Positions 1-64,000 of a DNA stretch of 64,000 nucleotides are shown one piece after another. Numbering within the stretch: the first letter of the stretch is position 1; each line of letters opens with the position of its first letter. Location: assembly GCA_963712745.1 (NCBI GenBank), contig CAVQJC010000020.1, positions 512,001 to 576,000 of the forward strand. Direction: 5' to 3'. The notes beneath the pieces were generated by a model. The model was given only the letters and a program-made list of their open reading frames with translations, had not been told where the DNA came from and made no database searches. Source of the DNA: an uncultured Chloroflexia bacterium (GTDB taxonomy: Bacteria > Chloroflexota > Limnocylindria > Limnocylindrales > CSP1-4). The position numbers and the translations under genes are program-made.

Positions 1-1083
1 GCTGGTGAGACCGTCCGCCAGCGCATGCTCGCGCGCCTCCTTGTAGAGCTCCTCCAGCTCGGCCCGGGAGTCGGCCATCTCCTCGAACGGGTGCAGGAAG
101 TAGCGCACCAGCACGATGGCCGCGAGGATGGCCCCGGCCAGCATCGCCACCAGCGCCAGGCGGACCTCCAGCGGCATCTCCGCGGGCGGCTCCGACCAGA
201 CCTGGACGAGGCCGGTGGGCGAGCCGTTGCCGTTGCCCCACAGCGGCACGACCGTGGCCGCCAGGCCCATGGCCGCGAGCTCGTCGTGGGCCGCAGGGTC
301 CCTGGCCAGGAGGCCTTCGACGTGAGGCGCGATGCTGGTCAGGTCTGGCGGGAGCGCACCGTTGACCGGAGCCGCGTCGGCCGGGGTGGCCGCGATGACC
401 TCCGACGACCCCATGTCCACGAGCATCGAAGACACCGCGTCACCGCCTGTCGTGCGGTTCCGGTCGAACAGTGCTGCGACGTCCAGCTCGAGCGAGAGGA
501 CGCCGTGGTGGCGCTCGCCAGCCGAACGCAGGGGGGTGGCGAGGATGAGGCGTGCCAGATCACCGTCTCCGGCCGGGCCCCGAACGACGACGTCGGATGG
601 GGCGGCGAGCGCACGACGGCGCACGCTCCCGCCAACGCAAGCGCTGGTGGGGTCCTCGGCAGGTCCGACCAGCGGGATACGTCGGCCATCGGACGAGCGC
701 ACGACGCAGGCAGCGGTCACGGCACCGCCGTTCCCGCCACGGAGGCGGTTGACGACCTGGTCGGCGAACTGCTTGTCGGTGGCACCGCTGATGCCGTTGG
801 CCAGTCGGGCCATGTCGGGATCGGCCGCGGCCACCAGCAGCCGCGCCTCGATCGACTGTTCGTGAGCGACCAGGTTGGCGGCGGTCTCCGACGTCTGGCT
901 GGCGCGCTCGGACGCGGCGGGGGTCTCGCCCGCGTCGAGCAAGTAGGTCGTCAGGTAGATGCCGGACGCCGTCGGCACCAGCGCCAGCGCCAGCATGGCG
1001 GCCCAAAGGCGCCAGCGGACCGACCGGGGTGCGTCGGCCGGTCGCGCCTTGTGGCGATCATGCACGGGGCGGAGCGTGGACAA
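1..1083 (-). CDS. Membrane-anchored sensor diguanylate cyclase (GGDEF), 3' end runs off the window
   Basis: Own translation, absent from the ORF track because it is open at the edge. TTG start after a GGGAG SD. TM1 WRLWAAMLALALVPTASGIYL, extracytoplasmic region, TM2 LALVAMLAGAILAAIVLV, coiled coil, ending ...AREHALADGLTS, the typical DxLT entry into a GGDEF domain. The GGDEF motif itself lies beyond the edge. Confidence 0.7.
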   Translation of the reverse strand, partial: MSTLRPVHDRHKARPADAPRSVRWRLWAAMLALALVPTASGIYLTTYLLDAGETPAASERASQTSETAANLVAHEQSIEARLLVAAADPDMARLANGISGATDKQFADQVVNRLRGGNGGAVTAACVVRSSDGRRIPLVGPAEDPTSACVGGSVRRRALAAPSDVVVRGPAGDGDLARLILATPLRSAGERHHGVLSLELDVAALFDRNRTTGGDAVSSMLVDMGSSEVIAATPADAAPVNGALPPDLTSIAPHVEGLLARDPAAHDELAAMGLAATVVPLWGNGNGSPTGLVQVWSEPPAEMPLEVRLALVAMLAGAILAAIVLVRYFLHPFEEMADSRAELEELYKEAREHALADGLTS

Positions 1084-1284
1084 TGGGGTTCTCCCTTTCC
1101 GGGCGTGGGGCCAGTCAAGCTCTCACATCGCGACACGGGTAGTGACGCAAGAGCGCCATCGGGAGGCAGGACTGTGCCCGCGCGCACCGGGCCCCAGGCC
1201 CCATCCACAACGACCATGGCCACTTCCGACCTCACCCCAGTTCACCCGGATTCGGCTACGTATACCACTCCTCGCGAACGGAAG

Positions 1285-1328
1285 TGCATGACTATGCAAT
1301 AATGTCCCTGCACGCGCATGTTAATGCA
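1285..1328. promoter_or_regulatory. Two ARG boxes (ArgR operators) upstream of argG
   Basis: TGCATGACTATGCA (1285-1298) and CGCATGTTAATGCA (1315-1328) match the TGCAT-N4-ATGCA ArgR palindrome. argR is present in the window. Confidence 0.75.
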
Positions 1329-1467
1329 GGACTGTGAGCCGCCACTGCGCCGTGTGCCACGCACATCCAGGGGCGTCCGGCGTGCGTCGGGCACCCCTCG
1401 TGCTCTCGTCACGAATCCGCGGGTCCCCGGGCCCGCTCGAGCAACCGCAGGGTTTCGGAGGTAGACA

Positions 1468-2733
1468 GTGAAGAAGGTCGTGCTCGCCTATTCAGGCGGG
1501 TTGGATACGTCGGTCGCAGTAGCCTGGCTCAAGGAACAGTACGAGACCGAGGTGGTGACGCTGACGGTCGACCTTGGGGGTGAGTCCCTGCGCGAGGGCG
1601 TTGCCGATCGCGCCCTCAAGAGCGGGGCCAGCCGCGCCTATGTCATCGACGGCCGGGACCGCTTCATCCGCCAGTTCGTCTGGCCCAGCCTGCAGGCCAA
1701 TGCGCTCTACCAGGGCGTGTATCCGCTGGCCACCGCACTGGCCCGTCCGCTCATCGCCCAGCTGCTCGTGGAGGTCGCCGACCGCGAACGCTGCGACGCA
1801 GTGGCCCACGGCTGTACGGGCAAGGGCAACGACCAGGTCCGCTTCGACGTGGCCGTGCACGCGCTCGATCCTAGGCTCGAGGTCGTGGCCCCCATGCGTG
1901 TCGGGATGGGCCTCAGCCGTGACCAGGAGATCGACTACGCCATCGAGCGGGGGATCGACATCCCCATCACCAAGGAGTCGCCCTACTCCATCGATGTCAA
2001 CCTCTGGGGCCGTTCCTGCGAGACCGGCGTGCTCGAGGACCCCTGGGCCACGCCTCCGGCCGACGCCTACGAGTGGACCGTAGCCCCGACTGACGCCCCC
2101 GACATCCCCACCGAGCTGACCATCGGCTTCGAGGGTGGCATCCCCGTCTCGCTCGATGGCGAGTCGCTCGGTCCCGTCGAGCTCGTGCAGCGTGTGCACG
2201 ACATCGGCGGTGTGCACGGCATCGGCCGCATCGACCACGTCGAGGATCGCCTCGTGGGTATCAAGAGCCGCGAGATCTACGAGACGCCGGCGGCCACCAT
2301 CCTGCATACGGCCCACGCAGCCCTGGAAGGGCTCACCCTCTCCAAGGAGCAGCTGCGCTTCAACCGGCTCGTCGCCGACGAGACCGCCCAGGCCACGTAC
2401 GACGGCATCTGGTTCAGCGCTCTGCACCGGGACCTGCGCGAGTACATCCGCTCGAGCCAGCGGGTGGTGAACGGCCAGGTGCGCATGCGCCTCGACCACG
2501 GCAACGCCTACGTGGTCGGCCGCCGCAGTGACGATTTACTGTACGACCGCACCCTGGCGACCTACGATGCCGACGATGCCTACGACCACGCCGCCTCGGT
2601 CGGCTTCATCAAGATCTTCGGACTGCCCCTGCGCACCGAGGCAGCACGACATGGCTCGGCCTGGACCTGGACCGAGCCGATGCTGGGCGAGTTGCCGGTG
2701 GAAGTCGCCGACGCCGCGAGCACCAAGGCCTAG
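1468..2733 (+). CDS. argG: Argininosuccinate synthase
   Basis: LAYSGGLDTS, AHGCTGKGNDQVRF, SIDVNLWGRSCE and GIKSREIYE motifs; GGAGG SD. Confidence 0.98.
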   Translation: MKKVVLAYSGGLDTSVAVAWLKEQYETEVVTLTVDLGGESLREGVADRALKSGASRAYVIDGRDRFIRQFVWPSLQANALYQGVYPLATALARPLIAQLLVEVADRERCDAVAHGCTGKGNDQVRFDVAVHALDPRLEVVAPMRVGMGLSRDQEIDYAIERGIDIPITKESPYSIDVNLWGRSCETGVLEDPWATPPADAYEWTVAPTDAPDIPTELTIGFEGGIPVSLDGESLGPVELVQRVHDIGGVHGIGRIDHVEDRLVGIKSREIYETPAATILHTAHAALEGLTLSKEQLRFNRLVADETAQATYDGIWFSALHRDLREYIRSSQRVVNGQVRMRLDHGNAYVVGRRSDDLLYDRTLATYDADDAYDHAASVGFIKIFGLPLRTEAARHGSAWTWTEPMLGELPVEVADAASTKA

Positions 2734-2736
2734 CTC

Positions 2737-4158
2737 ATGAAAGCCTGGGGTGGCCGATTCGCGGCAGAGCCGGACGCGAACGCAGCCGACTTCGGGCGAT
2801 CGATCGAGGTCGATTCCGAGCTGGCCATCGAGGACATCGCCGGTTCGCTCGCGCACGTCGGTGGCCTGGCTCGAGCCGGGCTCCTGAGCGAGGAGGAGGC
2901 CGTCGCCATCAGCGACGGCCTGCGCTCTATCGAGTCCGACGTGCGTGCCGGTTCGCTCGAGTGGGACCCGGCCCACGAGGACATCCACATGAGCGTGGAG
3001 ATGGAGTTGACCGCCCGCATCGGTCCGCTCGCGGGCAAGCTGCACACCGGGCGCTCACGCAACGACCAGGTGGCCACCGATCTGCGCTTGTACCTGCGCC
3101 GACGGGTGGCCGATATGGACGCTGCCATCGTGGCTCTCGAGCGCTCGCTGGTGGGCCTGGGCCTGGCCCACCGCGAGGCGGTCATGCCGGGGCACACGCA
3201 TGCGCAACCGGCGCAACCAGTGCTCTTCGCGCACCATCTGCTGGCCTACGTGGAGATGCTCGAGCGCGACCGTGGCCGCTTCGCCGATGCGCTCGCGCGG
3301 GCCTCGCTCTCCCCGCTGGGCTCGGGCGCCCTGGCCGGCGCGGGGTTCCCGCTCGACCGCGAGGCCACGGCCGAGGCGCTCGGCTTCAGCGGGGTCACGC
3401 GTAATTCGATCGACGCGGTCGGCGATCGCGACCCGGTGGTCGAGACGGTGAGCGCGGTCGCGCTCACGATGACCCACCTCTCCCGGCTGGCCGAAGAGAT
3501 CGTCTGGTGGACGAACCCCAACTTCGGCTTCGTCCGCCCGGCCGACGCCTGGTCGACCGGCTCGTCGATGATGCCCAACAAGCGCAACCCCGACCCGGCC
3601 GAGCTCATCCGCGGCCGGACAGCACGGGTGACCGGTCACCTCGTGGCGGCAGTGACCATGCTCAAGGGCCTGCCCGGGGGCTACCAGCGCGACCTGCAGG
3701 AGGACAAGCCGCCGCTGCTCGATGCGCTCTCCACCCTCGAGTCGTCGCTCAAGGTCATGGCCGGAATGGTCGCTACCCTGCAGGTCGACGAGGCGCGGAT
3801 GCTGGCCGCGGCGACGTCCGGCTACACCACCGCCACGGCCGTGGCCGACGCGCTGGTGGAGCTGGGCGTGCCCTTCCGCGAGGGTCACCGCATCGTGGGT
3901 TCGCTGGTCGCGAGGGCGGAGGCCGCGGGTGTCGAGCTGACGGAGCTTTCTGACGAGGACGTGGCGGAGGTGCTTGCCGACTCGACCGACCTGCTGGCCC
4001 AGGGTTGGGCGGCTGATGGGACCATCGCGGCCCGCCTGCGGGCTGCGGCCGAGCTGGGCAACGCGCTCGCGCGCCCGGACGTCATCGGTGGCACCGCGCC
4101 GGCGCGTGTGCACGTCGAGCTTTCGGCCAACGCCAAGCGCCTGGGTATCGCCGACTGA
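2737..4158 (+). CDS. argH: Argininosuccinate lyase
   Basis: WGGRF, EDIH, LHTGRSRNDQVATD and STGSSMMPNKRNPD motifs; directly follows argG. Confidence 0.98.
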   Translation: MKAWGGRFAAEPDANAADFGRSIEVDSELAIEDIAGSLAHVGGLARAGLLSEEEAVAISDGLRSIESDVRAGSLEWDPAHEDIHMSVEMELTARIGPLAGKLHTGRSRNDQVATDLRLYLRRRVADMDAAIVALERSLVGLGLAHREAVMPGHTHAQPAQPVLFAHHLLAYVEMLERDRGRFADALARASLSPLGSGALAGAGFPLDREATAEALGFSGVTRNSIDAVGDRDPVVETVSAVALTMTHLSRLAEEIVWWTNPNFGFVRPADAWSTGSSMMPNKRNPDPAELIRGRTARVTGHLVAAVTMLKGLPGGYQRDLQEDKPPLLDALSTLESSLKVMAGMVATLQVDEARMLAAATSGYTTATAVADALVELGVPFREGHRIVGSLVARAEAAGVELTELSDEDVAEVLADSTDLLAQGWAADGTIAARLRAAAELGNALARPDVIGGTAPARVHVELSANAKRLGIAD

Positions 4159-4189
4159 CGCTCCGGCGCGCCAACCTCTCCTCCTTCGA

Positions 4190-5470
4190 TCAACCCGGTT
4201 CGCGGCGCGAACGGGAGACGCGCACCGACCCGCGGTCGACGACGATCTCGGCCGGCATGGGATGCGAGAGGAAGAGTGGCATGGACTCGCTGTAGCCGTA
4301 GGCGCCGGCGTCGAGCACCGCGAAGAGGTCGCCGGCCCGCGGTGCGGGTGCGCGCAGGTCGGAGGCGAGGATGTCGATACCGGTGCACAGCGGGCCGACC
4401 AGATCGACCCGGGCATCCGAAGAGCGCTCAGCTGCCGAACCCACCGGCAGCACGCGGTGATCCTGGCCCACCAGGCGCGGGCGCAACAGATGGTGGATAC
4501 CGCCGTCACTGACGGCCACCGAGCGGCCTCCCCGCACCTTGGTCCGAACGACACGGCAGAGATAGACCCCGGCCGGCGCGGCCAACCAACGGCCCGGCTC
4601 CAGCAGCAGCCGCGCCCCGCGAAGCGCCGGCCGCGTGGACCACGTATCCAACTCCCGGCCGATCCCCTCCCCCAGCGCAGCGAGGTCGAGGTCTGCCTCC
4701 CCGGCGGCATACGGAACGCCCAGCCCGCCCCCCGCGTCGAGCAGGGTCAGCTCCAGCCCGTGCCGCTCGGCGATGCGCTCGGTCCGCCGGGCCAGGTCGG
4801 CTACGCCCTCCACGAGCACGGCCGCCTCAAGCACGTTGGAGGCACCGAAGGCATGGAAGCCGCGCAGCACGAACGGCCCCTCGGGGGCGAGCGCGCCGGC
4901 TGCACGGAGCCGAGTGACCGCGGCGTCGGCCTCGTCGTCGGTAAGCCCGAACTTGACGTTGCCCGGGGCGCTGATGATGGGAAGTCCCTCGGCCTCGCCC
5001 TCGGTCGCCAGGCGCAGAGCCAGCCCCTGCCCAGGCTGCGCGCGGCCGGACATGGCCACGACCACGTCGAGCTCGTCGAGCGACTCGATCGTCAGCGCAC
5101 CCACGCCCGCGGTCAGCGCCTCCTCGATCTCCGCGTCGGTCTTGCCCGGGCCGGTGAAGACGACCCGGGCCGGGTCGAAGCCAGCGCGCAGGACCGCGCG
5201 CAGTTCGCCCCCGGAGGCGACGTCGGCACCGAGCCCGGCTGCGGCCAGCGTGCCCAGCACGTCGGGCGAGGAGTTGGCCTTGGTGGCGTAGGCCACCTCG
5301 ACCTCGCCCGGCAAGGCCCTGCGCAAGGCGGCCGCGCGGGAGCGCAACACTTCGGCGTCGTAGACGTACAAGGGGCTGCCGTAGGTGTGGGTGAGCTCGG
5401 CCGGGTCCAGGCCGGCGATGGTGCGCCCGACCTCGATGACGGGCGCAGCTGCCGTCGTCGCCCGACTCAC
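4190..5470 (-). CDS. lysA: Diaminopimelate decarboxylase (fold-type III PLP decarboxylase)
   Basis: GSPLYVYD, YATKAN, DVASGGEL, FTGPGK, DAGGG, LEPGR, VGPLCTGID and GAYG motifs. GTG start overlaps the dapD stop (GTGA). The 749-aa ORF-track start is an over-extension. Confidence 0.85.
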   Translation of the reverse strand: MSRATTAAAPVIEVGRTIAGLDPAELTHTYGSPLYVYDAEVLRSRAAALRRALPGEVEVAYATKANSSPDVLGTLAAAGLGADVASGGELRAVLRAGFDPARVVFTGPGKTDAEIEEALTAGVGALTIESLDELDVVVAMSGRAQPGQGLALRLATEGEAEGLPIISAPGNVKFGLTDDEADAAVTRLRAAGALAPEGPFVLRGFHAFGASNVLEAAVLVEGVADLARRTERIAERHGLELTLLDAGGGLGVPYAAGEADLDLAALGEGIGRELDTWSTRPALRGARLLLEPGRWLAAPAGVYLCRVVRTKVRGGRSVAVSDGGIHHLLRPRLVGQDHRVLPVGSAAERSSDARVDLVGPLCTGIDILASDLRAPAPRAGDLFAVLDAGAYGYSESMPLFLSHPMPAEIVVDRGSVRVSRSRREPG

Positions 5471-6399
5471 CGCAGAGCATCCTCCAGGGCCACCCGTGCG
5501 TCCGTGTTCGCGTCGCGGTACTTCACGATGAGCGGCACGGTCACCGAGATGCCCCTCTCCTGCGCCCACGCCGTGGTGGCCGGTCGCGTGCCCGGTATGA
5601 CCACCGCGCCGGACGGCACGACCAGCGGCGCGTCGGGCGTGCCGCGCAGCTCTCGCTCCTCGACCAGGTCGAACAGGCGGCTCTGGCCGGTGAGGATGGT
5701 GCCGGCACCGATGACGGCGCCGCGGCTGACGGTGACGCCCTCGTAGAGGCCTGCCCCACCACCTACGAAAGCGCCGTCCTCGACGATGACCGGCCGGGCG
5801 CCCGCCGGCTCCAGGACGCCGCCGATCTGGACCGCAGCACTGAGGTGGACAGCCTCGCCGACCTGGGCGCAGGAACCGACCAGCACGTGCGAGTCGATCA
5901 TCGTTCCCCGTCCCACCCAAGCGCCGATGTTGGCGTAGGCCGGCGGCATGATGGTCACGCCCGGTTCGAGATGAACGCCGCTGCGCACGGCGGTCCCGCC
6001 GGGGACGACGCGCCAGGGCGCTCCGGCGTCGGTGGCCGACCGAGCCGACGGACTCTCGAGCAGGTCCAGCAGGCCATAGGCCACCTTGTCCCGGGCAGCC
6101 ATGATCGGGCCATCCCGATACTCGCGCATGCCCGGCAGGCGAAAGCCCAGCAGGATGCCGGTCTTGACCCAGGCATCGACGCGCCAGCCTCCGTCGACCG
6201 ACGCGTCGGGAGCAGCCGCGCGCACCTCGCCGGCCTCGAGTGCCGTCACCAGCTCGGCCACCAGCGCGGCCACTTCCTCGAGCAAGGGCACGGCCGGCGC
6301 GCCCCCGGCCTCGGCCCAGGCCGCGTCGGCGGCAAGGACGCGTGCGGCCAGGGACGTCGCGCCGGGGACGGCGGCCTCGGCGGCCAGCTCGGTCGTCAT
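5467..6399 (-). CDS. dapD: Tetrahydrodipicolinate N-succinyltransferase
   Basis: WVKTGILLGFR, NIGAWVGRGTMID, VGSCAQVG and IGGVLEP hexapeptide region; located in the dap operon. Confidence 0.93.
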   Translation of the reverse strand: MTTELAAEAAVPGATSLAARVLAADAAWAEAGGAPAVPLLEEVAALVAELVTALEAGEVRAAAPDASVDGGWRVDAWVKTGILLGFRLPGMREYRDGPIMAARDKVAYGLLDLLESPSARSATDAGAPWRVVPGGTAVRSGVHLEPGVTIMPPAYANIGAWVGRGTMIDSHVLVGSCAQVGEAVHLSAAVQIGGVLEPAGARPVIVEDGAFVGGGAGLYEGVTVSRGAVIGAGTILTGQSRLFDLVEERELRGTPDAPLVVPSGAVVIPGTRPATTAWAQERGISVTVPLIVKYRDANTDARVALEDALR

Positions 6400-7322
6400 G
6401 CCGCGGCCACAGCAGCGGTCTCGAGCAGCCCCAGCTCATCGAGCACGCTGCGCAGCCGGGCGCGATTGGCGTCGTCCAGCGGCAGCATCGGCATGCGCAG
6501 GGCGTCGGTGATGAGGCCCATCTCGGCCATGGCCGCCTTCACTGGCGCGGGGCTGGTGGTGATGAAGTTGGCGCGGAAGAGGCCGAGGTAGCGGTAGTGG
6601 ATCGCGCGGGCGGTGTCCATGTCACCGGCGCTGGCCGCCGCGCACAGCTCGACCATCACCTGCGGCACCTCGTTGGAGGCCACCGAGATGACGCCATCGC
6701 CGCCCACGCCCATGATCGGCAGCGTCCAGCTGTCGTCGCCAGACAGCACCGCGAAGCCCTCCGGCCGGTCACGCACGATGGTCATGATCTGCTCCATGTT
6801 GGCCGAGGCCTCCTTCACGGCCACGATGCGCTCGTGCTCGGCCAGGTGCATGAGCGTGTCGGCGCCCACGTTGCCGCCGGTGCGGCCGGGCACGTTGTAG
6901 ACCACCACCGGCAGGCCGCCCTCGTCGGCCACGGCGCGGTAGTGGGCCTCGAGCATGCGCTGGTCTGGCTTGTTGTAGTAGGGCGAGACCACGAGCGCCG
7001 CGTCGGCTCCCACCTCCGCGGCCTGACGGGTGTAGTCGATGGCGTGCTGGGTCACGTTGGACCCGGTGCCGGCGATGACGGGAATGGTGCCGGTCATGCC
7101 ACGGCGCCGCACCGTCTCGACGGTGAGCTCGATGACGCGGCGATCTTCCTCCGTGCTCAAGGTCGGTGATTCGCCGGTCGTGCCCACCGGCACCAGGCCG
7201 TTGATGCCGGCGTCGATCTGGCGTTCGACCATGCGCACGAGGGTGGGCTCGTCGAGCGATCCGTCGGCGTTCATGGGAGTGACGAGGGCGGTGATGGCAC
7301 CGCTGAGGGTCGGAGTCGTCAT
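6396..7322 (-). CDS. dapA: 4-hydroxy-tetrahydrodipicolinate synthase
   Basis: TALVTP, GTTGES, PYYNKP, YNVPGRTG, KEAS and LSGDD motifs. Confidence 0.97.
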   Translation of the reverse strand: MTTPTLSGAITALVTPMNADGSLDEPTLVRMVERQIDAGINGLVPVGTTGESPTLSTEEDRRVIELTVETVRRRGMTGTIPVIAGTGSNVTQHAIDYTRQAAEVGADAALVVSPYYNKPDQRMLEAHYRAVADEGGLPVVVYNVPGRTGGNVGADTLMHLAEHERIVAVKEASANMEQIMTIVRDRPEGFAVLSGDDSWTLPIMGVGGDGVISVASNEVPQVMVELCAAASAGDMDTARAIHYRYLGLFRANFITTSPAPVKAAMAEMGLITDALRMPMLPLDDANRARLRSVLDELGLLETAAVAAA

Positions 7323-7343
7323 GTCTGTCGTTCCTTTCGGTCT

Positions 7344-8096
7344 TCAGGCGGTCCGCTCGCGGACCAGGGTCGTGAACTGGGTGATGCCTTGTCGGTCTGG
7401 CTGCTCGAGCAGGGTGTCGGCTGCGAGCAGGGCTCCGGCCACGTAGGCGGAGCGGTCACGTGCCTCGATGCGGACCTGGAGCGCCTCACCCGGGCCATCG
7501 AAGCCCACGGTGTGCATGCCCGGATGGCTGCCGGCGCGCAGGGCCACTACCTCCAGCACGTCTGGATCCGGCGCGCCGCTGCCCGTGGCCAGGCGCGCCT
7601 CGCGCTTCGAGCGGAGGTGAGGTACGAGTCGATCGGCCACCGCCAGGGCGGTGCCCGACGGTCGGTCGGCCTTGGCTGCGCGATGCTGCTCGAAGAGGTA
7701 GGGGTCGTAGTCACTGAAGTTGCCGAACAGTCGGGCGGCGTACTCGGCGATGTCACCGAAGAGGACGGCGCCAAGGCTGAAGGTCGGCGCCACCACGGCC
7801 CGCGCGCCGTTCCCGTCAAGCCGGGCCGCGAGCGCGGCGCCGGTGTCATCAGCGAGGCTCCAGCCGGTGGTACCGATGATGAACGCGCGGCAGCCGGCTG
7901 CCAGGCCAAGATCGATGTGCTCGAGCAAGGTCGAGTGGTGGCTGAACTCGAAGGTGACATCGACCGCTGCCAGGTCGTCGGCGGCCGGGTAGCCGGTCTC
8001 GCGCCCGGCGATCGCGGCGACCTGGTCCCCTCGTTTCTCGAGCGCGCCCGCGATGGCGCTGCCCATGTTGCCAGAGCCGGTGATGAGTGCTCGCAT
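7344..8096 (-). CDS. dapB: 4-hydroxy-tetrahydrodipicolinate reductase
   Basis: Rossmann GSGNMG, IGTTGW and EQHRAAKADRPSGTA motifs; ATG at 8096 after a GAGGA SD. Confidence 0.92.
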   Translation of the reverse strand: MRALITGSGNMGSAIAGALEKRGDQVAAIAGRETGYPAADDLAAVDVTFEFSHHSTLLEHIDLGLAAGCRAFIIGTTGWSLADDTGAALAARLDGNGARAVVAPTFSLGAVLFGDIAEYAARLFGNFSDYDPYLFEQHRAAKADRPSGTALAVADRLVPHLRSKREARLATGSGAPDPDVLEVVALRAGSHPGMHTVGFDGPGEALQVRIEARDRSAYVAGALLAADTLLEQPDRQGITQFTTLVRERTA

Positions 8097-8159
8097 CGTG
8101 CGTATTCCTCGTCGTGGTGTGGTGGTCGTCCGTGACGAGGCCGCCGGGGGCTCCGAGCC

Positions 8160-8200
8160 AAACAAAAAGACCGCAGTCACCCTCGTCGGTGTCTGCGGCC
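8160..8200 (-). terminator. Intrinsic terminator (attenuator) in the dapB leader
   Basis: mRNA GGCCGCAGACACC-GACGAG-GGTGACTGCGGTC followed by TTTTTGTTT, between the leader peptide and dapB. Confidence 0.8.
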
Positions 8201-8251
8201 CTCGGAGCCTTGCCTAGCGGCCCCGAGTCGGTCGTTCCCGAACGAAGCCGT

Positions 8252-8314
8252 CTAGGCCCGTGCCTCCAGGCAGGGCCGCGTGGGCTTCGGCTTGAGAACG
8301 TACTGGTACTGCAT
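8252..8314 (-). CDS. Putative Lys-sensing leader peptide MQYQYVLKPKPTRPCLEARA
   Basis: 20 codons, ATG 10 nt after a -10 box, AAG Lys codons at positions 8 and 10, followed by antiterminator and terminator, upstream of the lysine biosynthesis operon. Confidence 0.7.
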   Translation of the reverse strand: MQYQYVLKPKPTRPCLEARA

Positions 8315-8324
8315 CCGATGGCGG

Positions 8325-8353
8325 AGTCTGCCGGGTCGGGGCGGCCACGTCAA
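8325..8353 (-). promoter_or_regulatory. Sigma70-type promoter of the dap leader
   Basis: TTGACG-N17-CAGACT on the minus strand. Confidence 0.65.
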
Positions 8354-8397
8354 GTCGGCACCGTGATCCGGTGTTGCGCGGCCGCCCATGGCCGGTC

Positions 8398-9762
8398 TCA
8401 TGCCGCGACCTCGCCCTCCGTGCGCCCCCACCACGCCTCGAACGCATCGAAGCTCGGCGCGATGGGCTCGGGCAGGGTGGCGCTGTCGTCGCCGGCCAGC
8501 ACGTCGAGCGTCTTGAGGCCGTTACCGGTGATGACCAGCACGGTCTCCTCGTGGCGGCGCAGACGACCCTCGTCGATGGCCCGGCGCAACGCGGCCAGGG
8601 TCACACCGCCGGCGGTCTCGGTGAGGATGCCCTCGGTCTCGGCCAGCAGGCGGATGCTGTCGATGGTGGCCTCGTCGGGCACGCCGATGATGGCCGCGTC
8701 GCTCTCGCGTGCCTGGCGGATGGCGTAGCCCCCGTCAGCGGGTGAGCCGATCGACAAGGAGCGCACGATGGTATCGGGCTTCTCCACCGGCCGGACCAGG
8801 TCGGTCCCAGCGGCAAAGGCGTCGGCGATGGGCGCGCAGCCGTTGGCCTGGCCGCCAAAGAAGCGGACCGAAGCTTCGTCCAGCAGGCCCACGTCGACGA
8901 GCTCGCCGAAACCGCGCTGGAGCTTGGTGTACATGGAGCCGGAGGCCAGTGGCGCGAACAATGCATCAGGGGCTCGCCATCCGAGCTGCTGTGCGATCTC
9001 GTACGAGATCGTCTTGGAGCCCTCGGCGTAGTAGGGGCGCAGGTTGACATTGAGCACGGCCCAGCCTTCGAGCTCGTCGGTCAGCTCCAGGCACAGGCGG
9101 TTGACGTCGTCATAGGGGCCGTCGACCCGAACCACGGTGGCGCCCAGGGCGCGCGCCTGGGAGATCTTGGCGGCCTCGAGGTCGGCCGGGATGAACACGA
9201 CCGCGCGCAGGCCGTTGGCGGCAGCCGCGGCAGCGACGGCAGCGGAGAGGTTGCCAGTCGAGGCGCAGGCAAGCGTGTGGTAGCCCCATTGCCTGGCGCG
9301 GGCGGCAGCCACGGCCACCGGTCGGTCCTTGAAGGAGAGCGTGGGGTTGCGCGAATCGTCCTTCACCCACAGCTTGTCCAGCCCCACTCGCGCGGCCAGG
9401 CGGGGGGCATCGGTCAGCGGTGACTGGCCCACGCGCAGCCCGGACGTCGGCAGCTCGGTGACAGGCAGCAGCTCGGCATAGCGCCAGAGGGTCGCCTCAC
9501 GAGCATCGAGCGTCTCGCGGCTGATACGTGCCCGGATGCCCTCCAGGTCGTACACCGGCTCCAGCGGGCCAAAGCAGCGGGTGCACACGAAGACGGGCGC
9601 GTCCGCGGCTTCCCCGCCGCAGGCGCGGCAGCGCAGGCCGGTGAAACCGGGAACGAAGCCTCGCTCGGCCGAGGTCGTGGGCGGGCTCGATGCGGTACCC
9701 GCGGCGGGGGCGTCTTGTATGTCGGCGGTGTCGGACTGCGGGCGGATGGCGATCTGCGTCAT
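8398..9762 (-). CDS. thrC: Threonine synthase-family PLP enzyme with N-terminal Zn ribbon (possibly O-phosphohomoserine sulfhydrylase)
   Basis: CRAC..CTRC ribbon; NPTLSFKDR, CASTGN, EGSKT and VITGNGLK motifs; ATG at 9762 after GAGAGG. Confidence 0.8.
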   Translation of the reverse strand: MTQIAIRPQSDTADIQDAPAAGTASSPPTTSAERGFVPGFTGLRCRACGGEAADAPVFVCTRCFGPLEPVYDLEGIRARISRETLDAREATLWRYAELLPVTELPTSGLRVGQSPLTDAPRLAARVGLDKLWVKDDSRNPTLSFKDRPVAVAAARARQWGYHTLACASTGNLSAAVAAAAAANGLRAVVFIPADLEAAKISQARALGATVVRVDGPYDDVNRLCLELTDELEGWAVLNVNLRPYYAEGSKTISYEIAQQLGWRAPDALFAPLASGSMYTKLQRGFGELVDVGLLDEASVRFFGGQANGCAPIADAFAAGTDLVRPVEKPDTIVRSLSIGSPADGGYAIRQARESDAAIIGVPDEATIDSIRLLAETEGILTETAGGVTLAALRRAIDEGRLRRHEETVLVITGNGLKTLDVLAGDDSATLPEPIAPSFDAFEAWWGRTEGEVAA

Positions 9763-9813
9763 CAGGGGGATCCTCTCGGGTCGGAGCGGCCTGGCCGGCC
9801 GCAAGTGCTCGTG

Positions 9814-9853
9814 AATCACGAAGGCCGCGACCTTCGCTTCGTTGGTCGCGGCC
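9814..9853 (-). terminator. Putative attenuator hairpin in the thrC-like leader
   Basis: Perfect 10-bp stem GGCCGCGACC/GGTCGCGGCC with an 11-nt loop; weak U-tract (TTCGTGATT). Confidence 0.6.
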
Positions 9854-9901
9854 CCTGGGATCCGGCCTGATGTCGAGCGCTGCGTTCGGGCGCGCCCGGC
9901 C

Positions 9902-9964
9902 TCAGACCCCGACCGATCCCGGCGGGGCCTCGGGCATCGCCATGCGAGTACCGTGCAGCTTCAT
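9902..9964 (-). CDS. Putative Met-sensing leader peptide MKLHGTRMAMPEAPPGSVGV
   Basis: 20 codons, ATG 7 nt after TACCAT (leaderless), Met codons at positions 8 and 10; the stop codon lies within a long antiterminator helix. Confidence 0.65.
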   Translation of the reverse strand: MKLHGTRMAMPEAPPGSVGV

Positions 9965-9971
9965 CGGCCGG

Positions 9972-10001
9972 ATGGTAGACGGGAGACCCGGTAATTGGCA
10001 A
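9972..10001 (-). promoter_or_regulatory. Sigma70-type promoter of the thrC-like leader
   Basis: TTGCCA-N18-TACCAT on the minus strand. Confidence 0.65.
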
Positions 10002-10060
10002 CCCCTTCAGTACACATATGCACGATACGGCGGACTACTCACTAGTCCCGTGCTCGTGAC

Positions 10061-10095
10061 TGCATAGTGATGCGCCCCTGCTGTATAGTCACGAG
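10061..10095 (+). promoter_or_regulatory. Tandem ARG boxes overlapping the argR -10 (autorepression)
   Basis: TGCATAGTGATGCG (10061) and a degenerate TGTATAGTCACGAG (10082) at 21-bp period. TATAGT -10 at 10084-10089, 6 nt before the GTG. Confidence 0.6.
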
Positions 10096-10614
10096 GTGAG
10101 CCCATCGAGTCGACCCGGTTCTTCGCGCGCCCTCAAGCGGGAGCGCCAGCTTCTCATCCGCGAGCTCGTCGCGACCGGCGCGGTGGCCAACCAGCACGAG
10201 CTGGTGGAGCTGCTGGCAGCGCGCGGCTACGAGGTGACCCAGGCGACCGTCAGTCGTGACGTCACCGAGCTGGGCCTGGTCAAGACGACTGCCGACGGCC
10301 GGCACGTCTATTCGGCCCCTGGCGACCTCGGGGGTGCGCCACCGCCCAGCGACGAACGGTTGTGGCGGATCCTGGCCGACTACCCCGTCCGCATCGGGCG
10401 CTCGGGGCTGACGTTGCTGCTAGTGTCGGAGGCCGGCGTGGCCAACGCCATCGGCCAGGCCATCGACGAGTCGACGTTCCACGAACAGGAAGGCACGCTT
10501 GCGGGTGACAACACCATCCTCGTCCTCTTCGCCGACGAAGGCCGCCTCGAGGCGTGGCTGGAGCGCTTCGAGGCGCTTCGCGCTGCCGTGTCGATGAGGG
10601 GATACGCAGGATGA
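10096..10614 (+). CDS. argR: Arginine repressor
   Basis: VTQATVSRD winged HTH and GTLAGDNT arginine-binding motif. Confidence 0.95.
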   Translation: MSPSSRPGSSRALKRERQLLIRELVATGAVANQHELVELLAARGYEVTQATVSRDVTELGLVKTTADGRHVYSAPGDLGGAPPPSDERLWRILADYPVRIGRSGLTLLLVSEAGVANAIGQAIDESTFHEQEGTLAGDNTILVLFADEGRLEAWLERFEALRAAVSMRGYAG

Positions 10615-11330
10615 CGATGCTCGGCGACGAGCCGGAAGAGCAGGGGCCGGCCACCAAGCCGTTGAAGATCCTGGTGGTCGACGACGAGCCGGCCATGGTC
10701 GGCGCGATGGGTGCGCTGCTGGGCCAGGCCGGCCATCGCATCATCGCGGCCTACGACGGCGAAGAGGCCCTACGCCGCTTCCGTGATGAGGAACCCGACC
10801 TGGTGCTGCTCGACCTGGCCATGCCGGGCATGGACGGGGCCACGGTCTGCCGGCGCATCCGGGACGTCAGCGACACGCCCATCATCGTGGTCTCGGGAGA
10901 ACGCGACGACACCGCCACCGTGGAGCTGCTCGATATCGGGGCCGACGACTACGTGCGCAAGCCGTTCCGTGCTGACGAGCTGCTGGCGCGGGTGCGTGCC
11001 GTCTCGCGGCGATCGGCCGGCAGCCGCGGCGACCGGGCCAAGGGTGACCCGTCCGGCTATGAGCTCGACCGGCGCCGCCACGAGATCCGCTGGCAGGGCA
11101 CGCCGTTGCCCACGACGGTGACAGAGTTCCGCTTGCTGCAGGCCATGGTCGAGCGGCTGGGCGAGGTCGTTCCGCACGAGGAGCTGTTGGCAGCGGGCTG
11201 GCCGGATGTGCCCGACCCCGACCCGCTGTGGCTGAAGCCACACCTCGCGCGCCTGCGCGAGAAGCTGGTCACCGCGGGAGCGCCGGTGCCGGTGGCCGTG
11301 CGCGGTGTGGGCTACCGACTCGACGCCTAG
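10611..11330 (+). CDS. OmpR/PhoB-family response regulator
   Basis: ILVVDDE, LLDLAMPG, GADDYVRKPF, wHTH LARLREKL..VRGVGY; ATGA overlap with the argR stop. Confidence 0.93.
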   Translation: MTMLGDEPEEQGPATKPLKILVVDDEPAMVGAMGALLGQAGHRIIAAYDGEEALRRFRDEEPDLVLLDLAMPGMDGATVCRRIRDVSDTPIIVVSGERDDTATVELLDIGADDYVRKPFRADELLARVRAVSRRSAGSRGDRAKGDPSGYELDRRRHEIRWQGTPLPTTVTEFRLLQAMVERLGEVVPHEELLAAGWPDVPDPDPLWLKPHLARLREKLVTAGAPVPVAVRGVGYRLDA

Positions 11331-11385
11331 CCGGAACCGCCCCGGCAACCAGCTGGGGCGGCCACCGGGCCGAACGCGTCCGGTC

Positions 11386-11473
11386 GTCACCGTGCCGTTA
11401 CCGAACGTGCACCACGCAGCGACCACTTCCCGACCGCCCTGTCGCTGACATCCTCCTGCGCGCTCCGTAGGGT
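11386..11473 (+). promoter_or_regulatory. amtB promoter with five helically phased direct repeats
   Basis: GTCACC, GTTACC, TGCACC, GCGACC and CCGACC at exact 11-bp period (11386-11435), then CTGACA-N17-TAGGGT. Confidence 0.55.
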
Positions 11474-11550
11474 CGGCATCCAACAGTGCCGGGTCCTGTC
11501 TGCCCGGCGGACCGAGTGGGGCAAGACCCATCGCAGGAGGGACAATCGGA

Positions 11551-12855
11551 ATGATCAACGCTGGCGATACCGCCTGGATGCTGATATCGACAGCATTGGT
11601 GATGCTGATGCTGCCGGGTCTGGCACTGTTCTACGGCGGCCTGGTACGGGCCAAGAACGTGCTCTCGACCATCATGCACAGCTTCTTCGGCCTGGCCATC
11701 GTGACTGTGGTGTGGGTCATCGTCGGCTTCAGCCTGGCCTTCGGCGACTCGCTCGGTGGTGCGGGCATCGTCGGCGACCCGCTGCAGTACCTCTTCTTCA
11801 GCGGCGTAGGCATGGAGCCGGCCGAGGGCAGCACCATCCCGTTCGTCCTCTTCGCCACCTTCCAGATGATGTTCGCAGCCATCACGCCGGCACTCATCAG
11901 CGGCGCCTTCGCCGAGCGCAAGCGCTTTGCCGCGTTCGTCGTCTTCACCATCGCCTGGTCGCTCCTGGTCTACTCGCCCATGGCCCACATGGTCTGGGGC
12001 GGCGGCCTGCTTTCCACGCTCGGTGAGAACGGTGCGCTCGATTTCGCCGGCGGCACCGTGGTCCATATCGCCTCAGGTGTCTCCGCTCTGATCGTCGCCC
12101 TGGTCATGGGTCGCCGCGTCGCCGGCCACCACGTGGAGCCGCACGACGTGCCCATGACCGTGCTCGGCGCTGGCCTGCTCTGGTTCGGCTGGTTCGGCTT
12201 CAACGCCGGCTCGGCGCTGGCTGCTGACGGCCTGGCCGCTCAGGCGCTCATGGTGACCACCGTCTCCGCTGCCGCCGGTACGCTCACCTGGGTCGGTGCC
12301 TCGTACATCAAGGGCCGCAAGGTCAGCGTGGTCGGTGCTGCCGCCGGTGCGGTGGCCGGTCTTGTGGCCATCACCCCGGCCGCCGGCTTCGTCACCGTCG
12401 GCGGTGCGTTGGCCCTGGGCCTGGCCGCTGGTGCCCTCTGCTTCGCGGTCACGCTGCTGCGCGAGCGCCTGGCCATCGACGACTCCCTCGACGTCTTCGC
12501 TGTCCACGGCGTGGGCGGCATCTGGGGCGCCGTCGGCACGGGCATCTTCGCGGTCGCGGCCATCGGTGGGGTCTCCGGCCTCATCGAGGGCAACGTCGAG
12601 CAGTTGATCGTCCAGATCGCCGCCGTCGCCTTCACGGTCGTCTTCGCCTCGGTCATGACCTTCATCATCATCAAGGTCATCGACGTGCTCATCGGCCTGC
12701 GCGTCCCCGCGGAGGAGGAAGAGGCCGGCCTGGACGTGGCTGTCCACGGCGAGACCGCCTACGTGCCCTGGGCCGGCACCACCAGCGGCGCGGTCATGGC
12801 CTCGCCGACCGCGCAGCCGGCACCACCACCCGTTACGGAGGCTGAACCCGCCTAG
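11551..12855 (+). CDS. amtB: Ammonium transporter
   Basis: GDTAWML, FQMMFA, DFAGGTVVH, WFGWFGFNAGS and DDSLDVFAVHG motifs. Confidence 0.98.
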   Translation: MINAGDTAWMLISTALVMLMLPGLALFYGGLVRAKNVLSTIMHSFFGLAIVTVVWVIVGFSLAFGDSLGGAGIVGDPLQYLFFSGVGMEPAEGSTIPFVLFATFQMMFAAITPALISGAFAERKRFAAFVVFTIAWSLLVYSPMAHMVWGGGLLSTLGENGALDFAGGTVVHIASGVSALIVALVMGRRVAGHHVEPHDVPMTVLGAGLLWFGWFGFNAGSALAADGLAAQALMVTTVSAAAGTLTWVGASYIKGRKVSVVGAAAGAVAGLVAITPAAGFVTVGGALALGLAAGALCFAVTLLRERLAIDDSLDVFAVHGVGGIWGAVGTGIFAVAAIGGVSGLIEGNVEQLIVQIAAVAFTVVFASVMTFIIIKVIDVLIGLRVPAEEEEAGLDVAVHGETAYVPWAGTTSGAVMASPTAQPAPPPVTEAEPA

Positions 12856-12895
12856 TCGACGCCGACCGCTCCTGCCGACCCTACTCGACCATACG

Positions 12896-12931
12896 CGAAG
12901 GCCCGCGAGGCTCCCGACTCGCGGGCCTTCG
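12896..12931. terminator. Hairpin between convergent amtB and histidine kinase genes
   Basis: 14-bp perfect stem CGAAGGCCCGCGAG/CTCGCGGGCCTTCG. Confidence 0.7.
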
Positions 12932-12980
12932 GCTTGGCTGCAGCGCTGGGCTGCGCATCGCGCGCCGGGGGTGTACCCGG

Positions 12981-14228
12981 CTAGCGGGCCGAGCCGACGA
13001 ACCGCAGGCGCAGGACGAACTGCGAGCCCTGGGGCTGGCGTGGCTCCACGGTCAGCTCCCCGTCCATCGAGTGAGCCAGGCGCCTGGCTGCGAAGAGGCC
13101 GATGCCAGAGCCGCGGGGGGAGTCGTCGAGTCGCACGAACGGTTCGAAGATGCGCTCGTGCCATTCCCTGGGGATGCCGGGCCCGTCATCGGTCACCGCC
13201 AGGCAGGCAGAGTCGCCTGCACGCCAGCCGTAGATATCGATGCTGCCGCCCGCGGGCGCGTACTTCGACGCGTTCTCCAGAAGGTAGCCGAGCAGGCGCT
13301 GGAGCTGCGCCGGCGACGCCAGCGCCACCAGCGGCTCGTCACGGAAACTCGTCTCCAGGGAGCGGCCCCGCAGCATCGGCCGCAACTCCTCGGTCACCAT
13401 CACGACCTCGGCGGCCAGGTCGATGGGCACCAGATCCTGGGGCGGTGACGACATCACCCGCATCGACTCCAGGATGCTGTCGACGGTCTCGTCGAGGCGG
13501 TCGACCTGGGTGAGTGCTTCCCGTTCCCATGTCTCGGCCGACTGTGGGTCGCTGGCACGGGCGGTGCTTCCGAGCAGCTCCACATAGGCACGCACCACCG
13601 CGAGCGGTGTCCGCAGCGCGTGGGTGACCACGGTCACCAGGTGGGCCCTGGCCTCGTCGATGGCCCGGAGCTGTTCCAGCTGCGCCTCCGCCTCGGCGTG
13701 AAGCCGACTCTTCTCGACCAGGCCGGCCAGCAGCCCCGCGAGCGCCTCCAGGAAGCCGGTGTCGGCCGGGCGGAAGTCGCGCGCATCGATGGTCTGGACG
13801 TTGAGGACGCCCACCACCTCCTCCTCCCACACCAGTGGCACCGAGCACATCGAGGTGAACCGGGCCTGGTCGACGCCGCGGATCCAGGCGAAGCGCTCGT
13901 CCTCGTGAACGTCGGGGCTGACGATGGTGACCTGCGACTGTGCGGCCAGGCCGGTTATGCCCTGGCCCATCTCGAGACGCGCGACACCGACCGCGTCCTT
14001 GTCGAGCCCGTTGGTGGCCGCGAGCGTCAGACCACTGCCATCACGATCAGTGACGTAGAGCGAGCAGACGTCCGCGCGGGAGGCGGCCCGGGCGCGATCG
14101 ATGACGGTCTCCGTGAGGTCCTGCCACGTCCTCGCCGACGCGGCCAGGTGCGCGACGTCGGCGAGGAAGCTGATCTCGTCGAGCCGTGGCTCGGGGGGCG
14201 TTGCGTCGCGCGGGGGCGTCTCGGTCAT
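12981..14228 (-). CDS. Cytoplasmic GAF-domain sensor histidine kinase
   Basis: PtsP-like GAF (ADVCSLY..LAATNGL..GQGITG..VGVLNVQ), H-box THALRTPL, N-box LLENASKY, DDGPGI and GSGIGL. Leaderless ATG 6 nt after TACCAT. Confidence 0.9.
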   Translation of the reverse strand: MTETPPRDATPPEPRLDEISFLADVAHLAASARTWQDLTETVIDRARAASRADVCSLYVTDRDGSGLTLAATNGLDKDAVGVARLEMGQGITGLAAQSQVTIVSPDVHEDERFAWIRGVDQARFTSMCSVPLVWEEEVVGVLNVQTIDARDFRPADTGFLEALAGLLAGLVEKSRLHAEAEAQLEQLRAIDEARAHLVTVVTHALRTPLAVVRAYVELLGSTARASDPQSAETWEREALTQVDRLDETVDSILESMRVMSSPPQDLVPIDLAAEVVMVTEELRPMLRGRSLETSFRDEPLVALASPAQLQRLLGYLLENASKYAPAGGSIDIYGWRAGDSACLAVTDDGPGIPREWHERIFEPFVRLDDSPRGSGIGLFAARRLAHSMDGELTVEPRQPQGSQFVLRLRFVGSAR

Positions 14229-14249
14229 GACCTGATGGTACGGAACGTG

Positions 14250-14363
14250 CCAACGTCGAGTGCTCGCGCGCGACAGGCCGGCCCGGGCGGCGACATATCG
14301 TTGCCGCCAGCCGCGGCGGAGGCGGACCGCGCGCAAGGCAGCACCTACGCTGAGGTCATCCAT
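14250..14363 (-). pseudogene. Truncated XRE-type helix-turn-helix gene fragment
   Basis: MDDLSVGAALRAVRLRRGWRQRYVAARAGLSRAS... breaks off within the recognition helix. Confidence 0.5.
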
Positions 14364-14472
14364 GCCGAACAGCATGGGCAAAGGCCCTTACTGGCCACTT
14401 CGCTGCCACTTCACTTCGCTGATGATGTGGTCATGACCCGCATCACCACCGTCGGCCCGCCACCATAGGCGC

Positions 14473-15624
14473 ATGACTCGCTTCGATACCCGGCTGGCGC
14501 ACCTCGGCCGCTCGTCCGCGTACGCGGCCCGGACCGTCAATCCACCCCTGGCGCGCGCCAGCACGATCCTCTTCGAATCGCTCGACGATCTGCGCCACGC
14601 CCGGGCGGGGACCCCCTACGAGGAACCGCGCTACGGCATCTACGGCACGAGCACGACCTTCGAGCTGCAAACGGCGATGGCCGAGCTGTGCCAGACCGAG
14701 TCCTGTATCGCCACCGGCAGCGGCCTCACTGCCATCGCCGCCACGCTCTCGGCCCATGCCGCCCCCGGCTCGCGCATGCTCATCCAGGGTGAGGTATACG
14801 AGCCGACCCGGGACTTCGCCGAGAGCGAGATCAGCCCCATCTGCGAGGTGGTCTACTTCGACACGGTCGAAGAGCTGGAGGCCGCCATCGACGAGCGCAC
14901 CAGCCTCGTCTTCATCGAGGTCCCGACATCGCTGACGATGCGACTCATCGACGTTCGGGCGGTCTCCGCCCTCACCCACCGCGCGGCGGTTCCCCTGGCC
15001 TGCGACTCGACCTGGGGCACACCCCGCTTCTTCGACGCGCATGGGCTGGGCATCGACATCTCTATCCACGCGGGCACCAAGTACATCGGTGGCCACAGTG
15101 ACCTCATGCTCGGGCTCACCACCGGCACCTACGACGCGCTCCGGAGCACCCGCCAGTGGTGCGCCCACTACGGCTCCACGGCCGCGCCGGACGTCTGCTG
15201 GCTGGGCCTGAGGGGCCTGCGAACACTGAGCGTCCGGCTCGACCGGCACCAGGCCAGCGCCCTCACCGTAGCCAGCTGGCTGTCCGAGCAGCCCCAGGTC
15301 GCGCGGGTCTTCTACCCGGCCCTCCCCTCTGACCCGGACCACGAGCTATGGCAGAGGCAGTTCAGTGGCGCGCCGGGCCTGCTGAGCATCGAGCTTCGAG
15401 CGTGCGACGAGGCCGCCCATGCGCGCGTCATCGAATCCCTGGCGCTCTTCGGCCTGGGCGCCAGCTGGGGCGGCTTCGAGAGCCTGGTGCTGCCGGCCAC
15501 GCCCTACGCCGGCCGGACCCTCGACGCCCAGCCCGACGAGGGCCGCCTGGTCCGGCTGCATGTCGGGCTGGAGGATCCCGACGATCTCATCGCCGACCTG
15601 GCGCAGGCACTGGCTCGACTGTGA
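14473..15624 (+). CDS. metC: Cystathionine beta-lyase (Cys/Met PLP enzyme)
   Basis: VNPPLARASTILF, DSTW, HAGTKYIGGHSD, GASWGGFESL and RLHVGLED motifs. Confidence 0.88.
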   Translation: MTRFDTRLAHLGRSSAYAARTVNPPLARASTILFESLDDLRHARAGTPYEEPRYGIYGTSTTFELQTAMAELCQTESCIATGSGLTAIAATLSAHAAPGSRMLIQGEVYEPTRDFAESEISPICEVVYFDTVEELEAAIDERTSLVFIEVPTSLTMRLIDVRAVSALTHRAAVPLACDSTWGTPRFFDAHGLGIDISIHAGTKYIGGHSDLMLGLTTGTYDALRSTRQWCAHYGSTAAPDVCWLGLRGLRTLSVRLDRHQASALTVASWLSEQPQVARVFYPALPSDPDHELWQRQFSGAPGLLSIELRACDEAAHARVIESLALFGLGASWGGFESLVLPATPYAGRTLDAQPDEGRLVRLHVGLEDPDDLIADLAQALARL

Positions 15625-16525
15625 CCGGGCAGGCGGGCACGGCCGCGACCGGGCGCGACCGCGAGTACGACCGTTTCGGCCCGTGGGTCCTGGAGATCAC
15701 CGAGGAAGACCCGCTGCCCCGCCTGTTCCTGCCGCACGTGGATCGCAGCGACCAGCCGCTGCTGGCCATCAAGGTCCCCCGTCCGATCGCCCGCCGAGAC
15801 GCCCATCCGGGCATGGACCTCTACGACTACGTGGTCGCCCTCTACGAGGCCGACCTGCTCATCCTCGAACGCGCAGGGTCGGAGGTGCGCTCCCGGACGG
15901 TGGGCTACCGCGACGTGCGTCACTTGAGCCTGCACGAAGAGCTCCTCCGCGGCTCCCTCGAGCTGGGTATCGCCGGCCGCCCATATGCCCTGCCCTATAA
16001 CACCGTCTCCAAGGACATCATGCGGCGCGTGGCCGAGCTGGTCCGAGCTCGCTACCTGGATAGGACCGCGACGACGGCCGACCTGCCGGTGAGTGCCGAC
16101 GAGGACGGTCTCAGCTTCTACTTCGAGCGCCTGCTGCAGCAGGAGACCGCTGCGGGCTCGTCCATGCGGCTGCTCGCGGCGCAACCCGACGCTACGCTCG
16201 GGGACATCGAGCAGGGGGTGGTGCGCCGCCTGTTGTTCGGCATCCTCGACAAGCGGCTGCTTGAGTCCATCCACCTGACCGACGGACGCGAGCTGCGGGT
16301 CATCGACCGCGGCCGGCCCTTCGTCTACCGCTGGCAGTCCGTCTACGGCCGGCGCGAGACCGTCATCCCGCTGGCCAACGTCAGAGACACCGAGTGGGAT
16401 GAGAGCGGTGATGCCAACACGACCACGCTCACGGTGCGCACGGACGGCGGGGACTGCCGCTGGGTGTTCACGCGCGACCGGCCGGGAACCGCCGGGTACC
16501 GTGAGTGGCTGGCGGCGCTGCGCGT

Positions 16526-16529
<4 letters not shown>
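15621..16529 (+). CDS. Hypothetical protein, translationally coupled to metC
   Basis: GTGA overlap with metC; GC3-biased 302-aa ORF ([19 protein letters not shown]). Confidence 0.75.
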
Positions 16530-20266
<3,737 letters not shown>

Positions 20267-20463
20267 CGTGCTCTCGTACCTCTCGAATCCGCCCACCGGC
20301 CCGCACCACCGCAGCGTGGTTGCATCATACGGCAGCAGGGCCTTGGGCCAAGACCGCAGCAGGGCCATCGGCCTGCCCACCCGCTCGAAGCCCGACGGAC
20401 ACCTGGCCGGCCCGTTGCCGTCGACACCCCCGGTGACCGGCGGCTCCGAACCTGCGGGGATGC

Positions 20464-20499
20464 GAAAGGTACCTACCAATCCGACCAATCTGCTAGACT
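20464..20499. promoter_or_regulatory. Putative GntR operator with divergent -10 boxes
   Basis: GAAAGGTAC-N11-ACCAATCTGC, shared with 45495-45524; TAGACT -10 (+) at 20494 and TACCTT (-) at 20466-20471. Confidence 0.5.
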
Positions 20500-20520
20500 C
20501 GGCACGATGGAGTCGAGCTC

Positions 20521-21288
20521 GTGACCGGAGAGCCCCTGTACTCGATCGTGGCCAGCCGGGCGGAGGCCCTGATCGCGTCGGGGGAATGGCAGGAAGGCGA
20601 ACGCCTGCCGCCCGAACGTCAACTGTGCCGCGATTTCGACGTCTCCCGCTCGACGCTGCGCCAGGCGCTCGGTGAGCTGGAGGAGCGCGGCCTTATCAGC
20701 CGCCACCAGGGCCGCGGGACGTACGTCACCCGGCCGCGCCTCCAGCTGCCCATCGTCGGCGTCTTCTCCATCAGGGACGCCATGGGAGCACTGGGCATGG
20801 CCATGACCACGCGGGTGCTCGATGTCCAGACGGTCGAGGCTAGCCGCCAGCTCGCGGCCGACCTGGGCTGCCTGCCCGGCGATGACGTCGTCTTCATCGA
20901 GCGGCTCCGCCTTGGTGACGGGGAGCCGATGGTGCTCGACACGGCCCACCTGCCGGCCGCCCTGTTCCCCGGCCTGGCCAAGGTCGACTTCTCACGACGC
21001 TCCCTCTACGAGGTGCTCGCGACCGACTACGGGCGCACCGTGGCCGAGGCCCAGGAGACACTCGAGCCGGTGATCCTGACGCCGCGCGAGTGCGAGCTGC
21101 TGGGCGTCCCGACCCACACGACCGCGTTGCTCACCCGCCGCGTGACCTTCGACGCACATGGCGTCGTGGTCGCGCTCGGTCATGTGCTCCTGCGCGGCGA
21201 TCGTTCTCGCTACATCTACAAGCGCACTGTGGAGACGGCGCCAGCCGCCCCGACCAGCACCATCCCCCTCACGAGGAGATCCCCTTGA
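20521..21288 (+). CDS. GntR-family (HutC/UTRA) transcriptional regulator
   Basis: [24 protein letters not shown] wHTH followed by a UTRA domain (SLYEVL). Confidence 0.93.
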
Positions 21289-22103
21289 CCGCTTCCGATC
21301 GCTGGCTGGCCGCCGCCCGAGATGTGCTCGAGCAGGTGACCACTACCCAGACCCAGGCCATCGAGGAGGCCAGCACGATCTTCGCCGACACCATCGCGGG
21401 CGACAGGCTCGTCCACGTCTTCGGCAGCGGCCACTCGCGTATGAACACCGAGGAGATGTTCCCGCGCATCGGCTCCTATCCGGGCTTCCATCCGGTGGCC
21501 GAGCTGGCGCTCTCCAACCACGTTGGCGTGGTCGGGCCCAACGGCCTGCGACAGGCCATGTATCTCGAGAAGGTGCCCGGCTTCGCCCGCATCATCCTGC
21601 AGCAGTTCAAGATCCACCCAGGCGACTCGTTCCTCATCTTCAGTTCGACCGGCATCAACGGCACCGTCATCGAGCTGGCCCTGCTGGTCAAGGCCATGGG
21701 CCTGGCGGTGGTGGCCGTGACATCACTGCAGCACACCAACGCCACGCCCTCGCGGCATCCCTCGGGCAAGAAGCTGGCCCAGATCGCCGACATCACCATC
21801 GACAACTGCAGCCCGCCCGGCGATGCCGTGGCTGAGATCGAGGGGGTTCCCTTCAAGGTGGGCCCGGTCAGCTCCATCGGCGCCATCGCCGTGGTCAATG
21901 CGCTCAAGTCACGCACCGCGGAGCTGATGGTCGAACGCGGCGTCGTGCCGACCGTCCTCACCAGCCCGCACTTCGAGGGCAGTGCCGTCGGTCCGGAGCA
22001 GCTGGAGAAGGTCTACGAGGAGTACTTCCGCCGGGTCAAGCAGGCCTACGACTCCGAGGGCGCCATCCCCGTGCCCGAGTCGTGGGACGGGACCCCGGCG
22101 TGA
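21285..22103 (+). CDS. SIS-domain sugar-phosphate isomerase
   Basis: VFGSGHS, FSSTGIN, VTS and IDN..GDA motifs; TTG start overlapping the GntR stop, with a GAGGAG SD. Confidence 0.88.
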   Translation: MTASDRWLAAARDVLEQVTTTQTQAIEEASTIFADTIAGDRLVHVFGSGHSRMNTEEMFPRIGSYPGFHPVAELALSNHVGVVGPNGLRQAMYLEKVPGFARIILQQFKIHPGDSFLIFSSTGINGTVIELALLVKAMGLAVVAVTSLQHTNATPSRHPSGKKLAQIADITIDNCSPPGDAVAEIEGVPFKVGPVSSIGAIAVVNALKSRTAELMVERGVVPTVLTSPHFEGSAVGPEQLEKVYEEYFRRVKQAYDSEGAIPVPESWDGTPA

Positions 22104-23449
22104 CGACCGCGGGACTCCGGATCGACCCGCCGCTGGCGGCCGAGGCCGAGGTGGTGGTGGTCGGCTCCGGCAGCGCCGGCTCCGCCGCTGCCATCGCCGC
22201 CGCGCGCACAGGCGCCAGCGTCCTGCTCATCGAGAAGCAGGGCTTCATGGGCGGCACCAGCACCGCGGTCCTGGACACGTTCTACGGCTTCTACACGCCC
22301 GGCAGCGGCTCGCTCAAGGTCGCCGGTGGCGTCTCCGATGAGGTGGTGGCCGGACTGCGCGCGCTGGGCCCGGTCGTGGTCCGGCCCAACACCTACGGTG
22401 CCGGCACCGGAGTCACCTACAACAGCGAGCACCTCAAGCTGGTGTGGGAGCGCCTCGCCACCGAAGCCGGGGTACGTGTGCTGCTGCACGGCTTCCTGCA
22501 GGACGCCATCACCCGCGACGGCCGGGTCACCGAGCTGCTGGTGGCCACCAAGGCCGGGCTCGTGCGCATCGGCGGTCGCGTGTTCGTGGATGCCAGTGGC
22601 GACGCCGACCTGGCCCACCATGCCGGCTTCGGCTATGAACTGGCGGGTACCCAGGAGCCGGCCCAAACGCTGACGACGACCTTCAAGATGGTCAACGTCG
22701 ACATCGCGGCGCGCAAGCTCATCAGTACTGCCGAGATGCACGACCTGATGGGCGAGGCTGCTGATTCGGGCGAGTACGACCTGCCCCGCCGTGAGGGCTC
22801 GGACCACGTCACGCCCATCGAGGGCGTGGTGGCCACGATCATGACGCGCCTGCCCTCGTACCGCGAGGGGGACGGTGGAGTGGTCAACGCCACCGATCCC
22901 GAACTGCTGGCCGAGGCCGAGATCCGCGGCCGCCGCCAGGCGCTCGAGTACGCCCGCTTCCTGCAGCACAAGGTGCCCGGCTACCAGGACGCGTCACTGG
23001 TGGCGCTCTCGACGCAGATCGGCGTGCGCGAGACCCGCCGCGTCTACGGGGACTACCGACTGACCCGTGAGGATGTCCTCGGCGCACGCCGCTTCGACGA
23101 CGAGGTCGGCCTCTGCGGAGCGCCCATCGAGGACCACCACTCCGGCGCCGACACGAAGTGGCAGTACCTGCCCGATGGCGAGGTCGTGGGCATCCCCTAC
23201 CGCACGCTGATCGTTCGCGACTCGGCCAACACCCTCGTCGCCGGCCGCTGCTTCAGCGCCACCCACGACGCCCACGCCTCGGTACGCTCGATGGCCCAGA
23301 CGATGGCCATGGGCCAGGCTGCCGGCACGGCGGCTGCGCAGGCGGTGGCGGCCGGACTCGATCCGCGGGATGTCGACGTGACCGTGCTGCGCGAGCGGCT
23401 GCGGTCCGATGGTGCCGTCCTCGACGTGTCCGCCCAGGCCGGTGTCTGA
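22100..23449 (+). CDS. FAD-dependent oxidoreductase (FAD_oxidored family)
   Basis: VVGSGSAG..AAIAAAR, DASGDAD, GVRETRR, IPYRTL and AGRCFSA motifs. Confidence 0.9.
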   Translation: MTTAGLRIDPPLAAEAEVVVVGSGSAGSAAAIAAARTGASVLLIEKQGFMGGTSTAVLDTFYGFYTPGSGSLKVAGGVSDEVVAGLRALGPVVVRPNTYGAGTGVTYNSEHLKLVWERLATEAGVRVLLHGFLQDAITRDGRVTELLVATKAGLVRIGGRVFVDASGDADLAHHAGFGYELAGTQEPAQTLTTTFKMVNVDIAARKLISTAEMHDLMGEAADSGEYDLPRREGSDHVTPIEGVVATIMTRLPSYREGDGGVVNATDPELLAEAEIRGRRQALEYARFLQHKVPGYQDASLVALSTQIGVRETRRVYGDYRLTREDVLGARRFDDEVGLCGAPIEDHHSGADTKWQYLPDGEVVGIPYRTLIVRDSANTLVAGRCFSATHDAHASVRSMAQTMAMGQAAGTAAAQAVAAGLDPRDVDVTVLRERLRSDGAVLDVSAQAGV

Positions 23450-23465
23450 GGGGTATCGTCGGACC

Positions 23466-24464
23466 ATGGATGAGCGCACCCGGGCGAGCGGCCGCTGGTG
23501 GCTTGGTTTCGACATCGGCGGCACCCGCACCAAGGCCGGCATCGTCAACGACGCGGGCAGGGTGACCGACGCCCACCTCGAGGAGACCGGGCATCGCCAC
23601 TTCGACTACGTCTGGGAGCGCATGCTGGCCTACGCCGACAAGGCCATCGAGTCGGAGGGGCCGAACCTGGCCGGTGTGGGCATCGCCGCCCCCGGCCTGG
23701 TGGAGCCCTCCTTCGGGGTGCGCAACCTGCCGGGCAAGGTCCCGGGCATCGAGGACTTCCCCATGCGCGAGCGGCTCGCAGCGCACCTCGACGTCCCCGT
23801 GCGCTGCGTCAACGACGGCGCTGCGGCCACCCTCGCGGAGTGGGCCTTCGGCGTGGCCCAGGGCTACGACGACGTGGTGGGCCTGACCATCGGCACCGGC
23901 ATCGGCGTGGGTGTCATCATCGGCGGCCGGCCATTGGCCACCAAGAACCTCGCCGGTGGTGTCTCGTTCGGCCACGCCACCATCACCACCGGCGGCCGTA
24001 CCTGCCTCTGCGGCAATATCGGCTGTGCCGAGACGCTGGTCTCGGCCAACGCCGTGGTCGGTCGCATGCGCGACTACGTCGCGCGCAAGGTGCCCTCCAC
24101 CATCACCGAGGCCTACGAGCACGACCCCGGCGCCATCACCTTCCGCACCCTGGTGGAGGGTGTCGATGCCGGCGACCGCGTGGCCAAGGAGATCATGCAG
24201 CAGTACACGCGTGATCTGGGCGCCACCATCGTCACCGCTATCCATGCCTACGACCCCGAGGTCGTCGTCCTCGCTGGCGGGCCCATGGGCCAGGCCGACC
24301 ACTTCGTGCCCCAGGTCCAGGCCTATGTCGACCGCTATGCCTTCCGTTACCCCAAGGAACGCGTCATCCCCATCCTTCGCGCCGAGCGCTCCGACCATGC
24401 CGGGGTCCTCGGTGCCGTCGCCCGTGTCATGCAGTCGGTCGCCGACCACGCCCCCGCGAGGTGA
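23466..24464 (+). CDS. ROK-family sugar kinase
   Basis: DIGGT, ND..A..E, GTGIG and GH..CLCGNIGCAE motifs; no HTH. Confidence 0.92.
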   Translation: MDERTRASGRWWLGFDIGGTRTKAGIVNDAGRVTDAHLEETGHRHFDYVWERMLAYADKAIESEGPNLAGVGIAAPGLVEPSFGVRNLPGKVPGIEDFPMRERLAAHLDVPVRCVNDGAAATLAEWAFGVAQGYDDVVGLTIGTGIGVGVIIGGRPLATKNLAGGVSFGHATITTGGRTCLCGNIGCAETLVSANAVVGRMRDYVARKVPSTITEAYEHDPGAITFRTLVEGVDAGDRVAKEIMQQYTRDLGATIVTAIHAYDPEVVVLAGGPMGQADHFVPQVQAYVDRYAFRYPKERVIPILRAERSDHAGVLGAVARVMQSVADHAPAR

Positions 24465-24498
24465 CCGCCGTCCTCACCCCTAGCCGATAGGAGGCACC

Positions 24499-25458
24499 AT
24501 GCCCTTTGCCCGCACCGTCCTCGGCGACATCGCACCCGAGGAACTCGGCATCGTCTACGCCCATGAGCACCTCGTCATCCACGGGGGGCGCCCTGTCCAG
24601 TTGTTCCCGGACTTCGAGCTGGCCGACGTGGGCAAGGCCGTGGCCGAGCTTGCTCCCGCGCAGGACCTGGGCTTGCGCACGGTCGTCGACGCCATGCCCG
24701 CCGACTGCGGTCGCGACGTGCTCATGCTGGCCCAGATCGCCCGACAAAGCGGGGTCAACGTCATCGCGCCGTCCGGCCTCCATCACGAGCGCTACTACCA
24801 CGACCGCCACTGGTCGGTGCGCCTGGGCGCCGAGGAGATCGCCGACCTCTTCGTGGCCGACATCGAGGACGGCATCGACGAGCTCGACTACAACGGACCC
24901 ATCGTCAAGCGCACCGAGCACAGGGCCGGCGTGATGAAGGTCGCCGGCTCCACCGACGGCCCGTCGGCACGCGACGAGAAGGTCTTCGCCGCTGCCGCCA
25001 TGGCCCAGCGCCGCACGGGTTGCCCCATCCTGACCCACTGCGAGGGCGGCACCGGTGCGCTCGAGCAGGTGGAGCTGCTGGTCAGGCACGGCAGCGACCC
25101 GGCGCACATCGTCCTCTCCCACGTCGACAAGGTGGTCGACCGTGGATACATGCGCGAGATCGCCGCCACCGGTGCCCGCGTCGAATACGACCAGGGCTTC
25201 CGCTGGGGGGAGGCCGAGAACGGCACCCTGCAGTTGCTCGAGTGGGCGGCTGAAGACGGCCTGCTCGGCCACATCACGCTGGGGCTCGATGCGGCCCGAC
25301 AGGGGTATTGGATCCAGTTCGGGGGCGCGCCCGGCTGGACCTACCTGCTGGGGGAGTTCGCCGGTCTCATGCGTGAGCGCGGGCTCGGCGACGCCGAGCT
25401 GCATAGCCTGTTCGTCGAGGCACCGGGAGGTGCCTACACCTTCGGAGAGCCAGCATGA
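24499..25458 (+). CDS. Phosphotriesterase-related amidohydrolase/lactonase
   Basis: HEH, K of GVMKVA, THC, SHVD and D metal ligands. Confidence 0.9.
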   Translation: MPFARTVLGDIAPEELGIVYAHEHLVIHGGRPVQLFPDFELADVGKAVAELAPAQDLGLRTVVDAMPADCGRDVLMLAQIARQSGVNVIAPSGLHHERYYHDRHWSVRLGAEEIADLFVADIEDGIDELDYNGPIVKRTEHRAGVMKVAGSTDGPSARDEKVFAAAAMAQRRTGCPILTHCEGGTGALEQVELLVRHGSDPAHIVLSHVDKVVDRGYMREIAATGARVEYDQGFRWGEAENGTLQLLEWAAEDGLLGHITLGLDAARQGYWIQFGGAPGWTYLLGEFAGLMRERGLGDAELHSLFVEAPGGAYTFGEPA

Positions 25459-26615
25459 CACCGCGTGAACGGATCCTGGCCGCGCTCGACCACCGCGAGT
25501 CCGACCGCATCCCCATCGACATGGGCAGCTCCATCGTGACCTCCATCACCCGGGCTGCCTATGAACCTCTGCGCGAGTACCTGGGCTTGCCGGCCGAGGA
25601 GGTCGTCGTCTACGACGAGGTGCAGCAGCTGCCCTACGTGGGTGAGGATGTGCTCACCCGTTTCGGCGTCGACACGCGCATGGTCCAGCTGCCGCCCACG
25701 CACGTGAAGGGCGTGGAGATCGTGGACGAGGGCGACTACTGGGCGATGTGGGATCGCTGGGGCGCGAAGATGCGCATGCCCAAGGACAAGCCCCTCTACT
25801 ACGACTGGGTCGAGTTCCCCATCAACGACATGGAGCTCTCCACGCTGGAGTCCTACCGGTGGCCCGAGCCCGACCCGCCCGAGCTCATCGCCGACCTTGG
25901 CACCAGGGCCCAGGAGCTGCGCGCGACGACCGACTACGCCCTGATCGGCTCGGGCGTCATCGGGGGCGGCATCTTCGAGCAGTCCTGCCGGGTCATGGGC
26001 ATGGAGCCGTTCATGATGTCGATGCTCATGGAGCCGCCATTCGCGAACAAGCTGGCCGATCGCATCACCGATATCTACATCGAGTCGGTCGACCGCTATC
26101 TCGGCCAGGTGGGCGAGCTCATCGACGTCTTCACCTTCTGGGACGACGTGGCCACGCAGCAGGGCTGGATGATCAATCCCGACTCCTACGTCGAGGTCAT
26201 CAAGCCGCGTCAGAAGCGCCTCTTCGCTGCTATCAAGGAGCGCACCGAGGCCAAGATCTTCTATCACGGCTGCGGCGCGGTCTACGAGCTCATCCCGCAC
26301 CTCATCGAGATCGGGGTGGACATCATCAACCCGGTGCAGGTCAGCGCCGAGGGCATGGACTCCGCCCGCTTGAAGAAGGCCTACGGGGACGACATCGTCT
26401 TCTGGGGCGGCGGCGTGGACACGCAGAAGGTGCTGCCCTTCGGCACGCCGCAGGAAGTGCGTGACGAGGTCAAGCGCCGCATCGACGACTTCGCCCCCGG
26501 TGGCGGTTTCGTCTTCGCCACCGTGCACAACATCCAGGCCTACGTGCCGCCGCAGAACATCGAGGCTGCCTTCGACACGGCCCTGACCTACGGTGCCAGT
26601 CCCGCCGCGGTCTAG
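25455..26615 (+). CDS. UroD/MtaA-CmuA-family methyltransferase-like protein #1
   Basis: MTPRER..DRIPID, DRWG, FYHGCG, NPVQ, FWGGGVDTQ and HNIQ motifs. Confidence 0.88.
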   Translation: MTPRERILAALDHRESDRIPIDMGSSIVTSITRAAYEPLREYLGLPAEEVVVYDEVQQLPYVGEDVLTRFGVDTRMVQLPPTHVKGVEIVDEGDYWAMWDRWGAKMRMPKDKPLYYDWVEFPINDMELSTLESYRWPEPDPPELIADLGTRAQELRATTDYALIGSGVIGGGIFEQSCRVMGMEPFMMSMLMEPPFANKLADRITDIYIESVDRYLGQVGELIDVFTFWDDVATQQGWMINPDSYVEVIKPRQKRLFAAIKERTEAKIFYHGCGAVYELIPHLIEIGVDIINPVQVSAEGMDSARLKKAYGDDIVFWGGGVDTQKVLPFGTPQEVRDEVKRRIDDFAPGGGFVFATVHNIQAYVPPQNIEAAFDTALTYGASPAAV

Positions 26616-27910
26616 ATCCCGAAGACAGACCTCGTCAGCTCCACCCAGCGGGCGAGCCGGGTGCGGTCACCGGCTACGTCGTAGACGTCGCGGAACAGCA
26701 GCTCGACGTTGCAGTCGTGCGCCTTGGCCGCCTCGTACGTCCGACGCAGGTCCGCCTCCGCGCGATCCCAGTGCGCAGATGGTCCGCTGATGGGCACCGG
26801 GTCGGGCTTGCGGCTGAAGACGTAGCGGTCACCCAGCCTCTCCGCCATGACGTCGAAGTCGGCCCAGGGCGTGACCGACACCGAGCGCAAGTTGGGCATG
26901 GCCTCGATGATCAGCTCGAGGCGGTCGGTGTTGGGCTCGCAGCAGCCGTAGTAGACGAGGCCGAAGCGGTCGGTCACGCGCTTCAGATAGGGCAGCACGA
27001 ACTCGGCGAACATGGCCGGGCTGATGGGCGCGGATTCCTGCGATTCAGCCCAGCACCAGAGGTCGCCGAGCGTTCCCGGCGCCTCATCGGGCGAGGGCAG
27101 GTCGGAGCAGTAGCCGTAGGCCCGCGGTCCCGCCAGCATGTTGTCGGTGTTGGGCACGATCAGTCCCTCCGCCTCGAGCAGACCGAACTGACGCTCGCGG
27201 TCGGCGACCATGTACTCCATCAGCGCATGGATGGTCTCGGGCGACTCGTAGACCCATGACAGCAGTCCGTCGTTGCCGATGAAGCGGTAGATCTGCCAGG
27301 TCAGTCCGATGAAGTAGTTGCCGGCCCAGGACTCGGCCCCTTCGTCGGTCATGAAGTGGTCATAGTTGCCGACCTTCACCGCCAGGATGTCGCCGAATGT
27401 ATCCTCCAGCAGCTGCTGCTTGCCCAGCGTGCCCTCCCGGTCCAGGCTGAACTGCCGTGGCCGAAGGCGTTCCACGTCCGCCGGCGTCTTGATGGGGAAG
27501 TTGAAGGTGTAGCCGATGGCCGAGCCGTCGGCCGCCGCGGGTCCCGGGATCTGGATGACATCCACGCCCCAGCCTGTGGCGCGGACTTCCCAGCCGAGGC
27601 GGTAGTAGGGCTCGAAGACGATGTCGTCGCCGACCTCATCGAAATGGTGGATGTGCTCGAGCATCGTGGCCTCGACCGCGCGCAGCACCGGGTGCTCGCA
27701 GCGCAGCTCGTCGCCGCGCACGTACCGGTCCACCGTGCCCACCTCGAAGAGCACCATCGGCCGCTCAGGCCGCAGATCGTGCAGCGCCCGCCACTGCCGC
27801 TTGCGCTCCTCCATGACCGGCAGCGCTGCGATCTCCGCCCAGCGGCTGGCCAATGCGCGGATGGTCTCGCGGTCGGCCGCCGTCGGAACCGACTCGGTCG
27901 TGGATAGCAT
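26612..27910 (-). CDS. Divergent UroD-superfamily protein #2
   Basis: ISPAMFAEFVLPY, YYGCCEP, SVTPW and FSRKP motifs. Confidence 0.75.
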   Translation of the reverse strand: MLSTTESVPTAADRETIRALASRWAEIAALPVMEERKRQWRALHDLRPERPMVLFEVGTVDRYVRGDELRCEHPVLRAVEATMLEHIHHFDEVGDDIVFEPYYRLGWEVRATGWGVDVIQIPGPAAADGSAIGYTFNFPIKTPADVERLRPRQFSLDREGTLGKQQLLEDTFGDILAVKVGNYDHFMTDEGAESWAGNYFIGLTWQIYRFIGNDGLLSWVYESPETIHALMEYMVADRERQFGLLEAEGLIVPNTDNMLAGPRAYGYCSDLPSPDEAPGTLGDLWCWAESQESAPISPAMFAEFVLPYLKRVTDRFGLVYYGCCEPNTDRLELIIEAMPNLRSVSVTPWADFDVMAERLGDRYVFSRKPDPVPISGPSAHWDRAEADLRRTYEAAKAHDCNVELLFRDVYDVAGDRTRLARWVELTRSVFGI

Positions 27911-28172
27911 GCGTTCCCTTCCCAGGTGATCTCGGGCCGTTGGCCGACCGATGACGCCAGGGTCGGTCGGGGCTGCCGGCAGGAAACACGGTACATCGTA
28001 GGCGTACCCGACCGTCGATCGTGAGATCGTACCCGCGCACCCGATCGCATCGGCTCGCCAGACGAGGCCGGCACAGTCTGAGCAAGCCTCGGCCTGAGCG
28101 GGCGCGGTCTGAGTCTCAGCGGCCCAGCGTGGGCGGCTACTCTCGAAGGGTGATCGCGACGCGAGGCCGAAC

Positions 28173-29156
28173 TTGACCCGCGCCTACCTGCTGCTCATCG
28201 GCCTGGTGGTCGTCTGGGGCAGCCACTGGGTCGTGGTCAAGGTCGGGTTGGAGACGATCCCACCCTTCACCTACGGCGTGCTGCGCCTCGTGGGCGGCAT
28301 GGTCGTGCTGGCGGCGCTCATGGCCGCGACCGGCCGACTCAGGCGGCCCGAGCGGCTCGACTGGCCCATCATCGTCTCCTACGGCTTGCTGGCGGTGGCG
28401 CTAGGGATCGCCATGATGAACCTGGCCCTGCCGCACATCCCGGCCGGCCGCTCCTCGATCCTGGCCTACACCATCCCGCTGTGGGTGGTTCCGGTCATGC
28501 TGGTCGTGGCTCGCGTGCTGCCCACCCGCGCGGAGCTGCTCGGCCTCGGGCTGGGCCTTCTCGGACTCGTGCTCTTGCTCAACCCCGTGGCCATCGACTG
28601 GGGCGGAGAGGGGGCACTGTTGGGCAGCCTGCTCTTGGTGGTCGGCGCGATGGGTGCGGCGGTGGCCCTCGTCCACGTGCGCATGCACCCCTGGAAGGGC
28701 ACGCCCTTCGACACGCAGATCTGGCAGCTGCTGGTGGCGCTGGTGCCCATGATCGTCCTCTGGCTTGTCCTGGAACGCGACAGAATCGGCCAGATCAGCT
28801 GGGATCTGCCTACCGCCCTGGCGGTCCTCTACTCGGGTCCGCTGGCGACGGCATTCGCCTTCTGGGCCTCGCAGATGATCGTCCGGGCACTGGGGCCGCT
28901 GACCACCGGCATCGGCTACCTGGGGGCGCCGGTGGTGGGCGTCATCGCCGGCATCATCGTGCTCGGTGAGGTCATCAGCCCCCTCGACATCGCCGGCGTG
29001 CTCGCAACCGGCGCCGGCATCGTCGTGGTGCTCCTGGCTCAGCGTGCCGCGGCGGCGTCACGCGGGGCGGACGACGACGATGCTGGCGGCCCGGCGGTGG
29101 AGGTCATGCTGCCCGACGGTGCCGAGCTGCCCGAGTTGCCCCGGCGAGGCTCGTGA
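28173..29156 (+). CDS. DMT/EamA-family transporter
   Basis: About 10 TM helices with two EamA repeats (VVWG..PP..LR; P..G..LGE). Confidence 0.9.
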   Translation: MTRAYLLLIGLVVVWGSHWVVVKVGLETIPPFTYGVLRLVGGMVVLAALMAATGRLRRPERLDWPIIVSYGLLAVALGIAMMNLALPHIPAGRSSILAYTIPLWVVPVMLVVARVLPTRAELLGLGLGLLGLVLLLNPVAIDWGGEGALLGSLLLVVGAMGAAVALVHVRMHPWKGTPFDTQIWQLLVALVPMIVLWLVLERDRIGQISWDLPTALAVLYSGPLATAFAFWASQMIVRALGPLTTGIGYLGAPVVGVIAGIIVLGEVISPLDIAGVLATGAGIVVVLLAQRAAAASRGADDDDAGGPAVEVMLPDGAELPELPRRGS

Positions 29157-29166
29157 GTGGTCGCAA

Positions 29167-29874
29167 CTAGTACAGCAGCTCGAGGCGGGCCGCGCCCCAG
29201 AGGACGTGCCAGAGCAGGTAGTAGCACACGCGGAGCCAGAGCATGGGCAGGTAGCCGTAGCGTCGTAGCAGAAGCAGCTGCACGATGCCGAAGAGGTACA
29301 CGTGCGGCATGACGAAGGCCGGCAAGGACGAGCCCAGGGCCAGCTGGGCTAGCGGCTCGACCGCCGCCGTGGAAAGGACGAGCGCCCATACCCGGCGGTC
29401 AAGAGCGCGGCCCCTGAAGCGTGCGCCAGAGACCCAGGTGAGGCCGGCCAGCGGCAGCAGGTGGAAGGCGGCCTCGGCGACGAGCGCTATGGTCGGGTAG
29501 AACAGCCAGGCATCGGGCCAGGCCACATTGACGTCTGGCGGGAAGCCGACGGCAACGTCAACAGCCATCGCGACCGCGGCGAACGGCAGCGTGGCCAGCG
29601 TCGCGATGGCCAGGCCACGAACGGTTCGCGAGCGGCACGCTGCCCGCCAGAAACCGCGCCCTTCGAGCAGCCACAGCGCGCCGGCTCCGAGGGCACCGGC
29701 AGCGACGACGGTGAGCGTCGGCGGCAGCGGCCCGATGAACCGCTCGAAGTCAGCGGGAGCCCGGGCCTGCAGTGCCGCGGCGGCGACGGTGGCCGCCCCT
29801 GTCGCGGCCATCCAGGGAACGTAGGCCCGAAGCCTGTCCAGTCGGCGCAGCTCTGCGATCGATTTCCGCGGCAT
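29167..29874 (-). CDS. Membrane protein, CPBP/CAAX-protease-like
   Basis: Multi-TM; AEAAFH, PHVY and WHVLWG resemble CPBP motifs. Start placed at ATG 29874. Confidence 0.6.
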   Translation of the reverse strand: MPRKSIAELRRLDRLRAYVPWMAATGAATVAAAALQARAPADFERFIGPLPPTLTVVAAGALGAGALWLLEGRGFWRAACRSRTVRGLAIATLATLPFAAVAMAVDVAVGFPPDVNVAWPDAWLFYPTIALVAEAAFHLLPLAGLTWVSGARFRGRALDRRVWALVLSTAAVEPLAQLALGSSLPAFVMPHVYLFGIVQLLLLRRYGYLPMLWLRVCYYLLWHVLWGAARLELLY

Positions 29875-29935
29875 GGATCCCCTGACCCAGATGCTAGCAG
29901 CGGCTGGACGGGCGCTCCGGGGCCTCGAGACCGTG

Positions 29936-30009
29936 GCGGCCCAGCGGCCCGGCGGCCCAGCGGCCCAGCGGCCACCGGCGGCCCAGCGGCCCGGCGGCCC
30001 GGCGGCCAC
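29936..30009. repeat. Tandem 8-bp repeat (GCGGCCCR) x9
   Basis: Read directly; two units carry the GCGGCCAC variant. Lies between divergent genes. Confidence 0.85.
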
Positions 30010-30092
30010 CCCCGGGCGGCCCCCGTCCGGCAGTCCTTCGGCACTGGTGCCACGCGGCCCTGTTGCCCGAGCCTTGGAACACGGGAGGGGCC

Positions 30093-31259
30093 ATGCCGAC
30101 AGGGAATCAGATCGTTCCGGACCAGGCTCGTACAGCCGACGTGCTGGCACGCATCGGGGCCGCCTACCGGCACGAGGATGTGCCGGGACCGGCGGTCCTC
30201 ATCGGCGACGCCAACTACTGGATCACCGGCGAGGATCCGGCCCTCATCCCAAGCGACTACTTCGACGACGGCGCCTTTGACACGATGCTGGCCTTCCAGG
30301 AGGCCAAGATCGCGGCGCACCTCGCGAACATCCCCGATGACGTGTACATCCCCTACCTCTTTCCCTGGTATGGCACCGGCGTAGTGCCCTCGGCCATGGG
30401 CTGCCGCATCCTCTTCCAGCGCGGCGAAGAGCCGGCCGTCGAGGGTCCCTTCATCGACGACCCCGCAGACGTCGCCCGGCTCGAGCTCCCCCATCCGCAG
30501 CGAGATGGGCTGATGCCCCGGGTGCTCGCCTGCATCGACCACTTCCGGGCCCACTCCGCCCTGCCCATCAGCTTCACCGACAGCCAGGGCCCCCTCAATA
30601 TCGCCCTCAACCTGGTGAGCCTCGAACGCCTGTGCATCTGGATGTTCGAGCGCCCCACTGTCGTCCACGACCTGATGGACCTCTGCACCACCGCGCTCAT
30701 CGAGTGGATCCGAGTGCAGAAGGAGCGCGCGCGGACGCCGCTCGACAGAGGCGCGTTTCCGCACATGATCGCCATACCGCCCGGGTTCGGCGGGGTTTGG
30801 CTCTCCGACGACGACAGCACCGTGCTCTCACCCGAGCTCTATCGCGAGTTCGTGGTGCCCTACAACGGTCGCGTCTTCGAGGTCTTCGGTGGGGGCACGC
30901 TGCACTACTGCGGCAACGCCCGTCACCAGCTGCAGAACTACCTGGCTACGCCCGGGCTGGTGGGGCTCAACGCCTGGTGCATGGGTGAGTTCGGGCAGAT
31001 CTTCGAGGCCCAGCGGATCATCGGTGACCGGGCGGTGATCATGGTCTGCGACTACACGCCCACCGATGTGGAGGCCTACTTCCGCGACCTCTTCGCGGGC
31101 CTGCGCACGCGTGGAACGATCGTTGCCACCTACCCGTCGGCAGCCACCGCGCTCAACTACGGCACCGCGCAGGTGGTACCCGTCCGGCGTGACTCGGTCG
31201 CGACCGCGCGACGCGCGTGGGAGACCATCGCCCGCGTCAGTGAAGGGAGCAGTCGATGA
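30093..31259 (+). CDS. UroD/MtaA-family protein #3
   Basis: TDSQGPLNIA, LSDD..LSPELYREFVVPY and LHYCG motifs; GGGAGG SD. Confidence 0.8.
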   Translation: MPTGNQIVPDQARTADVLARIGAAYRHEDVPGPAVLIGDANYWITGEDPALIPSDYFDDGAFDTMLAFQEAKIAAHLANIPDDVYIPYLFPWYGTGVVPSAMGCRILFQRGEEPAVEGPFIDDPADVARLELPHPQRDGLMPRVLACIDHFRAHSALPISFTDSQGPLNIALNLVSLERLCIWMFERPTVVHDLMDLCTTALIEWIRVQKERARTPLDRGAFPHMIAIPPGFGGVWLSDDDSTVLSPELYREFVVPYNGRVFEVFGGGTLHYCGNARHQLQNYLATPGLVGLNAWCMGEFGQIFEAQRIIGDRAVIMVCDYTPTDVEAYFRDLFAGLRTRGTIVATYPSAATALNYGTAQVVPVRRDSVATARRAWETIARVSEGSSR

Positions 31260-32456
31260 GCCAGCAGCACGGGTCGATGACCGGCCGCCAGCGCTTCGAG
31301 GCGGTGTTCCGGGGCGAGCTGCCCGACCGCGTCCCGGTAACGCTCTTCATCCAAGACCAGGGCCACTTCATCAGCCAGCTCCACCCCCATATCGACCCCT
31401 GGGACTCACTGTCGCTTCAGCTCAAGACGGTCGGATTCCAGCGTGAGCTGGGCGCGGACATCATGGCCCGGCTGCTCTTCGGCACACTCGCCGAGTTCCA
31501 GTGGATGCTCCTTGGCGGCCTCGACGTGAGCCGCTCCACCGACGACTGGCAGGTGGAGACGTCGGAGCGGCGAGAGGGGCGGACGACCGTTCGGAGCTCG
31601 GTCATCCATACGCCCGAGGGCGACCTCGAACAGGAGTACTCGATCGACGAGATCCGTCCGGGCACGCTCATGTATGCCTGCACCAAGAAGCCCGTCCACA
31701 GCCGCGAGGACCTCGAGCTGGTCGCCGCCTACGAGCCGGGCATGCGGCCGGACTACCCCGATCGCGTGGCTCGCATGGTCGCCCCCATCCGAGAGGCGGT
31801 CGGTGACGACGGCTGGGTCGGCGTGTGGGCCCCGCACGGCCCCTTCAACATGGCTTCACTGCTGGTCACCGAGGACGTCCTCTACTCGCTCTTCTACGAG
31901 GATCCCGACGTACTACCGACGGCTGATGGAGGTGTCGTTGGCACGAGTGCACGACTACACTCGGGCGCTCGACGCGCCGGGCGTGGACATCCTCTTCGTC
32001 GGCGGCAACGTGCCCGGCGGCTTCATCGGCCGACCCAACTACGAGCAGCACGTGCTCGAGTGGGAAGCGCGCCATGTCGCTTGGGTGCAGGATCGCGGCA
32101 CGCCCGCCTCCTATCACAACTGCGGCCAGATCCAGGTGCTGGTCGAAGCCTACAAGCGTCTCGGCGTGGCGGCCGTGGAGCCATTCTCACCGCCGCCCAA
32201 GCTGGGCGACGCGGACCTTGCAGAAGCCAAGCGAGCGGTCGCTGGCGACTACGTCATCATCGCCGGCATCGACCAGGTGGACGTCATCCAGAAGGGCAAC
32301 GTCGAAGCTGTCCGCCGAGCCACAGCGGAGGCCATGCACATCGGCAAGCCGGGCGGCCGCTTCGTGCTGCAGAACGCCGACTTCCTGGAGTACGGCACGC
32401 CCGTGGCGAACGTGGAGGCCTTCGTCGAGACGGCCATCGAGGGCGCCTGGTACTAG
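31256..32456 (+). pseudogene. UroD/MtaA-family protein #4 with a +1 frameshift near 31910 (probably a sequencing error)
   Basis: Frame A MTGRQRF..PDRVPV..EDPD joins frame B YYRRLME..SYHNCG..GIDQ..GGRFVL if one base is removed. Confidence 0.8.
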
Positions 32457-32490
32457 CGCACCGGCCGGCGCGGCCCTCGTCTGCCGAGCC

Positions 32491-33030
32491 TCAGGGAGCC
32501 GCGCGGTGCTTCGACACGAGGTCGGCCACGATATCGGCCACGCGGGGCAGAGCCGCCTCCACGGCCGGGCTCAGCCCCTCTCCCAGCTCGATGTCGGCGA
32601 TGCCGATGCCGATGGCCACGGCCTCGGGACGGTGGCCCCCCAGCTCGGCCGCCAGCGCCACGAGCTCGCCGGCACCGACGTGATGCGACGAGGCCCCGGG
32701 TTCGGCGCGCGTGTCCGCATCGGAGCGGGGCGCATCCGCCTCGAGATGGTGGATCTCGATGGAGCCAGGCAGTCCGCGCATGTCCGCATCGACGAAGATG
32801 GCCAGCGTGGCCGCCGCGATGTCGAGCGACATCTCCGGCAGCAACTGATGCGCCCCGCGCACCTCCACGTCCTCGCCCGCCAGCCGTGGATCGGATGCCA
32901 GCAGCTCTGCCGCCCGCGCACCCACGCCATCGTCCCGGCGGAGCATGTTGCCGAACCCGATGACGAGCACGTGACGCGAAGGGGCGCCGCTCCCTTCGTT
33001 GGGGGCGACGCCCTGGTCGTTCGGACACAT
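32491..33030 (-). CDS. hoxW: Hydrogenase maturation protease
   Basis: VIGFGNMLRRDDGVG, FVDA, SSHH and GEGLSP motifs; directly after hoxH. Confidence 0.9.
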   Translation of the reverse strand: MCPNDQGVAPNEGSGAPSRHVLVIGFGNMLRRDDGVGARAAELLASDPRLAGEDVEVRGAHQLLPEMSLDIAAATLAIFVDADMRGLPGSIEIHHLEADAPRSDADTRAEPGASSHHVGAGELVALAAELGGHRPEAVAIGIGIADIELGEGLSPAVEAALPRVADIVADLVSKHRAAP

Positions 33031-33046
33031 GTCCAGAGGGGACTCC

Positions 33047-34468
33047 CTAGCGCTTGACGCGGTCGATGATCTCCCCGTCGGGCGAGAGCAACTGGATGTC
33101 CAGCGCCATGTCGCCGAGCGCGTGCGTCGAACAGGACAGGCAGGGGTCGTAGCAGCGGATGACCGCTTCGACCCGGTTGAGCATCGGCTCCTGGATCTTC
33201 TCGCCCTTCACGTGGTGGCGGGCCACCTGCTGCACGGAGCGGTTCATGGCCATGTTGTTGTGGCCGGTGGCGATGACCAGGTTGGCCCACTCCACGAGGC
33301 CGTCGTCGTCGACCCGGTAGTGGTGCATCAGCGTGCCGCGGGGAGCTTCGGAGACGCCGATGCCCTCGTTGCGGTTGATGCCGGCCGTGGCGAGCACGTG
33401 CCTGGACAGGATGTCCGGGCTGCGCAGGATCTGCTCGATCTTCTCGATCGCGTGCAGCGTGTCGATGAGCCGGGCGTAGTGGTAGTGGAAGGACGAGCCG
33501 GCCACACGACCGACTCGCCAGCGGAACTTCTGCAGCTCCTCGTCGGCACGCGGGGTGCCGGTCGCCTCGGCCACGTTGAGGCGCGCCAGCGGACCTACGC
33601 GATAGATGCCGTCGGGATAGCCCATCGGCTTGTAGTAGGTGGACTTGAGGTAGGACCACGGCTCCACGGCCTCGCCGATGTAGTCGTTGAAGTCCTTGGG
33701 ATTACCGCGGTCGACCAGCGGACTGCCGTCGGCATCGATGATGCGCAGGTCGCCGCCGTAGTGGTCGACATTGCCCTTCTCGTCGACAAGGCCCATGAAG
33801 GCGGAGCGGAAATTGCCGAAGGTCGACGCCTCCTCCTCCCACTTCATCATGTCGGTCTTGTACCAGGCGATGGCCCGCTGGAGCTGGGCGATGGCCTCGG
33901 GCACACCGGCCAGGATCTGGTCGCGGACCTCCTCGCTCAGCGGGTCGGCCACGCCTCCGGGCACGATGCCCCCCGGATGGATGCGCTTGCCGCCGAGCAG
34001 CGCGATGATCTCCTGGCCCCACTTGCGCAGGCCGATACCGTCCTTGGCCAGCTGCGGGTTCTCCTGGGCCACCGCGATGATGTGGCGCTTGGAGGAATCG
34101 GCGTCGAAGCCGAAGAGCAGGTCCGGCGAGGAGAGGTGGAAGAACGAGAGTGCGTTCGACTGGACGATCTGGCCGAGGTTGATGAGACGGCGCAGGTCCG
34201 CGCCTGTGGGCGGGGGGTCGACGGCCAGGATGTCGTCGACGGCCTTGGCCGAGGCGACCAGGTGGCTGACAGGGCAGATGCCGCAGATGCGCGCCATGAT
34301 GGCCGGCATCTCGTGGACCGGGCGGCCCTGGACGATGCGCTCGAACCCGCGGAACTGGGTCACGTGGAAGCGGGCGTCCGTGACCTCACCCTGCTCGTCG
34401 AGCTGGATAGTGATCTTGGAGTGGCCCTCGATCCGCGTGACCGGATCGATGGTGATCGTTCGACTCAT
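33047..34468 (-). CDS. hoxH: Group 3d NiFe hydrogenase large subunit
   Basis: TRIEGH, L1 ARICGICPVSH, APRG, L2 RCYDPCLSCSTH plus a cleavable C-terminal tail. Confidence 0.96.
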   Translation of the reverse strand: MSRTITIDPVTRIEGHSKITIQLDEQGEVTDARFHVTQFRGFERIVQGRPVHEMPAIMARICGICPVSHLVASAKAVDDILAVDPPPTGADLRRLINLGQIVQSNALSFFHLSSPDLLFGFDADSSKRHIIAVAQENPQLAKDGIGLRKWGQEIIALLGGKRIHPGGIVPGGVADPLSEEVRDQILAGVPEAIAQLQRAIAWYKTDMMKWEEEASTFGNFRSAFMGLVDEKGNVDHYGGDLRIIDADGSPLVDRGNPKDFNDYIGEAVEPWSYLKSTYYKPMGYPDGIYRVGPLARLNVAEATGTPRADEELQKFRWRVGRVAGSSFHYHYARLIDTLHAIEKIEQILRSPDILSRHVLATAGINRNEGIGVSEAPRGTLMHHYRVDDDGLVEWANLVIATGHNNMAMNRSVQQVARHHVKGEKIQEPMLNRVEAVIRCYDPCLSCSTHALGDMALDIQLLSPDGEIIDRVKR

Positions 34469-34480
34469 GCTGGGGGGCTC

Positions 34481-35020
34481 CTATCGACCGAACCGTGAAC
34501 CGGCCGCCTCGGGGACGCGGCCGGAGAGCAGGTCATCGAGCAGGGTGTAGATGAGGTCCGCTGAGGGCGGGCAGCCCGGCAGGAAGACGTCGACGTCGAC
34601 GATCTTGTGGACCGGCGTCGACATGGGCAGCAAGGCCGGCACCACCTGGGTCGGCATCTGCGCGTTGATGGTCACGTTCTCGCGGTACGAACGATCCATC
34701 AGCGGCTCGACGCCGATGGGGTTGCGCATACCGGGCACGTTCGAGGTCACGGCGCAGTCGCCGAAGGCGATGATGGTAGTGGTGTGCTCGCGGACCAGTT
34801 TGACCTTGTGCAGGTCGTCCTCGCTGGACACCGCGCCCTCGACCAGGCAGACATCCACGTGCTCGGGGTAGTCCTTCCAGTCGACCAGCGGGCTGTAGAC
34901 GAGATCGGCCCGGCTGAAGATGTCGAGGATGCGCTCGTCCATGTCGATGAGCGACATGTGGCAACCCGAGCAGCCGTCCAGCCAGACGGTCGCGACTGAT
35001 GGCTTCCTTGACTCACTCAT
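34481..35020 (-). CDS. hoxY: Hydrogenase small subunit
   Basis: WLDGCSGCHMS, FGDCA and LPGCPP motifs. Confidence 0.95.
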   Translation of the reverse strand: MSESRKPSVATVWLDGCSGCHMSLIDMDERILDIFSRADLVYSPLVDWKDYPEHVDVCLVEGAVSSEDDLHKVKLVREHTTTIIAFGDCAVTSNVPGMRNPIGVEPLMDRSYRENVTINAQMPTQVVPALLPMSTPVHKIVDVDVFLPGCPPSADLIYTLLDDLLSGRVPEAAGSRFGR

Positions 35021-35733
35021 AGACCGCGCTCCTCTCGGACCACCTTGAGCCACGGCAGGAACGGGCGGCGGTCCTTGCTACCGGCTGCGACCGGTCGGCC
35101 CTTCTCGAAGAGCGCCCCGGTGGGACAGACCTGGACGCACTTGCCACAACTGGTGCATGTCGTGGACTCGCCCCAAGGGGCGCCCATGTCCGTCTGGACA
35201 CGGGTCTCGAGGCCACGATGCATGACGTCCCAGGTGTGTGCGCCCTCGATCTCGTCGCAGACCCGCACACAGCGGAGGCACAGGATGCAGCGGTTGTGAT
35301 CGATGGCGAAGAACTTGTGACTGGCGTCGATATCGACGGCAGGGTTGATGCGGGGCAGGTCGAAGTGCTTGATGCCAAGCTCGTCGGCCATGTCCTGGAG
35401 TTCGCAGTGGTTGTTGGCGACGCACACGGCGCACACGTGATTGCGCTCCATGAACATCATCTCGGTGATCGCCTGGCGGTACTCCAGCAGCTTCTCCGAG
35501 TGCGCGGTGATGTCCATGCCCTCGGCGATCTTGGTCATGCAGGCAGCCGCGAGCTTGGGTGAGCCCGCGATCTCGACCATGCACAGACGGCAGGCACCAC
35601 GGTCGGTGATGCCCTCGAGGTGACACAGGCCCGGGATGTCGATGCCGTTCTCTTCGGCCACTTCCATCACGGTCTGGCCTTCGTTGCCGGCGACGTCCTT
35701 GCCGTCGATGGTCAGCGTGAAGACATCGCTCAT
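35017..35733 (-). CDS. hoxU: Diaphorase Fe-S subunit
   Basis: CH..GACRLC, HVCAVC..C, CILCLRC and [12 protein letters not shown] motifs. Confidence 0.95.
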
Positions 35734-37382
35734 GCCACTACCTCAGCTGGCTTCGAGATGGGACAGACGCCGGCGGGACAGGTCTTGTCCACGATATGAG
35801 CCATGTACTCATCCCTGAAGTAGCGCAGCGTGCTGAAGATGGGGTTGGGTGCGCCCTGGCCCAGGCCGCAGAGAGACATCTTCGCGACGATGCCGGCCAG
35901 CCGCTCGAGCTGGGCCAGGTCGTCCTCGGTCGCCTCACCTTTGGTGATCTGGTCGAGGAGCATGTACATCTGCGTGGTGCCCACGCGGCAGGGAGTGCAC
36001 TTGCCGCACGACTCGTCACGACAGAAGTCCTGGAAGTACTTGGCCACATCGACCATGCAGGACGTGTCGTCCATGACGATCATGCCGCCCGAGCCCATGA
36101 ACGAGCCGAGCTCGATGAGGGTCTCGTAGCTGACCGGCGTGTCGAGGTGTTCGGCCGGGATGCAGCCACCCGACGGGCCTCCAGTCTGGACCGCCTTGAA
36201 GGGTCGGTCGTCGATGATGCCGCCGCCGATGTCGAAGATGATCTCCCGCAGGGTCATGCCCATGGGCACCTCGACCATGCCGGTGTTGACGACGCGGCCG
36301 GCCAGCGCGAAGACCTTGGTGCCCTTCGACTTGCCCACGCCGATGGCCGCGTACTTGTCGGGGCCATCACGGATGATGGTGGGGATGCTGGCCAGCGACT
36401 CGACGTTGTTGATGAGCGTGGGGCTGCCCCATAGGCCTGACACAGCCGGGTACGGGGGACGTGGCCGGGGCGTCCCGCGACGGCCCTCGACCGAGGCGAT
36501 GAGCGCCGTCTCCTCGCCGCAGACGAAGGCGCCCGCACCGAGGCGGACCTGCAGGTTGAAGGCGAACGAGGTGTCCATGATGTTGTCGCCCAGGTAGCCG
36601 GCTCGCTGCGCCAGCCGGATGGCCGTCTGCAGGCGCTTGACCGCGAGCGGGTACTCCGCACGGCAGTAGACATAGCCCTCGCTGGCATGCACGGCGAAAG
36701 CCGCGATGGCCATGCCTTCGAGCACGCGGAAGGGGTCGCTCTCGAGGACGCTGCGGTCCATGAAGGCGCCGGGGTCGCCCTCGTCGGCATTGCAGATGAC
36801 GTACTTCTTGTCGCCGGTGGCCTTGGCCACTGTGGTCCACTTGAGGCCGGTCGGGTAGCCGGCGCCACCGCGACCGCGGAGCCCCGATTCCATGACCTCG
36901 TCACGCACCTCGCCCGAAGTCATCTCGCTGAGGACCCGGCGCAGTGCCTGGTAGCCACCCACGGCGATGTAGTCGTCGAGGCTCTCGGGGTCGACCAGCC
37001 CGAAGTTCTCGGTGGCCACCCGCACCTGCTTCTCGAAGAAGGGGCCCTGGGGCTGTCGCTGCGCGTCGGGCGCGACCGCGTCGAGGGCTGCGGCGATGGA
37101 CTCGGCCTGGTCGGGGCGGATGTGCTCGAACAGCTCGCCTGTCTCGCCGATCTCGACCAGCGGGCCGGCGGCGCAGAGGCCGAGACAGCCGACACGCTTG
37201 ACGACCACGTCGGACTTGCCTTCGGTCAGCTCGCGCAGGCGGGCAGTGATCTCGTTGGCGTTGCCGGACATGCAGCTTGCGGCCTCGCACACGCGAGCGG
37301 TCGCGCGCGGCGGGCCGGCGTTCTCGTCGATGGTGATGGTGCGGTGACGCTTGGGGCGCGCCGCAGCTGCGTTGTCGCTCAC
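35730..37382 (-). CDS. hoxF: Diaphorase FMN/NAD subunit
   Basis: N-terminal thioredoxin-like 2Fe-2S domain; [27 protein letters not shown] and [10 protein letters not shown] motifs. Confidence 0.95.
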
Positions 37383-37870
37383 ATCGCCTCCAGTTCAGCC
37401 ATGAGCAGATCGGTCACGGCCTTGCCCTTCATCTCGCCATCGACGATGACGGCCGGGGCCAGGCTGCAGGCACCGATGCAACGGGCAGTCAGCAGGGAGA
37501 GCCTGCCGTCCTCCGTGGTGCCCTTGGGCTTCACGCCAAGTCTCGCATCGAAGGCCTCGATGATGTCGCGGGCGCCGTTGATGTAGCAGGCGGTGCCGGT
37601 GCACACCACGCAGGTGTGGTCGCCTTGCGGCTTGAGCGAGAAGAACGAGTAGAAGGTGGCGACGCCGAAGACGCGGGAGTGTGGGACACCGAGCGTGTCG
37701 CCGATGAAGTGCAGCGCGTCGTCGTCGAGGAAACCGAAGGCCTCCTGCGCGGCGTGGAGGGCCTCGATGAGCGCCTCCGGACGATCGCCGTGGCGGCGCA
37801 TGCGCGTCGCGACGATCTTCCAGCGCTTGTCATCATTGGGTGGTGCGGGTTTGCGGTACGGGATAGGCAT
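37379..37870 (-). CDS. hoxE: NuoE-like 2Fe-2S subunit
   Basis: [15 protein letters not shown] and CIGAC motifs; start placed at ATG 37870. Confidence 0.93.
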
Positions 37871-38066
37871 GCGCGCCTTTCGAGGTCGTTGGTCAGACTG
37901 GCTGTGCCTGGCCCCCGCCCACATCCCAATAGGACCTGCCGGGGGCCACAGGCCGTGCTCTCCAAGCATAGGCACCGAACATCAGGGATTCGGGGTCCGA
38001 GCGGCCCCTTTCAGAGGGGCCGCGTGTACACGACGGCGTGCTCGACGGGTGCGCCACGGTTCCCAG

Positions 38067-38284
38067 CGGCCACCTCCCACCGGCCGGAGCGTGCACCTCA
38101 TGCACCAGTTCGACCACCGGCCACCGGCCACCGGCCGGAGCGTGCACCTCATGCACCAGTTCGACCAGCCGGCCACCTCCCACCGGCCGGAGCGTGCACC
38201 TCATGCACCAGTTCGACCAGCCGGCCACCTCCCACCGGCCGGAGCGTGCACCTCATGCACCAGTTCGACCAGCCGGCCACCTCC
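38067..38284. repeat. Tandem repeat, four copies of a 51-52 bp unit
   Basis: Identical core GGAGCGTGCACCTCATGCACCAGTTCGACCA at 38086, 38137, 38189 and 38241; linkers nearly identical. Confidence 0.95.
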
Positions 38285-38530
38285 AGGCGTCGGGCCCTGT
38301 CATGCGGTGGCTTGCGTTGACGTTCTCGGTCGTCTGGTGCAAGGGACAGGCGGCATCCACGACCACGACCCCTCAGGACGGCCAGCATCGTCGAACTCGT
38401 GCGTGGGGCGCAGGGCGTTCACGACGAGTCGGCCGGGCGGAGACCGAGTAGACCGCGCTGCTCGTCGGGCCCATTGGCGCCACGAGCCTGTTCGTCGGCT
38501 GGCACATCCCAGCGGCGGCGCCGGTACGCC

Positions 38531-39649
38531 CTAGTAGTGCGTGTCGCGGATGGTCTCGATCATGGCCCAGAAGTTCTCCAGCGGCGTATCGAGCTGGACG
38601 TGGTGGGTGGGCCCCAGGATGAGTCCCCCACCGGCGCCGATGGTGGCCACCCGCGTGCGAATCTCCGAGCGTACGTCGTGGGGCGTCCCGAAGGGCAGCG
38701 TCTTCTGCTCATCGATCGAGCCCCAGAAGAGGAGCCTGTCGCCGTAGTCGCGCTTGAGCTCGGCCGGGTCCATGCAGGCCGGCTGGACCGGGTTGAGCAC
38801 GTCGATGCCGATCTCGATGAGCTCGTCGATGACCTCGCGCACGTCGCCGTCGGTGTGATATGCCACCTTGAGCTCGGGGTTGATGGCCTTGACGCGGCTG
38901 ACGAGCTCGGCCATGCGCGGCTTGAAGAACCGCCGCCAGGTGTCGGGGTGGAAGAGCATGCCCTTCTGCGAGCCGATGTCATCGCCGGTCCAGATCATGT
39001 CCACGCCCATCGCGGCCAGCTTCTCGGCAGCGGCCAGGTGATAGCGGAAGGGGATCTCGAGGATCCGGTCGGCCAGCTCCGGGTTCATGACCAGGTCCAT
39101 CAGCAGCCGCTCGTAGCCACGCAACGCCCAGGCCGTCTCGAAGATGGTGGTAACGGTGACACCCACGATCCAGTACTCGTCGCCGTACTCGCGGATGACC
39201 CGCTCGGAGTCGGTGTACAGCTCCGGGCGGTGCGGGTCCGGCGGCTGGTACGCATCGATGGCGTCGTCCTCGGCCAGCGGGAAGCCGACCATCTCGGTGT
39301 AGTGCCCGGTACCGAACGGTGTCTGGTAGGGGTGCTCCCGCCAGGTCACGCCCCACTCGTCGGTGTAGGTGTCGTGGCCGGCGTAGTAGTTGTTGGCCCA
39401 GCCCACTGAGGTCAGGATGAGATCGGAATCGATGGCGCGCTCAAGCTCGTAGGTGTTGCCGCCGCCGTGGGGATTGTGTTCACCCCCGCGGGCTACGTTC
39501 AGCCTGCCCTCGACCGTCCCGAGCTCCCCCCGGGCGACCATATCGGCACGCAGCCGTTCGGCGAACTCGGGCGTGAAGCTGATCTGCATCGGGCAGCGAT
39601 CGGGCACCTCGCGGGCGAGGGCCGTCGCCACCCGGTCGCGATGCCGCAT
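38531..39649 (-). CDS. UroD/MtaA-family protein #5
   Basis: PDRCP, DEWG, IFETAWALRG, GDD, AYHTDG, NPVQ and FWGSIDEQ motifs; immediately downstream of the corrinoid protein. Confidence 0.88.
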   Translation of the reverse strand: MRHRDRVATALAREVPDRCPMQISFTPEFAERLRADMVARGELGTVEGRLNVARGGEHNPHGGGNTYELERAIDSDLILTSVGWANNYYAGHDTYTDEWGVTWREHPYQTPFGTGHYTEMVGFPLAEDDAIDAYQPPDPHRPELYTDSERVIREYGDEYWIVGVTVTTIFETAWALRGYERLLMDLVMNPELADRILEIPFRYHLAAAEKLAAMGVDMIWTGDDIGSQKGMLFHPDTWRRFFKPRMAELVSRVKAINPELKVAYHTDGDVREVIDELIEIGIDVLNPVQPACMDPAELKRDYGDRLLFWGSIDEQKTLPFGTPHDVRSEIRTRVATIGAGGGLILGPTHHVQLDTPLENFWAMIETIRDTHY

Positions 39650-39677
39650 GGCTGCTGGGCAGGGCCGGGCGGGATCG

Positions 39678-40306
39678 CTAGGCCAGCAGTTCCTGGGCCA
39701 CGTTGGCCGCGGTGGCGGCGTCCTTGGCGAAGCCGTCAGCGCCGATCTCGGCAGCGAACTCGTCGGTCACCGGCGCCCCGCCGACCATGATCTTGGCGTT
39801 GGGGTCGGCCGCACGGATGGCATCGATGGCGGCCTTCATGCCCACCATGGTCGTGGTCAGCAGCGCGCTGATGCCGACGATACTGGCGCCGTGCTCGACC
39901 GTGGCCTCGGCGAAGGCCTCGGGGCTGACACGTTGGTGCCCAGGTCGACGATCTCGAAGTTGGAGCCCTTGAGCATCATGCCCACGAGGTTCTTGCCGAT
40001 GTCGTGGAGATCACCCTGCACCGTGCCGATGACGGCGGTGTGCTCGGGCTTGATACCCGAGGCGGCCAGCAGCGGCTCGAGCAGCGCACTGGCTTCCTTC
40101 ATGGCGTGGGCGCTGATGAGCATCTCGGGCACGTACACGCCCTCGTTGCAGGCGAACTTGCGGCCGACCTCGGTCATGGCCTCGGTCATGGCGTCGAGGA
40201 TGACGTTGGGGTCGACGCCCTCGTCGATGGCAGCCTGGGTCAGGCTCACCGCGTCGGCGCGGTTGCCGGCCTCGACGGCGGCGGTCAGGGCGGCTAGGTC
40301 AGCCAT
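39678..40306 (-). pseudogene. Methyltransferase cognate corrinoid protein, frameshifted by a GT duplication near 39930 (probably a sequencing error)
   Basis: VPEML..A.AM and GTVQGDLHDIGKNLV (DxHxxG). Removing 2 nt restores GTNVSPEAF..SALLTTTM..VGGAPVT..GADGFA. Confidence 0.85.
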
Positions 40307-40477
40307 GGTTCGTGTCCCTCCAAGGTGAGATGCTCGCGGCCTCAGGGTCGGATGCTCGCACAACGGGCACAGCATCGTGCCGTTTCCCTGCGTCGTGACG
40401 GGCCGGATGGCCCGATGAGATGGTCGGTCCGGACGGCAGCACGCCTCGCGCTTGCTCGGACCGTTGGCGGTCTGCAC

Positions 40478-41425
40478 TCATGACGATCGCATCCGCACCC
40501 ACCATGAGAACCTGCCGCCGGGCTCCAGGACACGCTCGCGGCCAGCAGCCATGGCGCCCGCGAGGTGGTCGTCGGTCGAGGTGGTCGGCTCGAGGGCTAC
40601 CTGCTCGTACGGCTGGCCCTCCGGCGGCCAGCCGCCATAGGCCAGCCAGATGCCGAGCACCGGCGCGAACTCACGGTCCCAGTCGAAGTCGAGCCGGGCC
40701 CCGTCTCGCGCCACCGCGCGGATCTCCTCCGGAGCGTAGGCATAGAGCTTCACGGCCCAGCCCGCGTCGGTGCGCACGCAGGCGAGGTCGATCTCCTCCC
40801 CCTCCGCGTCGACGGTCTTGGGCCAGTCGATGGTGTCAGGCAGGTCGATACCCATCTGCGCGGTGCGCACGGCCTGGTGGACCTCCGGCAAGTCGATGTA
40901 CGAACCCGGTTCGAGCTTGAGCACGGCATGCTGGGAGTAGAGCATGGGCAGCGGCTCGTCGGCCAGGCTCACGACCTCGTACTCGGCGAGCACGGTCTGT
41001 TCGTCGCTGAAGGAGAGCCGTCGCGACATGCGATAGCCCCAGCGAGGCACGCTCCAGGTATGCACGACCGCGCCGGCCGCCTCATCGATCGAAAGGTAGG
41101 CGCCGCGGCCCCACTGGTCACCGTGGTCACGTAGCGCCGGACCATCGGGCCGGAGCGGATCCGGGCATACCGAGACCGTGGGTAGGCACTCGTCCCAGCC
41201 GAACGACTCGCGTCCCCAGAATCCGACACCTTCTGCCGCCCAGGCCATCTGTTCCAGCTCCGCGGGCGGCTCGCCCTGCAACAGCCACTCGCGGTCGCGG
41301 CGCTTGTCGCGCAGCGAGACGACGCGTGCACCGACCTCACCCACGACCTCCAGCTCGACCGCGTCGGTGCTGAGCCTGAGCGAGGGCCACTCGCCCCAGG
41401 TCGCGTGGCTGATCCGCGTGCTCAC
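40478..41425 (-). CDS. Galactose mutarotase-like (aldose epimerase superfamily) protein
   Basis: GARVVSL..REWL, GWDECLPT, DHG, QH and VALEP motifs; GTG 41425 after GGAGG. Confidence 0.75.
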   Translation of the reverse strand: MSTRISHATWGEWPSLRLSTDAVELEVVGEVGARVVSLRDKRRDREWLLQGEPPAELEQMAWAAEGVGFWGRESFGWDECLPTVSVCPDPLRPDGPALRDHGDQWGRGAYLSIDEAAGAVVHTWSVPRWGYRMSRRLSFSDEQTVLAEYEVVSLADEPLPMLYSQHAVLKLEPGSYIDLPEVHQAVRTAQMGIDLPDTIDWPKTVDAEGEEIDLACVRTDAGWAVKLYAYAPEEIRAVARDGARLDFDWDREFAPVLGIWLAYGGWPPEGQPYEQVALEPTTSTDDHLAGAMAAGRERVLEPGGRFSWWVRMRSS

Positions 41426-41490
41426 CCTGCCCTCCGGTCTCGTTGTGGCATCGGGTCCTCGGCTCGGTGGTCTCGTCGAAGTGCCGGCGG

Positions 41491-42663
41491 TCAGCCCGCG
41501 GCAGCTGCTGCGGTTCGGGTGCGGGCGCGCTCGGCGCGCGCCTGGCGCCACTGGGCCAGGGCCACGGCCGCGATGAGCAGCACGCCCAGCGCCACGCGCT
41601 GGTAGAACGTGCCCACCCCGAGCAAGGCCATGCCGTTGTTGAGCACGCCCACCAGGAGCACCGCCAGCACCGTGCCGACGATGGTGCCCTTGCCGCCGGT
41701 GGTCGCGGCGCCGCCGAGGAAGACCGCCGTGATGGCTTGCAGCTCGAAGCCGACACCGTTGATGGGATTGCCCGAGGTGGTGCGCGCAGTGAGCAGCACG
41801 CCGGCCAGCCCAGCCGTGGCGCCGCAGAGCATGTACATGCCGATCTTCATGCGCGTGAGGTTGATGCCCGCCAGGCGAGCCGCGGTGGCGTTGCCGCCGA
41901 TGGCATACACGGCGCGACCGAAGTCGGTGTACTTCATGAGCACATGGAAGAGGATGGCTACGACGATGAAGATGAGAAAGAGGATGGGCACGCCGGTCCA
42001 GGCACGCCCGCCCAACTCGGGCAGTGGCAGTTCGGGGAAGAGCCGGCCGGTGGCGAGCCACGTGTACTCGGGCTGGGTGACCACCCCGATAGGCTTTCCG
42101 TCGGGGGCGACGAGGAAGGCCAGGCCGGCGAACGCGGCCAGCGTACCCAGGGTGGCGATGATGGGATTGACATGCAGCTTGGTCACGACAAGGCCGTTGA
42201 CGATGCCGAGACCCACACCCGTGAGGATGCCGACCAGGATGGCCGCCTGCATCGAGCCCTGCACGAACGGCAGCGGGACTTCGATGTCGCCGGGGAGCGT
42301 GAGCGCACCCAAGGCAATGGCGGATGCGGCGGTAACCGAGGCCACCGAAGCGATGGACCCGACGGAGATGTCAAGCATGCCAGCGACGATGACGACGGTC
42401 TCGCCGATGGCCAGCAAGCCGACGATGACGATGGACTGGCTGAGGCTGTTCATCAGGTTCTGCCAGGAGAGGAAGAGCGGCTGCAGCCAGACGATGAGAA
42501 CGACGATGACGAGGAGCGCCAGGATCAGCGAGAGGTTGTCGACGCCGACGATATTGATGATGCGTCGCGCCGTGCTGACGTTCTCGTCGCCCGAAAACGG
42601 GGCCGGTCCGGTGCTTCCGCCACCGGCCCCGGCGCCAGCCGGGCTGGTCTGCAGCTCGCTCAC
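41491..42663 (-). CDS. Sugar ABC transporter permease (AraH/RbsC-like)
   Basis: LDISVGS, NPIIATLG, FGRAVYAIGGN and ELQAITAVFLGG motifs. Confidence 0.95.
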   Translation of the reverse strand: MSELQTSPAGAGAGGGSTGPAPFSGDENVSTARRIINIVGVDNLSLILALLVIVVLIVWLQPLFLSWQNLMNSLSQSIVIVGLLAIGETVVIVAGMLDISVGSIASVASVTAASAIALGALTLPGDIEVPLPFVQGSMQAAILVGILTGVGLGIVNGLVVTKLHVNPIIATLGTLAAFAGLAFLVAPDGKPIGVVTQPEYTWLATGRLFPELPLPELGGRAWTGVPILFLIFIVVAILFHVLMKYTDFGRAVYAIGGNATAARLAGINLTRMKIGMYMLCGATAGLAGVLLTARTTSGNPINGVGFELQAITAVFLGGAATTGGKGTIVGTVLAVLLVGVLNNGMALLGVGTFYQRVALGVLLIAAVALAQWRQARAERARTRTAAAAAG

Positions 42664-44249
42664 TTGGCCTCCCCTCCTGCCGCGGCCGCCTCGGCGGCCG
42701 CCCGACGTACCCTGAGGTGCTCGTGCATGGCCAGCTCGAGTACCTGTTCCTCGGTCGTGCCCGGTCCGGGCAGCTCGCCGGTGATGCGGCCGCCCTGCAT
42801 CACATAGATGCGGTCGGACATGCCCAGGATCTCGGGCAGCTCCGACGAGATAAGCATGATGGCGAGACCCTCGTTGGCCAGCGCGTCTATGAGCCGGTAG
42901 ATCTCCGACTTGGCGCCGACGTCGATGCCGCGGGTGGGCTCGTCGAGGATGAGCACCTTGGGCTTGGCGGCCAGCCAGCGCGCAAGCACGACCTTCTGCT
43001 GGTTGCCACCGGAGAGTTTGCCCACCTCCTGGTCGATCGAGGGCGTGCGCACGTTAAGTCGCTGCACGTACTCGGTGGCGACCTGTCGCTCCTGGCGCCG
43101 CTGCACGATGCGGAACCGAGTCAGCCGTCGGATGATGGCCAGCGTGATGTTCTCGAGCACGCTTCGGATGAGCACCAGACCTTCGCGCTTGCGGTCTTCG
43201 GGAGCGAAGCCGATGCCCTCAGAGATAGCGTTGCTGGGCTGACCGATGCTGACCTGCTTGCCGTTGATGACGACGTCGCCTGATGACTTGGGCAGCTCGC
43301 CGAAGATGACCTTGGCCAGCTCGCTCCGACCAGCTCCGATGAGGCCGGCGAAACCGACGATCTCGCCGGCCTTGATGTCGAATGAGACGCCGTTGTGCCA
43401 TAGGCTCTGGACATCGCGCACCTCGAGCACCACGCGATCGGTGGCCGCGGGATGGCGGTCGAAGACCTCGCCCAGGTCGCGCCCGACCATGTTGCGCACG
43501 ATGTCGTCCTCGGTCAGCGCGGAGGCCTGTTCGACGATGACCAGCTTGCCGTCGCGCAGGATGGCCACGCGGTCGGCGATCTGCATGATCTCGTGGAGTC
43601 GGTGGCTGACGTAGATGATGGCCACGCCCTCCGCGCGCAGCCGACGTACGAGCGTGAAGAGCTGGTCGACCTCCTCTTCGGTCAGCGATGAGGTCGGCTC
43701 ATCGAGCGCAAGGATGCGCATCCTCGATCTGACCGCGCGCATGATCTCGACCAGCTGGCGCTGGGCCGAAGACAGCTCGTCGCCCATGCGCCAGCGCGGC
43801 AGTGACCGCTCGAAGCCGTACTCCGCCAGTTCGTGGTCGACCCGCGCGTTGAGTGCGCCGCGGTCGATGAACGGCCCACGCTTGGGCAGTTCGCCGGCGA
43901 AGATGTTCTCGGCCACGTCGACGCCGGGGATGATCTCGGGCTCCTGGTAGATGACGCGGATCCCGGCCGAGCGCGCCTCTCGCGGGTTGGCGAAGTGCAG
44001 CTGCTCCCCATCGATGCTGAGCGTGCCGAGATCGGGTCGATAGTCGCCGCTAAGGATCTTCAGCAGTGTCGACTTGCCGGCTCCGTTCTCGCCGAGGAAG
44101 GCGAGCACCTCGCCGGGTCGGACGTCGAGCGAGACGTCGTCGAGGGCCTGGACGTTGGGAAAAGCCTTGCTGACGTGGCGGATCTCGAGGACGCCGGAAC
44201 CGACGTTTGGCTCGGCTGCGGAGGCCTCGGGAGGCGCGGTCAGGGTCAT
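42660..44249 (-). CDS. Sugar ABC transporter ATPase (AraG/RbsA-like)
   Basis: GENGAGKST, LDEPT x2 and LSGGNQQK motifs. Confidence 0.96.
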   Translation of the reverse strand: MTLTAPPEASAAEPNVGSGVLEIRHVSKAFPNVQALDDVSLDVRPGEVLAFLGENGAGKSTLLKILSGDYRPDLGTLSIDGEQLHFANPREARSAGIRVIYQEPEIIPGVDVAENIFAGELPKRGPFIDRGALNARVDHELAEYGFERSLPRWRMGDELSSAQRQLVEIMRAVRSRMRILALDEPTSSLTEEEVDQLFTLVRRLRAEGVAIIYVSHRLHEIMQIADRVAILRDGKLVIVEQASALTEDDIVRNMVGRDLGEVFDRHPAATDRVVLEVRDVQSLWHNGVSFDIKAGEIVGFAGLIGAGRSELAKVIFGELPKSSGDVVINGKQVSIGQPSNAISEGIGFAPEDRKREGLVLIRSVLENITLAIIRRLTRFRIVQRRQERQVATEYVQRLNVRTPSIDQEVGKLSGGNQQKVVLARWLAAKPKVLILDEPTRGIDVGAKSEIYRLIDALANEGLAIMLISSELPEILGMSDRIYVMQGGRITGELPGPGTTEEQVLELAMHEHLRVRRAAAEAAAAGGEAK

Positions 44250-44271
44250 GCGTTCACCGGAGGTGTGAGGA

Positions 44272-44316
44272 GGCGGTCGCGCGGGCCCGGATCGAGCCAG
44301 GCTCCGCGCGACCGCC
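44272..44316. other. Intercistronic stem-loop after the substrate-binding protein gene
   Basis: 13-bp stem GGCGGTCGCGCGG/CCGCGCGACCGCC, at the position typical of mRNA-stabilising hairpins in ABC operons. Confidence 0.6.
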
Positions 44317-44329
44317 GTTCCAGGACTGG

Positions 44330-45343
44330 CTACTGCGAGCAGTTGGCCAGGGATTCAGGGGTGAAGATATCGGTGTACGTCGTGGGGTCCACGATCGAGG
44401 TGGGAGCGATGGTGAAGGCCGGCAGATCAACGCCGTTGACGACGTTCTCGTACAGGACCTCGGCAGCCGACGCTCCGACGTCCAGGCCGGAGATGTACAG
44501 CGCAGCCTTGAACCCGCTGGGCTGATCGGCAGCCCAGAACTTGCAGGCCTCGTAGGCCCCAAGGCCGACGCCCAGGATGTTGTCGGGTGAGACGCCCTGC
44601 GTGGCGAGCGCGTTCAGGACGGCGAGAACGCCTTCGTCATTGCAGGCGAAGACGACCCAGTGGGTCACGTCGGGATGGGCGGTGATGACGGGGCCGGCCT
44701 TGTCCTGCGCATCGGGTGACTCGCCCGTGTACTGGACCTGGAAGATCGACTCGGCCGGAACGCCGACATCGAGCATGGCCTGCTTGGACGCGTTGGTGCG
44801 ATCCTCGCAGACGGACAGCGTCGGGACCTCGGTCGACAGGACGCCGAGGGTGATCGCCTCGTCCTCGAGCCAGCCACCTTCGGTCAGCAGGCGCGCGGCC
44901 TCTGCGCCCACCTTGGCGCCCATGTCGGGGCCGCTGAAGCCCACGAAGGGGACGGGGTTCCCAGCGGAATCCACGATGCTATCGTCGGTCGCCACGAGGG
45001 CGACGCCGGCCGCCGCGGCGGCGTCCGAGATAGCCGGGCCGATGGTCTGGTCGGGCACGGTGATGGCGATGCCGGCCGCGCCGGCGGAGATGGCGTCGTT
45101 CACGAGGTTGACACCCAGGCTCGGATCGAGCTTGGCGTCGGCCTTGAGTGACGTGGCGCCGAGCTCGGCGGCCTTGGCTTCGAACGAATTCTGCAGGTCG
45201 ATGAAGTACTGCTGGTCTGCGCTCTTGTTGATGACGTAAAGCAGCGGGGCCTCGTCCTGCGCGACCGCCGGCAGGGCGGAAGCGGTCAGGAGCGCGGCGC
45301 CACCCAGGGCGACCAGGGTCTTCTTGAAGCGAGAGTCAACCAC
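44330..45343 (-). CDS. Sugar ABC substrate-binding protein (AraF-like)
   Basis: Signal peptide ending AVA|QDE; INKS..YF, ATDD, R and CNDEG motifs. GTG 45343 has the better-spaced SD (alternative start 45358). Confidence 0.88.
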   Translation of the reverse strand: MVDSRFKKTLVALGGAALLTASALPAVAQDEAPLLYVINKSADQQYFIDLQNSFEAKAAELGATSLKADAKLDPSLGVNLVNDAISAGAAGIAITVPDQTIGPAISDAAAAAGVALVATDDSIVDSAGNPVPFVGFSGPDMGAKVGAEAARLLTEGGWLEDEAITLGVLSTEVPTLSVCEDRTNASKQAMLDVGVPAESIFQVQYTGESPDAQDKAGPVITAHPDVTHWVVFACNDEGVLAVLNALATQGVSPDNILGVGLGAYEACKFWAADQPSGFKAALYISGLDVGASAAEVLYENVVNGVDLPAFTIAPTSIVDPTTYTDIFTPESLANCSQ

Positions 45344-45494
45344 GAGCGATTCCTCCATTCCTCCGAAAGGGTTGGCTGGGACGTGTCGATGTTACCTGTT
45401 TCCAACACGAAACAACACGTTCTCTGGCAGATTACGTCCGAAGGTGCCCTCCTTCTGTTTCGACGGCGCGCTGTCCCTTCTCACCGGCCGCCTG

Positions 45495-45524
45495 GAAAGG
45501 TACGATTGGTCAGAACCAATCTGC
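45495..45524. promoter_or_regulatory. Palindromic operator between the divergent ABC and DUF5107 operons
   Basis: GATTGGT-CAGA-ACCAATC (45504-45521), adjacent to a TACCTT -10 on the minus strand; flanks identical to 20464-20493. Confidence 0.65.
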
Positions 45525-45649
45525 CGGGATTGTCTAACAGTCGCCGTTGAGAAGCAACCCTGACAGGGCCGACGGTCACCTGGTCGCCAGCCAGAAGGGG
45601 CTGGCACTGGCGACGGCGGCCCACGCCGATAGAGCGGACAGGAGGATCG

Positions 45650-48600
45650 ATGGAGCAGACCCCGCTGCGACTGCCCGAGCGGCCCCGGCACCTGCGCGAC
45701 CGCGACGTCGCCGCCTGGTCCGAGCCGGTGGTCATCGACACGTATCCGACGCCCGCGCCCGACCGCAATCCACTCTTCCTCGAGAACCGCGTGTACCAGG
45801 GCTCGTCTGGTCGGGTCTATCCCAACCCTGTCACCGACCGCGTCTCGGATATGGCGGTGCCCACGTCCTGGGAGGCGGTCCACCTCGAGAACGAGTACCT
45901 GCGCGTGATGATCCTGCCCCAGATCGGCGGCCGCATCCACGTGGTCCAGGACCGCCAGACCGGCTACGACGTCTTCTACCGCCAGAACGTCATCAAGCCG
46001 GCCCTGGTGGGGCTGCTGGGTCCGTGGATCTCCGGCGGCGTCGAGTTCAACTGGCCCCAGCATCACAGGCCTTCCACCTTCATGCCGACCGACTACGAGA
46101 TCGAGTCGCTGCCCGACGGCGGGGCCGTGGCGTGGTGCTCCGAGCACGAGCCCACCGATCGCATGAAGGGTATGCACGGCGTGGTCCTGCGGCCCGCCTC
46201 GTCGGTGCTGGAGCTGGCGGTCAGGCTGGGCAACCGGACCCCGCTGGTGCAGACGTTCCTGTGGTGGGCCAATGCGGCGGTGCGCGTGCACGACGACTAC
46301 GAGGCCTACTTCCCCCCGGACGTGACCTACGTGGCTGACCATGCGCGGCGCGCGATGTCTACGTTCCCTTGCGCTGAGGGCCGCTACTACGGCGTCGACT
46401 ACGGGTCGCGCCCTGCGCGCGATGCGGACCTGCGCTGGTACCGCAACATCCCTGTGCCTACGTCCTACATGGCCATGGGCACGGCGGCGGACTTCTTCGG
46501 CGGCTACGACCACGCTGCAGGCGAGGGCTTCGTCCACTGGGCCGACCACACCATCAGCCCGGGCAAGAAGCTGTGGACCTGGGGCAACCACGAGTTCGGC
46601 TACGCCTGGGACCGTGAGCTGACCGACCAGGATGGTCCCTACGTCGAGCTCATGGCGGGCGTGTTCACCGACAACCAGCCCGACTTCGGGTTCCTGCTTC
46701 CGGGCGAGGTGCGCACGTTCAGCCAGTACTGGTATCCGCTCGTCGGCACCGGGCCGGTACAGGCGGCCAACCTCGACGCCGCCGTGCGCCTCTCACGAGG
46801 GGCCGGCGTCGCCCATATCGGCGTGGCGGTGACGCGCCCGCGCGACGGGGCCACCGTGCGCCTCACCGAGCGGGGTCGGCCGATCTTCGAGCGCACCGTG
46901 GACCTTGCCCCAGGATCACCGTTCCTGGCCGGGGACATCGCGCTCGGCGAAGGCGCCAGGACGGCCGAGCTGCACCTGGCCGTGCTCCACGACGGGAGGG
47001 AGCTCATCAGCTACCAGCCCGCAGTGCGGCGTCGGGGCGATCCGCCTCCACCGGCTACCGAGCCGCCGCCGCCGGCCGAGGTCGAGACGCTCGAGGAGCT
47101 GTGGCTCACGGGCATGCACCTGCAGCAGTACCGCCACGCCACGCGCCGGCCAGAGGCCTACTACCGCGAAGCTCTGCGGCGGGACCCAGGCGACAGCCGC
47201 AGCAACACGGCCATGGGCGAGTGGCACCTACGCCACGGCGAGTACGCCCAGGCGGAGCAGCATCTGCGGGCAGCGCTGGAGCGACTGTCGGTGCGCAACG
47301 CCAACCCGCGGGACGGCGAGGCCAGCTACCTGCTGGGCGTGACACTGCGACTGGCCGGGCGCCCTGGCGAGGCGGACGAGGCCTTCGGCAAGGCCGGCTG
47401 GAACGGCGCGTTCGGAGCAGCATCCGATATCGCGCGGGCGGAGATCGCCTCGGCGCGAGGGGACACTGGCGCGGCCATGGCCCTGCTCGAGCGAGCGCTC
47501 CGCTCCAACGGCGCCGAACCCGGAGCCCTCGGCCTGCGAGCCGCTCTCCTGCGGCGCGGGGGTCGAACGACCGACGCGCGCGAGGCTGTGGCTTCGATGC
47601 TGGCCGCCGATCCGCTCGACATCCGCGCACTCCATGAGCGCGCCCTGCTCGATGGGGCCGATGGCCCGTTGCCGGGCGGTGCCCAGGCCGCCCTCGACAT
47701 CGCCCATGACGAGGCCCGCGCGGGGCTGCTCGAAGAGGCAGTCGATGCCCTGGAGCGCGCCATCGAGGCCGGCCCCGGCCCCGGGCACGCGCCACTGCTG
47801 CACTACACGCTGGCCTGGCTCGAAGCGCAGCGCGGGGACCATGCGGCAGCTTCACGCGAGCTGCGACTGGCGCGGAAGGTTGCTCCCGACTACGCCATGC
47901 CGGCCCGCCTCGAAGAGATCGCCGTGCTCGAGTGGGCCATCGGGCAAGATCCGTCCGACGCACACGCCCCCTACTACCTGGGCAACCTGCTCTACGACAA
48001 GCGGCGCTATCACGACGCCATCGCCGCCTGGCGACGCGCGGCCCGGCTGGACCCGGACTTCGCGACCGTGCACCGGAACCTGGGCATCGCCGAAACCAAC
48101 GTGCTCCACCGGCCGGAAAGGGCGCTGAGCGAGTATCGCAAGGCCTACCGGGCCGATCCAAGCGACGCCCGAGTGCTCTACGAGCTCGACCAGCTGCGAA
48201 AACGTCTGGGGCACGACCCTTGGGCCAGGCTGCGAGGGTTGGAGGCGGCGCTTGACGTCGTCGACGAGCGTGATGACCTCACCGTCGAGTTCGTGACCCT
48301 GCTCAACCTCGCCGGTCGCCACGGTGAAGCCGCCGAGATCCTCTGCGAGCGACGCTTCCACCCCTGGGAAGGCGGCGAGGGCCTGGTCTCGGAGCAGTGG
48401 GTCGTGGCACGGCGAGAACGCGCCCGTGCGCTCAGGGAGTCGGGCCAGCCCGCGCTCGCCGCCGAGCTCCTGCGCCTGGCCATGGTCTATCCGCCGAACC
48501 TCGGCGAGGGCAAGCACCTGCTGACGCCGGAGAACGAGCTGCAGTACCTGCTCGGTGAGTGTCTTCGCGATGCTGGCGAATGGGACGAAGCGAACGCATG

Positions 48601-48979
48601 GTTCCGGCGGGCGGCCCAACTGCAGGGCGACCCGGGTGCGCCCGCGGGCGACGGCCCCTACTGGCAGGCGCTGGCCCTGCGCGCCCTGGGTGATGACGTT
48701 GCGGCCGAATCACGCTTGACCGCGCTGGCCGATGCTGCCGCCGCGCAGGCGCGAACCGAGGTCACCATCCCCTATTTCGCCACGTCGCTGCCCACGTTGC
48801 TGCTGTTCGACGACGACCTCTCCGAGCGGGCCCACCAGGAGGCGGCCTACCTCGAAGGACTGGCGCTGATGGGCCGGGGCCAGACGAAGGCCGCCGCCAG
48901 CCGCTTCCGGGCGCTGCTCGCAGCCCGTCCCGACCATCTTGATGCCGCCCTGCGCCTCGCCGAGCTCGAGCGAGGCTGA
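45650..48979 (+). CDS. DUF5107/TPR protein (YphG-like)
   Basis: RVYQGSSGRVYP, LENEYL, IKPALVGLLGPWISGGVEFNWPQHH, GKKLWTWG, TPR array and FHPWEGGEG. Confidence 0.88.
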   Translation: MEQTPLRLPERPRHLRDRDVAAWSEPVVIDTYPTPAPDRNPLFLENRVYQGSSGRVYPNPVTDRVSDMAVPTSWEAVHLENEYLRVMILPQIGGRIHVVQDRQTGYDVFYRQNVIKPALVGLLGPWISGGVEFNWPQHHRPSTFMPTDYEIESLPDGGAVAWCSEHEPTDRMKGMHGVVLRPASSVLELAVRLGNRTPLVQTFLWWANAAVRVHDDYEAYFPPDVTYVADHARRAMSTFPCAEGRYYGVDYGSRPARDADLRWYRNIPVPTSYMAMGTAADFFGGYDHAAGEGFVHWADHTISPGKKLWTWGNHEFGYAWDRELTDQDGPYVELMAGVFTDNQPDFGFLLPGEVRTFSQYWYPLVGTGPVQAANLDAAVRLSRGAGVAHIGVAVTRPRDGATVRLTERGRPIFERTVDLAPGSPFLAGDIALGEGARTAELHLAVLHDGRELISYQPAVRRRGDPPPPATEPPPPAEVETLEELWLTGMHLQQYRHATRRPEAYYREALRRDPGDSRSNTAMGEWHLRHGEYAQAEQHLRAALERLSVRNANPRDGEASYLLGVTLRLAGRPGEADEAFGKAGWNGAFGAASDIARAEIASARGDTGAAMALLERALRSNGAEPGALGLRAALLRRGGRTTDAREAVASMLAADPLDIRALHERALLDGADGPLPGGAQAALDIAHDEARAGLLEEAVDALERAIEAGPGPGHAPLLHYTLAWLEAQRGDHAAASRELRLARKVAPDYAMPARLEEIAVLEWAIGQDPSDAHAPYYLGNLLYDKRRYHDAIAAWRRAARLDPDFATVHRNLGIAETNVLHRPERALSEYRKAYRADPSDARVLYELDQLRKRLGHDPWARLRGLEAALDVVDERDDLTVEFVTLLNLAGRHGEAAEILCERRFHPWEGGEGLVSEQWVVARRERARALRESGQPALAAELLRLAMVYPPNLGEGKHLLTPENELQYLLGECLRDAGEWDEANAWFRRAAQLQGDPGAPAGDGPYWQALALRALGDDVAAESRLTALADAAAAQARTEVTIPYFATSLPTLLLFDDDLSERAHQEAAYLEGLALMGRGQTKAAASRFRALLAARPDHLDAALRLAELERG

Positions 48980-49035
48980 TCGGCCCGCGCTACGCTGGAG
49001 CCACATTCAACGACAGCCTATCTGGGAGGGATCCG

Positions 49036-49683
49036 ATGGACAGCATCCTCGAACGGATCGCACAGGCCGGAGTCGTCCCGGTCGTCGTCATCGACGACCC
49101 TGCGGACGCGTCGGCGCTGGTGGGCGCGCTGGCCGAGGGGGGCCTGCCCCTGGCCGAGATCACATTCCGCACGGCCGCCGCCGAGGATGCCATCCGGGCC
49201 GCGGTCGCAGATCACCCCGACGTGCTCGTGGGAGCCGGCTCCGTGCTGTCGCTCGAGCAGGTCGATGCCGCAGTCGCAGCCGGCGCCAGCTTCGTGGTCA
49301 GCCCCGGTCTCGAGGAGAACGTGGTGCGTCGCACCCTTGACCACGGCGTCCTGGCGCTGCCCGGCTGTGCCACCGCCAGCGACCTCATGCGCGCGCGCCT
49401 GCTGGGGCTGGACGTGGTCAAGTTCTTCCCGGCCGAGCCGAGCGGCGGACTGCCCATGATCAAGGCCGTGGCGGCGCCATTCCCGGGCCTGCGCTTCGTT
49501 CCCACCGGCGGAGTCAACACCACCAATCTCGAGGAGTACCTGGCCGACCCGCGCATCCTCGCGGTGGGCGGCTCGTGGATGGTCAAGCCGGCCATGATCA
49601 AGGCCAGGGACTGGACCGGCATCACCGCCGCTGCTCGCGCGGCAGTGGCAGCCGTGCGCCGGGCACGCAGCGGCCGCGCATAG
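49036..49683 (+). CDS. eda: KDPG/KHG aldolase
   Basis: EITFR, GAGSV, VSPG, KFFPA and PTGGV motifs. Confidence 0.92.
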   Translation: MDSILERIAQAGVVPVVVIDDPADASALVGALAEGGLPLAEITFRTAAAEDAIRAAVADHPDVLVGAGSVLSLEQVDAAVAAGASFVVSPGLEENVVRRTLDHGVLALPGCATASDLMRARLLGLDVVKFFPAEPSGGLPMIKAVAAPFPGLRFVPTGGVNTTNLEEYLADPRILAVGGSWMVKPAMIKARDWTGITAAARAAVAAVRRARSGRA

Positions 49684-49734
49684 GCTCTGCCCGGGCGGAC
49701 GCCTCCGCCGCAGCGCGGCACGAAGCCGACAGGC

Positions 49735-50367
49735 CTAGCGAGCCACCGAGGCCGTCACCTGACGCGCCCGCTCGGTCACTCCAGCCGGGTCGCCGTCGCC
49801 GATGAGCCAGCCGCCCATGCCCACGGCCACTGCTCCTGCAGCGATCCAGTCACCGGCCGTCTCTGCAGAGACGCCACCGGTGGGCACGAACGGGATACCC
49901 GGGAACGGCCCTGAGATCTGCTTGAGGTAGGCGGTGCCGACGGCGGCAGCGGGAAACAGCTTCACCGCGCTCGCCCCAGCCGACCAGGCAGCATGGATCT
50001 CCGTCGGCGACAAGGCTCCCGGGAAACATGGCACGGCATTGAGCGCACACCAGGTGATGAGCTCGGTGTCGGTGTGGGGTGAGACGATGAATCTCGCACC
50101 GGCGTCGACCGCTCGCTTGGCCGCTCCGATCGAGAGCACCGTGCCCGCCCCCACCAGGGCATCAAGATCGTCGGCCACGCCTGCGAGTGCCTCGATCGCC
50201 CGCAGCGCGTCCTGCTCGGGCTCGTTCAGCGTCAGCTCCATGACGTGGACGCCACCGGCTAGCAGCGATTCGCCGATGCGGGGAGCGGCGGCGGCGGCGA
50301 TATTGCGCCCGATGGCGATGACCCTGCTGTCACTGACGAGCTCGGGGATCGGCGGACGGTCGGTCAT
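49735..50367 (-). CDS. Second KDPG/KDPGal-type aldolase
   Basis: ELTLN, GAGTV, VSPH, SPTE, KLFPA and PTGGV motifs; ATG 50367. Confidence 0.88.
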   Translation of the reverse strand: MTDRPPIPELVSDSRVIAIGRNIAAAAAPRIGESLLAGGVHVMELTLNEPEQDALRAIEALAGVADDLDALVGAGTVLSIGAAKRAVDAGARFIVSPHTDTELITWCALNAVPCFPGALSPTEIHAAWSAGASAVKLFPAAAVGTAYLKQISGPFPGIPFVPTGGVSAETAGDWIAAGAVAVGMGGWLIGDGDPAGVTERARQVTASVAR

Positions 50368-50462
50368 GTCGGCTCCGGGTCTCGGAGGTGTTCGGTGAAT
50401 GGCACCATCGTGCCAGAGAAGGCCCACACCAGCGCGCGACCCGACCCGCACCGGAGGACGAC

Positions 50463-51348
50463 ATGCCCCCACGTACGCTTCCCGCTCCTCAGGATCCTCT
50501 ACCAGCACGATGCCTTGGTGGGCGAGGGGCCCGTGTGGGATCCGCGCATCGGCAGGCTCGTCTGGGTCGACATCCCCAACAACCAGGTCTTCACCACCGA
50601 CCCCAACACCGGTCAGACCGCGAGCCGGCAGTTGGACCGCGCGGTCGGCGTGGTCCTGCCGCGCGCCTCGGGCGGCTACGTGGCGGCCCTGCAGGACGGC
50701 TTCTACACGCTGCCTGACGAAGGCGAGCCCGAGCTCATCGCGCCGGTCGAGGCAGACGACCCCACCACCCGCCTGAACGACGGTGAGACCGACCCGCAAG
50801 GCCGCTTCTGGGCCGGCACGATGGGCTGGCAGGCGGAGCCGGAGGCAGGCACGCTCTACCGCCTCGATCCCGACGGCACGGTCAGCCGCATGGTCGATGG
50901 CATCACCATCAGCAACGGTCTCGGCTGGAGCCCCGAAGGCACGACGATGTACTACGTCGACACCCCTACCCTGCGGGTCGACATGTTCGACTACGACCCG
51001 GCCAGCGGCGACATCACCAACCGGCGGGAGTTCGTGACCATCCGCCACGGCGGCGGCAGGCCCGACGGCCTGACGGTCGACAGCGAGGGTGCCGTGTGGG
51101 TCGCGACCTGGCCCGGCTACGGCGTCCACCGCTACCTGCCTGACGGCTCGCTCGACGCGGTCATCCCGCTGCCGGTCTCCAACGTCTCGAGCATCGAACT
51201 GGGCGGGCCCGACCTGCGCGACGCCTTCATCACCACCGCCTGGGAGCTGCTTTCCGAGGAGGAGCACGCGGCCCAGCCGCTGGCCGGCAGCCTCTTCCAC
51301 ACTCGGGTCGATGTGCCTGGGCGGCCACGCGTGCCGTTCGCGGGCTGA
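50463..51348 (+). CDS. SMP-30/gluconolactonase-family sugar lactonase (apparent +1 frameshift near 50490)
   Basis: GEGPVWD, RLNDG..GRFWAGTM, SNGLGWSP and PDGLTVD motifs. The GGAGG-ATG start at 50463 is one base out of frame with the domain. Confidence 0.85.
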
Positions 51349-51407
51349 GGCGGGCCGGCGGAGGGCTCTTCTTCGGGGCCGATCGGCTATCCCGCCGGGC
51401 AGAAGGG

Positions 51408-52187
51408 CTATGTCGACGGATCGGTGACGCGGATCTCGAACATCTGGGGCCAGTACTTGCCGGTGACCAGGAACGTACCGGAGGTCTCGTCCCAGGCGAT
51501 GCCATTGAGCACCGCGCCCCGGACCGTCTCGGCCGGATGGGGCTCCAGCAGCCCGTGCATGTCGAGCACACCGGTGACACGCCCGTCCTGGGGGTCGATG
51601 CGCACGATGAGATCGCGCATCCAGACGTTGGCCCAGACCGAGCCATCGACGCACTCGAGCTCGTTGAGCTCGTCCAGCGGCTGCCCTTCGAGCGTGACCT
51701 CGACCGAACCGGTGGGCTCGAAGGTAGCGGCATCGCGGAACGTGAGCGAGGAGCTGCCGTCGCTCATGACCAGCCGATCCCCGTCGTAGCAGAGACCCCA
51801 GCCTTCCCCCTCGTACGAGTGCGACCCGACCAGGTCGAAGGACTCGACGTCCCATTGCAGCGCGATGCCGGCCCTCCAGGTGAGCTGGACGAGCTCGTCG
51901 CCCACGAGTTCCAGGCCCTCACCGAAAAGCGCGTCGCTGAGCGAGCGGGAGCGGAGCAGCCGTCCGCTAGCGGGATCGACCTCGCGTAGCGTCGATCTGC
52001 CCCACTGGCCGGTGGACTCGAAGAGACGACCGTGATCGTCGAGCAGAAGACCCTGGGTATAGGCAGCCCCATCGTGTGGCCGACGCGAAACCACTTCCCA
52101 GTCCAGTCGCAGTTCCGGCTCGTCCGATGCGACAACGGGGCCGCACGCCAGGACCAGGAGCATCGCCAGCAAGGGCACCGTGCGCAT
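51408..52187 (-). CDS. Glutaminyl-peptide cyclotransferase (type II), likely lipoprotein
   Basis: VLAC lipobox-like; HD..YTQGL, ESTG, EGWGL, LNELE, ANVW, LNGIA and TGKYW motifs. Confidence 0.92.
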   Translation of the reverse strand: MRTVPLLAMLLVLACGPVVASDEPELRLDWEVVSRRPHDGAAYTQGLLLDDHGRLFESTGQWGRSTLREVDPASGRLLRSRSLSDALFGEGLELVGDELVQLTWRAGIALQWDVESFDLVGSHSYEGEGWGLCYDGDRLVMSDGSSSLTFRDAATFEPTGSVEVTLEGQPLDELNELECVDGSVWANVWMRDLIVRIDPQDGRVTGVLDMHGLLEPHPAETVRGAVLNGIAWDETSGTFLVTGKYWPQMFEIRVTDPST

Positions 52188-52586
52188 GGGCCAAGTCTGA
52201 CGCAATGGGCAGCAGGAGCAGAAGGGCGCCGGCCGCTCGCCTGCCTGAGCGTAACCGGCGCTATCGAGAGGCTATGCGCGCCAAGGCGTCGTGGGCATCG
52301 TCATGTCAGCGCCCCCGGCGGTGGGCCGGACGTACGGGGACCACGCCACCAGACCCCAGCCTCCACCCCGACAGCCGACCGGACCACCCTGCAACGAGCG
52401 CGGCGTCCGCTACTACGATGACACTGGAACGGACTTGAGAGACGACGTCCGCTGGGCGATACTGCGTCCACGAGCGCGAGGCGCGGCCGATGGTCCTGTG
52501 TCCAGCGGGAACCGAGTGGGCCATCGCGACTGGGGCAGAAACCGCTAGATTACGTCCAAGCCTGTCACACATGGAGGGATGACCCG

Positions 52587-53108
52587 ATGTCCGGTCCAGA
52601 GAGCGAAACCCCCAAGAAGACGACCAAGGCGGCCAAGGCCCAAGTGCCCGAGCCAGAGGCCGCGCAGTCGAGCGGCCCGTCCCAGACGGCTCAGGCCACG
52701 GCCGCCGCGTCGGCTGCGGTAGGCGTCGTGCGCGAGAAGCTCGTCGCCGGTGAGCAGTTGGTGCTCACGGCCGCGCTGGCGATCGTCCTGGTCGTCTATC
52801 TCCTGTTCGAGTTCCTGCTCGACTACCGCGTCATCAGCAACTTCACCGTCCTCGTCGCTGTGCTTTCGATCCTCGCCATCTGGATCCATCGCTGGGGCCA
52901 TTACGACTTCGGTAGCGCCTACCGCATCGTCATCGGCGCGCTGGGTCTGTCGCTGGCGCTCTTCGCGATCATGAACTTCCTGGAGTGGGCGCGCGCAGGT
53001 GGCGGCGCGGGAGAATTCCTCCGCCTCATCGGCTTCATCATCTACTGGATCAGCGGCCTCGCAGCCGGCTACGGCGCCTGGCTGGTCTTCCGCATCCGCG
53101 AGGACTGA
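52587..53108 (+). CDS. Hypothetical 4-TM membrane protein
   Basis: Low-complexity N-terminus followed by four hydrophobic segments; GGAGG SD. Confidence 0.75.
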   Translation: MSGPESETPKKTTKAAKAQVPEPEAAQSSGPSQTAQATAAASAAVGVVREKLVAGEQLVLTAALAIVLVVYLLFEFLLDYRVISNFTVLVAVLSILAIWIHRWGHYDFGSAYRIVIGALGLSLALFAIMNFLEWARAGGGAGEFLRLIGFIIYWISGLAAGYGAWLVFRIRED

Positions 53109-53539
53109 CCGCCCAGAGGACCGACGCCGACCGCGCATGCGGTCGTCTCTCATGCTCGACCGGGTCGCCCCCGACGGCGGCCCGGTCTTCGATTCTGTGG
53201 ATAACTTGGGTGCTCCTCGCGGGTCGACGGGTAGGCAGCCTCCCTGATGCCCTGCTAGGCTTGGGCCACCAGCCCACTCCAACGAGGCTTGCCAAACCAA
53301 AGACCCGCCGTCCCAGCGGCAGGGCCCGGTGCGAACGACCGCCGTGGTCAGTCGTACCGCCAGTCGGGCCCACGCGGCATCCCCAGATGTGGCCATGCTC
53401 GACGTTCGTCCCGGACTCACGTGTCCGGTGACCCGGTCCGGATCCCCAGTTCCGTGACCGACCTTCCTCCTGTCCTGCCCCTGCGCGGCTCTGTCGCCGC
53501 CGTTCGCCTCTGCGTTCGCGCGCGGCCCAGGAGGCATCT

Positions 53540-54838
53540 GTGCCCGAACCCTCTACAGGCGCCCGCGAGGCCCTCAAGACCCCCGCCCGCGCCAGTCGAC
53601 GCTCCGTCGCGCTGCGTGTCGCGATCGGTGCCGTCCTCGCCCTCTCCGTGCTGGCCATCCCGGAAGTGGCCGAGCCCGGGCCGGCGACCGCCGCATCTTC
53701 CTGCACGGGCTGGACCAGCCACGCCTCACCTCCGCGCACCATCCGTGTCCTCAATAGCAGGTCAGGCCAGGTCCAGACGGTAGCTTTCCGCAAGTACGTG
53801 GCCCAGGTCATGGCCTCCGGAGAGTGGCCGACTCGCCTGCGCTTGGCCACCCTCGAAGCCGGCGCCATCGCCACCAAGCAGTACGGCTGGTACTACGCCA
53901 TGGAAGGCAACCACCGCTCCGGATACGTGGCAGGTGGCAAGTGCTACGACGTGGCCGACACCACCAGTGACCAGCTCTACCGCCACTGGGCCAAGCCGAC
54001 GGCCCGGCAGCAGAAGGCGGTCGACCGGACCTGGGACTTGACCCTGCGCAAGAACAACCGCTTCTTCCTGACCGGCTACCGGCAGGGCACCAACGGCACC
54101 TGCGCAGCAGATGCCAACGGCTGGAAGCTGTTCGAGAGGAGCATCGACGCCTGTGCCCGCAAGGGATGGTCGAGCACGCGCATCCTCAGGACCTACCTCG
54201 GCCCCAACTTCAAGATCGTACGTTCGGACACCATGGGCCCGGTCCTCAAGGACCCGACGCTCAGGCTCGAGAGCGGCAACGTCCTGCCGGGCGCTGCCAC
54301 CATCGACTGGGGCAAGTTGTCCAGCCAGGACCAGATCGCCGGCTATAGGGTCCAGCGTCGGACCGGTGGCAGCGAGTGGAAGAGCGTCGACCTGGACTTC
54401 CCGCGGGCCAAGACCGCCGACGTCTGGCTCAGGACGGGCAAGGCCAACCGCTTCCGCGTCCGGGCCAAGGATCTCAAGGGCGAGTTCGGGCCATGGGCCT
54501 ACAGCCCGGTCCGCAAAGCCGCCATCCGTGGACCCAAGGGCATCAGCCTCGCCGGCTCGGATGCGACCGTCTCGAGCGCGGGACCCCGGAAGGTCAAGGT
54601 CCGTTTCAAGGGCCGCTCGGCTGCGTTCGTCACCGAGGTCGGGCCCGACATGGGCCGAGCCAAGATCTTCGTCAACGGACGCAAGGTCGCAGTCATCGAC
54701 CTGCAGCGTGACCGCAGCGTCGAGCGCAAGCTGGTGTGGGCCAAGAACTGGTCGAAGAAGAAGGAACGGGTCATCGTGGTGAAGGCCGCCAACCCCGCCC
54801 AGCGCGTGGTCTTCGACGGCATCTTCACGCTGCGCTAG
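53540..54838 (+). CDS. Secreted SpoIID/LytB-domain protein with FN3-like C-terminus
   Basis: Signal/anchor helix; YVAQVMASGEW..LEAGAIATKQY and DVADTTSDQLY motifs; FN3-like YRVQRR..FRVRA..GPW; GGAGG SD. Confidence 0.75.
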   Translation: MPEPSTGAREALKTPARASRRSVALRVAIGAVLALSVLAIPEVAEPGPATAASSCTGWTSHASPPRTIRVLNSRSGQVQTVAFRKYVAQVMASGEWPTRLRLATLEAGAIATKQYGWYYAMEGNHRSGYVAGGKCYDVADTTSDQLYRHWAKPTARQQKAVDRTWDLTLRKNNRFFLTGYRQGTNGTCAADANGWKLFERSIDACARKGWSSTRILRTYLGPNFKIVRSDTMGPVLKDPTLRLESGNVLPGAATIDWGKLSSQDQIAGYRVQRRTGGSEWKSVDLDFPRAKTADVWLRTGKANRFRVRAKDLKGEFGPWAYSPVRKAAIRGPKGISLAGSDATVSSAGPRKVKVRFKGRSAAFVTEVGPDMGRAKIFVNGRKVAVIDLQRDRSVERKLVWAKNWSKKKERVIVVKAANPAQRVVFDGIFTLR

Positions 54839-55056
54839 ACCAAGGCCGGGCGGCGGTGACCGGACAGGTCGACAGGGCTACCGTGACCATCGGCTAGGGG
54901 ACGAGCGGGCGGACAGGCGACATGGTCGTCAGGTCATGCCTGCCCTGCCCTGCCGCGCCCGGCACCCCGTTCGGAGCGTGCCGAACTCGCACGATGGCAC
55001 AGCCTCGGTGTACGCTGCGCCGGTCCGATCGGAGCCGCACCGCTGGAGGTCCCTGC

Positions 55057-55905
55057 ATGTCCCGTGTCGTCCGTGGCGCCCTTGTCCAGGCCACCTGGAC
55101 AGGCGACAAGGAGTCGATGATCCAGAAGCACGAGCAGCACGCCCACGAGGCAGCCAAGCAGGGTGCTCAGTTCATCCTCTTCCAGGAGCTCTTCTACGGG
55201 CCCTACTTCTGCCAGGTGCAGGATCCCAAGTACTACGAGTACACCGAGCTCATCCCCGACGGTCCGACCACCGCGCGCATGCAGGACCTGGCCAGGGAGA
55301 CGGGCATGGTCATCGTCGCGCCCATGTACGAGGTGGACGAGACGGCCGCGGGCATCTACTACAACACCTCGGCCATCGTCGATGCCGATGGCAAGTACCT
55401 GGGCAAGTACCGCAAGACGCACATCCCCCATGTCCAGGGCTTCTGGGAGAAGTTCTACTTCCGGCCCGGCAACCTGGGCTACCCCGTCTTCGAGACGGCC
55501 ATCGCCAAGTTCGGCATGTACATCTGCTACGACCGCCACTTCCCCGAGGGTGCTCGAGCCCTGGGCCTCAACGGTGCCGAGATCGTGCTCATCCCCAGCG
55601 CCACCTCGCGCGGGCTCTCCGAGTATCTCTGGCACATCGAGCAGCGGTCGCATGCGGTGGCCAATGGCTACTTCGTGGGCACCATCAACCGCGTGGGCAT
55701 CGAGCCGCTGGGCGACGACGATTTCTACGGCCAGTCCTACTTCTGCGACCCGCGCGGCCAGTACATCGGCGAGATCGGCGACGCACACGAGGAGGAACTG
55801 ATCGTCCGGGACCTCGACCTCGACATGGTCAAGCAGGTGCGCGACACATGGCAGTTCTACCGTGACCGCCGCCCCGACGCCTACGAGGACCTCGTCCGAC
55901 CATAG
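55057..55905 (+). CDS. Nitrilase-family beta-ureidopropionase-like hydrolase
   Basis: QELF, YRKTHIP and ICYDRHFPE (E-K-C triad); FYRDRRP. Confidence 0.88.
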   Translation: MSRVVRGALVQATWTGDKESMIQKHEQHAHEAAKQGAQFILFQELFYGPYFCQVQDPKYYEYTELIPDGPTTARMQDLARETGMVIVAPMYEVDETAAGIYYNTSAIVDADGKYLGKYRKTHIPHVQGFWEKFYFRPGNLGYPVFETAIAKFGMYICYDRHFPEGARALGLNGAEIVLIPSATSRGLSEYLWHIEQRSHAVANGYFVGTINRVGIEPLGDDDFYGQSYFCDPRGQYIGEIGDAHEEELIVRDLDLDMVKQVRDTWQFYRDRRPDAYEDLVRP

Positions 55906-55918
55906 GCCCGACGGCCGG

Positions 55919-57014
55919 GTGAGCGCTCGCCCCGCACGGGATCGGCGCGCTCCTCGCCGGGTTCGCGCTGGCGACGCTGGGCGGGCTCTGGCTGGCCCTC
56001 AGCCTCGTCACCATCCCTGGTACCGAGGGCTGGGGCTACGACTACCAGTCCTATGTGAACGCCGCGGAACGGCTGGCCGAGACCGGCACGCTATACCCGG
56101 ACGAGGCACTGGCGGGGGCCTACCGCACGGGCTCGATCTACAACTACTACTACGCGCCGCCGCTGGGCATCGCCATCGGGCCGCTGGACCAGCTGGGCGG
56201 CGGATCCGCGGTGGCCATCTGGTTCCTGCTGCACGTGGCCGCGCTGGCGGCCGCCTGCGCGCTGATGCCGGTGCCCGTGTGGGTGCGCCTGGCATCCTTC
56301 GGCGTGGTCGCGCTCAGCTTCGGGGCCACCCGCGACCTCGTGCTGGGCAACGTGAGCGTGCTCCTACTCCTGCCGCTGGCCGTGGCCTGGCGGTCCCTCG
56401 ACCGGCCGGTCGGCGCGGTAGCGCAGGCGCTGGCGATGTCGGTACGTCCGATGCTGGGCGTGCTGCTCATCTGGCAGATGCTCCGCCGGCAATGGCGGGC
56501 GGTCGCGTGGACGATCGGCAGCGGGCTGGCCATCATCGCGCTCTCGCTGCCATTCGTCGGCATCGACGGCTATCGCGACTACCTGACGGTGCTGCGAAAC
56601 CTCAGCGGACTGACGGGCGAGGCCCACAACCTCGATCTGAGCTCGACGGCCCTGGCGGCGGGTGCCGACCAGGCGGTCGCACAGCTGGCCCTCCTGGTCA
56701 GCTACGCCATCGGCATCGCTGCCATCGGCCTGAGCCTGCGGCGAGACCGCGAGATCGGTTTCGTGGTGACGGCCATGGCCTCGCTCCTGCTCGTTCCCCT
56801 GCTCTGGGACCACTACCTGGCGATGCTGGCGCTGCCGGCCGCGCTCCTGGCCTCGCGCGGCAGGCCGTGGGGCCTGGCCCTGCCGCTCCTCTCGTGGCTG
56901 CCGGCAGTGGCGATCCCGTTCGTCGTCATCGCCGCCACCTTGCTGCCGTTCACGGCACGCGACGCGGCGCCCGAGCCACCCGCGCCGTCCCCGGAGCCGG
57001 CCCGCGCGCTATGA
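55919..57014 (+). CDS. GT87/DUF2029 polyprenyl-sugar-dependent glycosyltransferase #1 (apparent extra G near 55940)
   Basis: GYDYQSY, YYYAPP, LGNV and LWDHY motifs; multi-TM. The frame is open back to 55923 and the GTG at 55919 is one base out of frame. Confidence 0.8.
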
Positions 57015-58159
57015 GAAGTGACCGCGGGGCTCGGGCCGGGACCATCCTCTTCAGCGGCCTCGTCTTCAGCGTGGGCCTGCTCTGGCTGATCGGCTACTTC
57101 CTGACGTACCCGCAGGGCGACATCATCGATGGTCGGACCGTGCACGTCCTGGGCGACTTCTGGGGCTTCGACATCGAGGCCTACGTGGCGGCCGCGGCAC
57201 GGCTGCAGGCCGACGGCTCGCTCTACGCGCGCATCCAGGTCGATGCACCATTCATCCCCGGCGGCTACGGGTTCTATCAGTACGCCCCGCCCTTCGGCGT
57301 GGCCATGCTGCCGCTGACCGGCCTGTCCATCGGCGAGGCCGCCGCGGTCTGGTACTTCGTCAAGGTCGCAGCACTGCTCGTGGCGTGCCTGATCATGCCG
57401 GTGAAGCTGCCGGTACGGGCCCTGACCTTCACTTGCATGGCGCTTTCGGCCTGGGTCCTGCACGACCTCATCCTCGGCAACGTGAGCCTCTTCATGCTGC
57501 TGCCACTGGCCATCGCCTGGCGCTTCCTGGACCGTCCTCTCGGTTCGATCGCCGTCGCGGTGGCCATCGCCATCCGGCCCAGTCTTGGCGCCATCCTCAT
57601 CTGGCAGCTGCTGCGCCGGCGCTGGAGGATCGCAGCCTGGACGATCGGGGCCGGGCTCGCGCTGATGGTCCTGAGCCTGCCCTTCGTCGGCATCGACGGC
57701 TATCGCGAGTACATCAGCATCCTCGGGAACCTGCAGATCCCCGGTGCTGGCAGCGACAATCGCGACCTGGGTGCGACCATCGTCGGCATGGGGCTCGACG
57801 AGCGCTGGCTGGCCGTCCTGCGCCTGGGGGGTACGGCGCTCGGACTGGGCTTGATCGTGGCCGGCCTGCGCAAGGACCGTGAGACCGGCTACATGATCGC
57901 GGTCGCGGCCTCGATGCTCCTGGTCGGCCTTCTATGGGAGCACTATCTCATCACGCTGGCCCTGCCACTCGCGCTCATCGCGGACCGCTGGCGCCCGCTG
58001 GTGCTGCTCGTGGTAGGCGTCTCCTACTTGCCGCAGGCCATCACGCCGCTCGTACTGCTGGGCGTGCTCCTGGCGCTCTTCCTCGTGCCCGACCGACGGT
58101 CGGCCGAGCCGGTCCTGGAGCCGCTCGAGGCACGGCGGTTGCCCGCGCCGTCTCCATAG
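57011..58159 (+). CDS. GT87/DUF2029 glycosyltransferase #2
   Basis: GFDIEAY, YQYAPP, LGNV and LWEHY motifs; paralog of the preceding gene, ATGA overlap. Confidence 0.82.
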   Translation: MRSDRGARAGTILFSGLVFSVGLLWLIGYFLTYPQGDIIDGRTVHVLGDFWGFDIEAYVAAAARLQADGSLYARIQVDAPFIPGGYGFYQYAPPFGVAMLPLTGLSIGEAAAVWYFVKVAALLVACLIMPVKLPVRALTFTCMALSAWVLHDLILGNVSLFMLLPLAIAWRFLDRPLGSIAVAVAIAIRPSLGAILIWQLLRRRWRIAAWTIGAGLALMVLSLPFVGIDGYREYISILGNLQIPGAGSDNRDLGATIVGMGLDERWLAVLRLGGTALGLGLIVAGLRKDRETGYMIAVAASMLLVGLLWEHYLITLALPLALIADRWRPLVLLVVGVSYLPQAITPLVLLGVLLALFLVPDRRSAEPVLEPLEARRLPAPSP

Positions 58160-58177
58160 CGTGTAGGCTGCCCGGCC

Positions 58178-59185
58178 ATGGACTTCGGATTCACGCTCAA
58201 GCCCGAGCACAGCATCGAACGCACCATCGCCCTCACGAAGCAGGCAGAGGCGGCCGGCTTCAGCTACGGCTGGCTGTTCGACTCGCACATCCTGTGGAAG
58301 GACGTGTATCCACTGCTCACGTTGATGGCCGTGAACACCGAGCGCATGCGTCTGGGCACGTGCGTGACCAACCCCGCCACGCGGGACATCACCGTCACCG
58401 CGTCGGTGCTGGCCACGCTCGACCAGATCTCGGGCGGCCGCATGGACCTGGGCATCGGCCGCGGCGACAGCGCCCAGCGCGTGCTGGGCAAGGGGCCCGT
58501 GAAGACGCGAGTCCTGGATAACGCCGTGAGCATCATCAAGGACCTGGTCGAGGGTCGCACCGCCACGTACATGGACACCCAGCTCGATCTCACCTGGACG
58601 CCGGGCTACGACCTGCCGGTGTGGATCGCCGGCTACGGGCCCATGGTGCTGGGCATGGCCGGGCGCACGGCCGACGGCGTCATCCTGCAGCTCGCCGACG
58701 TCGACCTCATCAAGTGGATGATCAGCATCATGCGCGGCGCTGCCGAGGAAGCCGGGCGCGACCCTTCCCACATCAAGGTCCAGGCCGCCGCGCCGGCCCA
58801 CGTCGGCCCCATCGACGAGTGTCGCGAGCGCGTGCGCTGGTTCCCCGCGCTCGTCTCCAACCACGTCGTCGATCTCGTCAGCAAGTACCCCCGTGAGCAG
58901 CTGCCCGACTCGCTCACCGGCTACGTCCGTGACCGCGGGGCCTACGATTACCGGCATCACGCGGAGGTCGGATCGGACAACGCCGAGTTCGTGGTCGACG
59001 AGGTCGCTGACCGCTTCAGCATCGTGGGCCCCCCCGATGAGCATGTGCGCCGCCTCGTGGAGCTGCACCAGGCAGGCGTGGACCAGTTCAACGTCTACCT
59101 CATGAACGGCGACGAAGAAGCTCAGCTGGAGGCCTACGGCCGCGACGTCATCCCCGCGTTCCGAGAGGCCGTGAGCCGAGCCTGA
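58178..59185 (+). CDS. LLM-class, probably F420-dependent oxidoreductase (TIGR03842-like)
   Basis: MDFG, FDSHILW, GTCVTNPATR, GIGRGDSA and WFPALVSNH motifs; flanked by nitrilase and hydantoinase genes. Confidence 0.8.
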   Translation: MDFGFTLKPEHSIERTIALTKQAEAAGFSYGWLFDSHILWKDVYPLLTLMAVNTERMRLGTCVTNPATRDITVTASVLATLDQISGGRMDLGIGRGDSAQRVLGKGPVKTRVLDNAVSIIKDLVEGRTATYMDTQLDLTWTPGYDLPVWIAGYGPMVLGMAGRTADGVILQLADVDLIKWMISIMRGAAEEAGRDPSHIKVQAAAPAHVGPIDECRERVRWFPALVSNHVVDLVSKYPREQLPDSLTGYVRDRGAYDYRHHAEVGSDNAEFVVDEVADRFSIVGPPDEHVRRLVELHQAGVDQFNVYLMNGDEEAQLEAYGRDVIPAFREAVSRA

Positions 59186-59240
59186 CGACCAGGGAGGGCC
59201 CGCGAACGGAAACCGCGGGCCTGTGGCACCATCCCTGCGG

Positions 59241-60164
59241 ATGAGTGGACCAACGAGACCCCCCAGTGGTGGCGCTCCCCGGCAGCCGTGGAAGCCGGAG
59301 CAAGCCCCCAACGGTGTCAGCTGCCCTGCATGTGGCCTTGTCAACGAGGTCGGCGTGCGCACGTGCCGCAATTGCGGCCTGCCGGTCGCCGGCGCGAACG
59401 ACCCCGTACGAGGGGTCGCGCCAGGCCGTGTCGAGATGCCCAGCGCCCAGCGCTCAGGGCTCTCGGCCACCGTCGGCCTGGTGCTGGTCATCGGACTGCT
59501 GCTGGTGGGTGGCACGCTCGCGGTCTCGGGCGGCGGGTTGCTCGGATCGGGCGGCCGCTTCGGCGCTGCTGCCGAGACCCCCTCACCCACGCCGGTGGTG
59601 CTCACCGACCCGCTCACCGGCGAGTCGGTGACGCCGGCGCCCAGCGAAGAGCCCGAGTTGCCCAAGGCCGCCGGTGTCCAGTTCGACTACACCTGCGAGG
59701 ACGCCGCCATCAAGGACCTCAGCCGCGGCAAGTGGCGTCTCAGCGAGGTGCAGGCCGGGGTCCGCACGGACGACGACGGCACCACCTTCGACCAGATCTA
59801 CTGGAAGCTGGCACGGATCTCCAAGCAGAAGCAGAAGAATCCCACCACGGTGACCATGCAGTGGACCACACCCAAGGCCGCCCAGGAGCGCTACGGCATC
59901 CCGCGCGTGCCGGGTACCCGTGCCCTCGTCGTCACCTTCAACGGCCCCGTCGACATCAGCGCGGGACAGACCATCGACTCCTTGCAGTTCGAGAACGAGG
60001 GCATCGACCAGGTCCGGAAGGTCCAGCTCTTCGAGAAGAACGGCAAGGTCCGCACGGTCATCGGCATGCGCGGAGAAAGCTGCGCCCGCATGGCCGGCAT
60101 CGGCTGGAGCAAGAAGTCGAACAAGGCGAACTCACGCGTCGAGCTCGACATCGAGCGCTTCTGA
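59241..60164 (+). CDS. Zinc-ribbon, single-TM protein with a basic extracytoplasmic domain
   Basis: CPACG..CRNCG, TM VGLVLVIGLLLVGG, Pro-rich linker. Confidence 0.75.
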   Translation: MSGPTRPPSGGAPRQPWKPEQAPNGVSCPACGLVNEVGVRTCRNCGLPVAGANDPVRGVAPGRVEMPSAQRSGLSATVGLVLVIGLLLVGGTLAVSGGGLLGSGGRFGAAAETPSPTPVVLTDPLTGESVTPAPSEEPELPKAAGVQFDYTCEDAAIKDLSRGKWRLSEVQAGVRTDDDGTTFDQIYWKLARISKQKQKNPTTVTMQWTTPKAAQERYGIPRVPGTRALVVTFNGPVDISAGQTIDSLQFENEGIDQVRKVQLFEKNGKVRTVIGMRGESCARMAGIGWSKKSNKANSRVELDIERF

Positions 60165-60216
60165 CGCATAGGGCGCTCCTCAGGCATCGCCCGGCTGGCG
60201 ATCGGAGCCGGGCATC

Positions 60217-62949
60217 CTACGGTGAGAGCCACTCGATCTTGTCGCTGAAGACAGCCGACCAGTTGCCCGCGGCATCCCGCACCTGAGCGTAGACGCGGCG
60301 GAGGCCCGGCCTGCCTGAGCCGCCCAACGTCTGGTCGGCCAGGTCCCAGGCGATGGTGTCGCGGACCGCCATCGTGATGCTCTTCTTCAGCCGGCCGCTT
60401 CCGTCCAGCGTGGAGACCCCGGAGAGCCGGACCTTGGTCACCCAGGTGGTGGCATCGTCCCAGCTGAGGCCGAGCGTGACACGACGATCCGCGGTGGTGG
60501 CCGCATCGTCATCGATGGTGAGCGCGCCGGTGGGCCGGTCGCGGTCGCTCGTGCAGGTGTAGATGCGCACGTCGTCGATGTACCAGCCACGCTCCCCGAT
60601 CGAGCGGTCAGAACCCATCCGGAAGCGCACCTTGAGCCGAGAGCCGGCGTATGCCGAGAGATCGATGCGCGCGCTTGCCCAGCCATGCGACGACCCGGTG
60701 AAGGCGGACCGGCCGGCCAGCGGGTTGCCGCCGCCCCTGGCGATGGTGCCGTTGTAGCCACCGTGGGTGAAGAGCTTGCGGACGCTGCGCCAGGGCCCGC
60801 CATCGACGCGGATCTCGACGATGCCCCCGTCGTAACGGCGCTTGGCATCGCGGTCGAAGGAGTAGCCGTGGCCGAAATGCAGATAGGCCTTGGCCGGAAG
60901 CACCACCGGCGTGGTCATGCGCATCATCGCATCGGAACGGTAGGCACGGTTGGGGGCGTAGAAGTTGAACCTGCCGCTGGATGCCCAGGTGCCGTCCCAG
61001 GCAGGCTTGTCGTTGGGGTTCTGGGGCCAGAACCAGCCCTTCTTGCCACCCACGCGCGTGGCGCTCTCCCAGGCCCGAGCCCCGGGATGCTCGAGATCGT
61101 CGTTCAACACGTAGGCCGGCGTCGTGCCACCCCTGCACAACGGCGCGGTGCGGGGCGCCCGCGCCTTGGGCGTGAGGTTCATCTGGGTGGCTCTCGTGGC
61201 GTCTTGCACGGCCGCGCAATGCGCGAACGTGATGCTGTGGCTGCCGGCCAGATCGGTGCAGGCCGAGATCAACGCGTCGGCCAGATCAACGTAGTTGGCG
61301 GCCGGGGTCAGGCGTGTCGTCAAGGCCTGGTACCAGACGCGCGCCATCCGCTCCCGCCCGATGCCCTTGATGCTGTAGCCACCGAATGTGCCGCCCGCGG
61401 CCACGAGCACCGCGGCCTTGTTGCCTACGCCGCTGTTGCGGTGGACACCGCCATCATCGCCCGATCCCGAATACCACTTGGGACTGCGCACGCGGTCGGG
61501 ATGACCATGACGAGTCGGGTCGCGCATGTCGCGGAAGATGCCGATGGGCGTATCCTCGCCGATCTTCCACTTGGTGAAGTCGGTGTCCTTCCCGCCGGGG
61601 TAGGCGAGGTCGATGAGCTCACCGAAGACATCGGCGTATGACTCGTTGATGGCACCGGACTGGTAGTGGTAGAAGAGCGGCGCCTCGGCATCGAGCACTC
61701 CATGGGTGAACTCGTGGCCCACGACGTCATCGGCCCTGGACCAGCCCCGGCCGAAGACGGCCTGCTGCTTGGCCCATTTCCACTCGGCGTTGCCCCAGGG
61801 ACAGCGATCGGCGGGGCAGTAGCGCACGGTGGCCTTCATGCGCGAGCCCTGGCCGTCGATGCCGTCCCGGCCGAAGCGGTCGGCGAAGAAGTCGTAGGTC
61901 GCGCCCATGAGCGTGTACAGCTTGTCCACGTCGGAGACACCCACGGGCGTCTGCCCCTCCGAGCGCGTGACGCCCGAGTCGCAACGCCAGCCACGGCCGC
62001 GGACGTTGCGGTTGTCGCAGATGCGCCGGTTGGGCCCTTCGGCGGTCCGGACGCGACCGATGGTGGTCACGACGTCGCCGTTGAGCGCGTCGATGAGCAC
62101 GAGGCGGTGGTGCGCCCGCACGACTCCGTCTGCGGGAACGTGCGCATCGATGCGCCACACCAGCCGCACCCGCGAGGTGCCGGGGTCGGGGTCGTCCATG
62201 AGGCGCGGATCGTACAGGCCCAGGCCCTCGGAGCGCGTGGTCACGGCTGAGGCAGGCCGACCGGCCAGGCGGGCCAGCCAGATCCGGGCCGTGGTGCGAG
62301 CGCGCCCGGCGCTGACCCTGGCCTTCGTCTTGGTCTTGGAGGCGGAAGGCAGGACTTCACCTGCGGCCGAGAGGACCTCCCCGTCCTGGCTGAGCTGCAC
62401 CACGATCTCGCCACCCAGCACCGCGGCGCCGTCGCGGACCTGCTCGAAGCGCACGGTGGCGCCCACACGCCCCGTCGAGGCGGGGCCGGCGGTGCCGGCA
62501 GGCAGCTGTGACCGTCGCTTGACGGCCCGGACCCGCAGCTCACGCCCGGGCGCCTCAAGGCCAAAGAGCGGGCCGTAGCGGTCGATGAACGCGCGGGACT
62601 TGGCACGCGCGTCGGCGCCGCTCAGCGAGCGCTTGCCGGCCGCCACCGCCACCACCCCGGCGGTGAGCGGCTTGGCCGGGGTGCCCGAGAGAAAGCGGAC
62701 GCGGCCGGTCTCGGGGTGATAGCCGAGCTTCGTCGCGCCCGGCAGCTTCTGGGCCAGCTTCCGGTCCCTCTTGGGCACGTTGGTGTCGCGGATCTCGCGT
62801 GCCGCCCAGCTCCTGGCGGCCTTGGGCTTGTGGTCGGCCCCTGCCGCGGCCGGGATGGCGCCGGACGGCAGCAACAGGATCAGGAGGGCCACGGTCAGGA
62901 TCAGGGCGAGGCCGCCTCTGGGGAGCGACCGCCGAAGGGTCTTGGGCAT
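60217..62949 (-). CDS. Secreted M4 (thermolysin-family) metallopeptidase
   Basis: Signal peptide, propeptide, DVVGHEFTH, SGAINESYAD and GGVHRNSGV motifs; C-terminal beta domains. Confidence 0.92.
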   Translation of the reverse strand: MPKTLRRSLPRGGLALILTVALLILLLPSGAIPAAAGADHKPKAARSWAAREIRDTNVPKRDRKLAQKLPGATKLGYHPETGRVRFLSGTPAKPLTAGVVAVAAGKRSLSGADARAKSRAFIDRYGPLFGLEAPGRELRVRAVKRRSQLPAGTAGPASTGRVGATVRFEQVRDGAAVLGGEIVVQLSQDGEVLSAAGEVLPSASKTKTKARVSAGRARTTARIWLARLAGRPASAVTTRSEGLGLYDPRLMDDPDPGTSRVRLVWRIDAHVPADGVVRAHHRLVLIDALNGDVVTTIGRVRTAEGPNRRICDNRNVRGRGWRCDSGVTRSEGQTPVGVSDVDKLYTLMGATYDFFADRFGRDGIDGQGSRMKATVRYCPADRCPWGNAEWKWAKQQAVFGRGWSRADDVVGHEFTHGVLDAEAPLFYHYQSGAINESYADVFGELIDLAYPGGKDTDFTKWKIGEDTPIGIFRDMRDPTRHGHPDRVRSPKWYSGSGDDGGVHRNSGVGNKAAVLVAAGGTFGGYSIKGIGRERMARVWYQALTTRLTPAANYVDLADALISACTDLAGSHSITFAHCAAVQDATRATQMNLTPKARAPRTAPLCRGGTTPAYVLNDDLEHPGARAWESATRVGGKKGWFWPQNPNDKPAWDGTWASSGRFNFYAPNRAYRSDAMMRMTTPVVLPAKAYLHFGHGYSFDRDAKRRYDGGIVEIRVDGGPWRSVRKLFTHGGYNGTIARGGGNPLAGRSAFTGSSHGWASARIDLSAYAGSRLKVRFRMGSDRSIGERGWYIDDVRIYTCTSDRDRPTGALTIDDDAATTADRRVTLGLSWDDATTWVTKVRLSGVSTLDGSGRLKKSITMAVRDTIAWDLADQTLGGSGRPGLRRVYAQVRDAAGNWSAVFSDKIEWLSP

Positions 62950-63156
62950 GACGCCGCGTACGGTACACGACCGGTCAGTTCGTGCAGCCCCGCCAGGGGC
63001 GCCTCGGCCCCGGGACCCGAAGGTACCCTCGAGCTCAAAGCGTGACCGGCTTGCCCTGCGGTCTAACCCGCCTGCGCACTACCATGACCGCACTGGCCGC
63101 GATCCCCTGCGCCTTCATCATCGACGTGATCCAGGATCGAACGAATGGAGGGACCG

Positions 63157-64000
63157 ATGCGAACGCTCATCACGAACGGAACCGTCGTCAATGCCGACAG
63201 CTCCTACCGGGCCGATGTGCTCATCGAGGACGAGACGATCGCGGCGGTTGGCGTGATCGGGGATGGGACCGCCTCCGGGCAGGTGCTGAGTGCTCTTGCC
63301 GAGCTGGCCGTGGACAAGACCATCGACGCCCGGGACCGCTGGGTCATCCCCGGCGGGATCGACCCGCACACGCACTTCGACCTGCCCTTCGGGGGCACCT
63401 ACTCCAAGGACGACTTCGAGACCGGGACGCGCGCGGCGGCGTTCGGCGGAACCACCACCATCATCGACTTCGCCGTGCAGGGCAAGGGCGAGGCGCTGCG
63501 TCCGGGCCTCGAGACCTGGATGGCCAAGGCTGAAGGCAAGAGCAGCATCGACTACGGCTTCCACATGATCATGGGCGACGTCACCGACGCCACCCTCAAG
63601 GAGATGGACACGCTCGTGGCCGAGGGTGTCACCGATTTCAAACTCTTCACCGCGTATCCCGGCGTCTTCCTGTCCGACGACGGCGCCATCTTCGCGGCCA
63701 TGCGTCAGACGGCCGACAATGGCGGCCTCATCCTCATGCATGCCGAGAACGGCGTGGCCATCGACATCGTAGCCAACGCCAACGCCGAGGCGGGTCTGAC
63801 CGACCCCTACTACCACGGCGTCTCGCGCATGCCGGTCTTCGAGGGCGAGTGCGTGAACCGCGTCATCCGCTTCGCCGAGGCCGCCGACGTGCCGGTCTAC
63901 ATCGTCCACCTCTCCTCCCGCGATGCGCTCGAGGAGGTCGTGCGAGGCCGTGACCGCGGGGCCATGGCCTTCGCTGAGACATGTCCCCAGTACCTCTTCC
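63157..64000 (+). CDS. hydA: Dihydropyrimidinase, runs off the window end
   Basis: Own translation: MRTLITNGTVV..PGGIDPHTH..DDFETGTRAAAFGGTTT..FKLF..MHAENG..YIVHLS..AETCPQYL; GGAGG SD. Confidence 0.93.
   Translation, partial: MRTLITNGTVVNADSSYRADVLIEDETIAAVGVIGDGTASGQVLSALAELAVDKTIDARDRWVIPGGIDPHTHFDLPFGGTYSKDDFETGTRAAAFGGTTTIIDFAVQGKGEALRPGLETWMAKAEGKSSIDYGFHMIMGDVTDATLKEMDTLVAEGVTDFKLFTAYPGVFLSDDGAIFAAMRQTADNGGLILMHAENGVAIDIVANANAEAGLTDPYYHGVSRMPVFEGECVNRVIRFAEAADVPVYIVHLSSRDALEEVVRGRDRGAMAFAETCPQYLF

Follow-up and report, generated by a model that had tools for sequence, protein, structure and literature searches.

The window (the whole analysed stretch of 64,000 nucleotides) carries on its minus strand a thrC-like gene followed by a dapB-dapA-dapD cluster. 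Each is preceded by a short leader ORF, and an intrinsic terminator, a hairpin followed by a T-rich tail, is present between each leader ORF and the first structural gene behind it.

8398..9762, minus strand: gene for a PLP enzyme of the thrC family, probably a homocysteine synthase of the MetM type (PALP domain; TIGR00260 above cut-off)
5467..8096, minus strand: dapB (8096..7344), dapA (7322..6396) and dapD (6399..5467), assigned with Pfam and NCBIfam

Both leaders, read directly on the minus strand with coordinates calculated by script, consist of a short ORF of 20 codons with a -10-like hexamer 7-10 nt upstream, and after the ORF start come, in order, a hairpin (hairpin 1) from about nt 36, an alternative long helix and the terminator hairpin. 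Direct reading thus confirmed the twin leaders of the original prediction, including their equal lengths and the distance of their ATG from the -10 box. The leader of the thrC-like gene (Met leader) comprises the following features.

9996..10001, minus strand: -35 hexamer TTGCCA (promoter scan), with TTGC-type hexamers equally placed in most loci of the genus
9972..9977, minus strand: -10 hexamer TACCAT (promoter scan), 7 nt upstream of the ATG (9964)
9902..9964, minus strand: short ORF of 20 codons, MKLHGTRMAMPEAPPGSVGV (direct reading; stop codon at 9904..9902)
9943..9941 and 9937..9935, minus strand: putative sensing Met codons 8 and 10, after which comes P11
9905..9929, minus strand: hairpin 1, GGCCCC...GGGGTC, spanning ORF nt 36-60, up to the stop codon
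9850..9872, minus strand: 3' strand of the predicted antiterminator long helix (constrained folds), sharing 4 nt with the start of the terminator stem
9813..9853, minus strand: terminator hairpin of 10 bp (stem GGCCGCGACC/GGTCGCGGCC at 9853..9823; folding) plus tail TTCGTGATTC

The Met promoter, with a spacer of 18 nt, is the sole promoter-like site that the promoter scan found in 7900..10300 (shuffle mean 0.2). Throughout the genus the -10 element is a TAnnnT- or CAnnnT-type hexamer whose 3' end lies 7 nt from the start codon in 21 of the 22 loci and 8 nt in L023, as read by eye from the listing. Hairpin 1 has one pair changed on both sides, from G-C to A-U (RNAalifold), and in four loci (L013, L015, L016 and L017) it is built from different stems with the pairing kept, as judged by eye. 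The terminator tail is weak and U-poor. In one metatranscriptome run 30% of the sampled words were present, as low-depth contigs devoid of strand, starts or ends; one of them spans from 9759, across the predicted Met start, to beyond 10050.

The leader of the dap cluster (Lys leader) is organized as follows.

8348..8353, minus strand: -35 hexamer TTGACG (direct reading), TTGAC being kept in 13 of 13 loci of the genus
8325..8330, minus strand: -10-like hexamer CAGACT, 10 nt upstream of the ATG (8314)
8252..8314, minus strand: short ORF of 20 codons, MQYQYVLKPKPTRPCLEARA (direct reading, script and order-wide pattern scan; stop codon at 8254..8252)
8293..8291 and 8287..8285, minus strand: putative sensing Lys codons 8 and 10
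8255..8279, minus strand: hairpin 1, with a 5' arm (GCGGCCC) that also complements the 5' arm of the terminator (GGGCCGC)
8230..8251, minus strand: post-stop segment, which in the ribosome-free fold pairs with codons 5-11, the Lys codons among them
8201..8227, minus strand: hairpin immediately 5' of the terminator; both the predicted antiterminator and a terminator-enclosing helix draw on its strands
8158..8200, minus strand: terminator hairpin of 12 bp (stem at 8200..8169; folding) plus TCTTTTTGTTT
8149..8159, minus strand: segment GGCTCGGAGCC, 3' of the U tract, pairing with GGCTCCGAG upstream of the terminator
8107..8140, minus strand: hairpin CCTCGTC...GACGAGG over the dapB Shine-Dalgarno sequence (by eye)

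The sigma70 promoters originally predicted for both leaders fared differently: the promoter scan recovered that of the Met leader, whereas the Lys leader has conserved -35 and -10-like hexamers in 13 of 13 loci of the genus (17-nt spacer; CAGACT, CACACT, CATGCT or CAGAAT ending 9-10 nt from the ATG), but its -10-like hexamer is too weak for the scan and was not listed. Since neither short ORF has a Shine-Dalgarno sequence, and the transcripts presumably begin at or a few bases before the ATG, both ORFs would be leaderless or nearly so; a truly leaderless start is uncertain for the Lys leader, given its weak -10 hexamer 9-10 nt from the ATG. The Lys terminator tail is a clean U tract in the genus. 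The terminator scan tool listed neither leader's hairpin. Known RNA families had no match on either strand of 6000..12000 at E values up to 1, except for one sub-threshold chance sRNA match; the covariance models of the lysine riboswitch (L-box) and the T-box were among those without a match under these settings, and that of SAM-I (RF00162) had none in the same interval.

The layout itself is common: a crude genome scan counted 360 short ORFs that follow a -10-like hexamer and precede a hairpin with a T-rich tail, so it is by their conservation, not by their layout, that the two leaders stand above chance. The Met ORF is present in all 21 other loci of the genus that include upstream DNA. With the source window counted, M8 and M10 occur in 21 of 22 loci, separated by GCG, TCG, GTG or GCC, and the ORF is 20 codons long in 20 of 22. 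The exceptions are L011, with a stop right behind M-A-M-R, and L012, with Ile at position 8. The Lys ORF occurs in all 12 other loci of the genus having dapB within reach, and K-x-K in 13 of 13 when the source window is included.

A scan of relatives, proposed in the original prediction as a check, recovered the Lys pattern in its exact form from 156 of 401 genomes of the order, belonging to 24 of 44 sampled genera (the reversed control gave one match), and the Met element before the thrC-like gene in the genus itself and, beyond it, in at least two more; the exact Lys pattern was not recovered from 42 genomes of the small-genome sister family. Across the 24 genera the Lys element before dapB mostly reads KKK, with a middle codon that is chiefly AAG and otherwise one of about twelve others. 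The first AAG is invariant despite its position outside the predicted stem. The predicted sensing positions 8 and 10 therefore stand within the genus, but the geometry is not family-wide, Lys leaders of other genera having 25-27 codons with Lys at positions 10-13. The exact arrangement (20 codons, positions 8 and 10) is thus largely a genus-level trait, many M-C-M leaders also having Met at 8 and 10, and what is general across leaders is how far the hairpin lies from the last sensing codon.

In both cases the codons match the pathway of the gene behind them, K-x-K preceding dapBAD and M-x-M a methionine-regulon gene. The thrC-like gene is assigned to the methionine regulon because its orthologs in three further genera carry a SAM-I riboswitch (71-76 bits) upstream, in 3 of the 3 examined (G049, G054 and G060). 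In one of these three a ThiS-family gene lies 3' of the ortholog; the sulfur-carrier homolog of the source genome sits on another contig. Judged from these sequence comparisons, the product is probably of the MetM type, and the accessible parts of two reports describe the Streptomyces MetM as a thrC paralog with an upstream SAM riboswitch (PMC13759103, PMC12172450). The findings favour annotating the gene as a methionine-pathway enzyme and not as threonine synthase. The source genome has three SAM-I copies elsewhere, behind which no methionine gene was recognised; its metY has no leader and another gene directly upstream. As to the Lys leader, the dapB start lies about 190-205 nt past the Lys codons in 24 of 25 loci of other genera.

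These distributions bear on the simplest alternative, that the features are constitutive and sense no amino acid, 8200..8169 being the terminator of the thrC-like gene and 9853..9823 the end of a small promoter-proximal RNA. The frequency of comparable layouts in the genome would fit such a reading, as would the lack of any further terminator from the thrC-like stop (8398) up to the Lys leader, whose own terminator probably does stop read-through out of the thrC-like gene as well. However, in genomes that have these genes apart the Lys leader accompanies dapB rather than the thrC-like gene, the sensing codons are conserved over 24 genera, and the Met element occupies the place of a SAM riboswitch, all of which makes a purely constitutive role extremely improbable.

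The stems were evaluated by covariation and by folding. In the Lys leader, hairpin 1 and the terminator together have 97.3% of alignment cells paired, against at most 55% with the partner strand slid (0 of 500 shuffles as high), and 6 of 17 pairs changed on both sides, a pairing result that was repeated on the alignment of other genera. Separately, 4 of 9 pairs of Lys hairpin 1 changed on both sides (35 sequences), and 2 of 8 outer pairs of the terminator covary. The Met long helix has 93.8% of cells paired, a level that 0 of 500 shuffles reached, and double-sided changes at four pairs, its covariation being weak. The counterpart of the Lys post-stop pairing in other genera is a lower stem, AGAAGCUCUGG/CCUGGGGCUCU, with one-sided changes only. 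Covariation cannot test the key antitermination pairs, because GCGGCCC with GGGCCGC and GGCCCC with GGGGCC never vary. The stem covariation anticipated by the original prediction was accordingly found for hairpin 1 and the terminator, but not for the Lys lower stem or the invariant antiterminator pairs.

To represent a stalled ribosome, folds were computed with the ribosome-covered 5' part masked. The masked fold contains a long helix that starts at nt 36-38, crosses the stop codon and takes four (Met) or six (Lys) pairs of the terminator 5' arm. This agrees with the earlier proposal of an antiterminator that begins at exactly nt 36 and invades the terminator, but in some leaders only: within the genus, 3 of 6 Lys and 4 of 8 Met leaders have it as the minimum-energy fold, their terminator probability falling to about 0.45-0.74, while the terminator is still favoured in the other 3 of 6 and 4 of 8. 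Among other genera the long helix is the minimum-energy fold in 1 of 8 leaders, and the terminator is favoured under the stall mask in 7 of 8 Lys leaders; the exception is L036 (0.46), and in L031 the value drops to 0.63. With the ribosome set at the stop codon, terminator probability is at least 0.8 in most leaders. The Met antiterminator displaces just 4 of the 10 terminator pairs. The folding models support a switch in part and, because the terminator stays favoured in so many stall-mask folds, attenuation would need kinetic pre-emption.

That thermodynamic folds seldom remove the terminator also speaks for a different output, compatible with attenuation, in which the short ORFs sense amino acids and the main effect is a helix relay to the Shine-Dalgarno sequence (translation initiation) or Rho-dependent polarity. 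In the hairpin over the dapB Shine-Dalgarno sequence both strands differ from species to species, GGTCCC...GGGACC taking its place in L014, L021 and L023 (by eye). In other genera the counterpart of the GGCTCGGAGCC/GGCTCCGAG pairing, a helix of GGAGG upstream and CCUCC downstream of the terminator, covaries at 2 of 5 pairs with double-sided changes, and its CCUCC could instead pair with the Shine-Dalgarno sequence. In mycobacteria, leaderless poly-Cys short ORFs have been called attenuators of operonic expression, according to the accessible part of that report (bioRxiv 10.1101/834739). Against this stand the strong covarying hairpin and T-rich tail kept in both leaders, with a clean U tract in the Lys leader of the genus, the mimicry of the terminator 3' arm by the 5' arm of hairpin 1, which is the usual mark of an antiterminator, and a Met leader with no obvious hairpin over the downstream Shine-Dalgarno sequence. 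A main output at translation initiation or through Rho is therefore regarded as unlikely.

We favour instead, with good but not full confidence, ribosome-mediated (leader-peptide) transcription attenuation by both elements on a shared, re-targetable scaffold. This reading combines the observed anatomy and its conservation, the covariation of hairpin 1 and terminator and the match of codons to pathway with translation of the short ORF, stalling, an order of folding and a response to starvation that we infer as follows. Transcription would begin on the ATG of the leaderless, or nearly leaderless, short ORF or a few bases 5' of it. When the amino acid is plentiful, the ribosome would reach the stop codon and depart, allowing hairpin 1 to form, in the Lys leader with reinforcement from the post-stop segment as it pairs with the region of codons 5-11; the second hairpin and the terminator would then form and transcription would halt before reaching the structural gene. 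Under a shortage of charged tRNA-Lys or elongator tRNA-Met, translation would stall once codon 8 or 10 occupies the A site, the ribosome covering the RNA to about nt 35 and abolishing the upstream pairing. The long helix could then zip up behind the moving polymerase, from nt 36-38 past the stop codon and into the terminator, capturing the first 4-6 nt of the terminator 5' arm. The terminator would be weakened in this way, and dapB-dapA-dapD or the thrC-like (probably MetM-type) gene would be transcribed.

Evidence that the two leaders are variants of one element came from a covariance model of the Met leader, which has matches in 33 of 151 genomes of the family. Of the loci from outside the genus, 23 were read: 21 contain ATG-NNN-ATG and two are Cys-rich. 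The genes 3' of them, called with NCBIfam for 12 loci and by N-terminal likeness for the rest, are metY-like in 16 cases, thrC-like in two, OsmC-like in three and sulfurtransferase genes in two. The model thus retrieves M-C-M leaders before metY together with Cys-rich leaders before a sulfurtransferase gene, and it also matches the Lys leaders of two genomes (G046 and G044). In addition, a 16-mer of the terminator tail (GCGGCCTTYGTGATTC), unique within each genome carrying it, is common only to the Met leaders of the source genus and one other and to the Lys leaders of another genus. Searched against the source genome, a sequence profile built from the Lys leaders (nhmmer) hit the Met terminator at an E value of only 0.015 and scored better on a false match inside a gene (E 4e-4), for which reason it was not counted. 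The common descent of the two elements of the window rests therefore on the covariance-model cross-matches and the 16-mer.

As far as can be judged from the sequences compared, both leaders would belong to a single scaffold used in the family with Lys, Met and probably Cys codons. The modular attenuator family of the original prediction holds to that extent, and its codon-swap component rests on natural variants. A more far-reaching proposal, to which we give about even chances, is that one scaffold was copied and re-targeted within this single family through changes to a few codons, with AAG sensing Lys, AUG sensing Met and UGU sensing Cys (a single base separates AAG from AUG), and that a copy displaced SAM-I before the MetM-type gene in several genera. 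If true, the scaffold would be a naturally programmable amino-acid sensor and its history a documented swap of a riboswitch for a leader peptide.

The occurrence of different codons on one scaffold also helps in weighing the idea of RNA switches that bind a ligand or a protein, one new structure responding to Lys and another to Met/SAM, with short ORFs that would be by-products of conserved RNA. Riboswitches are the usual sensors of Lys and Met, nucleotide conservation 3' of the sensing codons is very high, and L011 keeps the structure although its ORF ends at codon 11. Yet the Lys, Met and Cys codons track the downstream pathway, and a ligand pocket is not re-targeted in this manner. Further features also weigh against it: a constant interval separates the start codon from the -10 hexamer, spacer lengths vary by multiples of three only (21, 27, 30 or 33 nt from the ATG to the first AAG), and the codon preceding the Lys run varies at its third position (GCC, GCG, GCT, GCA). 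The last two give indirect support to translation of the ORF. The structures are plain hairpins and alternative pairings with no multi-helix junction, and they match no Rfam family. A ligand- or protein-binding switch is in consequence judged very improbable, and attenuation by a leader peptide remains the preferred interpretation.

Leader-peptide attenuation is textbook knowledge for Trp, His, Thr, Leu, Ile/Val and Phe, whereas the known RNA-level sensors of Lys and Met are riboswitches and T-boxes; our literature search found no Lys or Met leader-peptide attenuator. The elements resemble enterobacterial trpL, hisL, thrL, leuL, pheL and ilvL in having a short ORF with codons for the regulated amino acid, a hairpin for the ribosome to melt and a terminator 5' arm with an alternative partner. 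In the trp attenuator, as in the leaders described here, the terminator is thermodynamically stronger than the antiterminator. They differ in their specificity for Lys and Met with just two or three sensing codons, in the lack of a Shine-Dalgarno sequence and a probably leaderless start, and in an antiterminator that is a long composite helix replacing hairpin 1 and not a simple 2:3 stem; nor do they match any of the Rfam leader families.

Closer parallels exist in part. To judge from the accessible portions of the respective reports, the mycobacterial polycysteine ORFs (bioRxiv 10.1101/834739) are likewise leaderless first cistrons of a high-GC organism whose cognate codons tune operon expression, and the Cys-rich variants before the sulfurtransferase gene resemble them; the leaders of the present family differ by a clear intrinsic terminator 3' of the ORF and by specificities for Lys and Met. 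The Sinorhizobium meliloti leaderless trpL (PMC10117765), as far as its accessible text goes, is also an attenuator RNA starting with the AUG of the leader ORF, but senses Trp, belongs to Alphaproteobacteria and has a documented trans function. A comparative prediction of leader peptides and terminators in high-GC bacteria was similarly made for Actinobacteria (trp, ilvB, leu and cys), and the consulted part of that study states that its authors saw no conserved RNA structure ahead of operons for lysine or methionine (Seliverstov et al. 2005, PMC1262725). The regulatory job is shared by the lysine (L-box) and SAM-I (S-box, RF00162) riboswitches, SAM-I being found at exactly this position before the orthologous thrC-like gene in three sister genera, but they bind their ligand directly and need no ORF, and the leaders match neither. 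The same job is apparently done here by the ribosome, with one RNA frame recurring with different sensing codons before matching pathways. Such leaders offer a naturally occurring set of variants on which to test the minimum number of codons, and the spacing, that suffice for sensing, a case of riboswitch and leader peptide alternating before orthologous genes, and a compact part whose specificity might be reset through codon replacement.

Several searches were set aside. A family scan allowing two mismatches, with a tally of 283 of 401, was discarded since the reversed-pattern control matched about equally often; of 30 loci fetched from it, 25 were leaders, four noise and one inside a gene. 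The single match of a collection scan with a pattern containing one extra N, in an Arthrobacter record, proved to be a terminator between convergent genes. The strict Met pattern, found in 7 of 9 genomes of the genus and 0 of 191 others, was too narrow a measure of spread, more genera being found by the covariance model. Scans of the source genome for further members, noisy or narrow, returned only the two known elements and one unrelated aromatic leader.

Both leaders lie on the minus strand, the Met leader ahead of a thrC-like gene and the Lys leader ahead of dapB, and the parts of the twin 20-codon elements described in the original prediction (promoter, ORF, hairpin and terminator) were confirmed when every one of them was placed anew on that strand.

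Features of the two leaders and their neighbours (window coordinates)
From 10096, divergent transcription: argR
9763..10001 and 8097..8397: non-coding stretches holding the leaders
10001..9996, minus: Met leader -35, TTGCCA, 18-nt spacer to the -10
9977..9972, minus: Met leader -10, TACCAT
9964, minus: Met leader ATG, 7 nt past the -10
Met leader ORF: 20 codons, MKLHGTRMAMPEAPPGSVGV, stop codon at nt 61-63
ORF nt 36-60: Met leader hairpin
9853..9823, minus: Met terminator stem, 10 bp
9762..8398, minus: thrC-family PLP enzyme gene (Pfam, NCBIfam)
8353..8348, minus: Lys leader -35, TTGACG, 17-nt spacer to the -10-like hexamer
8330..8325, minus: Lys leader -10-like hexamer, CAGACT
8314, minus: Lys leader ATG
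Lys leader ORF: 20 codons, MQYQYVLKPKPTRPCLEARA, stop codon at nt 61-63
8279..8255, minus: Lys leader hairpin
8200..8169, minus: Lys terminator, 12 bp, then TCTTTTTGTTT
8096..7344, minus: dapB (Pfam, NCBIfam)
7322..6396, minus: dapA (Pfam, NCBIfam)
6399..5467, minus: dapD (Pfam, NCBIfam)

The Met leader promoter is the sole promoter-like site found by a promoter scan within 7900..10300. Against Rfam, the interval 6000..12000 had a single match at E values up to 1, a chance sRNA below threshold; riboswitch, T-box and leader families were all absent from the hits. In one metatranscriptome run the stretch is partly covered by low-depth contigs, which carry no strand or end information and speak neither for nor against attenuation. 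A crude whole-genome scan returned 360 short ORFs with a preceding -10-like hexamer and a downstream hairpin/T-rich tail; the arrangement is thus not rare by itself, and the case for the leaders rests on conservation. The interval 10010..10095, which separates argR from the Met leader promoter, contains paired motifs, (A)GTATACAG ... GCATNACTATGCA, seen by eye at the equivalent position in nearly all loci of the genus; these probably serve as ArgR operators through which the divergent argR is autoregulated.

A protein search across 40 relatives yielded 22 same-genus loci with a thrC-like ortholog, and the Met sORF occurs in all 21 that have upstream DNA. Met8 and Met10 are kept in 21 of 22 genus loci including the window, the exception (L012) having Ile at position 8, while codon 9 is GCG, TCG, GTG or GCC. 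The ORF has 20 codons in 20/22 loci (19 in L013, and a stop after codon 11 in L011), and, read by eye, 7 nt separate the end of the -10 hexamer from the start codon in 21/22. Likewise, the Lys sORF is present in all 12 other genus loci with dapB within reach downstream; K-x-K is found in 13/13 (two KKK, one KRK, otherwise KPK), with 20 codons in 12/13. In locus L014, repeats of ~60-70 nt (…CCTCCGCCCCGTACCGCGCGGTCGACCACGCGATCC…) fill the 634-nt spacer that separates the Lys leader from the stop codon of the thrC-like gene.

Beyond the genus, an exact pattern combining the Lys codons with the hairpin that begins near ORF nt 36 (hairpin 1) was searched in 401 genomes of the order, including the unpublished G120, on which no claim depends. 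It occurs in 156 of these and in 24/44 genera, namely in the window genome and 155/358 other genomes of the family, with none among 42 genomes of a small-genome sister family; the reversed control gave one match. Of 25 loci from other genera, 24 have a dapB homolog, at only 38-53% identity, that starts 190-205 nt past the Lys codons; the 25th is incomplete. The middle codon is mostly AAG and elsewhere one among about twelve others. The relatives retain the sensing codons and the 5-nt gap between the last of them and the hairpin arm GCGGCCC, a general feature of Lys leaders, but the predicted layout of 20 codons with sensing positions 8 and 10 is not general, since sORFs of other genera have 25-27 codons (e.g. 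MSHRFVSFDSKKKLWRPCREARALGL) with Lys at positions 10-13, the first AAG lying 27, 30 or 33 nt 3' of the ATG.

A covariance model built from 22 Met leaders matched 33 of 151 family genomes, in 19/49 genera (E up to 0.001). Among the 23 of 25 fetched non-genus loci that were read (L106 and L089, the latter from an unpublished genome, left out), ATG-NNN-ATG is present in 21 (e.g. MNTYRRSMCMRWRPRRAEDGV, MSPHEILMAMRGRPRRVEGSVQV, MRMAMGMAMPWRPRRAEDGV) and the other two have Cys-rich leaders. The first downstream gene is metY-like in 16/23 (five by NCBIfam, 11 by an N-terminal motif only), thrC-like in two (genera g47 and g43), OsmC-like in three and 3-mercaptopyruvate sulfurtransferase at both Cys-rich loci. 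The latter, L096 and L102 (genomes G122 and G165, genus g16), carry MCPCRSAALRPPDGA and MSRSCMCRCRSAACRPPDGA, respectively, on the same scaffold as the Met leaders, and may represent a cysteine-sensing member of the family. At L095, L100 and L104 (G061, G100 and G074), an M-C-M leader precedes an OsmC-related gene of ~176 aa rather than metY.

Lys leaders of two genomes, G046 (L106) and G044, matched across the full length of the Met model, and TGG CGG CCC immediately 3' of the sensing codons is common to Lys and M-C-M leaders. A terminator-tail 16-mer, GCGGCCTTYGTGATTC, occurs as a single copy in each of 6/101 genomes, its carriers being three genus Met leaders, one Met leader from G114 (g47) and two Lys leaders of g8; its control matches none. 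These comparisons provide good, though not conclusive, indications that the Met, Lys and related leader classes share descent, an nhmmer comparison within the window genome not being decisive. One scaffold bearing Lys, Met and probably Cys sensing codons supports, at the level of sequence comparison, the proposal of a modular attenuator family that can be re-targeted.

The expected stem covariation was recovered in 35 aligned Lys leaders. Across the outer terminator stem and hairpin 1, 97.3% of cells are paired (at most 55% with a slid 3' partner), and 6/17 pairs have changes in both partners, a value reached by 0/500 shuffles. The other-genera alignment behaves similarly and contains a helix between GGAGG (5' of the terminator) and CCUCC (3' of it) in which 2/5 pairs have two-sided changes. 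Folded without a ribosome, the Lys leader of the genus has codons 5-11 paired to the nucleotides immediately 3' of the stop codon. In Lys leaders of other genera, hairpin 1 is extended by pairing of the final two Lys codons with a stop-region CUCU at its base; the changes in this lower stem are one-sided only. The Met long helix, the predicted antiterminator, has 93.8% of cells paired and four pairs with two-sided changes, each of them seen in one sequence. The arms that would compete for the terminator are invariant across the aligned leaders, and covariation is therefore silent on them.

Duplexes can form from ~11 nt past the P-site codon. When RNA up to nt 35-37 was masked in the folding calculation, to mimic a ribosome whose A site is at codon 10, the long helix was the minimum-energy fold in 3/6 Lys and 4/8 Met leaders of the genus and in 1/8 Lys leaders of other genera. 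Terminator probability was ~0.45-0.74 where the long helix wins, and fell only to 0.63 in L031, a Lys leader from another genus. With the ribosome at the stop codon, the terminator was favoured in nearly all folded leaders. Both elements are read, with support from comparison, as trp-type attenuators, in which a stalled ribosome would take away the upstream pairing in the leader and the long helix would then zip from its tip to the terminator arm as polymerase advances; a ribosome reaching the stop codon would allow hairpin 1, a second hairpin and the terminator to form. Since the terminator exceeds the alternative fold in stability, this model requires a kinetic switch, as does the E. coli trp leader.

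The Lys terminator probably also stops transcripts arriving from the thrC-like gene, as the interval from that gene to the Lys leader contains no further terminator. A hairpin (CCTCGTC...GACGAGG; 8107..8140, minus) covers the dapB Shine-Dalgarno sequence, and both its arms are swapped for GGTCCC...GGGACC in L014, L021 and L023; a second layer of control at the dapB ribosome-binding site is possible.

The thrC-like protein scores over the threonine-synthase cut-off (NCBIfam), and the window genome holds further thrC paralogs. In three other genera (G049, G054 and G060), orthologs with 57-58% identity have an upstream SAM-I riboswitch (71-76 bits), by which the gene is read as being under methionine-type control there; the Met leader occupies the place where these sister genera have the riboswitch. 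The G060 ortholog overlaps the 5' end of a ThiS-family gene, and a homolog of this carrier is encoded on another contig of the window genome. According to two reports, Streptomyces MetM is a thrC paralog, preceded by a SAM riboswitch, that forms homocysteine from O-phosphohomoserine and a thiocarboxylated carrier (PMC13759103, PMC12172450). Three SAM-I riboswitches remain elsewhere in the window genome. For two of them, L109 (C8:15064-15181) and L110 (C4:291119-291216), the first recognisable downstream gene, 350-630 nt away, encodes an ECF-type sigma factor, and no methionine gene was recognised downstream.

A literature search, with most subscription journals outside its coverage and hence no proof of absence, found no leader-peptide attenuator described for Lys or Met; according to a 2005 survey of Actinobacteria, none was seen for the lysine and methionine pathways (PMC1262725). 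Another short ORF, ending ...MTSYWYFS with AT-rich Tyr, Trp and Phe codons, lies outside the window, on contig C1 of the window genome (about 484,890-485,100, plus strand). A strong terminator, GCAGG...CCTGCGTTTTTTGTTT, comes next, and beyond it a gene whose product resembles the regulatory domain of DAHP synthase at its N-terminus; the element probably acts as an attenuator for aromatic amino acids, with a scaffold different from that of the Lys and Met leaders.

Follow-up and report, generated by a model that had tools for sequence, protein, structure and literature searches.

The short leader ORF (sORF) ahead of a gene annotated as threonine synthase (thrC) in an uncultured Chloroflexia bacterium probably forms part of a ribosome-mediated transcription attenuator, which reads charged elongator Met-tRNA and controls a MetM-like gene. 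This proposal draws on sequence comparison and folding models. The window, i.e. the whole stretch of 64,000 nucleotides that was analysed, contains this Met leader in minus-strand orientation, upstream of the regulated gene (8398..9762, minus strand), which encodes a 454-aa PLP enzyme of the MetM-like group with an N-terminal Cys-rich extension. The leader is found in 33/33 related Chloroflexota loci having upstream DNA and the whole arrangement recurs; the window and these relatives make up the set of 34 leaders considered here.

The sORF, encoding MKLHGTRMAMPEAPPGSVGV (9964..9902, minus strand), consists of 20 codons followed by TGA, with the ATG at 9964..9962 and the stop at 9904..9902. The candidate sensing codons are Met8 (9943..9941) and Met10 (9937..9935), the latter directly followed by Pro11. 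A promoter-like site (10001..9972, minus strand) is composed of TTGCCA (10001..9996), an 18-nt spacer and TACCAT (9977..9972), and is the only sigma-70-like site in 9600..10200, where 0.0 are expected from 50 shuffles. Because this site ends 7 nt upstream of the sORF ATG, there is no space for a Shine-Dalgarno sequence, and leaderless translation from the mRNA 5' end, as deduced from the predicted promoter position, is plausible. In the orthologs inspected by eye, a NANNNT-type hexamer ends 6-8 nt upstream of the start codon. The ORF described in the original prediction is therefore present, and its leaderless start is plausible.

The sORF occurs in 34/34 leaders, always with its start, frame and stop retained, and it has 20 codons in 30/34. 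The 19- and 22-codon variants retain an in-frame stop, i.e. length changes preserve the frame. The start codon is ATG in 31 and GTG in three leaders, and the stop codon is TGA in 30 and TAG in four. In codons 2-7 the residues are free to vary, while the number of codons is fixed in 32/34. Judged by its presence in all leaders, its start spacing and this constant codon number, the sORF behaves like a translated frame. M8 and M10, the proposed sensing codons, rank as its most conserved residues: M10 is present in 34/34 leaders, as is P11, and M8 in 33/34, the exception being L016 with Leu. Orthologs without the internal Met codons had been named beforehand as the finding that would speak against Met sensing; among the 34 leaders, none lacks both. 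Each leader has just two sensing codons, which are non-adjacent. Because Met has a single codon, the invariance of the two ATGs could reflect selection on either the peptide or the RNA. Third positions near the Met codons are also frozen (GCG in 29/34, CCC in 33/34); invariant alignment columns span ATGGCGATGCCC and GGCCCC. An nhmmer search over the window and 78 loci revealed no additional copies of the Met leader ahead of other genes. A near-match to ATGGCGATGCCC at 52293, located in a 10-codon ORF (MTMPTTPWRA), and others inside genes were judged to be chance occurrences. Among sORFs in the window with identical residues at positions 8 and 10, only the Met leader and a Lys leader (see below) are intergenic.

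The 3' half of the sORF is predicted to serve as one strand of an antiterminator. Segment A (9902..9929, minus strand), which comprises GGCCCCG, CC, GGGAUC, GGUC and GGGGUCUGA and extends from the third base of codon 12 to the stop codon, would provide the 5' strand, and segment B (9850..9870, minus strand; UCAGGCC, GGAUCCC, A, GGGGCC) the 3' strand. In the window, 9929..9902 and 9870..9850 form 19 standard pairs over 20 positions; this long pairing had been predicted, although with its edge at 9871, which is 9870 by recount. Between A and B lies a variable hairpin (9871..9901, minus strand), whose sequence is unconserved and whose stem is retained in alignments and folds. B is followed by a terminator-like hairpin, GGGGCCGCGACC...GGUCGCGGCCUU (9813..9855, minus strand), with a core of 9853..9844 paired with 9832..9823, and the tail (C)UUCGUGAUUC. 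The core arms (9823-9832 and 9844-9853) are 10/10 complementary, which confirms the predicted 10-bp hairpin together with the four nucleotides that it shares with the long pairing: GGCC (9853..9850) is common to both structures, as the final 4 nt of B (up to 7 in some orthologs) also lie in the terminator's 5' arm. The Shine-Dalgarno sequence GAGAGGA (9777..9771) and the ATG (9762..9760) of the regulated gene follow at 9760..9777 on the minus strand. RNAalifold predicts a further small hairpin, in which segment 0 (UGGCGAUGCC; 9933..9942, minus strand), spanning the Met codons, pairs with GGCCCCGCC just 3' of it.

These structures are shared by the 34 leaders. The A:B pairing is present in 90.9% of cells compared to 23-61% with slid partners, and the terminator together with the small hairpin in 97.4% compared to 36-50%, differences that are biased in favour of the tested structures, because these were derived from the window's own sequence. 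The A:B duplex has a mean energy of -34.7 kcal/mol, compared to -24.5 when B is shuffled. Five of its pairs show double-sided changes, a number equalled by 3/500 shuffles, and its middle helix is altered on both strands in L018, L019 and L078; this double-sided covariation is modest because the leader sequences are so similar. The terminator hairpin is kept in 34/34 leaders, with 99.5% of cells paired and three pairs changed on both sides. In the small hairpin, 93.6% of cells are paired and the changes are one-sided only. The 205-nt leader folds with -108.6 kcal/mol, compared to -91.9 +/- 4.8 for shuffled sequences (z -3.47; 1/200 shuffles as good). A pairing between GGAUC in A and GAUUC in the tail, also suggested by RNAalifold, was discarded, since L019 has the tail and no GGAUC, and L018 and L028 are without the tail.

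The tail in the window, CUUCGUGAUUC (9823..9813), is a poor U tract, in agreement with the original prediction, and such tails are found in 32/34 leaders including the window. A consensus scan of 9600..10200 detected no terminator-like site. Ordinary U tracts follow the same hairpin only in L018 and L028 (CUCUUUUGUUUG and UUUUGUUGUUUUC, respectively), and these U tracts suggest that the hairpin is a terminator.

The consequences of ribosome position were analysed in a nascent-transcript model, in which the RNA is cut before the 3' arm of the terminator and the ribosome masks P-12 to P+11. For the Met leaders, the mean A:B probability is 0.78 without a ribosome, 0.86-0.90 with the A site at codons 6-9, 0.66 at codon 10 and 0.00-0.02 at codons 11-18. 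In this model, the antiterminator can still form with a ribosome stalled at codon 10 but no further downstream, in Met and Lys leaders alike. Equilibrium folding of the complete leader nearly always favours the terminator (mean probability 0.88-0.99 at every ribosome position, and 0.96 throughout in the window), and a switch would therefore have to be kinetic. The equilibrium ribosome scan, in which virtually all states showed the terminator apart from a shallow dip with the A site at codons 6-8, was dropped as a switch model. The overlap of the antiterminator with the 5' arm of the terminator is only 4-7 nt.

Based on these predictions, transcription would start at the sORF AUG or within 1-2 bases of it, and the leader would be translated as a leaderless mRNA. 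As the RNA emerges, A would pair with B and thereby sequester some of the terminator's 5' arm. With Met in ample supply, the ribosome would clear codons 8 and 10, move onto A and strip it from B; the GC-rich hairpin could then form and transcription would stop at the tail. When Met-tRNA is scarce, the ribosome would wait at Met8 or Met10, the last positions at which A is still free, and a ribosome waiting at codons 8-10 would also open the small hairpin that the Met-codon stretch forms with A. The A:B pairing would persist, RNA polymerase would read through and the gene would be expressed. A shortage of initiator Met-tRNA would act in the same direction, because an untranslated leader keeps A:B in the model.

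The same sORF could also control translation, if the 5' part of B masked the gene's Shine-Dalgarno sequence and AUG, with the hairpin being merely structural. Masking of this type is reported for the mycobacterial Cys sORFs (10.1101/834739), and the full-length minimum-energy fold of the window pairs CAUCAGG..GGAUCC with GGAUCCCCCUGAUG. The mean unpaired probability from Shine-Dalgarno to AUG over the 34 leaders is 0.38 with the ribosome at codon 9 and 0.31 with the ribosome at the stop, and this openness increases by more than 0.1 in 13/34 leaders and never decreases by that margin. The predicted effect is nevertheless small, and it is zero in the window (0.19 in all three states). Furthermore, the Shine-Dalgarno sequences of deeper-branching leaders are of the AAGGAG or ACAGGAG type and do not match B, and the presence of GAGAUCC in B and that of GGAUCUC in the Shine-Dalgarno region are not consistently linked, L001 and L002 breaking the pattern. 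The true U tracts in L018 and L028 also argue against a purely structural hairpin. Translational control is thus an unlikely alternative, and masking of the ribosome-binding site by B, suggested by the fold of the window and by L004 and L029, was dropped as not general and small in effect. As the terminator hairpin is the most conserved output, the Met leader rather appears to exert transcription attenuation driven by translation. The term 'translational attenuator' in the original prediction needs correction in this respect: the output looks transcriptional, with weak support for masking of the ribosome-binding site.

A parallel Lys leader (8314..8252), 1.6 kb downstream of the Met leader, precedes dapB-dapA-dapD-lysA; of its 20 codons, the 8th and the 10th encode Lys. 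The K-x-K motif is found in 28/28 Lys leaders inspected, shifted to positions 9/11 in L011 and 11/13 in L028. Both leaders share the promoter-proximal start, the 20 codons, the positions 8 and 10, nt 36 as the 5' edge of the antiterminator, and the stall-position profile: in the nascent model, the values for the A site in the Lys leader are 0.97-0.99 at codons 7-9, 0.83 at codon 10 and 0.00-0.01 at codons 11-19. The Met-leader HMM retrieves the Lys leaders as weak collinear matches (E 0.03-0.4). Unlike the Met leader, the Lys leader contains AAG in place of ATG, has a canonical U-rich terminator and lacks an invariant Pro11, and its -10 hexamer is located 8-10 nt from the ATG compared to 6-8 nt in the Met leader.

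The Lys leader also bears on the possibility that the Met leader is an RNA-only sensor, i.e. a riboswitch of a new kind that responds to SAM, Met or a similar metabolite, with the conserved stretch as the aptamer and an incidental ORF. Very high nucleotide conservation, including the third codon positions within ATGGCGATGCCC and GGCCCC, would fit such a sensor, and SAM-I riboswitches fill the same physiological niche in other phyla. On the other hand, an Rfam search of 9000..11000 with E up to 1 gave no relevant match (the lone hit being a chance-level snoRNA match at 10758), and at the gathering score nothing was found in the whole window or in the 11 Chloroflexota loci scanned. The start, stop and frame of the sORF are retained in all leaders, and the 5' 18 nt, which vary in sequence and keep their length in 32/34 leaders, fit a counted frame better than an aptamer. 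Two alternative helices account for the conserved stretches, and the Lys leader swaps exactly the two sensing codons to AAG before lysine genes. An aptamer is therefore quite improbable.

The conserved residues of the leader peptide raise the question of nascent-peptide arrest in the manner of TnaC or SpeFL, with MxMP..AP.G stalling the ribosome when Met or SAM occupies the exit tunnel, or with a stall at the APPG polyproline stretch. No leader deviates at P11 or P14, 31/34 leaders have A13 and as many have G16, and PPG, a strong EF-P-dependent stall motif, occurs in 22/34 leader peptides. The codons for residues 12-20, however, lie in A:B and A-internal helix strands, so that base pairing of the RNA suffices to explain why these residues are conserved, and position 15 is variable (P, S, T, D, V, E, N or R). 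In the model, a stall at codons 15-16 would cover A and cause termination whatever the Met level. The Lys leader, moreover, has the same architecture with two residues matched to its operon, as is characteristic of sensing at the codon level. Peptide arrest consequently has a low probability, and charged Met-tRNA is the more likely signal for the Met leader.

The regulated protein has a PLP fold and similarity to ThrC according to family matches, and it scores 253.6 bits against TIGR00260 (NCBIfam thrC; cut-off 167.1). All its named relatives are called threonine synthase, and these source names do not separate ThrC from MetM. Homologs from Actinomycetota and Planctomycetota share 46-52% identity with the regulated protein, and a SAM-I riboswitch lies directly upstream of the gene, at the same position as the leader, in 38/43 homolog loci scanned. 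Many of the SAM-I-bearing loci contain a downstream ORF of the ThiS family ending in GG. This layout, with SAM-I upstream and a ThiS-type neighbour, is reported for metM-metO (PMC12172450; PMC13759103, Table 2 and supplement S1D). MetM denotes a homocysteine synthase dependent on MetO thiocarboxylate, and MetO the adjacent ThiS-type carrier. Threonine synthesis in vitro is reported for a homolog from a cyanobacterium that is 51.6% identical to MetM (PMC12172450).

Considering these homologs, the product of the regulated gene is probably a homocysteine synthase acting on O-phosphohomoserine. A Met sensor at this gene makes sense, because homolog loci carry SAM-I, many of them with a ThiS-type neighbour. 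Neither the window nor any further leader-bearing locus except L078 was found to contain a ThiS/MetO-type ORF; L078 has both a Met leader and a ThiS-type neighbour and encodes the earliest-branching leader-bearing protein under midpoint rooting. In the protein tree, the leader-bearing proteins form one side of a branch with an SH-aLRT of 100, and the SAM-I and leader types are located on opposite sides. The Met sensing originally proposed is supported by the conserved Met codons, the SAM-I riboswitches at the homologs and the Lys leader before lysine genes.

The regulated gene adjoins lysine-synthesis genes, and this context, the thrC annotation and the presence of K2 and T6 in the window peptide would fit a true threonine synthase whose leader senses several aspartate-family amino acids (Met, Lys and Thr) via K2, T6, M8 and M10. 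The multivalent sensing through K2 and T6 raised in the original prediction is not supported: K2 is present in only 13/34 and T6 in 19/34 leaders, 19/34 peptides contain no Lys at all and 8/34 no Thr, while the lysine genes have a K-x-K leader and a terminator of their own. Multivalent sensing is accordingly very improbable, and Met remains the proposed signal.

Met and Lys biosynthesis are textbook examples of riboswitch control by the S-box and the L-box, respectively. A search of the accessible literature found no leader peptide with Met or Lys sensing codons, and a 2005 survey of actinobacteria assigns Met and Lys to riboswitch control and, in its accessible text, names no attenuator for them (PMC1262725). 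The Met leader resembles the SAM-I (S-box) riboswitch before metM-metO in its position ahead of a homologous gene and in Met/SAM status as the variable; SAM-I differs in that its aptamer binds SAM and requires no translation.

The trpL, hisL, thrL, leuL, pheL and ilv attenuators combine a short translated ORF, mutually exclusive antiterminator and terminator helices, an antiterminator 5' strand in the 3' part of the ORF, and a decision made by ribosome position, all of which are predicted for the Met leader as well; their sensing codons match the end product of the operon, as those of the Met leader probably would. Unlike these classical attenuators, the Met leader would sense Met, with two codons in an X-n-X arrangement at the fixed positions 8 and 10, is probably translated from a leaderless mRNA and belongs to a Chloroflexota (Limnocylindria-like) lineage. 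In addition, for an untranslated leader the model predicts read-through, not super-attenuation as in the classical systems. Another parallel is provided by the mycobacterial polycysteine sORFs (Canestrari et al., 10.1101/834739), in which a leaderless sORF is the first cistron, as is plausible for the Met leader, and pausing at codons for the pathway amino acid relieves an inhibitory RNA structure; a common signal could also serve several loci, forming a 'ribulon'. These sORFs differ by runs of Cys codons, unmasking of the ribosome-binding site and their occurrence in another phylum, compared to two Met codons, a terminator hairpin and weak masking in the Met leader. The window peptide contains no Cys, and a single Cys occurs at the variable residue 12 in 1/34 leaders. 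Thus, the Met leader works partly like the mycobacterial Cys-sORF attenuators and is not a member of that group.

A broader reading, which we put forward tentatively as a possibility that falls short of being the likelier one, is that this soil lineage relies on a family of 20-codon attenuators of modular design, promoter-proximal and probably leaderless, in which codons 8 and 10 set the sensed amino acid (ATG for Met, AAG for Lys) and new specificities arise by leader duplication and a two-codon swap. The Met version would then have taken the place of an ancestral SAM riboswitch, and it would represent the first natural sensor of Met-tRNA charging based on internal Met codons. With an AUG at its 5' end, it could integrate the supply of initiator and elongator Met-tRNA, and further members for other amino acids may be present elsewhere in these genomes.

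If this is true, the Met and Lys leaders, with identical codon positions in one lineage, would mean that ribosome-based sensing can replace metabolite-binding RNAs and that changing two codons is enough to re-programme specificity; both leaders would offer a compact scaffold for engineered amino-acid sensors. The regulatory argument also suggests that a widespread 'threonine synthase' of uncultured soil bacteria may be an enzyme of the methionine pathway, which would alter metabolic reconstructions of these organisms.

The minus strand of the window, whose DNA is GC-rich and of Chloroflexota lineage, contains a single sigma-70-like site within 9600..10200 (TTGCCA-18-TACCAT, 10001..9972; 0.0 expected from shuffles), which ends 7 nt before the ATG (9964) of a short open reading frame (sORF). 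This sORF, MKLHGTRMAMPEAPPGSVGV, ends with TGA at 9904..9902, and its start is probably leaderless. Its 3' part (segment A, 9929..9902) is complementary to a downstream segment B (9870..9850), with 19 standard pairs over 20 positions, and the final four bases of B also open the 5' arm of a perfect 10-bp hairpin (9853..9844 with 9832..9823), which is followed on its 3' side by CUUCGUGAUUC. The sORF, the long pairing and the hairpin, including the four bases common to both structures, are thus present as the original prediction had described them, except that one end of the pairing had been placed one base off. The regulated gene starts at 9762, preceded by GAGAGGA, and the 205-nt leader folds better than shuffled sequences (z -3.47; 1 of 200 shuffles as good).

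The divergent argR on the plus strand has TATAGT at 10084..10089 and, after 6 nt, a GTG start at 10096. It looks leaderless, and this layout suggests that the organism commonly makes leaderless mRNAs. The region between the Met-leader promoter and argR contains the stretch TGCATATGTGTACT (within 10015..10095) and a 9-bp perfect inverted repeat (CTCGTGACT, 10053..10061, with AGTCACGAG, 10087..10095), and ATATGCATA-like words occupy the corresponding place in orthologs. These elements, which resemble ARG boxes, may be ArgR operators.

A single scan of genome contigs with the downstream protein as query yielded 78 loci, 35 of them of Chloroflexota type and 33 of these with upstream DNA; the nearest come from metagenome-assembled genomes that bear the label Candidatus Limnocylindrales/Limnocylindria or Chloroflexia, with products of the downstream gene at most 86% identical. 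The leader was located in 28 of the 33 loci by a 14-base motif at the hairpin foot and recognised by eye in the remaining five. An HMM built from the alignment gives exactly one hit at each of these loci and no further hit in the window or in any of the 78 loci. In the alignment of 34 leaders, window included, the sORF has 20 codons in 30 cases, 19 in two and 22 in two, the stop of the deviating lengths still being in frame; it starts with ATG (31) or GTG (3) and stops with TGA (30) or TAG (4). Residues 2-7 are highly variable, with nine different amino acids at residue 2 and eight at residue 6, while their number is constant in 32 of 34 leaders. Residue 8 is Met in 33 leaders (Leu in one), residue 9 is Ala in 29, Val in four and Thr in one, and residues 10 and 11 are Met and Pro in all 34. 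The proposal that the leader senses methionine, for which orthologs devoid of the internal Met codons had been named as a refuting observation, therefore stands up to the comparison. The same table contradicts its extension to multivalent sensing via K2 and T6, as these residues occur in only 13/34 and 19/34 leaders.

Two mutually exclusive sets of helices are preserved: the antiterminator A:B, and the terminator together with a small hairpin that pairs the Met-codon stretch UGGCGAUGCC with GGCCCCGCC. Standard pairs occupy 90.9% of 671 A:B cells, compared with 23-61% when the partners are slid by 1-3 columns, and the mean duplex energy over the 34 leaders is -34.7 kcal/mol (-24.5 with B shuffled). 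Two-sided changes affect five A:B pairs (8 cells), a number of pairs reached by 3 of 500 shuffles. The middle helix, usually GGGAUC:GAUCCC, is AGGAC:GUCCU in L018 and L019 and CGAACG:CGUUCG in L078, three of the homologous loci, and alignment-based counts understate the paired change in A:B. In the terminator and small hairpin, 97.4% of cells are paired (slid control 36-50%), with two-sided change in three pairs. Since the tested structures derive from the window's own sequence and the aligned sequences are close relatives, these statistics indicate maintenance rather than strong covariation proof. The tails that follow the hairpin in L018 (CUCUUUUGUUUG) and L028 (UUUUGUUGUUUUC) argue that it is a terminator and not a mere stem; the tail of the remaining 32 is poor, reading UUCGUGAUUC in 26, near variants of it in five and a different sequence in L078. 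A purely translational output, in which the hairpin would not end transcription, is a weakly supported alternative.

When the complete leader is folded at equilibrium, the mean terminator probability is 0.88-0.99 at any ribosome position (0.96 throughout for the window), and this independence from the ribosome counts against a simple thermodynamic switch. The outcome of an attenuator is decided during RNA synthesis, and transcripts cut just before the 3' arm of the terminator were therefore folded, for 29 sequences (the 34 without five added later), with a ribosome assumed to cover the RNA from 12 nt before to 11 nt after the first P-site base and the distal A:B helix being scored. The mean A:B probability is 0.78 without a ribosome, 0.86-0.90 with the A site at codons 6-9, 0.66 at codon 10 and 0.00-0.02 at codons 11-18, so that codon 10 is the last stall position predicted to keep the antiterminator. 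Higher values at codons 20-22 reflect pairing across the ribosome and were discounted. When the ribosome is given a larger footprint (+15 nt), the sole dip in terminator probability moves to codons 6-8, and the exact critical codon thus hinges on the footprint assumed.

Between the stop codon of the regulated gene and dapB there is a second leader, built in the same way (8160..8353, minus strand). It has promoter-like hexamers (TTGACG, 8353..8348; CAGACT, 8330..8325), a 20-codon sORF, MQYQYVLKPKPTRPCLEARA, from ATG 8314 to TAG 8252 whose residues 8 and 10 are Lys, and, at about 8200..8169, a canonical terminator followed by UUUUUGUUU (8168..8160); dapB (8096..7344), dapA, dapD and lysA come next. 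A mechanically listed 749-aa ORF (4190..6439, minus strand) is unlikely to be a true gene: lysA (4190..5461) makes up its C-terminal part, and an overlapping frame with high third-position GC (5467..6399) encodes a DapD-like tetrahydrodipicolinate succinyltransferase. An HMM finds the Lys leader in 27 loci and the window, plus one copy cut by a locus end, and all 28 leaders read contain K-x-K, at positions 8/10 in 26, 9/11 in L011 and 11/13 in L028; three have K-K-K. One locus, titled 'uncultured Gammaproteobacteria bacterium', has both of the leaders that characterise the Chloroflexota loci, and its protein shares 74% identity with the one encoded in the window; its taxonomic label may be wrong.

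The 5' edge of the antiterminator is at nt 36 in both leaders, and nascent folding of 19 Lys leaders gives the same stall-position pattern, with mean antiterminator probabilities of 0.51 without a ribosome, 0.97-0.99 with the A site at codons 7-9, 0.83 at codon 10 and 0.00-0.01 at codons 11-19. Matches of the Met-leader HMM to Lys leaders are collinear but weak (E 0.03-0.4), and neither a lysine riboswitch nor another Rfam family was found in the Lys-leader region. The two leaders are one design differing in two operon-matched codons, which is the strongest argument that codons are sensed, rather than a peptide or an aptamer. An RNA-only riboswitch, which would bind its ligand without translation, is disfavoured by this parallel and by the preserved sORF frame. 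An arrest peptide, acting through its own sequence, is likewise disfavoured, as RNA pairing already accounts for residues 12-20 and residue 15 is variable.

The regulated gene (9762..8398, minus strand) was assigned by family matches to a 454-aa PLP enzyme. NCBIfam calls it thrC (TIGR00260, 253.6 bits, cut-off 167.1) and its named relatives are all called threonine synthase. Solved threonine synthases align from residue 91 onwards only; relatives from other phyla align from residue 10-43 on, Cys-rich N-terminal extension included, with 46-52% identity. At 38 of 43 non-Chloroflexota loci, no more than about 50-330 nt separate the end of a SAM-I riboswitch (RF00162, 47-86 bits) from the matched coding region (by scan batch 20/20, 6/9 and 12/14, one of the last two misses being without upstream DNA). 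At many of these loci an ORF of roughly 91 aa ending in GG comes next, of the ThiS family in 4/4 checked. Two reports describe the same metM-metO arrangement and a route from O-phosphohomoserine to homocysteine (PMC12172450, PMC13759103), a SAM riboswitch upstream of S. albulus metM (PMC12172450), and MetM as 'often misannotated' as threonine synthase (PMC13759103); a similarly distant cyanobacterial homolog is reported to make threonine in vitro (PMC12172450). An Rfam scan of 11 Chloroflexota loci gave no match in any. A quick maximum-likelihood tree, built from 67 full-length proteins with 12 partial rows omitted, places all leader-bearing proteins together on one side of a branch with SH-aLRT 100. 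With midpoint rooting, L078 is the first to branch off within this group, and it combines the Met leader with a ThiS-type neighbour; no such ORF was found near the gene in the window or in the other leader-bearing loci. The simplest reading is that, at the base of the clade, one type of Met/SAM sensor took the place of the other.

The neighbourhood is rich in methionine genes, as a Cys/Met-metabolism PLP enzyme (14473..15624, plus strand) and metH, encoding a B12-dependent methionine synthase (16526..20488, minus strand), lie 5-10 kb from the MetM-like regulated gene; arginine genes (argG, argH, argR) and lysine genes are also present. A GC-rich leader of about 250 nt (20267..20520, minus strand) precedes the likely start of metH (16526..20266), and in this leader neither an Rfam search relaxed to E up to 1 nor the Met-leader HMM gave a match. 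Four URO-D-family (MtaA/CmuA-like) genes and a B12-binding-domain protein (25455..26615, 30063..31259, 31674..32456, 38531..39649, 39857..40477) suggest corrinoid-dependent methyl transfer, and a NiFe-hydrogenase/NADH-dehydrogenase-like cluster is located at 33047..37975.

In the best-supported mechanism, that of an attenuator, the Met leader would retain its antiterminator when the ribosome pauses at hungry codons and lose it when the ribosome runs on. We consider it fairly probable that it senses methionine in this manner; confidence is lowered by the predicted switch being kinetic, not thermodynamic, and by the activity of the regulated enzyme being a prediction. The logic is that of classical leader-peptide attenuators, from which the Met leader differs in its Met codons, the split codon pair at fixed positions, the probably leaderless start, the Chloroflexota host and the predicted read-through when the leader is untranslated. 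Leader peptides with Met or Lys codons were not found in the literature searched, which largely excludes subscription journals, and an earlier description is possible; in a survey of actinobacteria from 2005, Met and Lys are listed under riboswitch control only (PMC1262725). Were the enzyme a true threonine synthase, the expected sign of regulation would be opposite to that of the RNA model, and, with the enzyme competing with Met synthesis for O-phosphohomoserine, control by methionine would still be sensible.

What the first reader, a model, noticed from the sequence alone, without database searches (positions are those of the whole stretch)
20521..51348. Candidate cobalamin-dependent O-methyl-sugar demethylation and catabolism system
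Seen: one minus-strand run encodes an AraF/G/H-like importer, a mutarotase-like protein, a corrinoid protein and a UroD/MtaA-like protein. A plus-strand run encodes GntR, SIS isomerase, FAD oxidoreductase, ROK kinase, a lactonase-like PTE and another UroD/MtaA-like protein. Three more UroD-like paralogs, a DUF5107/TPR protein, two Eda aldolases and an SMP-30 lactonase complete the locus, and metH is divergent. There are no heme genes. Established: UroD/MtaA-fold Zn proteins with a cognate corrinoid protein perform methyl transfer in methanogens and acetogens. Inference: methylated sugars (e.g. from plant, algal or microbial glycans) are imported and demethylated onto the corrinoid, and the sugar enters an Entner-Doudoroff-like route. 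No THF-methyltransferase or RACo activator is visible here, so MetH is a candidate methyl sink. I know of no characterised B12-dependent sugar O-demethylase pathway of this layout.
Basis: partly seen in the sequence, partly recalled or inferred. Interest (0 to 1): 0.82.

Follow-up and report, generated by a model that had tools for sequence, protein, structure and literature searches.

The report
Likely B12-dependent sugar demethylase locus
A sugar-import operon of an uncultured Chloroflexota bacterium carries a vitamin-B12 carrier protein and unusual methyl-transfer enzymes that probably strip methyl groups from sugars without oxygen, a gene pattern found in many phyla but never tested at the bench.

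Summary
It missed a six-gene NAD-linked [NiFe] hydrogenase operon (32491-37975), an EamA transporter and a second frameshift.

The conserved core is one minus-strand operon: sugar-binding protein, ATPase, permease, mutarotase-like protein, MtaC-type corrinoid protein and UroD4.
- UroD4 relatives at 62-91% identity occur in many phyla. A corrinoid protein lies in 22 of the 80 best loci and a CUT2 sugar ABC permease in 36.
- All 27 UroD4-positive genomes of a 300-genome class sample also carry the corrinoid activator RACo. So do 5 of 5 distant genomes tested.
- The parts missing from the window lie elsewhere in this genome: a second RACo inside an arabinose-type sugar locus, and pterin-binding methyltransferase, MTHFR, FolD and FTHFS in a Wood-Ljungdahl cluster. 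In one relative they sit directly beside the UroD1 and UroD4 orthologues.
- Both frameshifts are absent from the two same-genus genomes and from independent contigs, so the corrinoid gene is probably not dead.

Corrinoid-dependent methyl transfer is well supported. A methylated sugar as donor rests on gene context only. MetH as methyl sink and an Entner-Doudoroff exit are not supported by conserved linkage. I found no paper describing such a system.

The parts
44330..45358 (-). Periplasmic sugar-binding protein (Peripla_BP_4) of a CUT2-type ABC importer; first gene of the core operon
   Evidence: Pfam PF13407 E 6e-22. NCBIfam gives only weak RbsB and rhizopine-SBP hits, far below their cut-offs. 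Orthologues lie in 9 of 80 related loci.
42660..44249 (-). Double-domain ABC ATPase, AraG/XylG/RbsA-like
   Evidence: PF00005 matched twice. The AraG equivalog scores 588.8 bits against a cut-off of 689, so the protein is not assigned to arabinose.
41491..42663 (-). BPD_transp_2 permease, AraH/RbsC-like
   Evidence: PF02653 E 9e-44. AraH scores 196.6 bits against a cut-off of 378.
40478..41422 (-). Mutarotase-like protein of about 314 aa with no Pfam match
   Evidence: No Pfam or NCBIfam hit. Nearest atlas clusters carry Aldose_epim, DUF4432 or DUF5107 on 10-22% of members, scores 0.97-0.98. Homologues lie in 9 of 80 related loci.
39678..40306 (-). MtaC-type corrinoid protein (B12-binding_2 cap plus B12-binding Rossmann domain, GDLHDIG motif), interrupted in this assembly by a 2-nt insertion near 39928
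   Evidence: The two halves match B12-binding profile positions 3-38 and 38-119. The motif is read. The gene is in frame in G263 and G242. Contigs of runs X1 and X2 lack the 2 nt.
38531..39649 (-). UroD4: UroD/MtaA-fold protein and candidate substrate:corrinoid methyltransferase (MT I), with H265-x-D267-G and H349
   Evidence: PF01208 E 1e-27. MtaA 4ay7 is the best PDB match. The AF2 model has pLDDT 90.9. A complex model with the corrinoid protein scores 0.78 against 0.00 for the best control. 503 relatives were confirmed in species genomes.
32491..37975 (-). HoxE, HoxF, HoxU, HoxY, HoxH and maturation protease: a NAD-linked bidirectional-type [NiFe] hydrogenase operon directly downstream of UroD4
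   Evidence: Pfam and NCBIfam scans; HoxU scores 362.8 bits, above its cut-off of 333. The position is kept in G263 and G242. HoxH lies in 7 of 80 related loci.
31256..32456 (+). UroD3 (H-N-C-G motif), with one extra C near 31904 in this assembly
   Evidence: The C-terminal part hits PF01208 at E 2e-12. The intact G263 orthologue hits at E 9e-20. Alignment. Contigs of X1 and of RNA library X20 lack the base.
30063..31259 (+). UroD2 (H-Y-C-G motif, different C-terminus)
   Evidence: PF01208 E 6e-22; motif alignment.
28173..29156 (+). EamA-family transporter
   Evidence: PF00892 E 5e-26. It follows UroD1 in G263 and G242.
26612..27910 (-). 432-aa very divergent UroD-like protein; absent at this place in G263 and G242
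   Evidence: URO-D hit below threshold, E 0.0024. Atlas lead. Three paralogues in the genome, one next to a corrinoid protein in an inositol-type locus and one next to a UroD-like gene. A single-sequence fold failed.
20521..26615 (+). GntR/UTRA, SIS_2, FAD_oxidored (PF12831), ROK kinase, PTE-family lactonase-like protein and UroD1 (H-G-C-G ... H-N)
   Evidence: The whole run is kept in G242. In G263, UroD1 follows FGGY, FBP aldolase and HAD instead. A similar SIS_2, ROK, GntR, UroD set recurs in L007. UroD1-type ORFs number 16 within the 80 UroD4-centred loci.
45650..48979 (+). DUF5107 plus TPR protein, divergent from the importer operon
   Evidence: PF17128 E 1e-54. Present in 6 of 80 related loci.
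49036..51348 (.). Eda (49036-49683, +), second Eda (49735-50367, -) and SMP-30/SGL lactonase-like protein (50395-51348, +). These are neighbours whose link to the core is not conserved.
   Evidence: Eda is in 1 and SGL in 2 of 80 related loci.
16526..20488 (-). MetH, five domains. It is a neighbour and not a conserved part.
   Evidence: MetH is in 0 of 80 related loci. It sits beside a Cys_Met_Meta_PP gene.

Best explanation
The conserved core is the operon from the binding protein to UroD4. I read it as an import-and-demethylate module.

1. A CUT2-type ABC importer takes up a methylated monosaccharide.
2. UroD4 is a TIM-barrel enzyme of the UroD/MtaA superfamily. It holds the substrate at the C-terminal face of its barrel.
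3. The Co(I) corrinoid on the adjacent MtaC-type carrier protein attacks the methyl carbon. This yields methyl-Co(III) and the free sugar. H265, D267 and H349 are candidate metal or acid-base residues.
4. A pterin-binding methyltransferase encoded in the Wood-Ljungdahl cluster on contig C11 passes the methyl group to tetrahydrofolate. From there it is oxidised or built into acetyl-CoA.
5. A second RACo-type activator, encoded inside another sugar locus, re-reduces oxidised corrinoid.
6. UroD1, UroD2, UroD3 and the 432-aa protein are probably further methyltransferases with other sugar or position specificities.

Shown here: gene content, conserved linkage, genome-level co-occurrence with RACo, the fold, and a model that supports UroD4-carrier docking. 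Inferred: the chemistry, the identity of the substrate, and the route of the methyl group.
For: 1. The carrier protein has the canonical parts: B12-binding_2, B12-binding and GDLHDIG.
2. It lies within 400 nt of a UroD4 orthologue for 17 of 79 orthologue ORFs. It is in 22 of 80 related loci, and in 13 of the 40 loci of at least 18 kb.
3. The complex model scores 0.78 and the best of 3 controls 0.00. That mark was reached by 58 of 80 solved complexes and 2 of 110 mismatched pairs. The runs share at least 77% of contacts and the partner's pLDDT is at least 81. Because I used my own alignments, these counts hold only roughly.
4. RACo rings in only 1 of 14 control genomes. It is present in 27 of 27 UroD4-positive genomes of the class sample and in 46 of the 273 others. 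It is also present in 5 of 5 Acidobacteriota and Planctomycetota genomes whose UroD4 locus lacks a carrier.
5. In G038 the UroD1 and UroD4 orthologues sit with DUF1638, a corrinoid protein, Pterin_bind, MTHFR and RACo.
6. The sugar link in the 80 loci: BPD_transp_2 in 36, ABC ATPases in 28 and 15, Peripla_BP_4 in 25 and 6, LacI in 15, FGGY in 13, class II aldolase in 13, a fucose-isomerase C-terminal domain in 10, GalK in 8.
7. In G182 the pair lies between araB, araA, an ABC importer and araD on one side and galK and galT on the other.
8. In the window's own genome, RACo2 lies beside LacI, AraA and a CUT2 importer.
9. By my reading of the Pfam tables, UroD-like genes lie in sugar loci in 11 of the 13 further loci annotated.
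10. Six of 18 UroD positions lie within 6 kb of a CUT2 permease, against 6.7% of random genome positions.
11. The fold is closest to MtaA, with TM-scores of 0.68 and 0.74.
Against: - No substrate was tested, and the binding protein matches no characterised equivalog.
- 58 of the 80 related loci show no carrier within the fetched DNA, and 40 of the 80 are shorter than 18 kb.
- Pterin_bind lies near UroD4 in only 2 of 80 loci and RACo in only 1.
- The MtaA zinc motif H-x-C...C is not kept. H349 aligns with the G-H-G histidine of true uroporphyrinogen decarboxylases, so a metal site is unproven.
- Related genomes are not independent, and RACo is common in the family as a whole (67 of 91 genomes).
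- A pass in the complex model may reflect likeness to solved methyltransferase-carrier complexes.
- In this assembly the carrier gene and UroD3 are out of frame.
Confidence: 0.5

Rival explanations
1. The UroD-like proteins and the carrier do form a corrinoid methyltransferase system, but the methyl donor is not an O-methyl sugar. It could be an S-methyl or methylthio sugar, an O-methyl cyclitol such as pinitol, a methoxylated aglycone of a glycoside, or a small methyl compound. On this view the link with sugar operons reflects co-regulation or a shared source material.
For: - Kountz and Balskus propose methyl-sulfur or methyl-selenium chemistry for multi-Mlp clusters that lack a THF methyltransferase (PMC10418091, Results part 1).
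- A corrinoid protein and a paralogue of the 432-aa protein lie in an inositol-type (IolB, IolD) locus of this genome.
- The class II aldolase and kinase neighbours would also fit a deoxy-sugar or thio-sugar shunt. That shunt is recalled, not tested here.
Against: - The conserved neighbours are CUT2 monosaccharide importers with isomerase, kinase and aldolase sets of the arabinose, fucose and galactose kind.
- UroD4 lacks the cysteine ligands that MtaA uses for thiol chemistry.
- Cyclitols are close kin of sugars, so that sub-case differs little from the main reading.
Confidence: 0.25
2. On this view the whole 31-kb stretch is one pathway in which the sugar leaves by an Entner-Doudoroff-like route through the lactonases and two Eda aldolases, and MetH takes the methyl group.
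For: All these genes are adjacent in the window. MetH is still beside GntR in G242. A shared cobalamin module for demethylation and methionine synthesis exists in marine bacteria (PMC12478193, abstract).
Against: - MetH is in 0 of the 80 related loci, Eda in 1 and SGL in 2.
- MetH has methionine-pathway neighbours of its own.
- G263 lacks the GntR-to-PTE run.
- A THF and Wood-Ljungdahl route is encoded in the genome, and in G038 it is linked to the orthologues.
Confidence: 0.1
3. The sugar-locus UroD-like proteins are corrinoid-independent sugar enzymes, for example decarboxylases or isomerases on a TIM barrel. On this view the carrier adjacency in a minority of loci is incidental.
For: - 58 of 80 loci show no carrier.
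- H349 aligns with a histidine of true decarboxylases.
- The proteins are far below the NCBIfam cut-offs for MtaA/CmuA.
Against: - RACo is a rare gene (1 of 14 control genomes) yet is present in 27 of 27 and 5 of 5 UroD4-carrying genomes.
- The carrier gene, where present, is immediately adjacent on the same strand.
- The complex model passes its controls.
- RACo2 lies in a sugar locus.
Confidence: 0.08
4. The module is decaying in this organism. On this view the carrier gene and UroD3 are true pseudogenes.
For: Both genes are out of frame in the assembly.
Against: - Both are in frame in G263, and the carrier also in G242.
- At 39928, X1 contigs lack the 2 nt at depth 6.5 of 6.5, and X2 contigs at 7.18 of 21.8.
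- At 31904, X1 lacks the base at 5.3 of 7.7, and X20 at 3.29 of 3.29.
- Several other genes of this assembly are split in the same way.
Confidence: 0.05

Closest known systems
Three-component corrinoid O-demethylases of anaerobes (Odm, Vdm, Mtv, Mto): MT I of the UroD superfamily, a corrinoid protein, a pterin-binding MT II and a RACo-type activator
   Same: It has a UroD-superfamily protein next to an MtaC-type carrier. Pterin_bind, MTHFR and RACo lie in the genome and, in G038, in the same cluster. The genome holds a Wood-Ljungdahl cluster. That MT I enzymes of this superfamily demethylate methoxylated aromatics is taken from passages of PMC13222342 and PMC10418091.
   Different: Here the genes are embedded in monosaccharide import and catabolism operons, not aromatic ones. 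MT II and the activator are usually unlinked (2 and 1 of 80 loci). In sequence the family lies nearer MtaA (E 8e-18) than CdmB (E 0.014), the one solved MT I of that branch. I did not compare it with OdmB, VdmB, MtvB or MtoB, because I held no sequences for them.
MtaA/MtbA methylcobamide:coenzyme M methyltransferases (PDB 4ay7 and 4ay8)
   Same: They are the best sequence and fold matches, and they work on a methylated MtaC-type carrier.
   Different: The H-x-C...C motif is replaced by H-x-D...H in UroD4 and H-x-C...H in UroD1. Scores are far below the NCBIfam cut-offs: 72.8 bits against 235.4. The window's organism belongs to the bacterial phylum Chloroflexota, and I found no coenzyme M context.
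Type 1 mlp gene clusters (Kountz and Balskus, PMC10418091)
   Same: Both have several MtaA-like UroD paralogues around one corrinoid protein and no THF methyltransferase in the cluster. Tandems of UROD-UROD-UROD-CORR are seen here too.
   Different: Those clusters carry a Ram/RACE gene, are reported only from obligate anaerobes (73% Firmicutes), and are proposed for methyl-sulfur or methyl-selenium metabolism. The words sugar and carbohydrate do not occur in that text. I did not test orthology to Mlp1-3.
CdmBCA chloromethane methyltransferase system (PMC13222342; PDB 9rui)
   Same: Both combine a UroD-fold MT I, a carrier and an MT II. That paper notes uncharacterised MT I clades with unknown substrates (passages).
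   Different: By that paper's description, CdmB has a hydrophobic, metal-free cavity. The UroD4 family's invariant residues are largely polar or charged (R6, D17, R18, D223, D224, Q228, K243, H265, N286, Q289, H349, N359). Sequence likeness is marginal.
Cytochrome P450 carbohydrate demethylase (PMC6292453; search listing and start of abstract only)
   Same: It would achieve the same net result, removing an O-methyl group so that the sugar can be metabolised.
   Different: It uses oxygen-dependent oxidative chemistry and an unrelated protein family. Two UroD-like loci of this genome also hold P450 genes.

Membership tests
Corrinoid-dependent three-component methyltransferase system (MT I, carrier, MT II, activator) | A UroD-superfamily MT I gene adjacent to its corrinoid protein gene | tested here: met
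   UroD4 lies 29 nt downstream of the carrier gene. The adjacency is kept in G263 and G242 and for 17 of 79 orthologue ORFs in other genomes.
Corrinoid-dependent three-component methyltransferase system (MT I, carrier, MT II, activator) | A carrier with a B12-binding_2 cap, a B12-binding Rossmann domain and a D-x-H-x-x-G motif | tested here: met
   G-D-L-H-D-I-G-K is invariant in 14 of 14 aligned carriers. The window copy carries a 2-nt insertion that relatives and independent contigs lack.
Corrinoid-dependent three-component methyltransferase system (MT I, carrier, MT II, activator) | A pterin-binding methyl-corrinoid:THF methyltransferase (MT II) | tested here: inconclusive
   None lies in the window apart from the MetH domain. 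Two stand-alone Pterin_bind genes lie on C11 in the Wood-Ljungdahl cluster, one beside two UroD-like genes and a carrier. One is adjacent in G038. Only 2 of 80 related loci have one.
Corrinoid-dependent three-component methyltransferase system (MT I, carrier, MT II, activator) | A RACo/RamA-type reductive activator | tested here: inconclusive
   None lies in the window. The genome has two: one in the CODH/ACS cluster and one beside LacI, AraA and a CUT2 importer. Co-occurrence is 27 of 27 and 5 of 5 genomes. RACo is near UroD4 in 1 of 80 loci.
Corrinoid-dependent three-component methyltransferase system (MT I, carrier, MT II, activator) | Substrate-dependent methylation of the Co(I) carrier | not testable with these tools
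   This needs anaerobic enzymology.
MtaA/CmuA family (methylcobamide:CoM methyltransferases) | Score above the family cut-off, and the H-x-C-x(n)-C zinc motif (motif recalled, then located in the 4ay7 alignment) | tested here: not met
   TIGR01463 scores 72.8, 59.1, 52.0 and 42.4 bits against a cut-off of 235.4. UroD4 has H-T-D-G and P-T-H-H where 4ay7 has H-I-C-G and P-G-C-G. Three other paralogues of the genome (L018, L019, L004) do keep H-x-C...C.
HemE, true uroporphyrinogen decarboxylase | Score above the hemE equivalog cut-off, and heme-pathway neighbours | tested here: not met
   TIGR01464 is hit only by UroD2, at 20 bits against a cut-off of 302.95. No heme gene appeared among the scanned window ORFs.
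Type 1 mlp gene cluster | Mlp2 and Mlp3 orthologues, a corrinoid protein and Ram/RACE in one cluster | tested here: inconclusive
   Several UroD paralogues and a carrier are present, but there is no RACE gene in the window. I did not test orthology to Mlp2 and Mlp3, having no reference sequences.
Hox-type NAD-linked bidirectional [NiFe] hydrogenase | HoxE, F, U, Y and H subunits plus an endopeptidase in one operon | tested here: met
   The HoxU equivalog scores 362.8 bits, above 333. HoxE scores 215, just under 224. A NuoF-like subunit, the small and large subunits and a protease are all present.
AraFGH L-arabinose ABC importer | Equivalog-level match of the three components | tested here: not met
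   AraG scores 588.8 against 689 and AraH 196.6 against 378. The binding protein has no AraF match. It belongs to the CUT2 family, but its specificity is unassigned.
Aldose 1-epimerase (for the mutarotase-like gene) | A Pfam Aldose_epim match or a demonstrated fold | tested here: inconclusive
   There is no Pfam hit at E up to 5. The atlas neighbours carry Aldose_epim, DUF4432 or DUF5107 on only 10-22% of members. I did not fold it.

The most novel reading that the evidence does not exclude
A multi-phylum family of UroD-fold enzymes with a His/Asp(Cys)/His site in place of MtaA's His/Cys/Cys works with MtaC-type carriers as oxygen-independent, B12-dependent O-demethylases of methylated monosaccharides. 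The sugar-borne methyl groups would go into tetrahydrofolate and the Wood-Ljungdahl pathway. In this genus the module is additionally wired to a NAD-linked Hox hydrogenase, which would vent methyl-derived reductant as H2. This would be a carbohydrate counterpart of aromatic methoxydotrophy.
Probability: 0.4. Interest if true: 0.85.

Novelty: new variant of a known kind. Interest (0 to 1): 0.78.

Why it matters
Methyl ethers block the normal breakdown of many plant, algal and microbial sugars. The only carbohydrate demethylase I met in the literature searches is an oxygen-dependent P450.

A B12-dependent route would explain how anoxic sediments, soils and guts deal with methylated sugars. It would add a new class of methyl donors to C1 metabolism, acetogenesis and, indirectly, methane budgets. 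It would also assign a function to a large UroD-like family that genome pipelines currently label uroporphyrinogen decarboxylase.

The family is directly testable, because the protein pair is small, soluble and adjacent.

Tried and rejected
- A single-sequence AlphaFold model of the 432-aa protein was useless (pLDDT 36.3).
The 4-sequence alignment A2 worked.
- The first Pfam scan of the remaining window ORFs failed on a wrong frame. I repeated it with corrected coordinates.
- No Rfam family, and so no cobalamin riboswitch, reaches threshold in the window.
- The promoter and terminator scan of 37800-46000 gave nothing above the shuffles.
- I expected one UroD subtype to sit tightly next to galactokinase. 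Only 2 of 11 such ORFs lie within 400 nt of GalK, so I dropped the idea.
- RNA-library run X20 yields contigs with 0-1 mismatches on UroD3, UroD4 and HoxF. Contigs from an RNA library cannot show transcription, and parts without cover say nothing.
- The notes look-up around this place returned nothing.
- Five literature searches found no paper on corrinoid-dependent demethylation of sugars or cyclitols in the held library.
- I did not resolve the chemistry of the GntR, SIS, FAD-oxidoreductase, ROK and PTE run.

Full report
ANATOMY

The window is about 69% G+C. I therefore called genes by third-position GC bias and scanned them against Pfam and NCBIfam.

The region breaks into several transcription units.
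- A plus-strand run: GntR/UTRA, SIS_2, FAD_oxidored, ROK, PTE and UroD1 (20521-26615).
- A lone minus-strand 432-aa gene (26612-27910).
- EamA (28173-29156).
- UroD2 and UroD3 (30063-32456, plus strand).
- A minus-strand run: binding protein, ATPase, permease, mutarotase-like protein, corrinoid protein and UroD4 (45358 down to 38531).
- After a gap of 555 nt, HoxE, F, U, Y, H and a protease (37975 down to 32491).
- A divergent DUF5107-TPR gene, then two convergent Eda genes and SGL.

MetH (16526-20488) is divergent from GntR. On its other side it adjoins a Cys/Met PLP enzyme.

THE TWO FRAMESHIFTS

The corrinoid gene (39678-40306) reads MADLAAL...GDLHDIGKN...DLGTNV and then changes frame. Its two halves match B12-binding profile positions 3-38 and 38-119. 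Against the same-genus genomes G263 and G242 the window has two extra bases, GT. UroD3 has one extra C in a C run near 31904.

Both genes are in frame in G263, and the carrier also in G242. Contigs from public runs were laid on the stretch.
- At 39928, the 2 nt are missing in X1 at depth 6.5 of 6.5 (2 contigs), and in X2 at 7.18 of 21.8.
- At 31904, the extra base is missing in X1 at 5.3 of 7.7.
- In RNA library X20 it is missing at 3.29 of 3.29, on a 315-nt contig with one other difference.

X1 may be the window's own sample, and the contigs may come from close strains. Other genes of this assembly are split in the same way.

WHAT THE UroD-LIKE PROTEINS ARE

All four score far below the NCBIfam cut-offs for MtaA/CmuA, and hemE is essentially not hit.

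The best solved relative of UroD4 is MtaA 4ay7. The single sequence gives E 4e-7 and a 47-sequence profile gives 7.6e-18. True decarboxylases follow, and CdmB 9rui is marginal at 0.014.

An AlphaFold model built with that alignment has pLDDT 90.9. Its best Foldseek matches are 4ay8 and 4ay7 (TM-scores 0.68 and 0.74, 18% identity), then decarboxylases, then MetE.

Where MtaA has H-I-C-G and P-G-C-G, UroD4 has H-T-D-G and P-T-H-H. H265, G268 and H349 are invariant and D267 is at least 90% conserved across 47 sequences. In the 19 URO-D proteins of this genome, most sugar-locus paralogues carry H-x-(C/D)-G and a later His. Three others (L018, L019, L004) keep the MtaA-type H-x-C...C. H349 also aligns with the G-H-G histidine of real decarboxylases, so a metal site is only a hypothesis.

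A complex model of the G263 UroD4 with its carrier supports binding.
- The score is 0.78 and the best of 3 controls is 0.00.
- That mark was reached by 58 of 80 solved complexes and 2 of 110 mismatched pairs.
- The runs share at least 77% of contacts, and the partner's pLDDT is at least 81.
- I used my own alignments, so the counts hold only roughly.
- Contacts fall on UroD4 179-188 and 227-237, just after the invariant D223, D224 and Q228. On the carrier they fall on 54-67, 103 and 106.
- The pass may reflect likeness to solved methyltransferase-carrier complexes.

THE MISSING PARTS ARE ELSEWHERE IN THE GENOME

The genome (4.2 Mb, 20 contigs, 84.55% complete) has 22 URO-D matches, which I count as 20 genes. 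Including the window's, it has five MtaC-type carriers with both domains, in L003, L004, L011, L015 and the window.

Contig C11 carries a Wood-Ljungdahl cluster in this order:
- CooC, CODH, ACS, both CoFeSP subunits, a full RACo, DUF3786;
- Pterin_bind, MTHFR, FTHFS, FolD, a second Pterin_bind, a second MTHFR;
- then two UroD-like genes and a carrier.

A second, lower-scoring RACo lies beside LacI, L-arabinose isomerase, a Peripla_BP_4 binding protein and two CUT2 permeases. The organism has both, and one activator gene sits in a sugar locus.

RELATIVES

In a 300-genome sample of the class, UroD4-like matches (E up to 1e-20) occur in 27 of 91 genomes of the window's family. They occur in 0 of 209 genomes of the other families.

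- G263 and G242 (same genus) keep the importer, mutarotase-like gene, carrier, UroD4 and Hox order, and the divergent DUF5107 gene. G242 also keeps the run from GntR to EamA. G263 has FGGY, FBP aldolase and HAD before UroD1. Neither has the 432-aa gene there.
- In G038 the orthologues form UroD1, DUF1638, UroD4 (broken by TGA codons), a corrinoid protein, Pterin_bind, MTHFR, RACo and ArsR.
- In G182 they lie between araB, araA, a CUT2 importer and araD on one side and a glycyl-radical enzyme, galK, galT and another UroD-like gene on the other.

The best 80 are 62-91% identical. Their record titles name Chloroflexota, Acidobacteriota, Spirochaetota, Planctomycetota, Verrucomicrobiota, Bacteroidota, Latescibacterota, Proteobacteria and Bacillota. 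The closest are labelled Candidatus Limnocylindrales or uncultured Chloroflexia.

I clustered all ORFs of these 80 loci and scanned cluster representatives against Pfam. Half the loci are under 18 kb, so these counts are lower bounds.

| Neighbour | Loci of 80 |
|---|---|
| BPD_transp_2 permease | 36 |
| short ABC ATPase | 28 |
| double ABC ATPase | 15 |
| Peripla_BP_4 | 25 and 6 |
| corrinoid protein | 21 |
| LacI | 15 |
| further divergent UroD-like family with F-H-V-D-G | 14 |
| FGGY kinase | 13 |
| class II aldolase | 13 |
| fucose-isomerase C-terminal domain | 10 |
| GalK | 8 |
| mutarotase-like | 8 |
| HoxH | 7 |
| DUF5107 | 6 |

By tblastn the counts are: carrier 22 of 80 (13 of the 40 long loci), Pterin_bind 2, RACo 1, MTHFR 1, MetH 0, Eda 1, SGL 2. 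Seventeen of 79 UroD4 orthologue ORFs lie within 400 nt of a carrier, and 16 UroD1-type ORFs travel in these loci.

GENOME-LEVEL CO-OCCURRENCE

RACo rings in 1 of 14 control genomes. In the class sample it is in 74 of 301 genomes, including G000 and one unpublished genome, G296. All 27 UroD4-positive genomes have it, against 46 of the 273 others.

I partitioned the rows by E-value. The lower-scoring grade (about 1e-58 to 1e-73) is the grade of the G038 cluster and of the window genome's second RACo. It is in 25 of the 27 UroD4-positive genomes and in 6 of the 273 others. In G098, G245, G188, G053 and G038 it lies within about 6 kb of a UroD4-like match. Related genomes are not independent, so no probability is attached.

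I also tested five distant genomes whose UroD4 locus shows no carrier (three Acidobacteriota, two Planctomycetota). All five have RACo and small carrier-sized ORFs, and in four of them RACo lies 2-5 kb from such an ORF.

WITHIN THE GENOME

By my reading of the Pfam tables, UroD-like genes sit among sugar transport or catabolism genes in 11 of the 13 further loci annotated. The exceptions are L010 and L012.
- L005 is a rhamnose-type locus.
- L006 has a galactokinase.
- L003 has a lactonase, a dehydratase and an aldolase together with a carrier.
- L007 repeats the SIS, ROK, GntR set.
- L008 and L009 hold P450 genes.

As a stricter control, 6 of 18 UroD positions lie within 6 kb of one of 29 CUT2 permease genes, against 6.7% of random genome positions. 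The four window positions are not independent of one another.

MECHANISM

Shown here:
- gene content;
- conserved adjacency of importer, carrier and UroD4;
- genome-level coupling to RACo;
- the MtaA-like fold;
- a docking model that passes its controls.

Inferred: an imported methylated monosaccharide is bound by UroD4. Carrier-bound Co(I) takes the methyl group. A pterin-binding enzyme passes it to THF and the Wood-Ljungdahl pathway. RACo2 repairs oxidised cofactor, and the freed sugar enters ordinary catabolism. The paralogues would widen the substrate range.

The Hox operon is linked only in the close relatives (7 of 80 loci). Its role as an outlet for methyl-derived NADH is speculation.

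I cannot name the sugar. Neighbours point to the arabinose, fucose and galactose kinds. One carrier sits in an inositol-type locus, which suggests O-methyl cyclitols as a further substrate class.

LITERATURE

- Five searches found no paper on corrinoid-dependent demethylation of sugars.
- The nearest is the preprint on type 1 mlp clusters (PMC10418091). I read its abstract, Results part 1 and term passages. It does not mention sugars.
- The Cdm paper (PMC13222342; passages only) places aromatic O-demethylases and haloalkane methyltransferases in the UroD superfamily. It notes clades with unknown substrates.
- PMC12478193 (abstract) shows a carrier shared between betaine demethylation and methionine synthesis. 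That keeps the MetH idea conceivable but unsupported here.
- Supplements were closed and may list related clades.

Two earlier notes of this scan describe similar loci in other genomes. They agree with this reading but are not independent evidence.

Noticed in passing
window 32491-37975 (-): A complete HoxE-F-U-Y-H plus protease NAD-linked [NiFe] hydrogenase operon lies directly downstream of UroD4. The position is kept in the two same-genus genomes, and HoxH lies in 7 of 80 related loci.
   Followed up: partly
L138:7239-8858 (G000 C11:318238-319857): A second RACo-type corrinoid activator, without the N-terminal ferredoxin domain, lies beside LacI, L-arabinose isomerase, a sugar-binding protein and two CUT2 permeases.
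   Followed up: partly
L015:7341-9354 (G000 contig C4): A corrinoid protein and a paralogue of the window's 432-aa protein sit inside an inositol-type locus (IolB/KduI, TPP enzyme, GFO/IDH/MocA, xylose-isomerase-like barrels, LacI, sugar ABC). O-methyl-inositols such as pinitol may be a substrate class.
   Followed up: no
L008:7006-9580 and L009:5089-9089 (G000 contig C11): Cytochrome P450 genes lie next to UroD-like genes in two sugar loci. The only carbohydrate demethylase I met in the literature is a P450, so both chemistries may be present.
   Followed up: no
L001:8802-16042 and L054:11208-16547: A PFL-like glycyl-radical enzyme with its activase lies next to UroD-like genes in the window's own genome and in G182.
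   Followed up: no
L010:8720-9676 (G000 contig C11): One ORF combines the C-terminal half of a URO-D domain with a B12-binding match. It sits beside FTHFS and a NAD-type formate dehydrogenase, and may be a fusion or an assembly artefact.
   Followed up: no
L018:8217-9263, L019:8712-9758, L004:8185-9003: The two best full-length URO-D matches of the genome, and the one next to the L004 carrier, keep the MtaA-type H-x-C-G...G-C motif. I identified no clear hemE.
   Followed up: partly
L004, L011, L016, L017, L010/L011: Many genes of this assembly are split by apparent frameshifts, for example a UroD in L004, a UroD in L011 and chorismate synthase in L016. Some segments look duplicated: FTHFS gives identical scores in L010 and L011, and L016 and L017 share their gene order. 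This suggests indel errors or redundancy in the assembly.
   Followed up: no
L014:8677-10147 and L056:16989-17738: DUF1638 genes lie next to corrinoid proteins in the window's own genome and in G038. DUF1638 is in 3 of 80 related loci.
   Followed up: no
L098:8831-9952 and 13 other loci: A 373-aa family with no Pfam match but an F-H-V-D-G motif lies next to UroD4 orthologues in 14 of 80 loci. It is probably another very divergent UroD-fold protein.
   Followed up: partly
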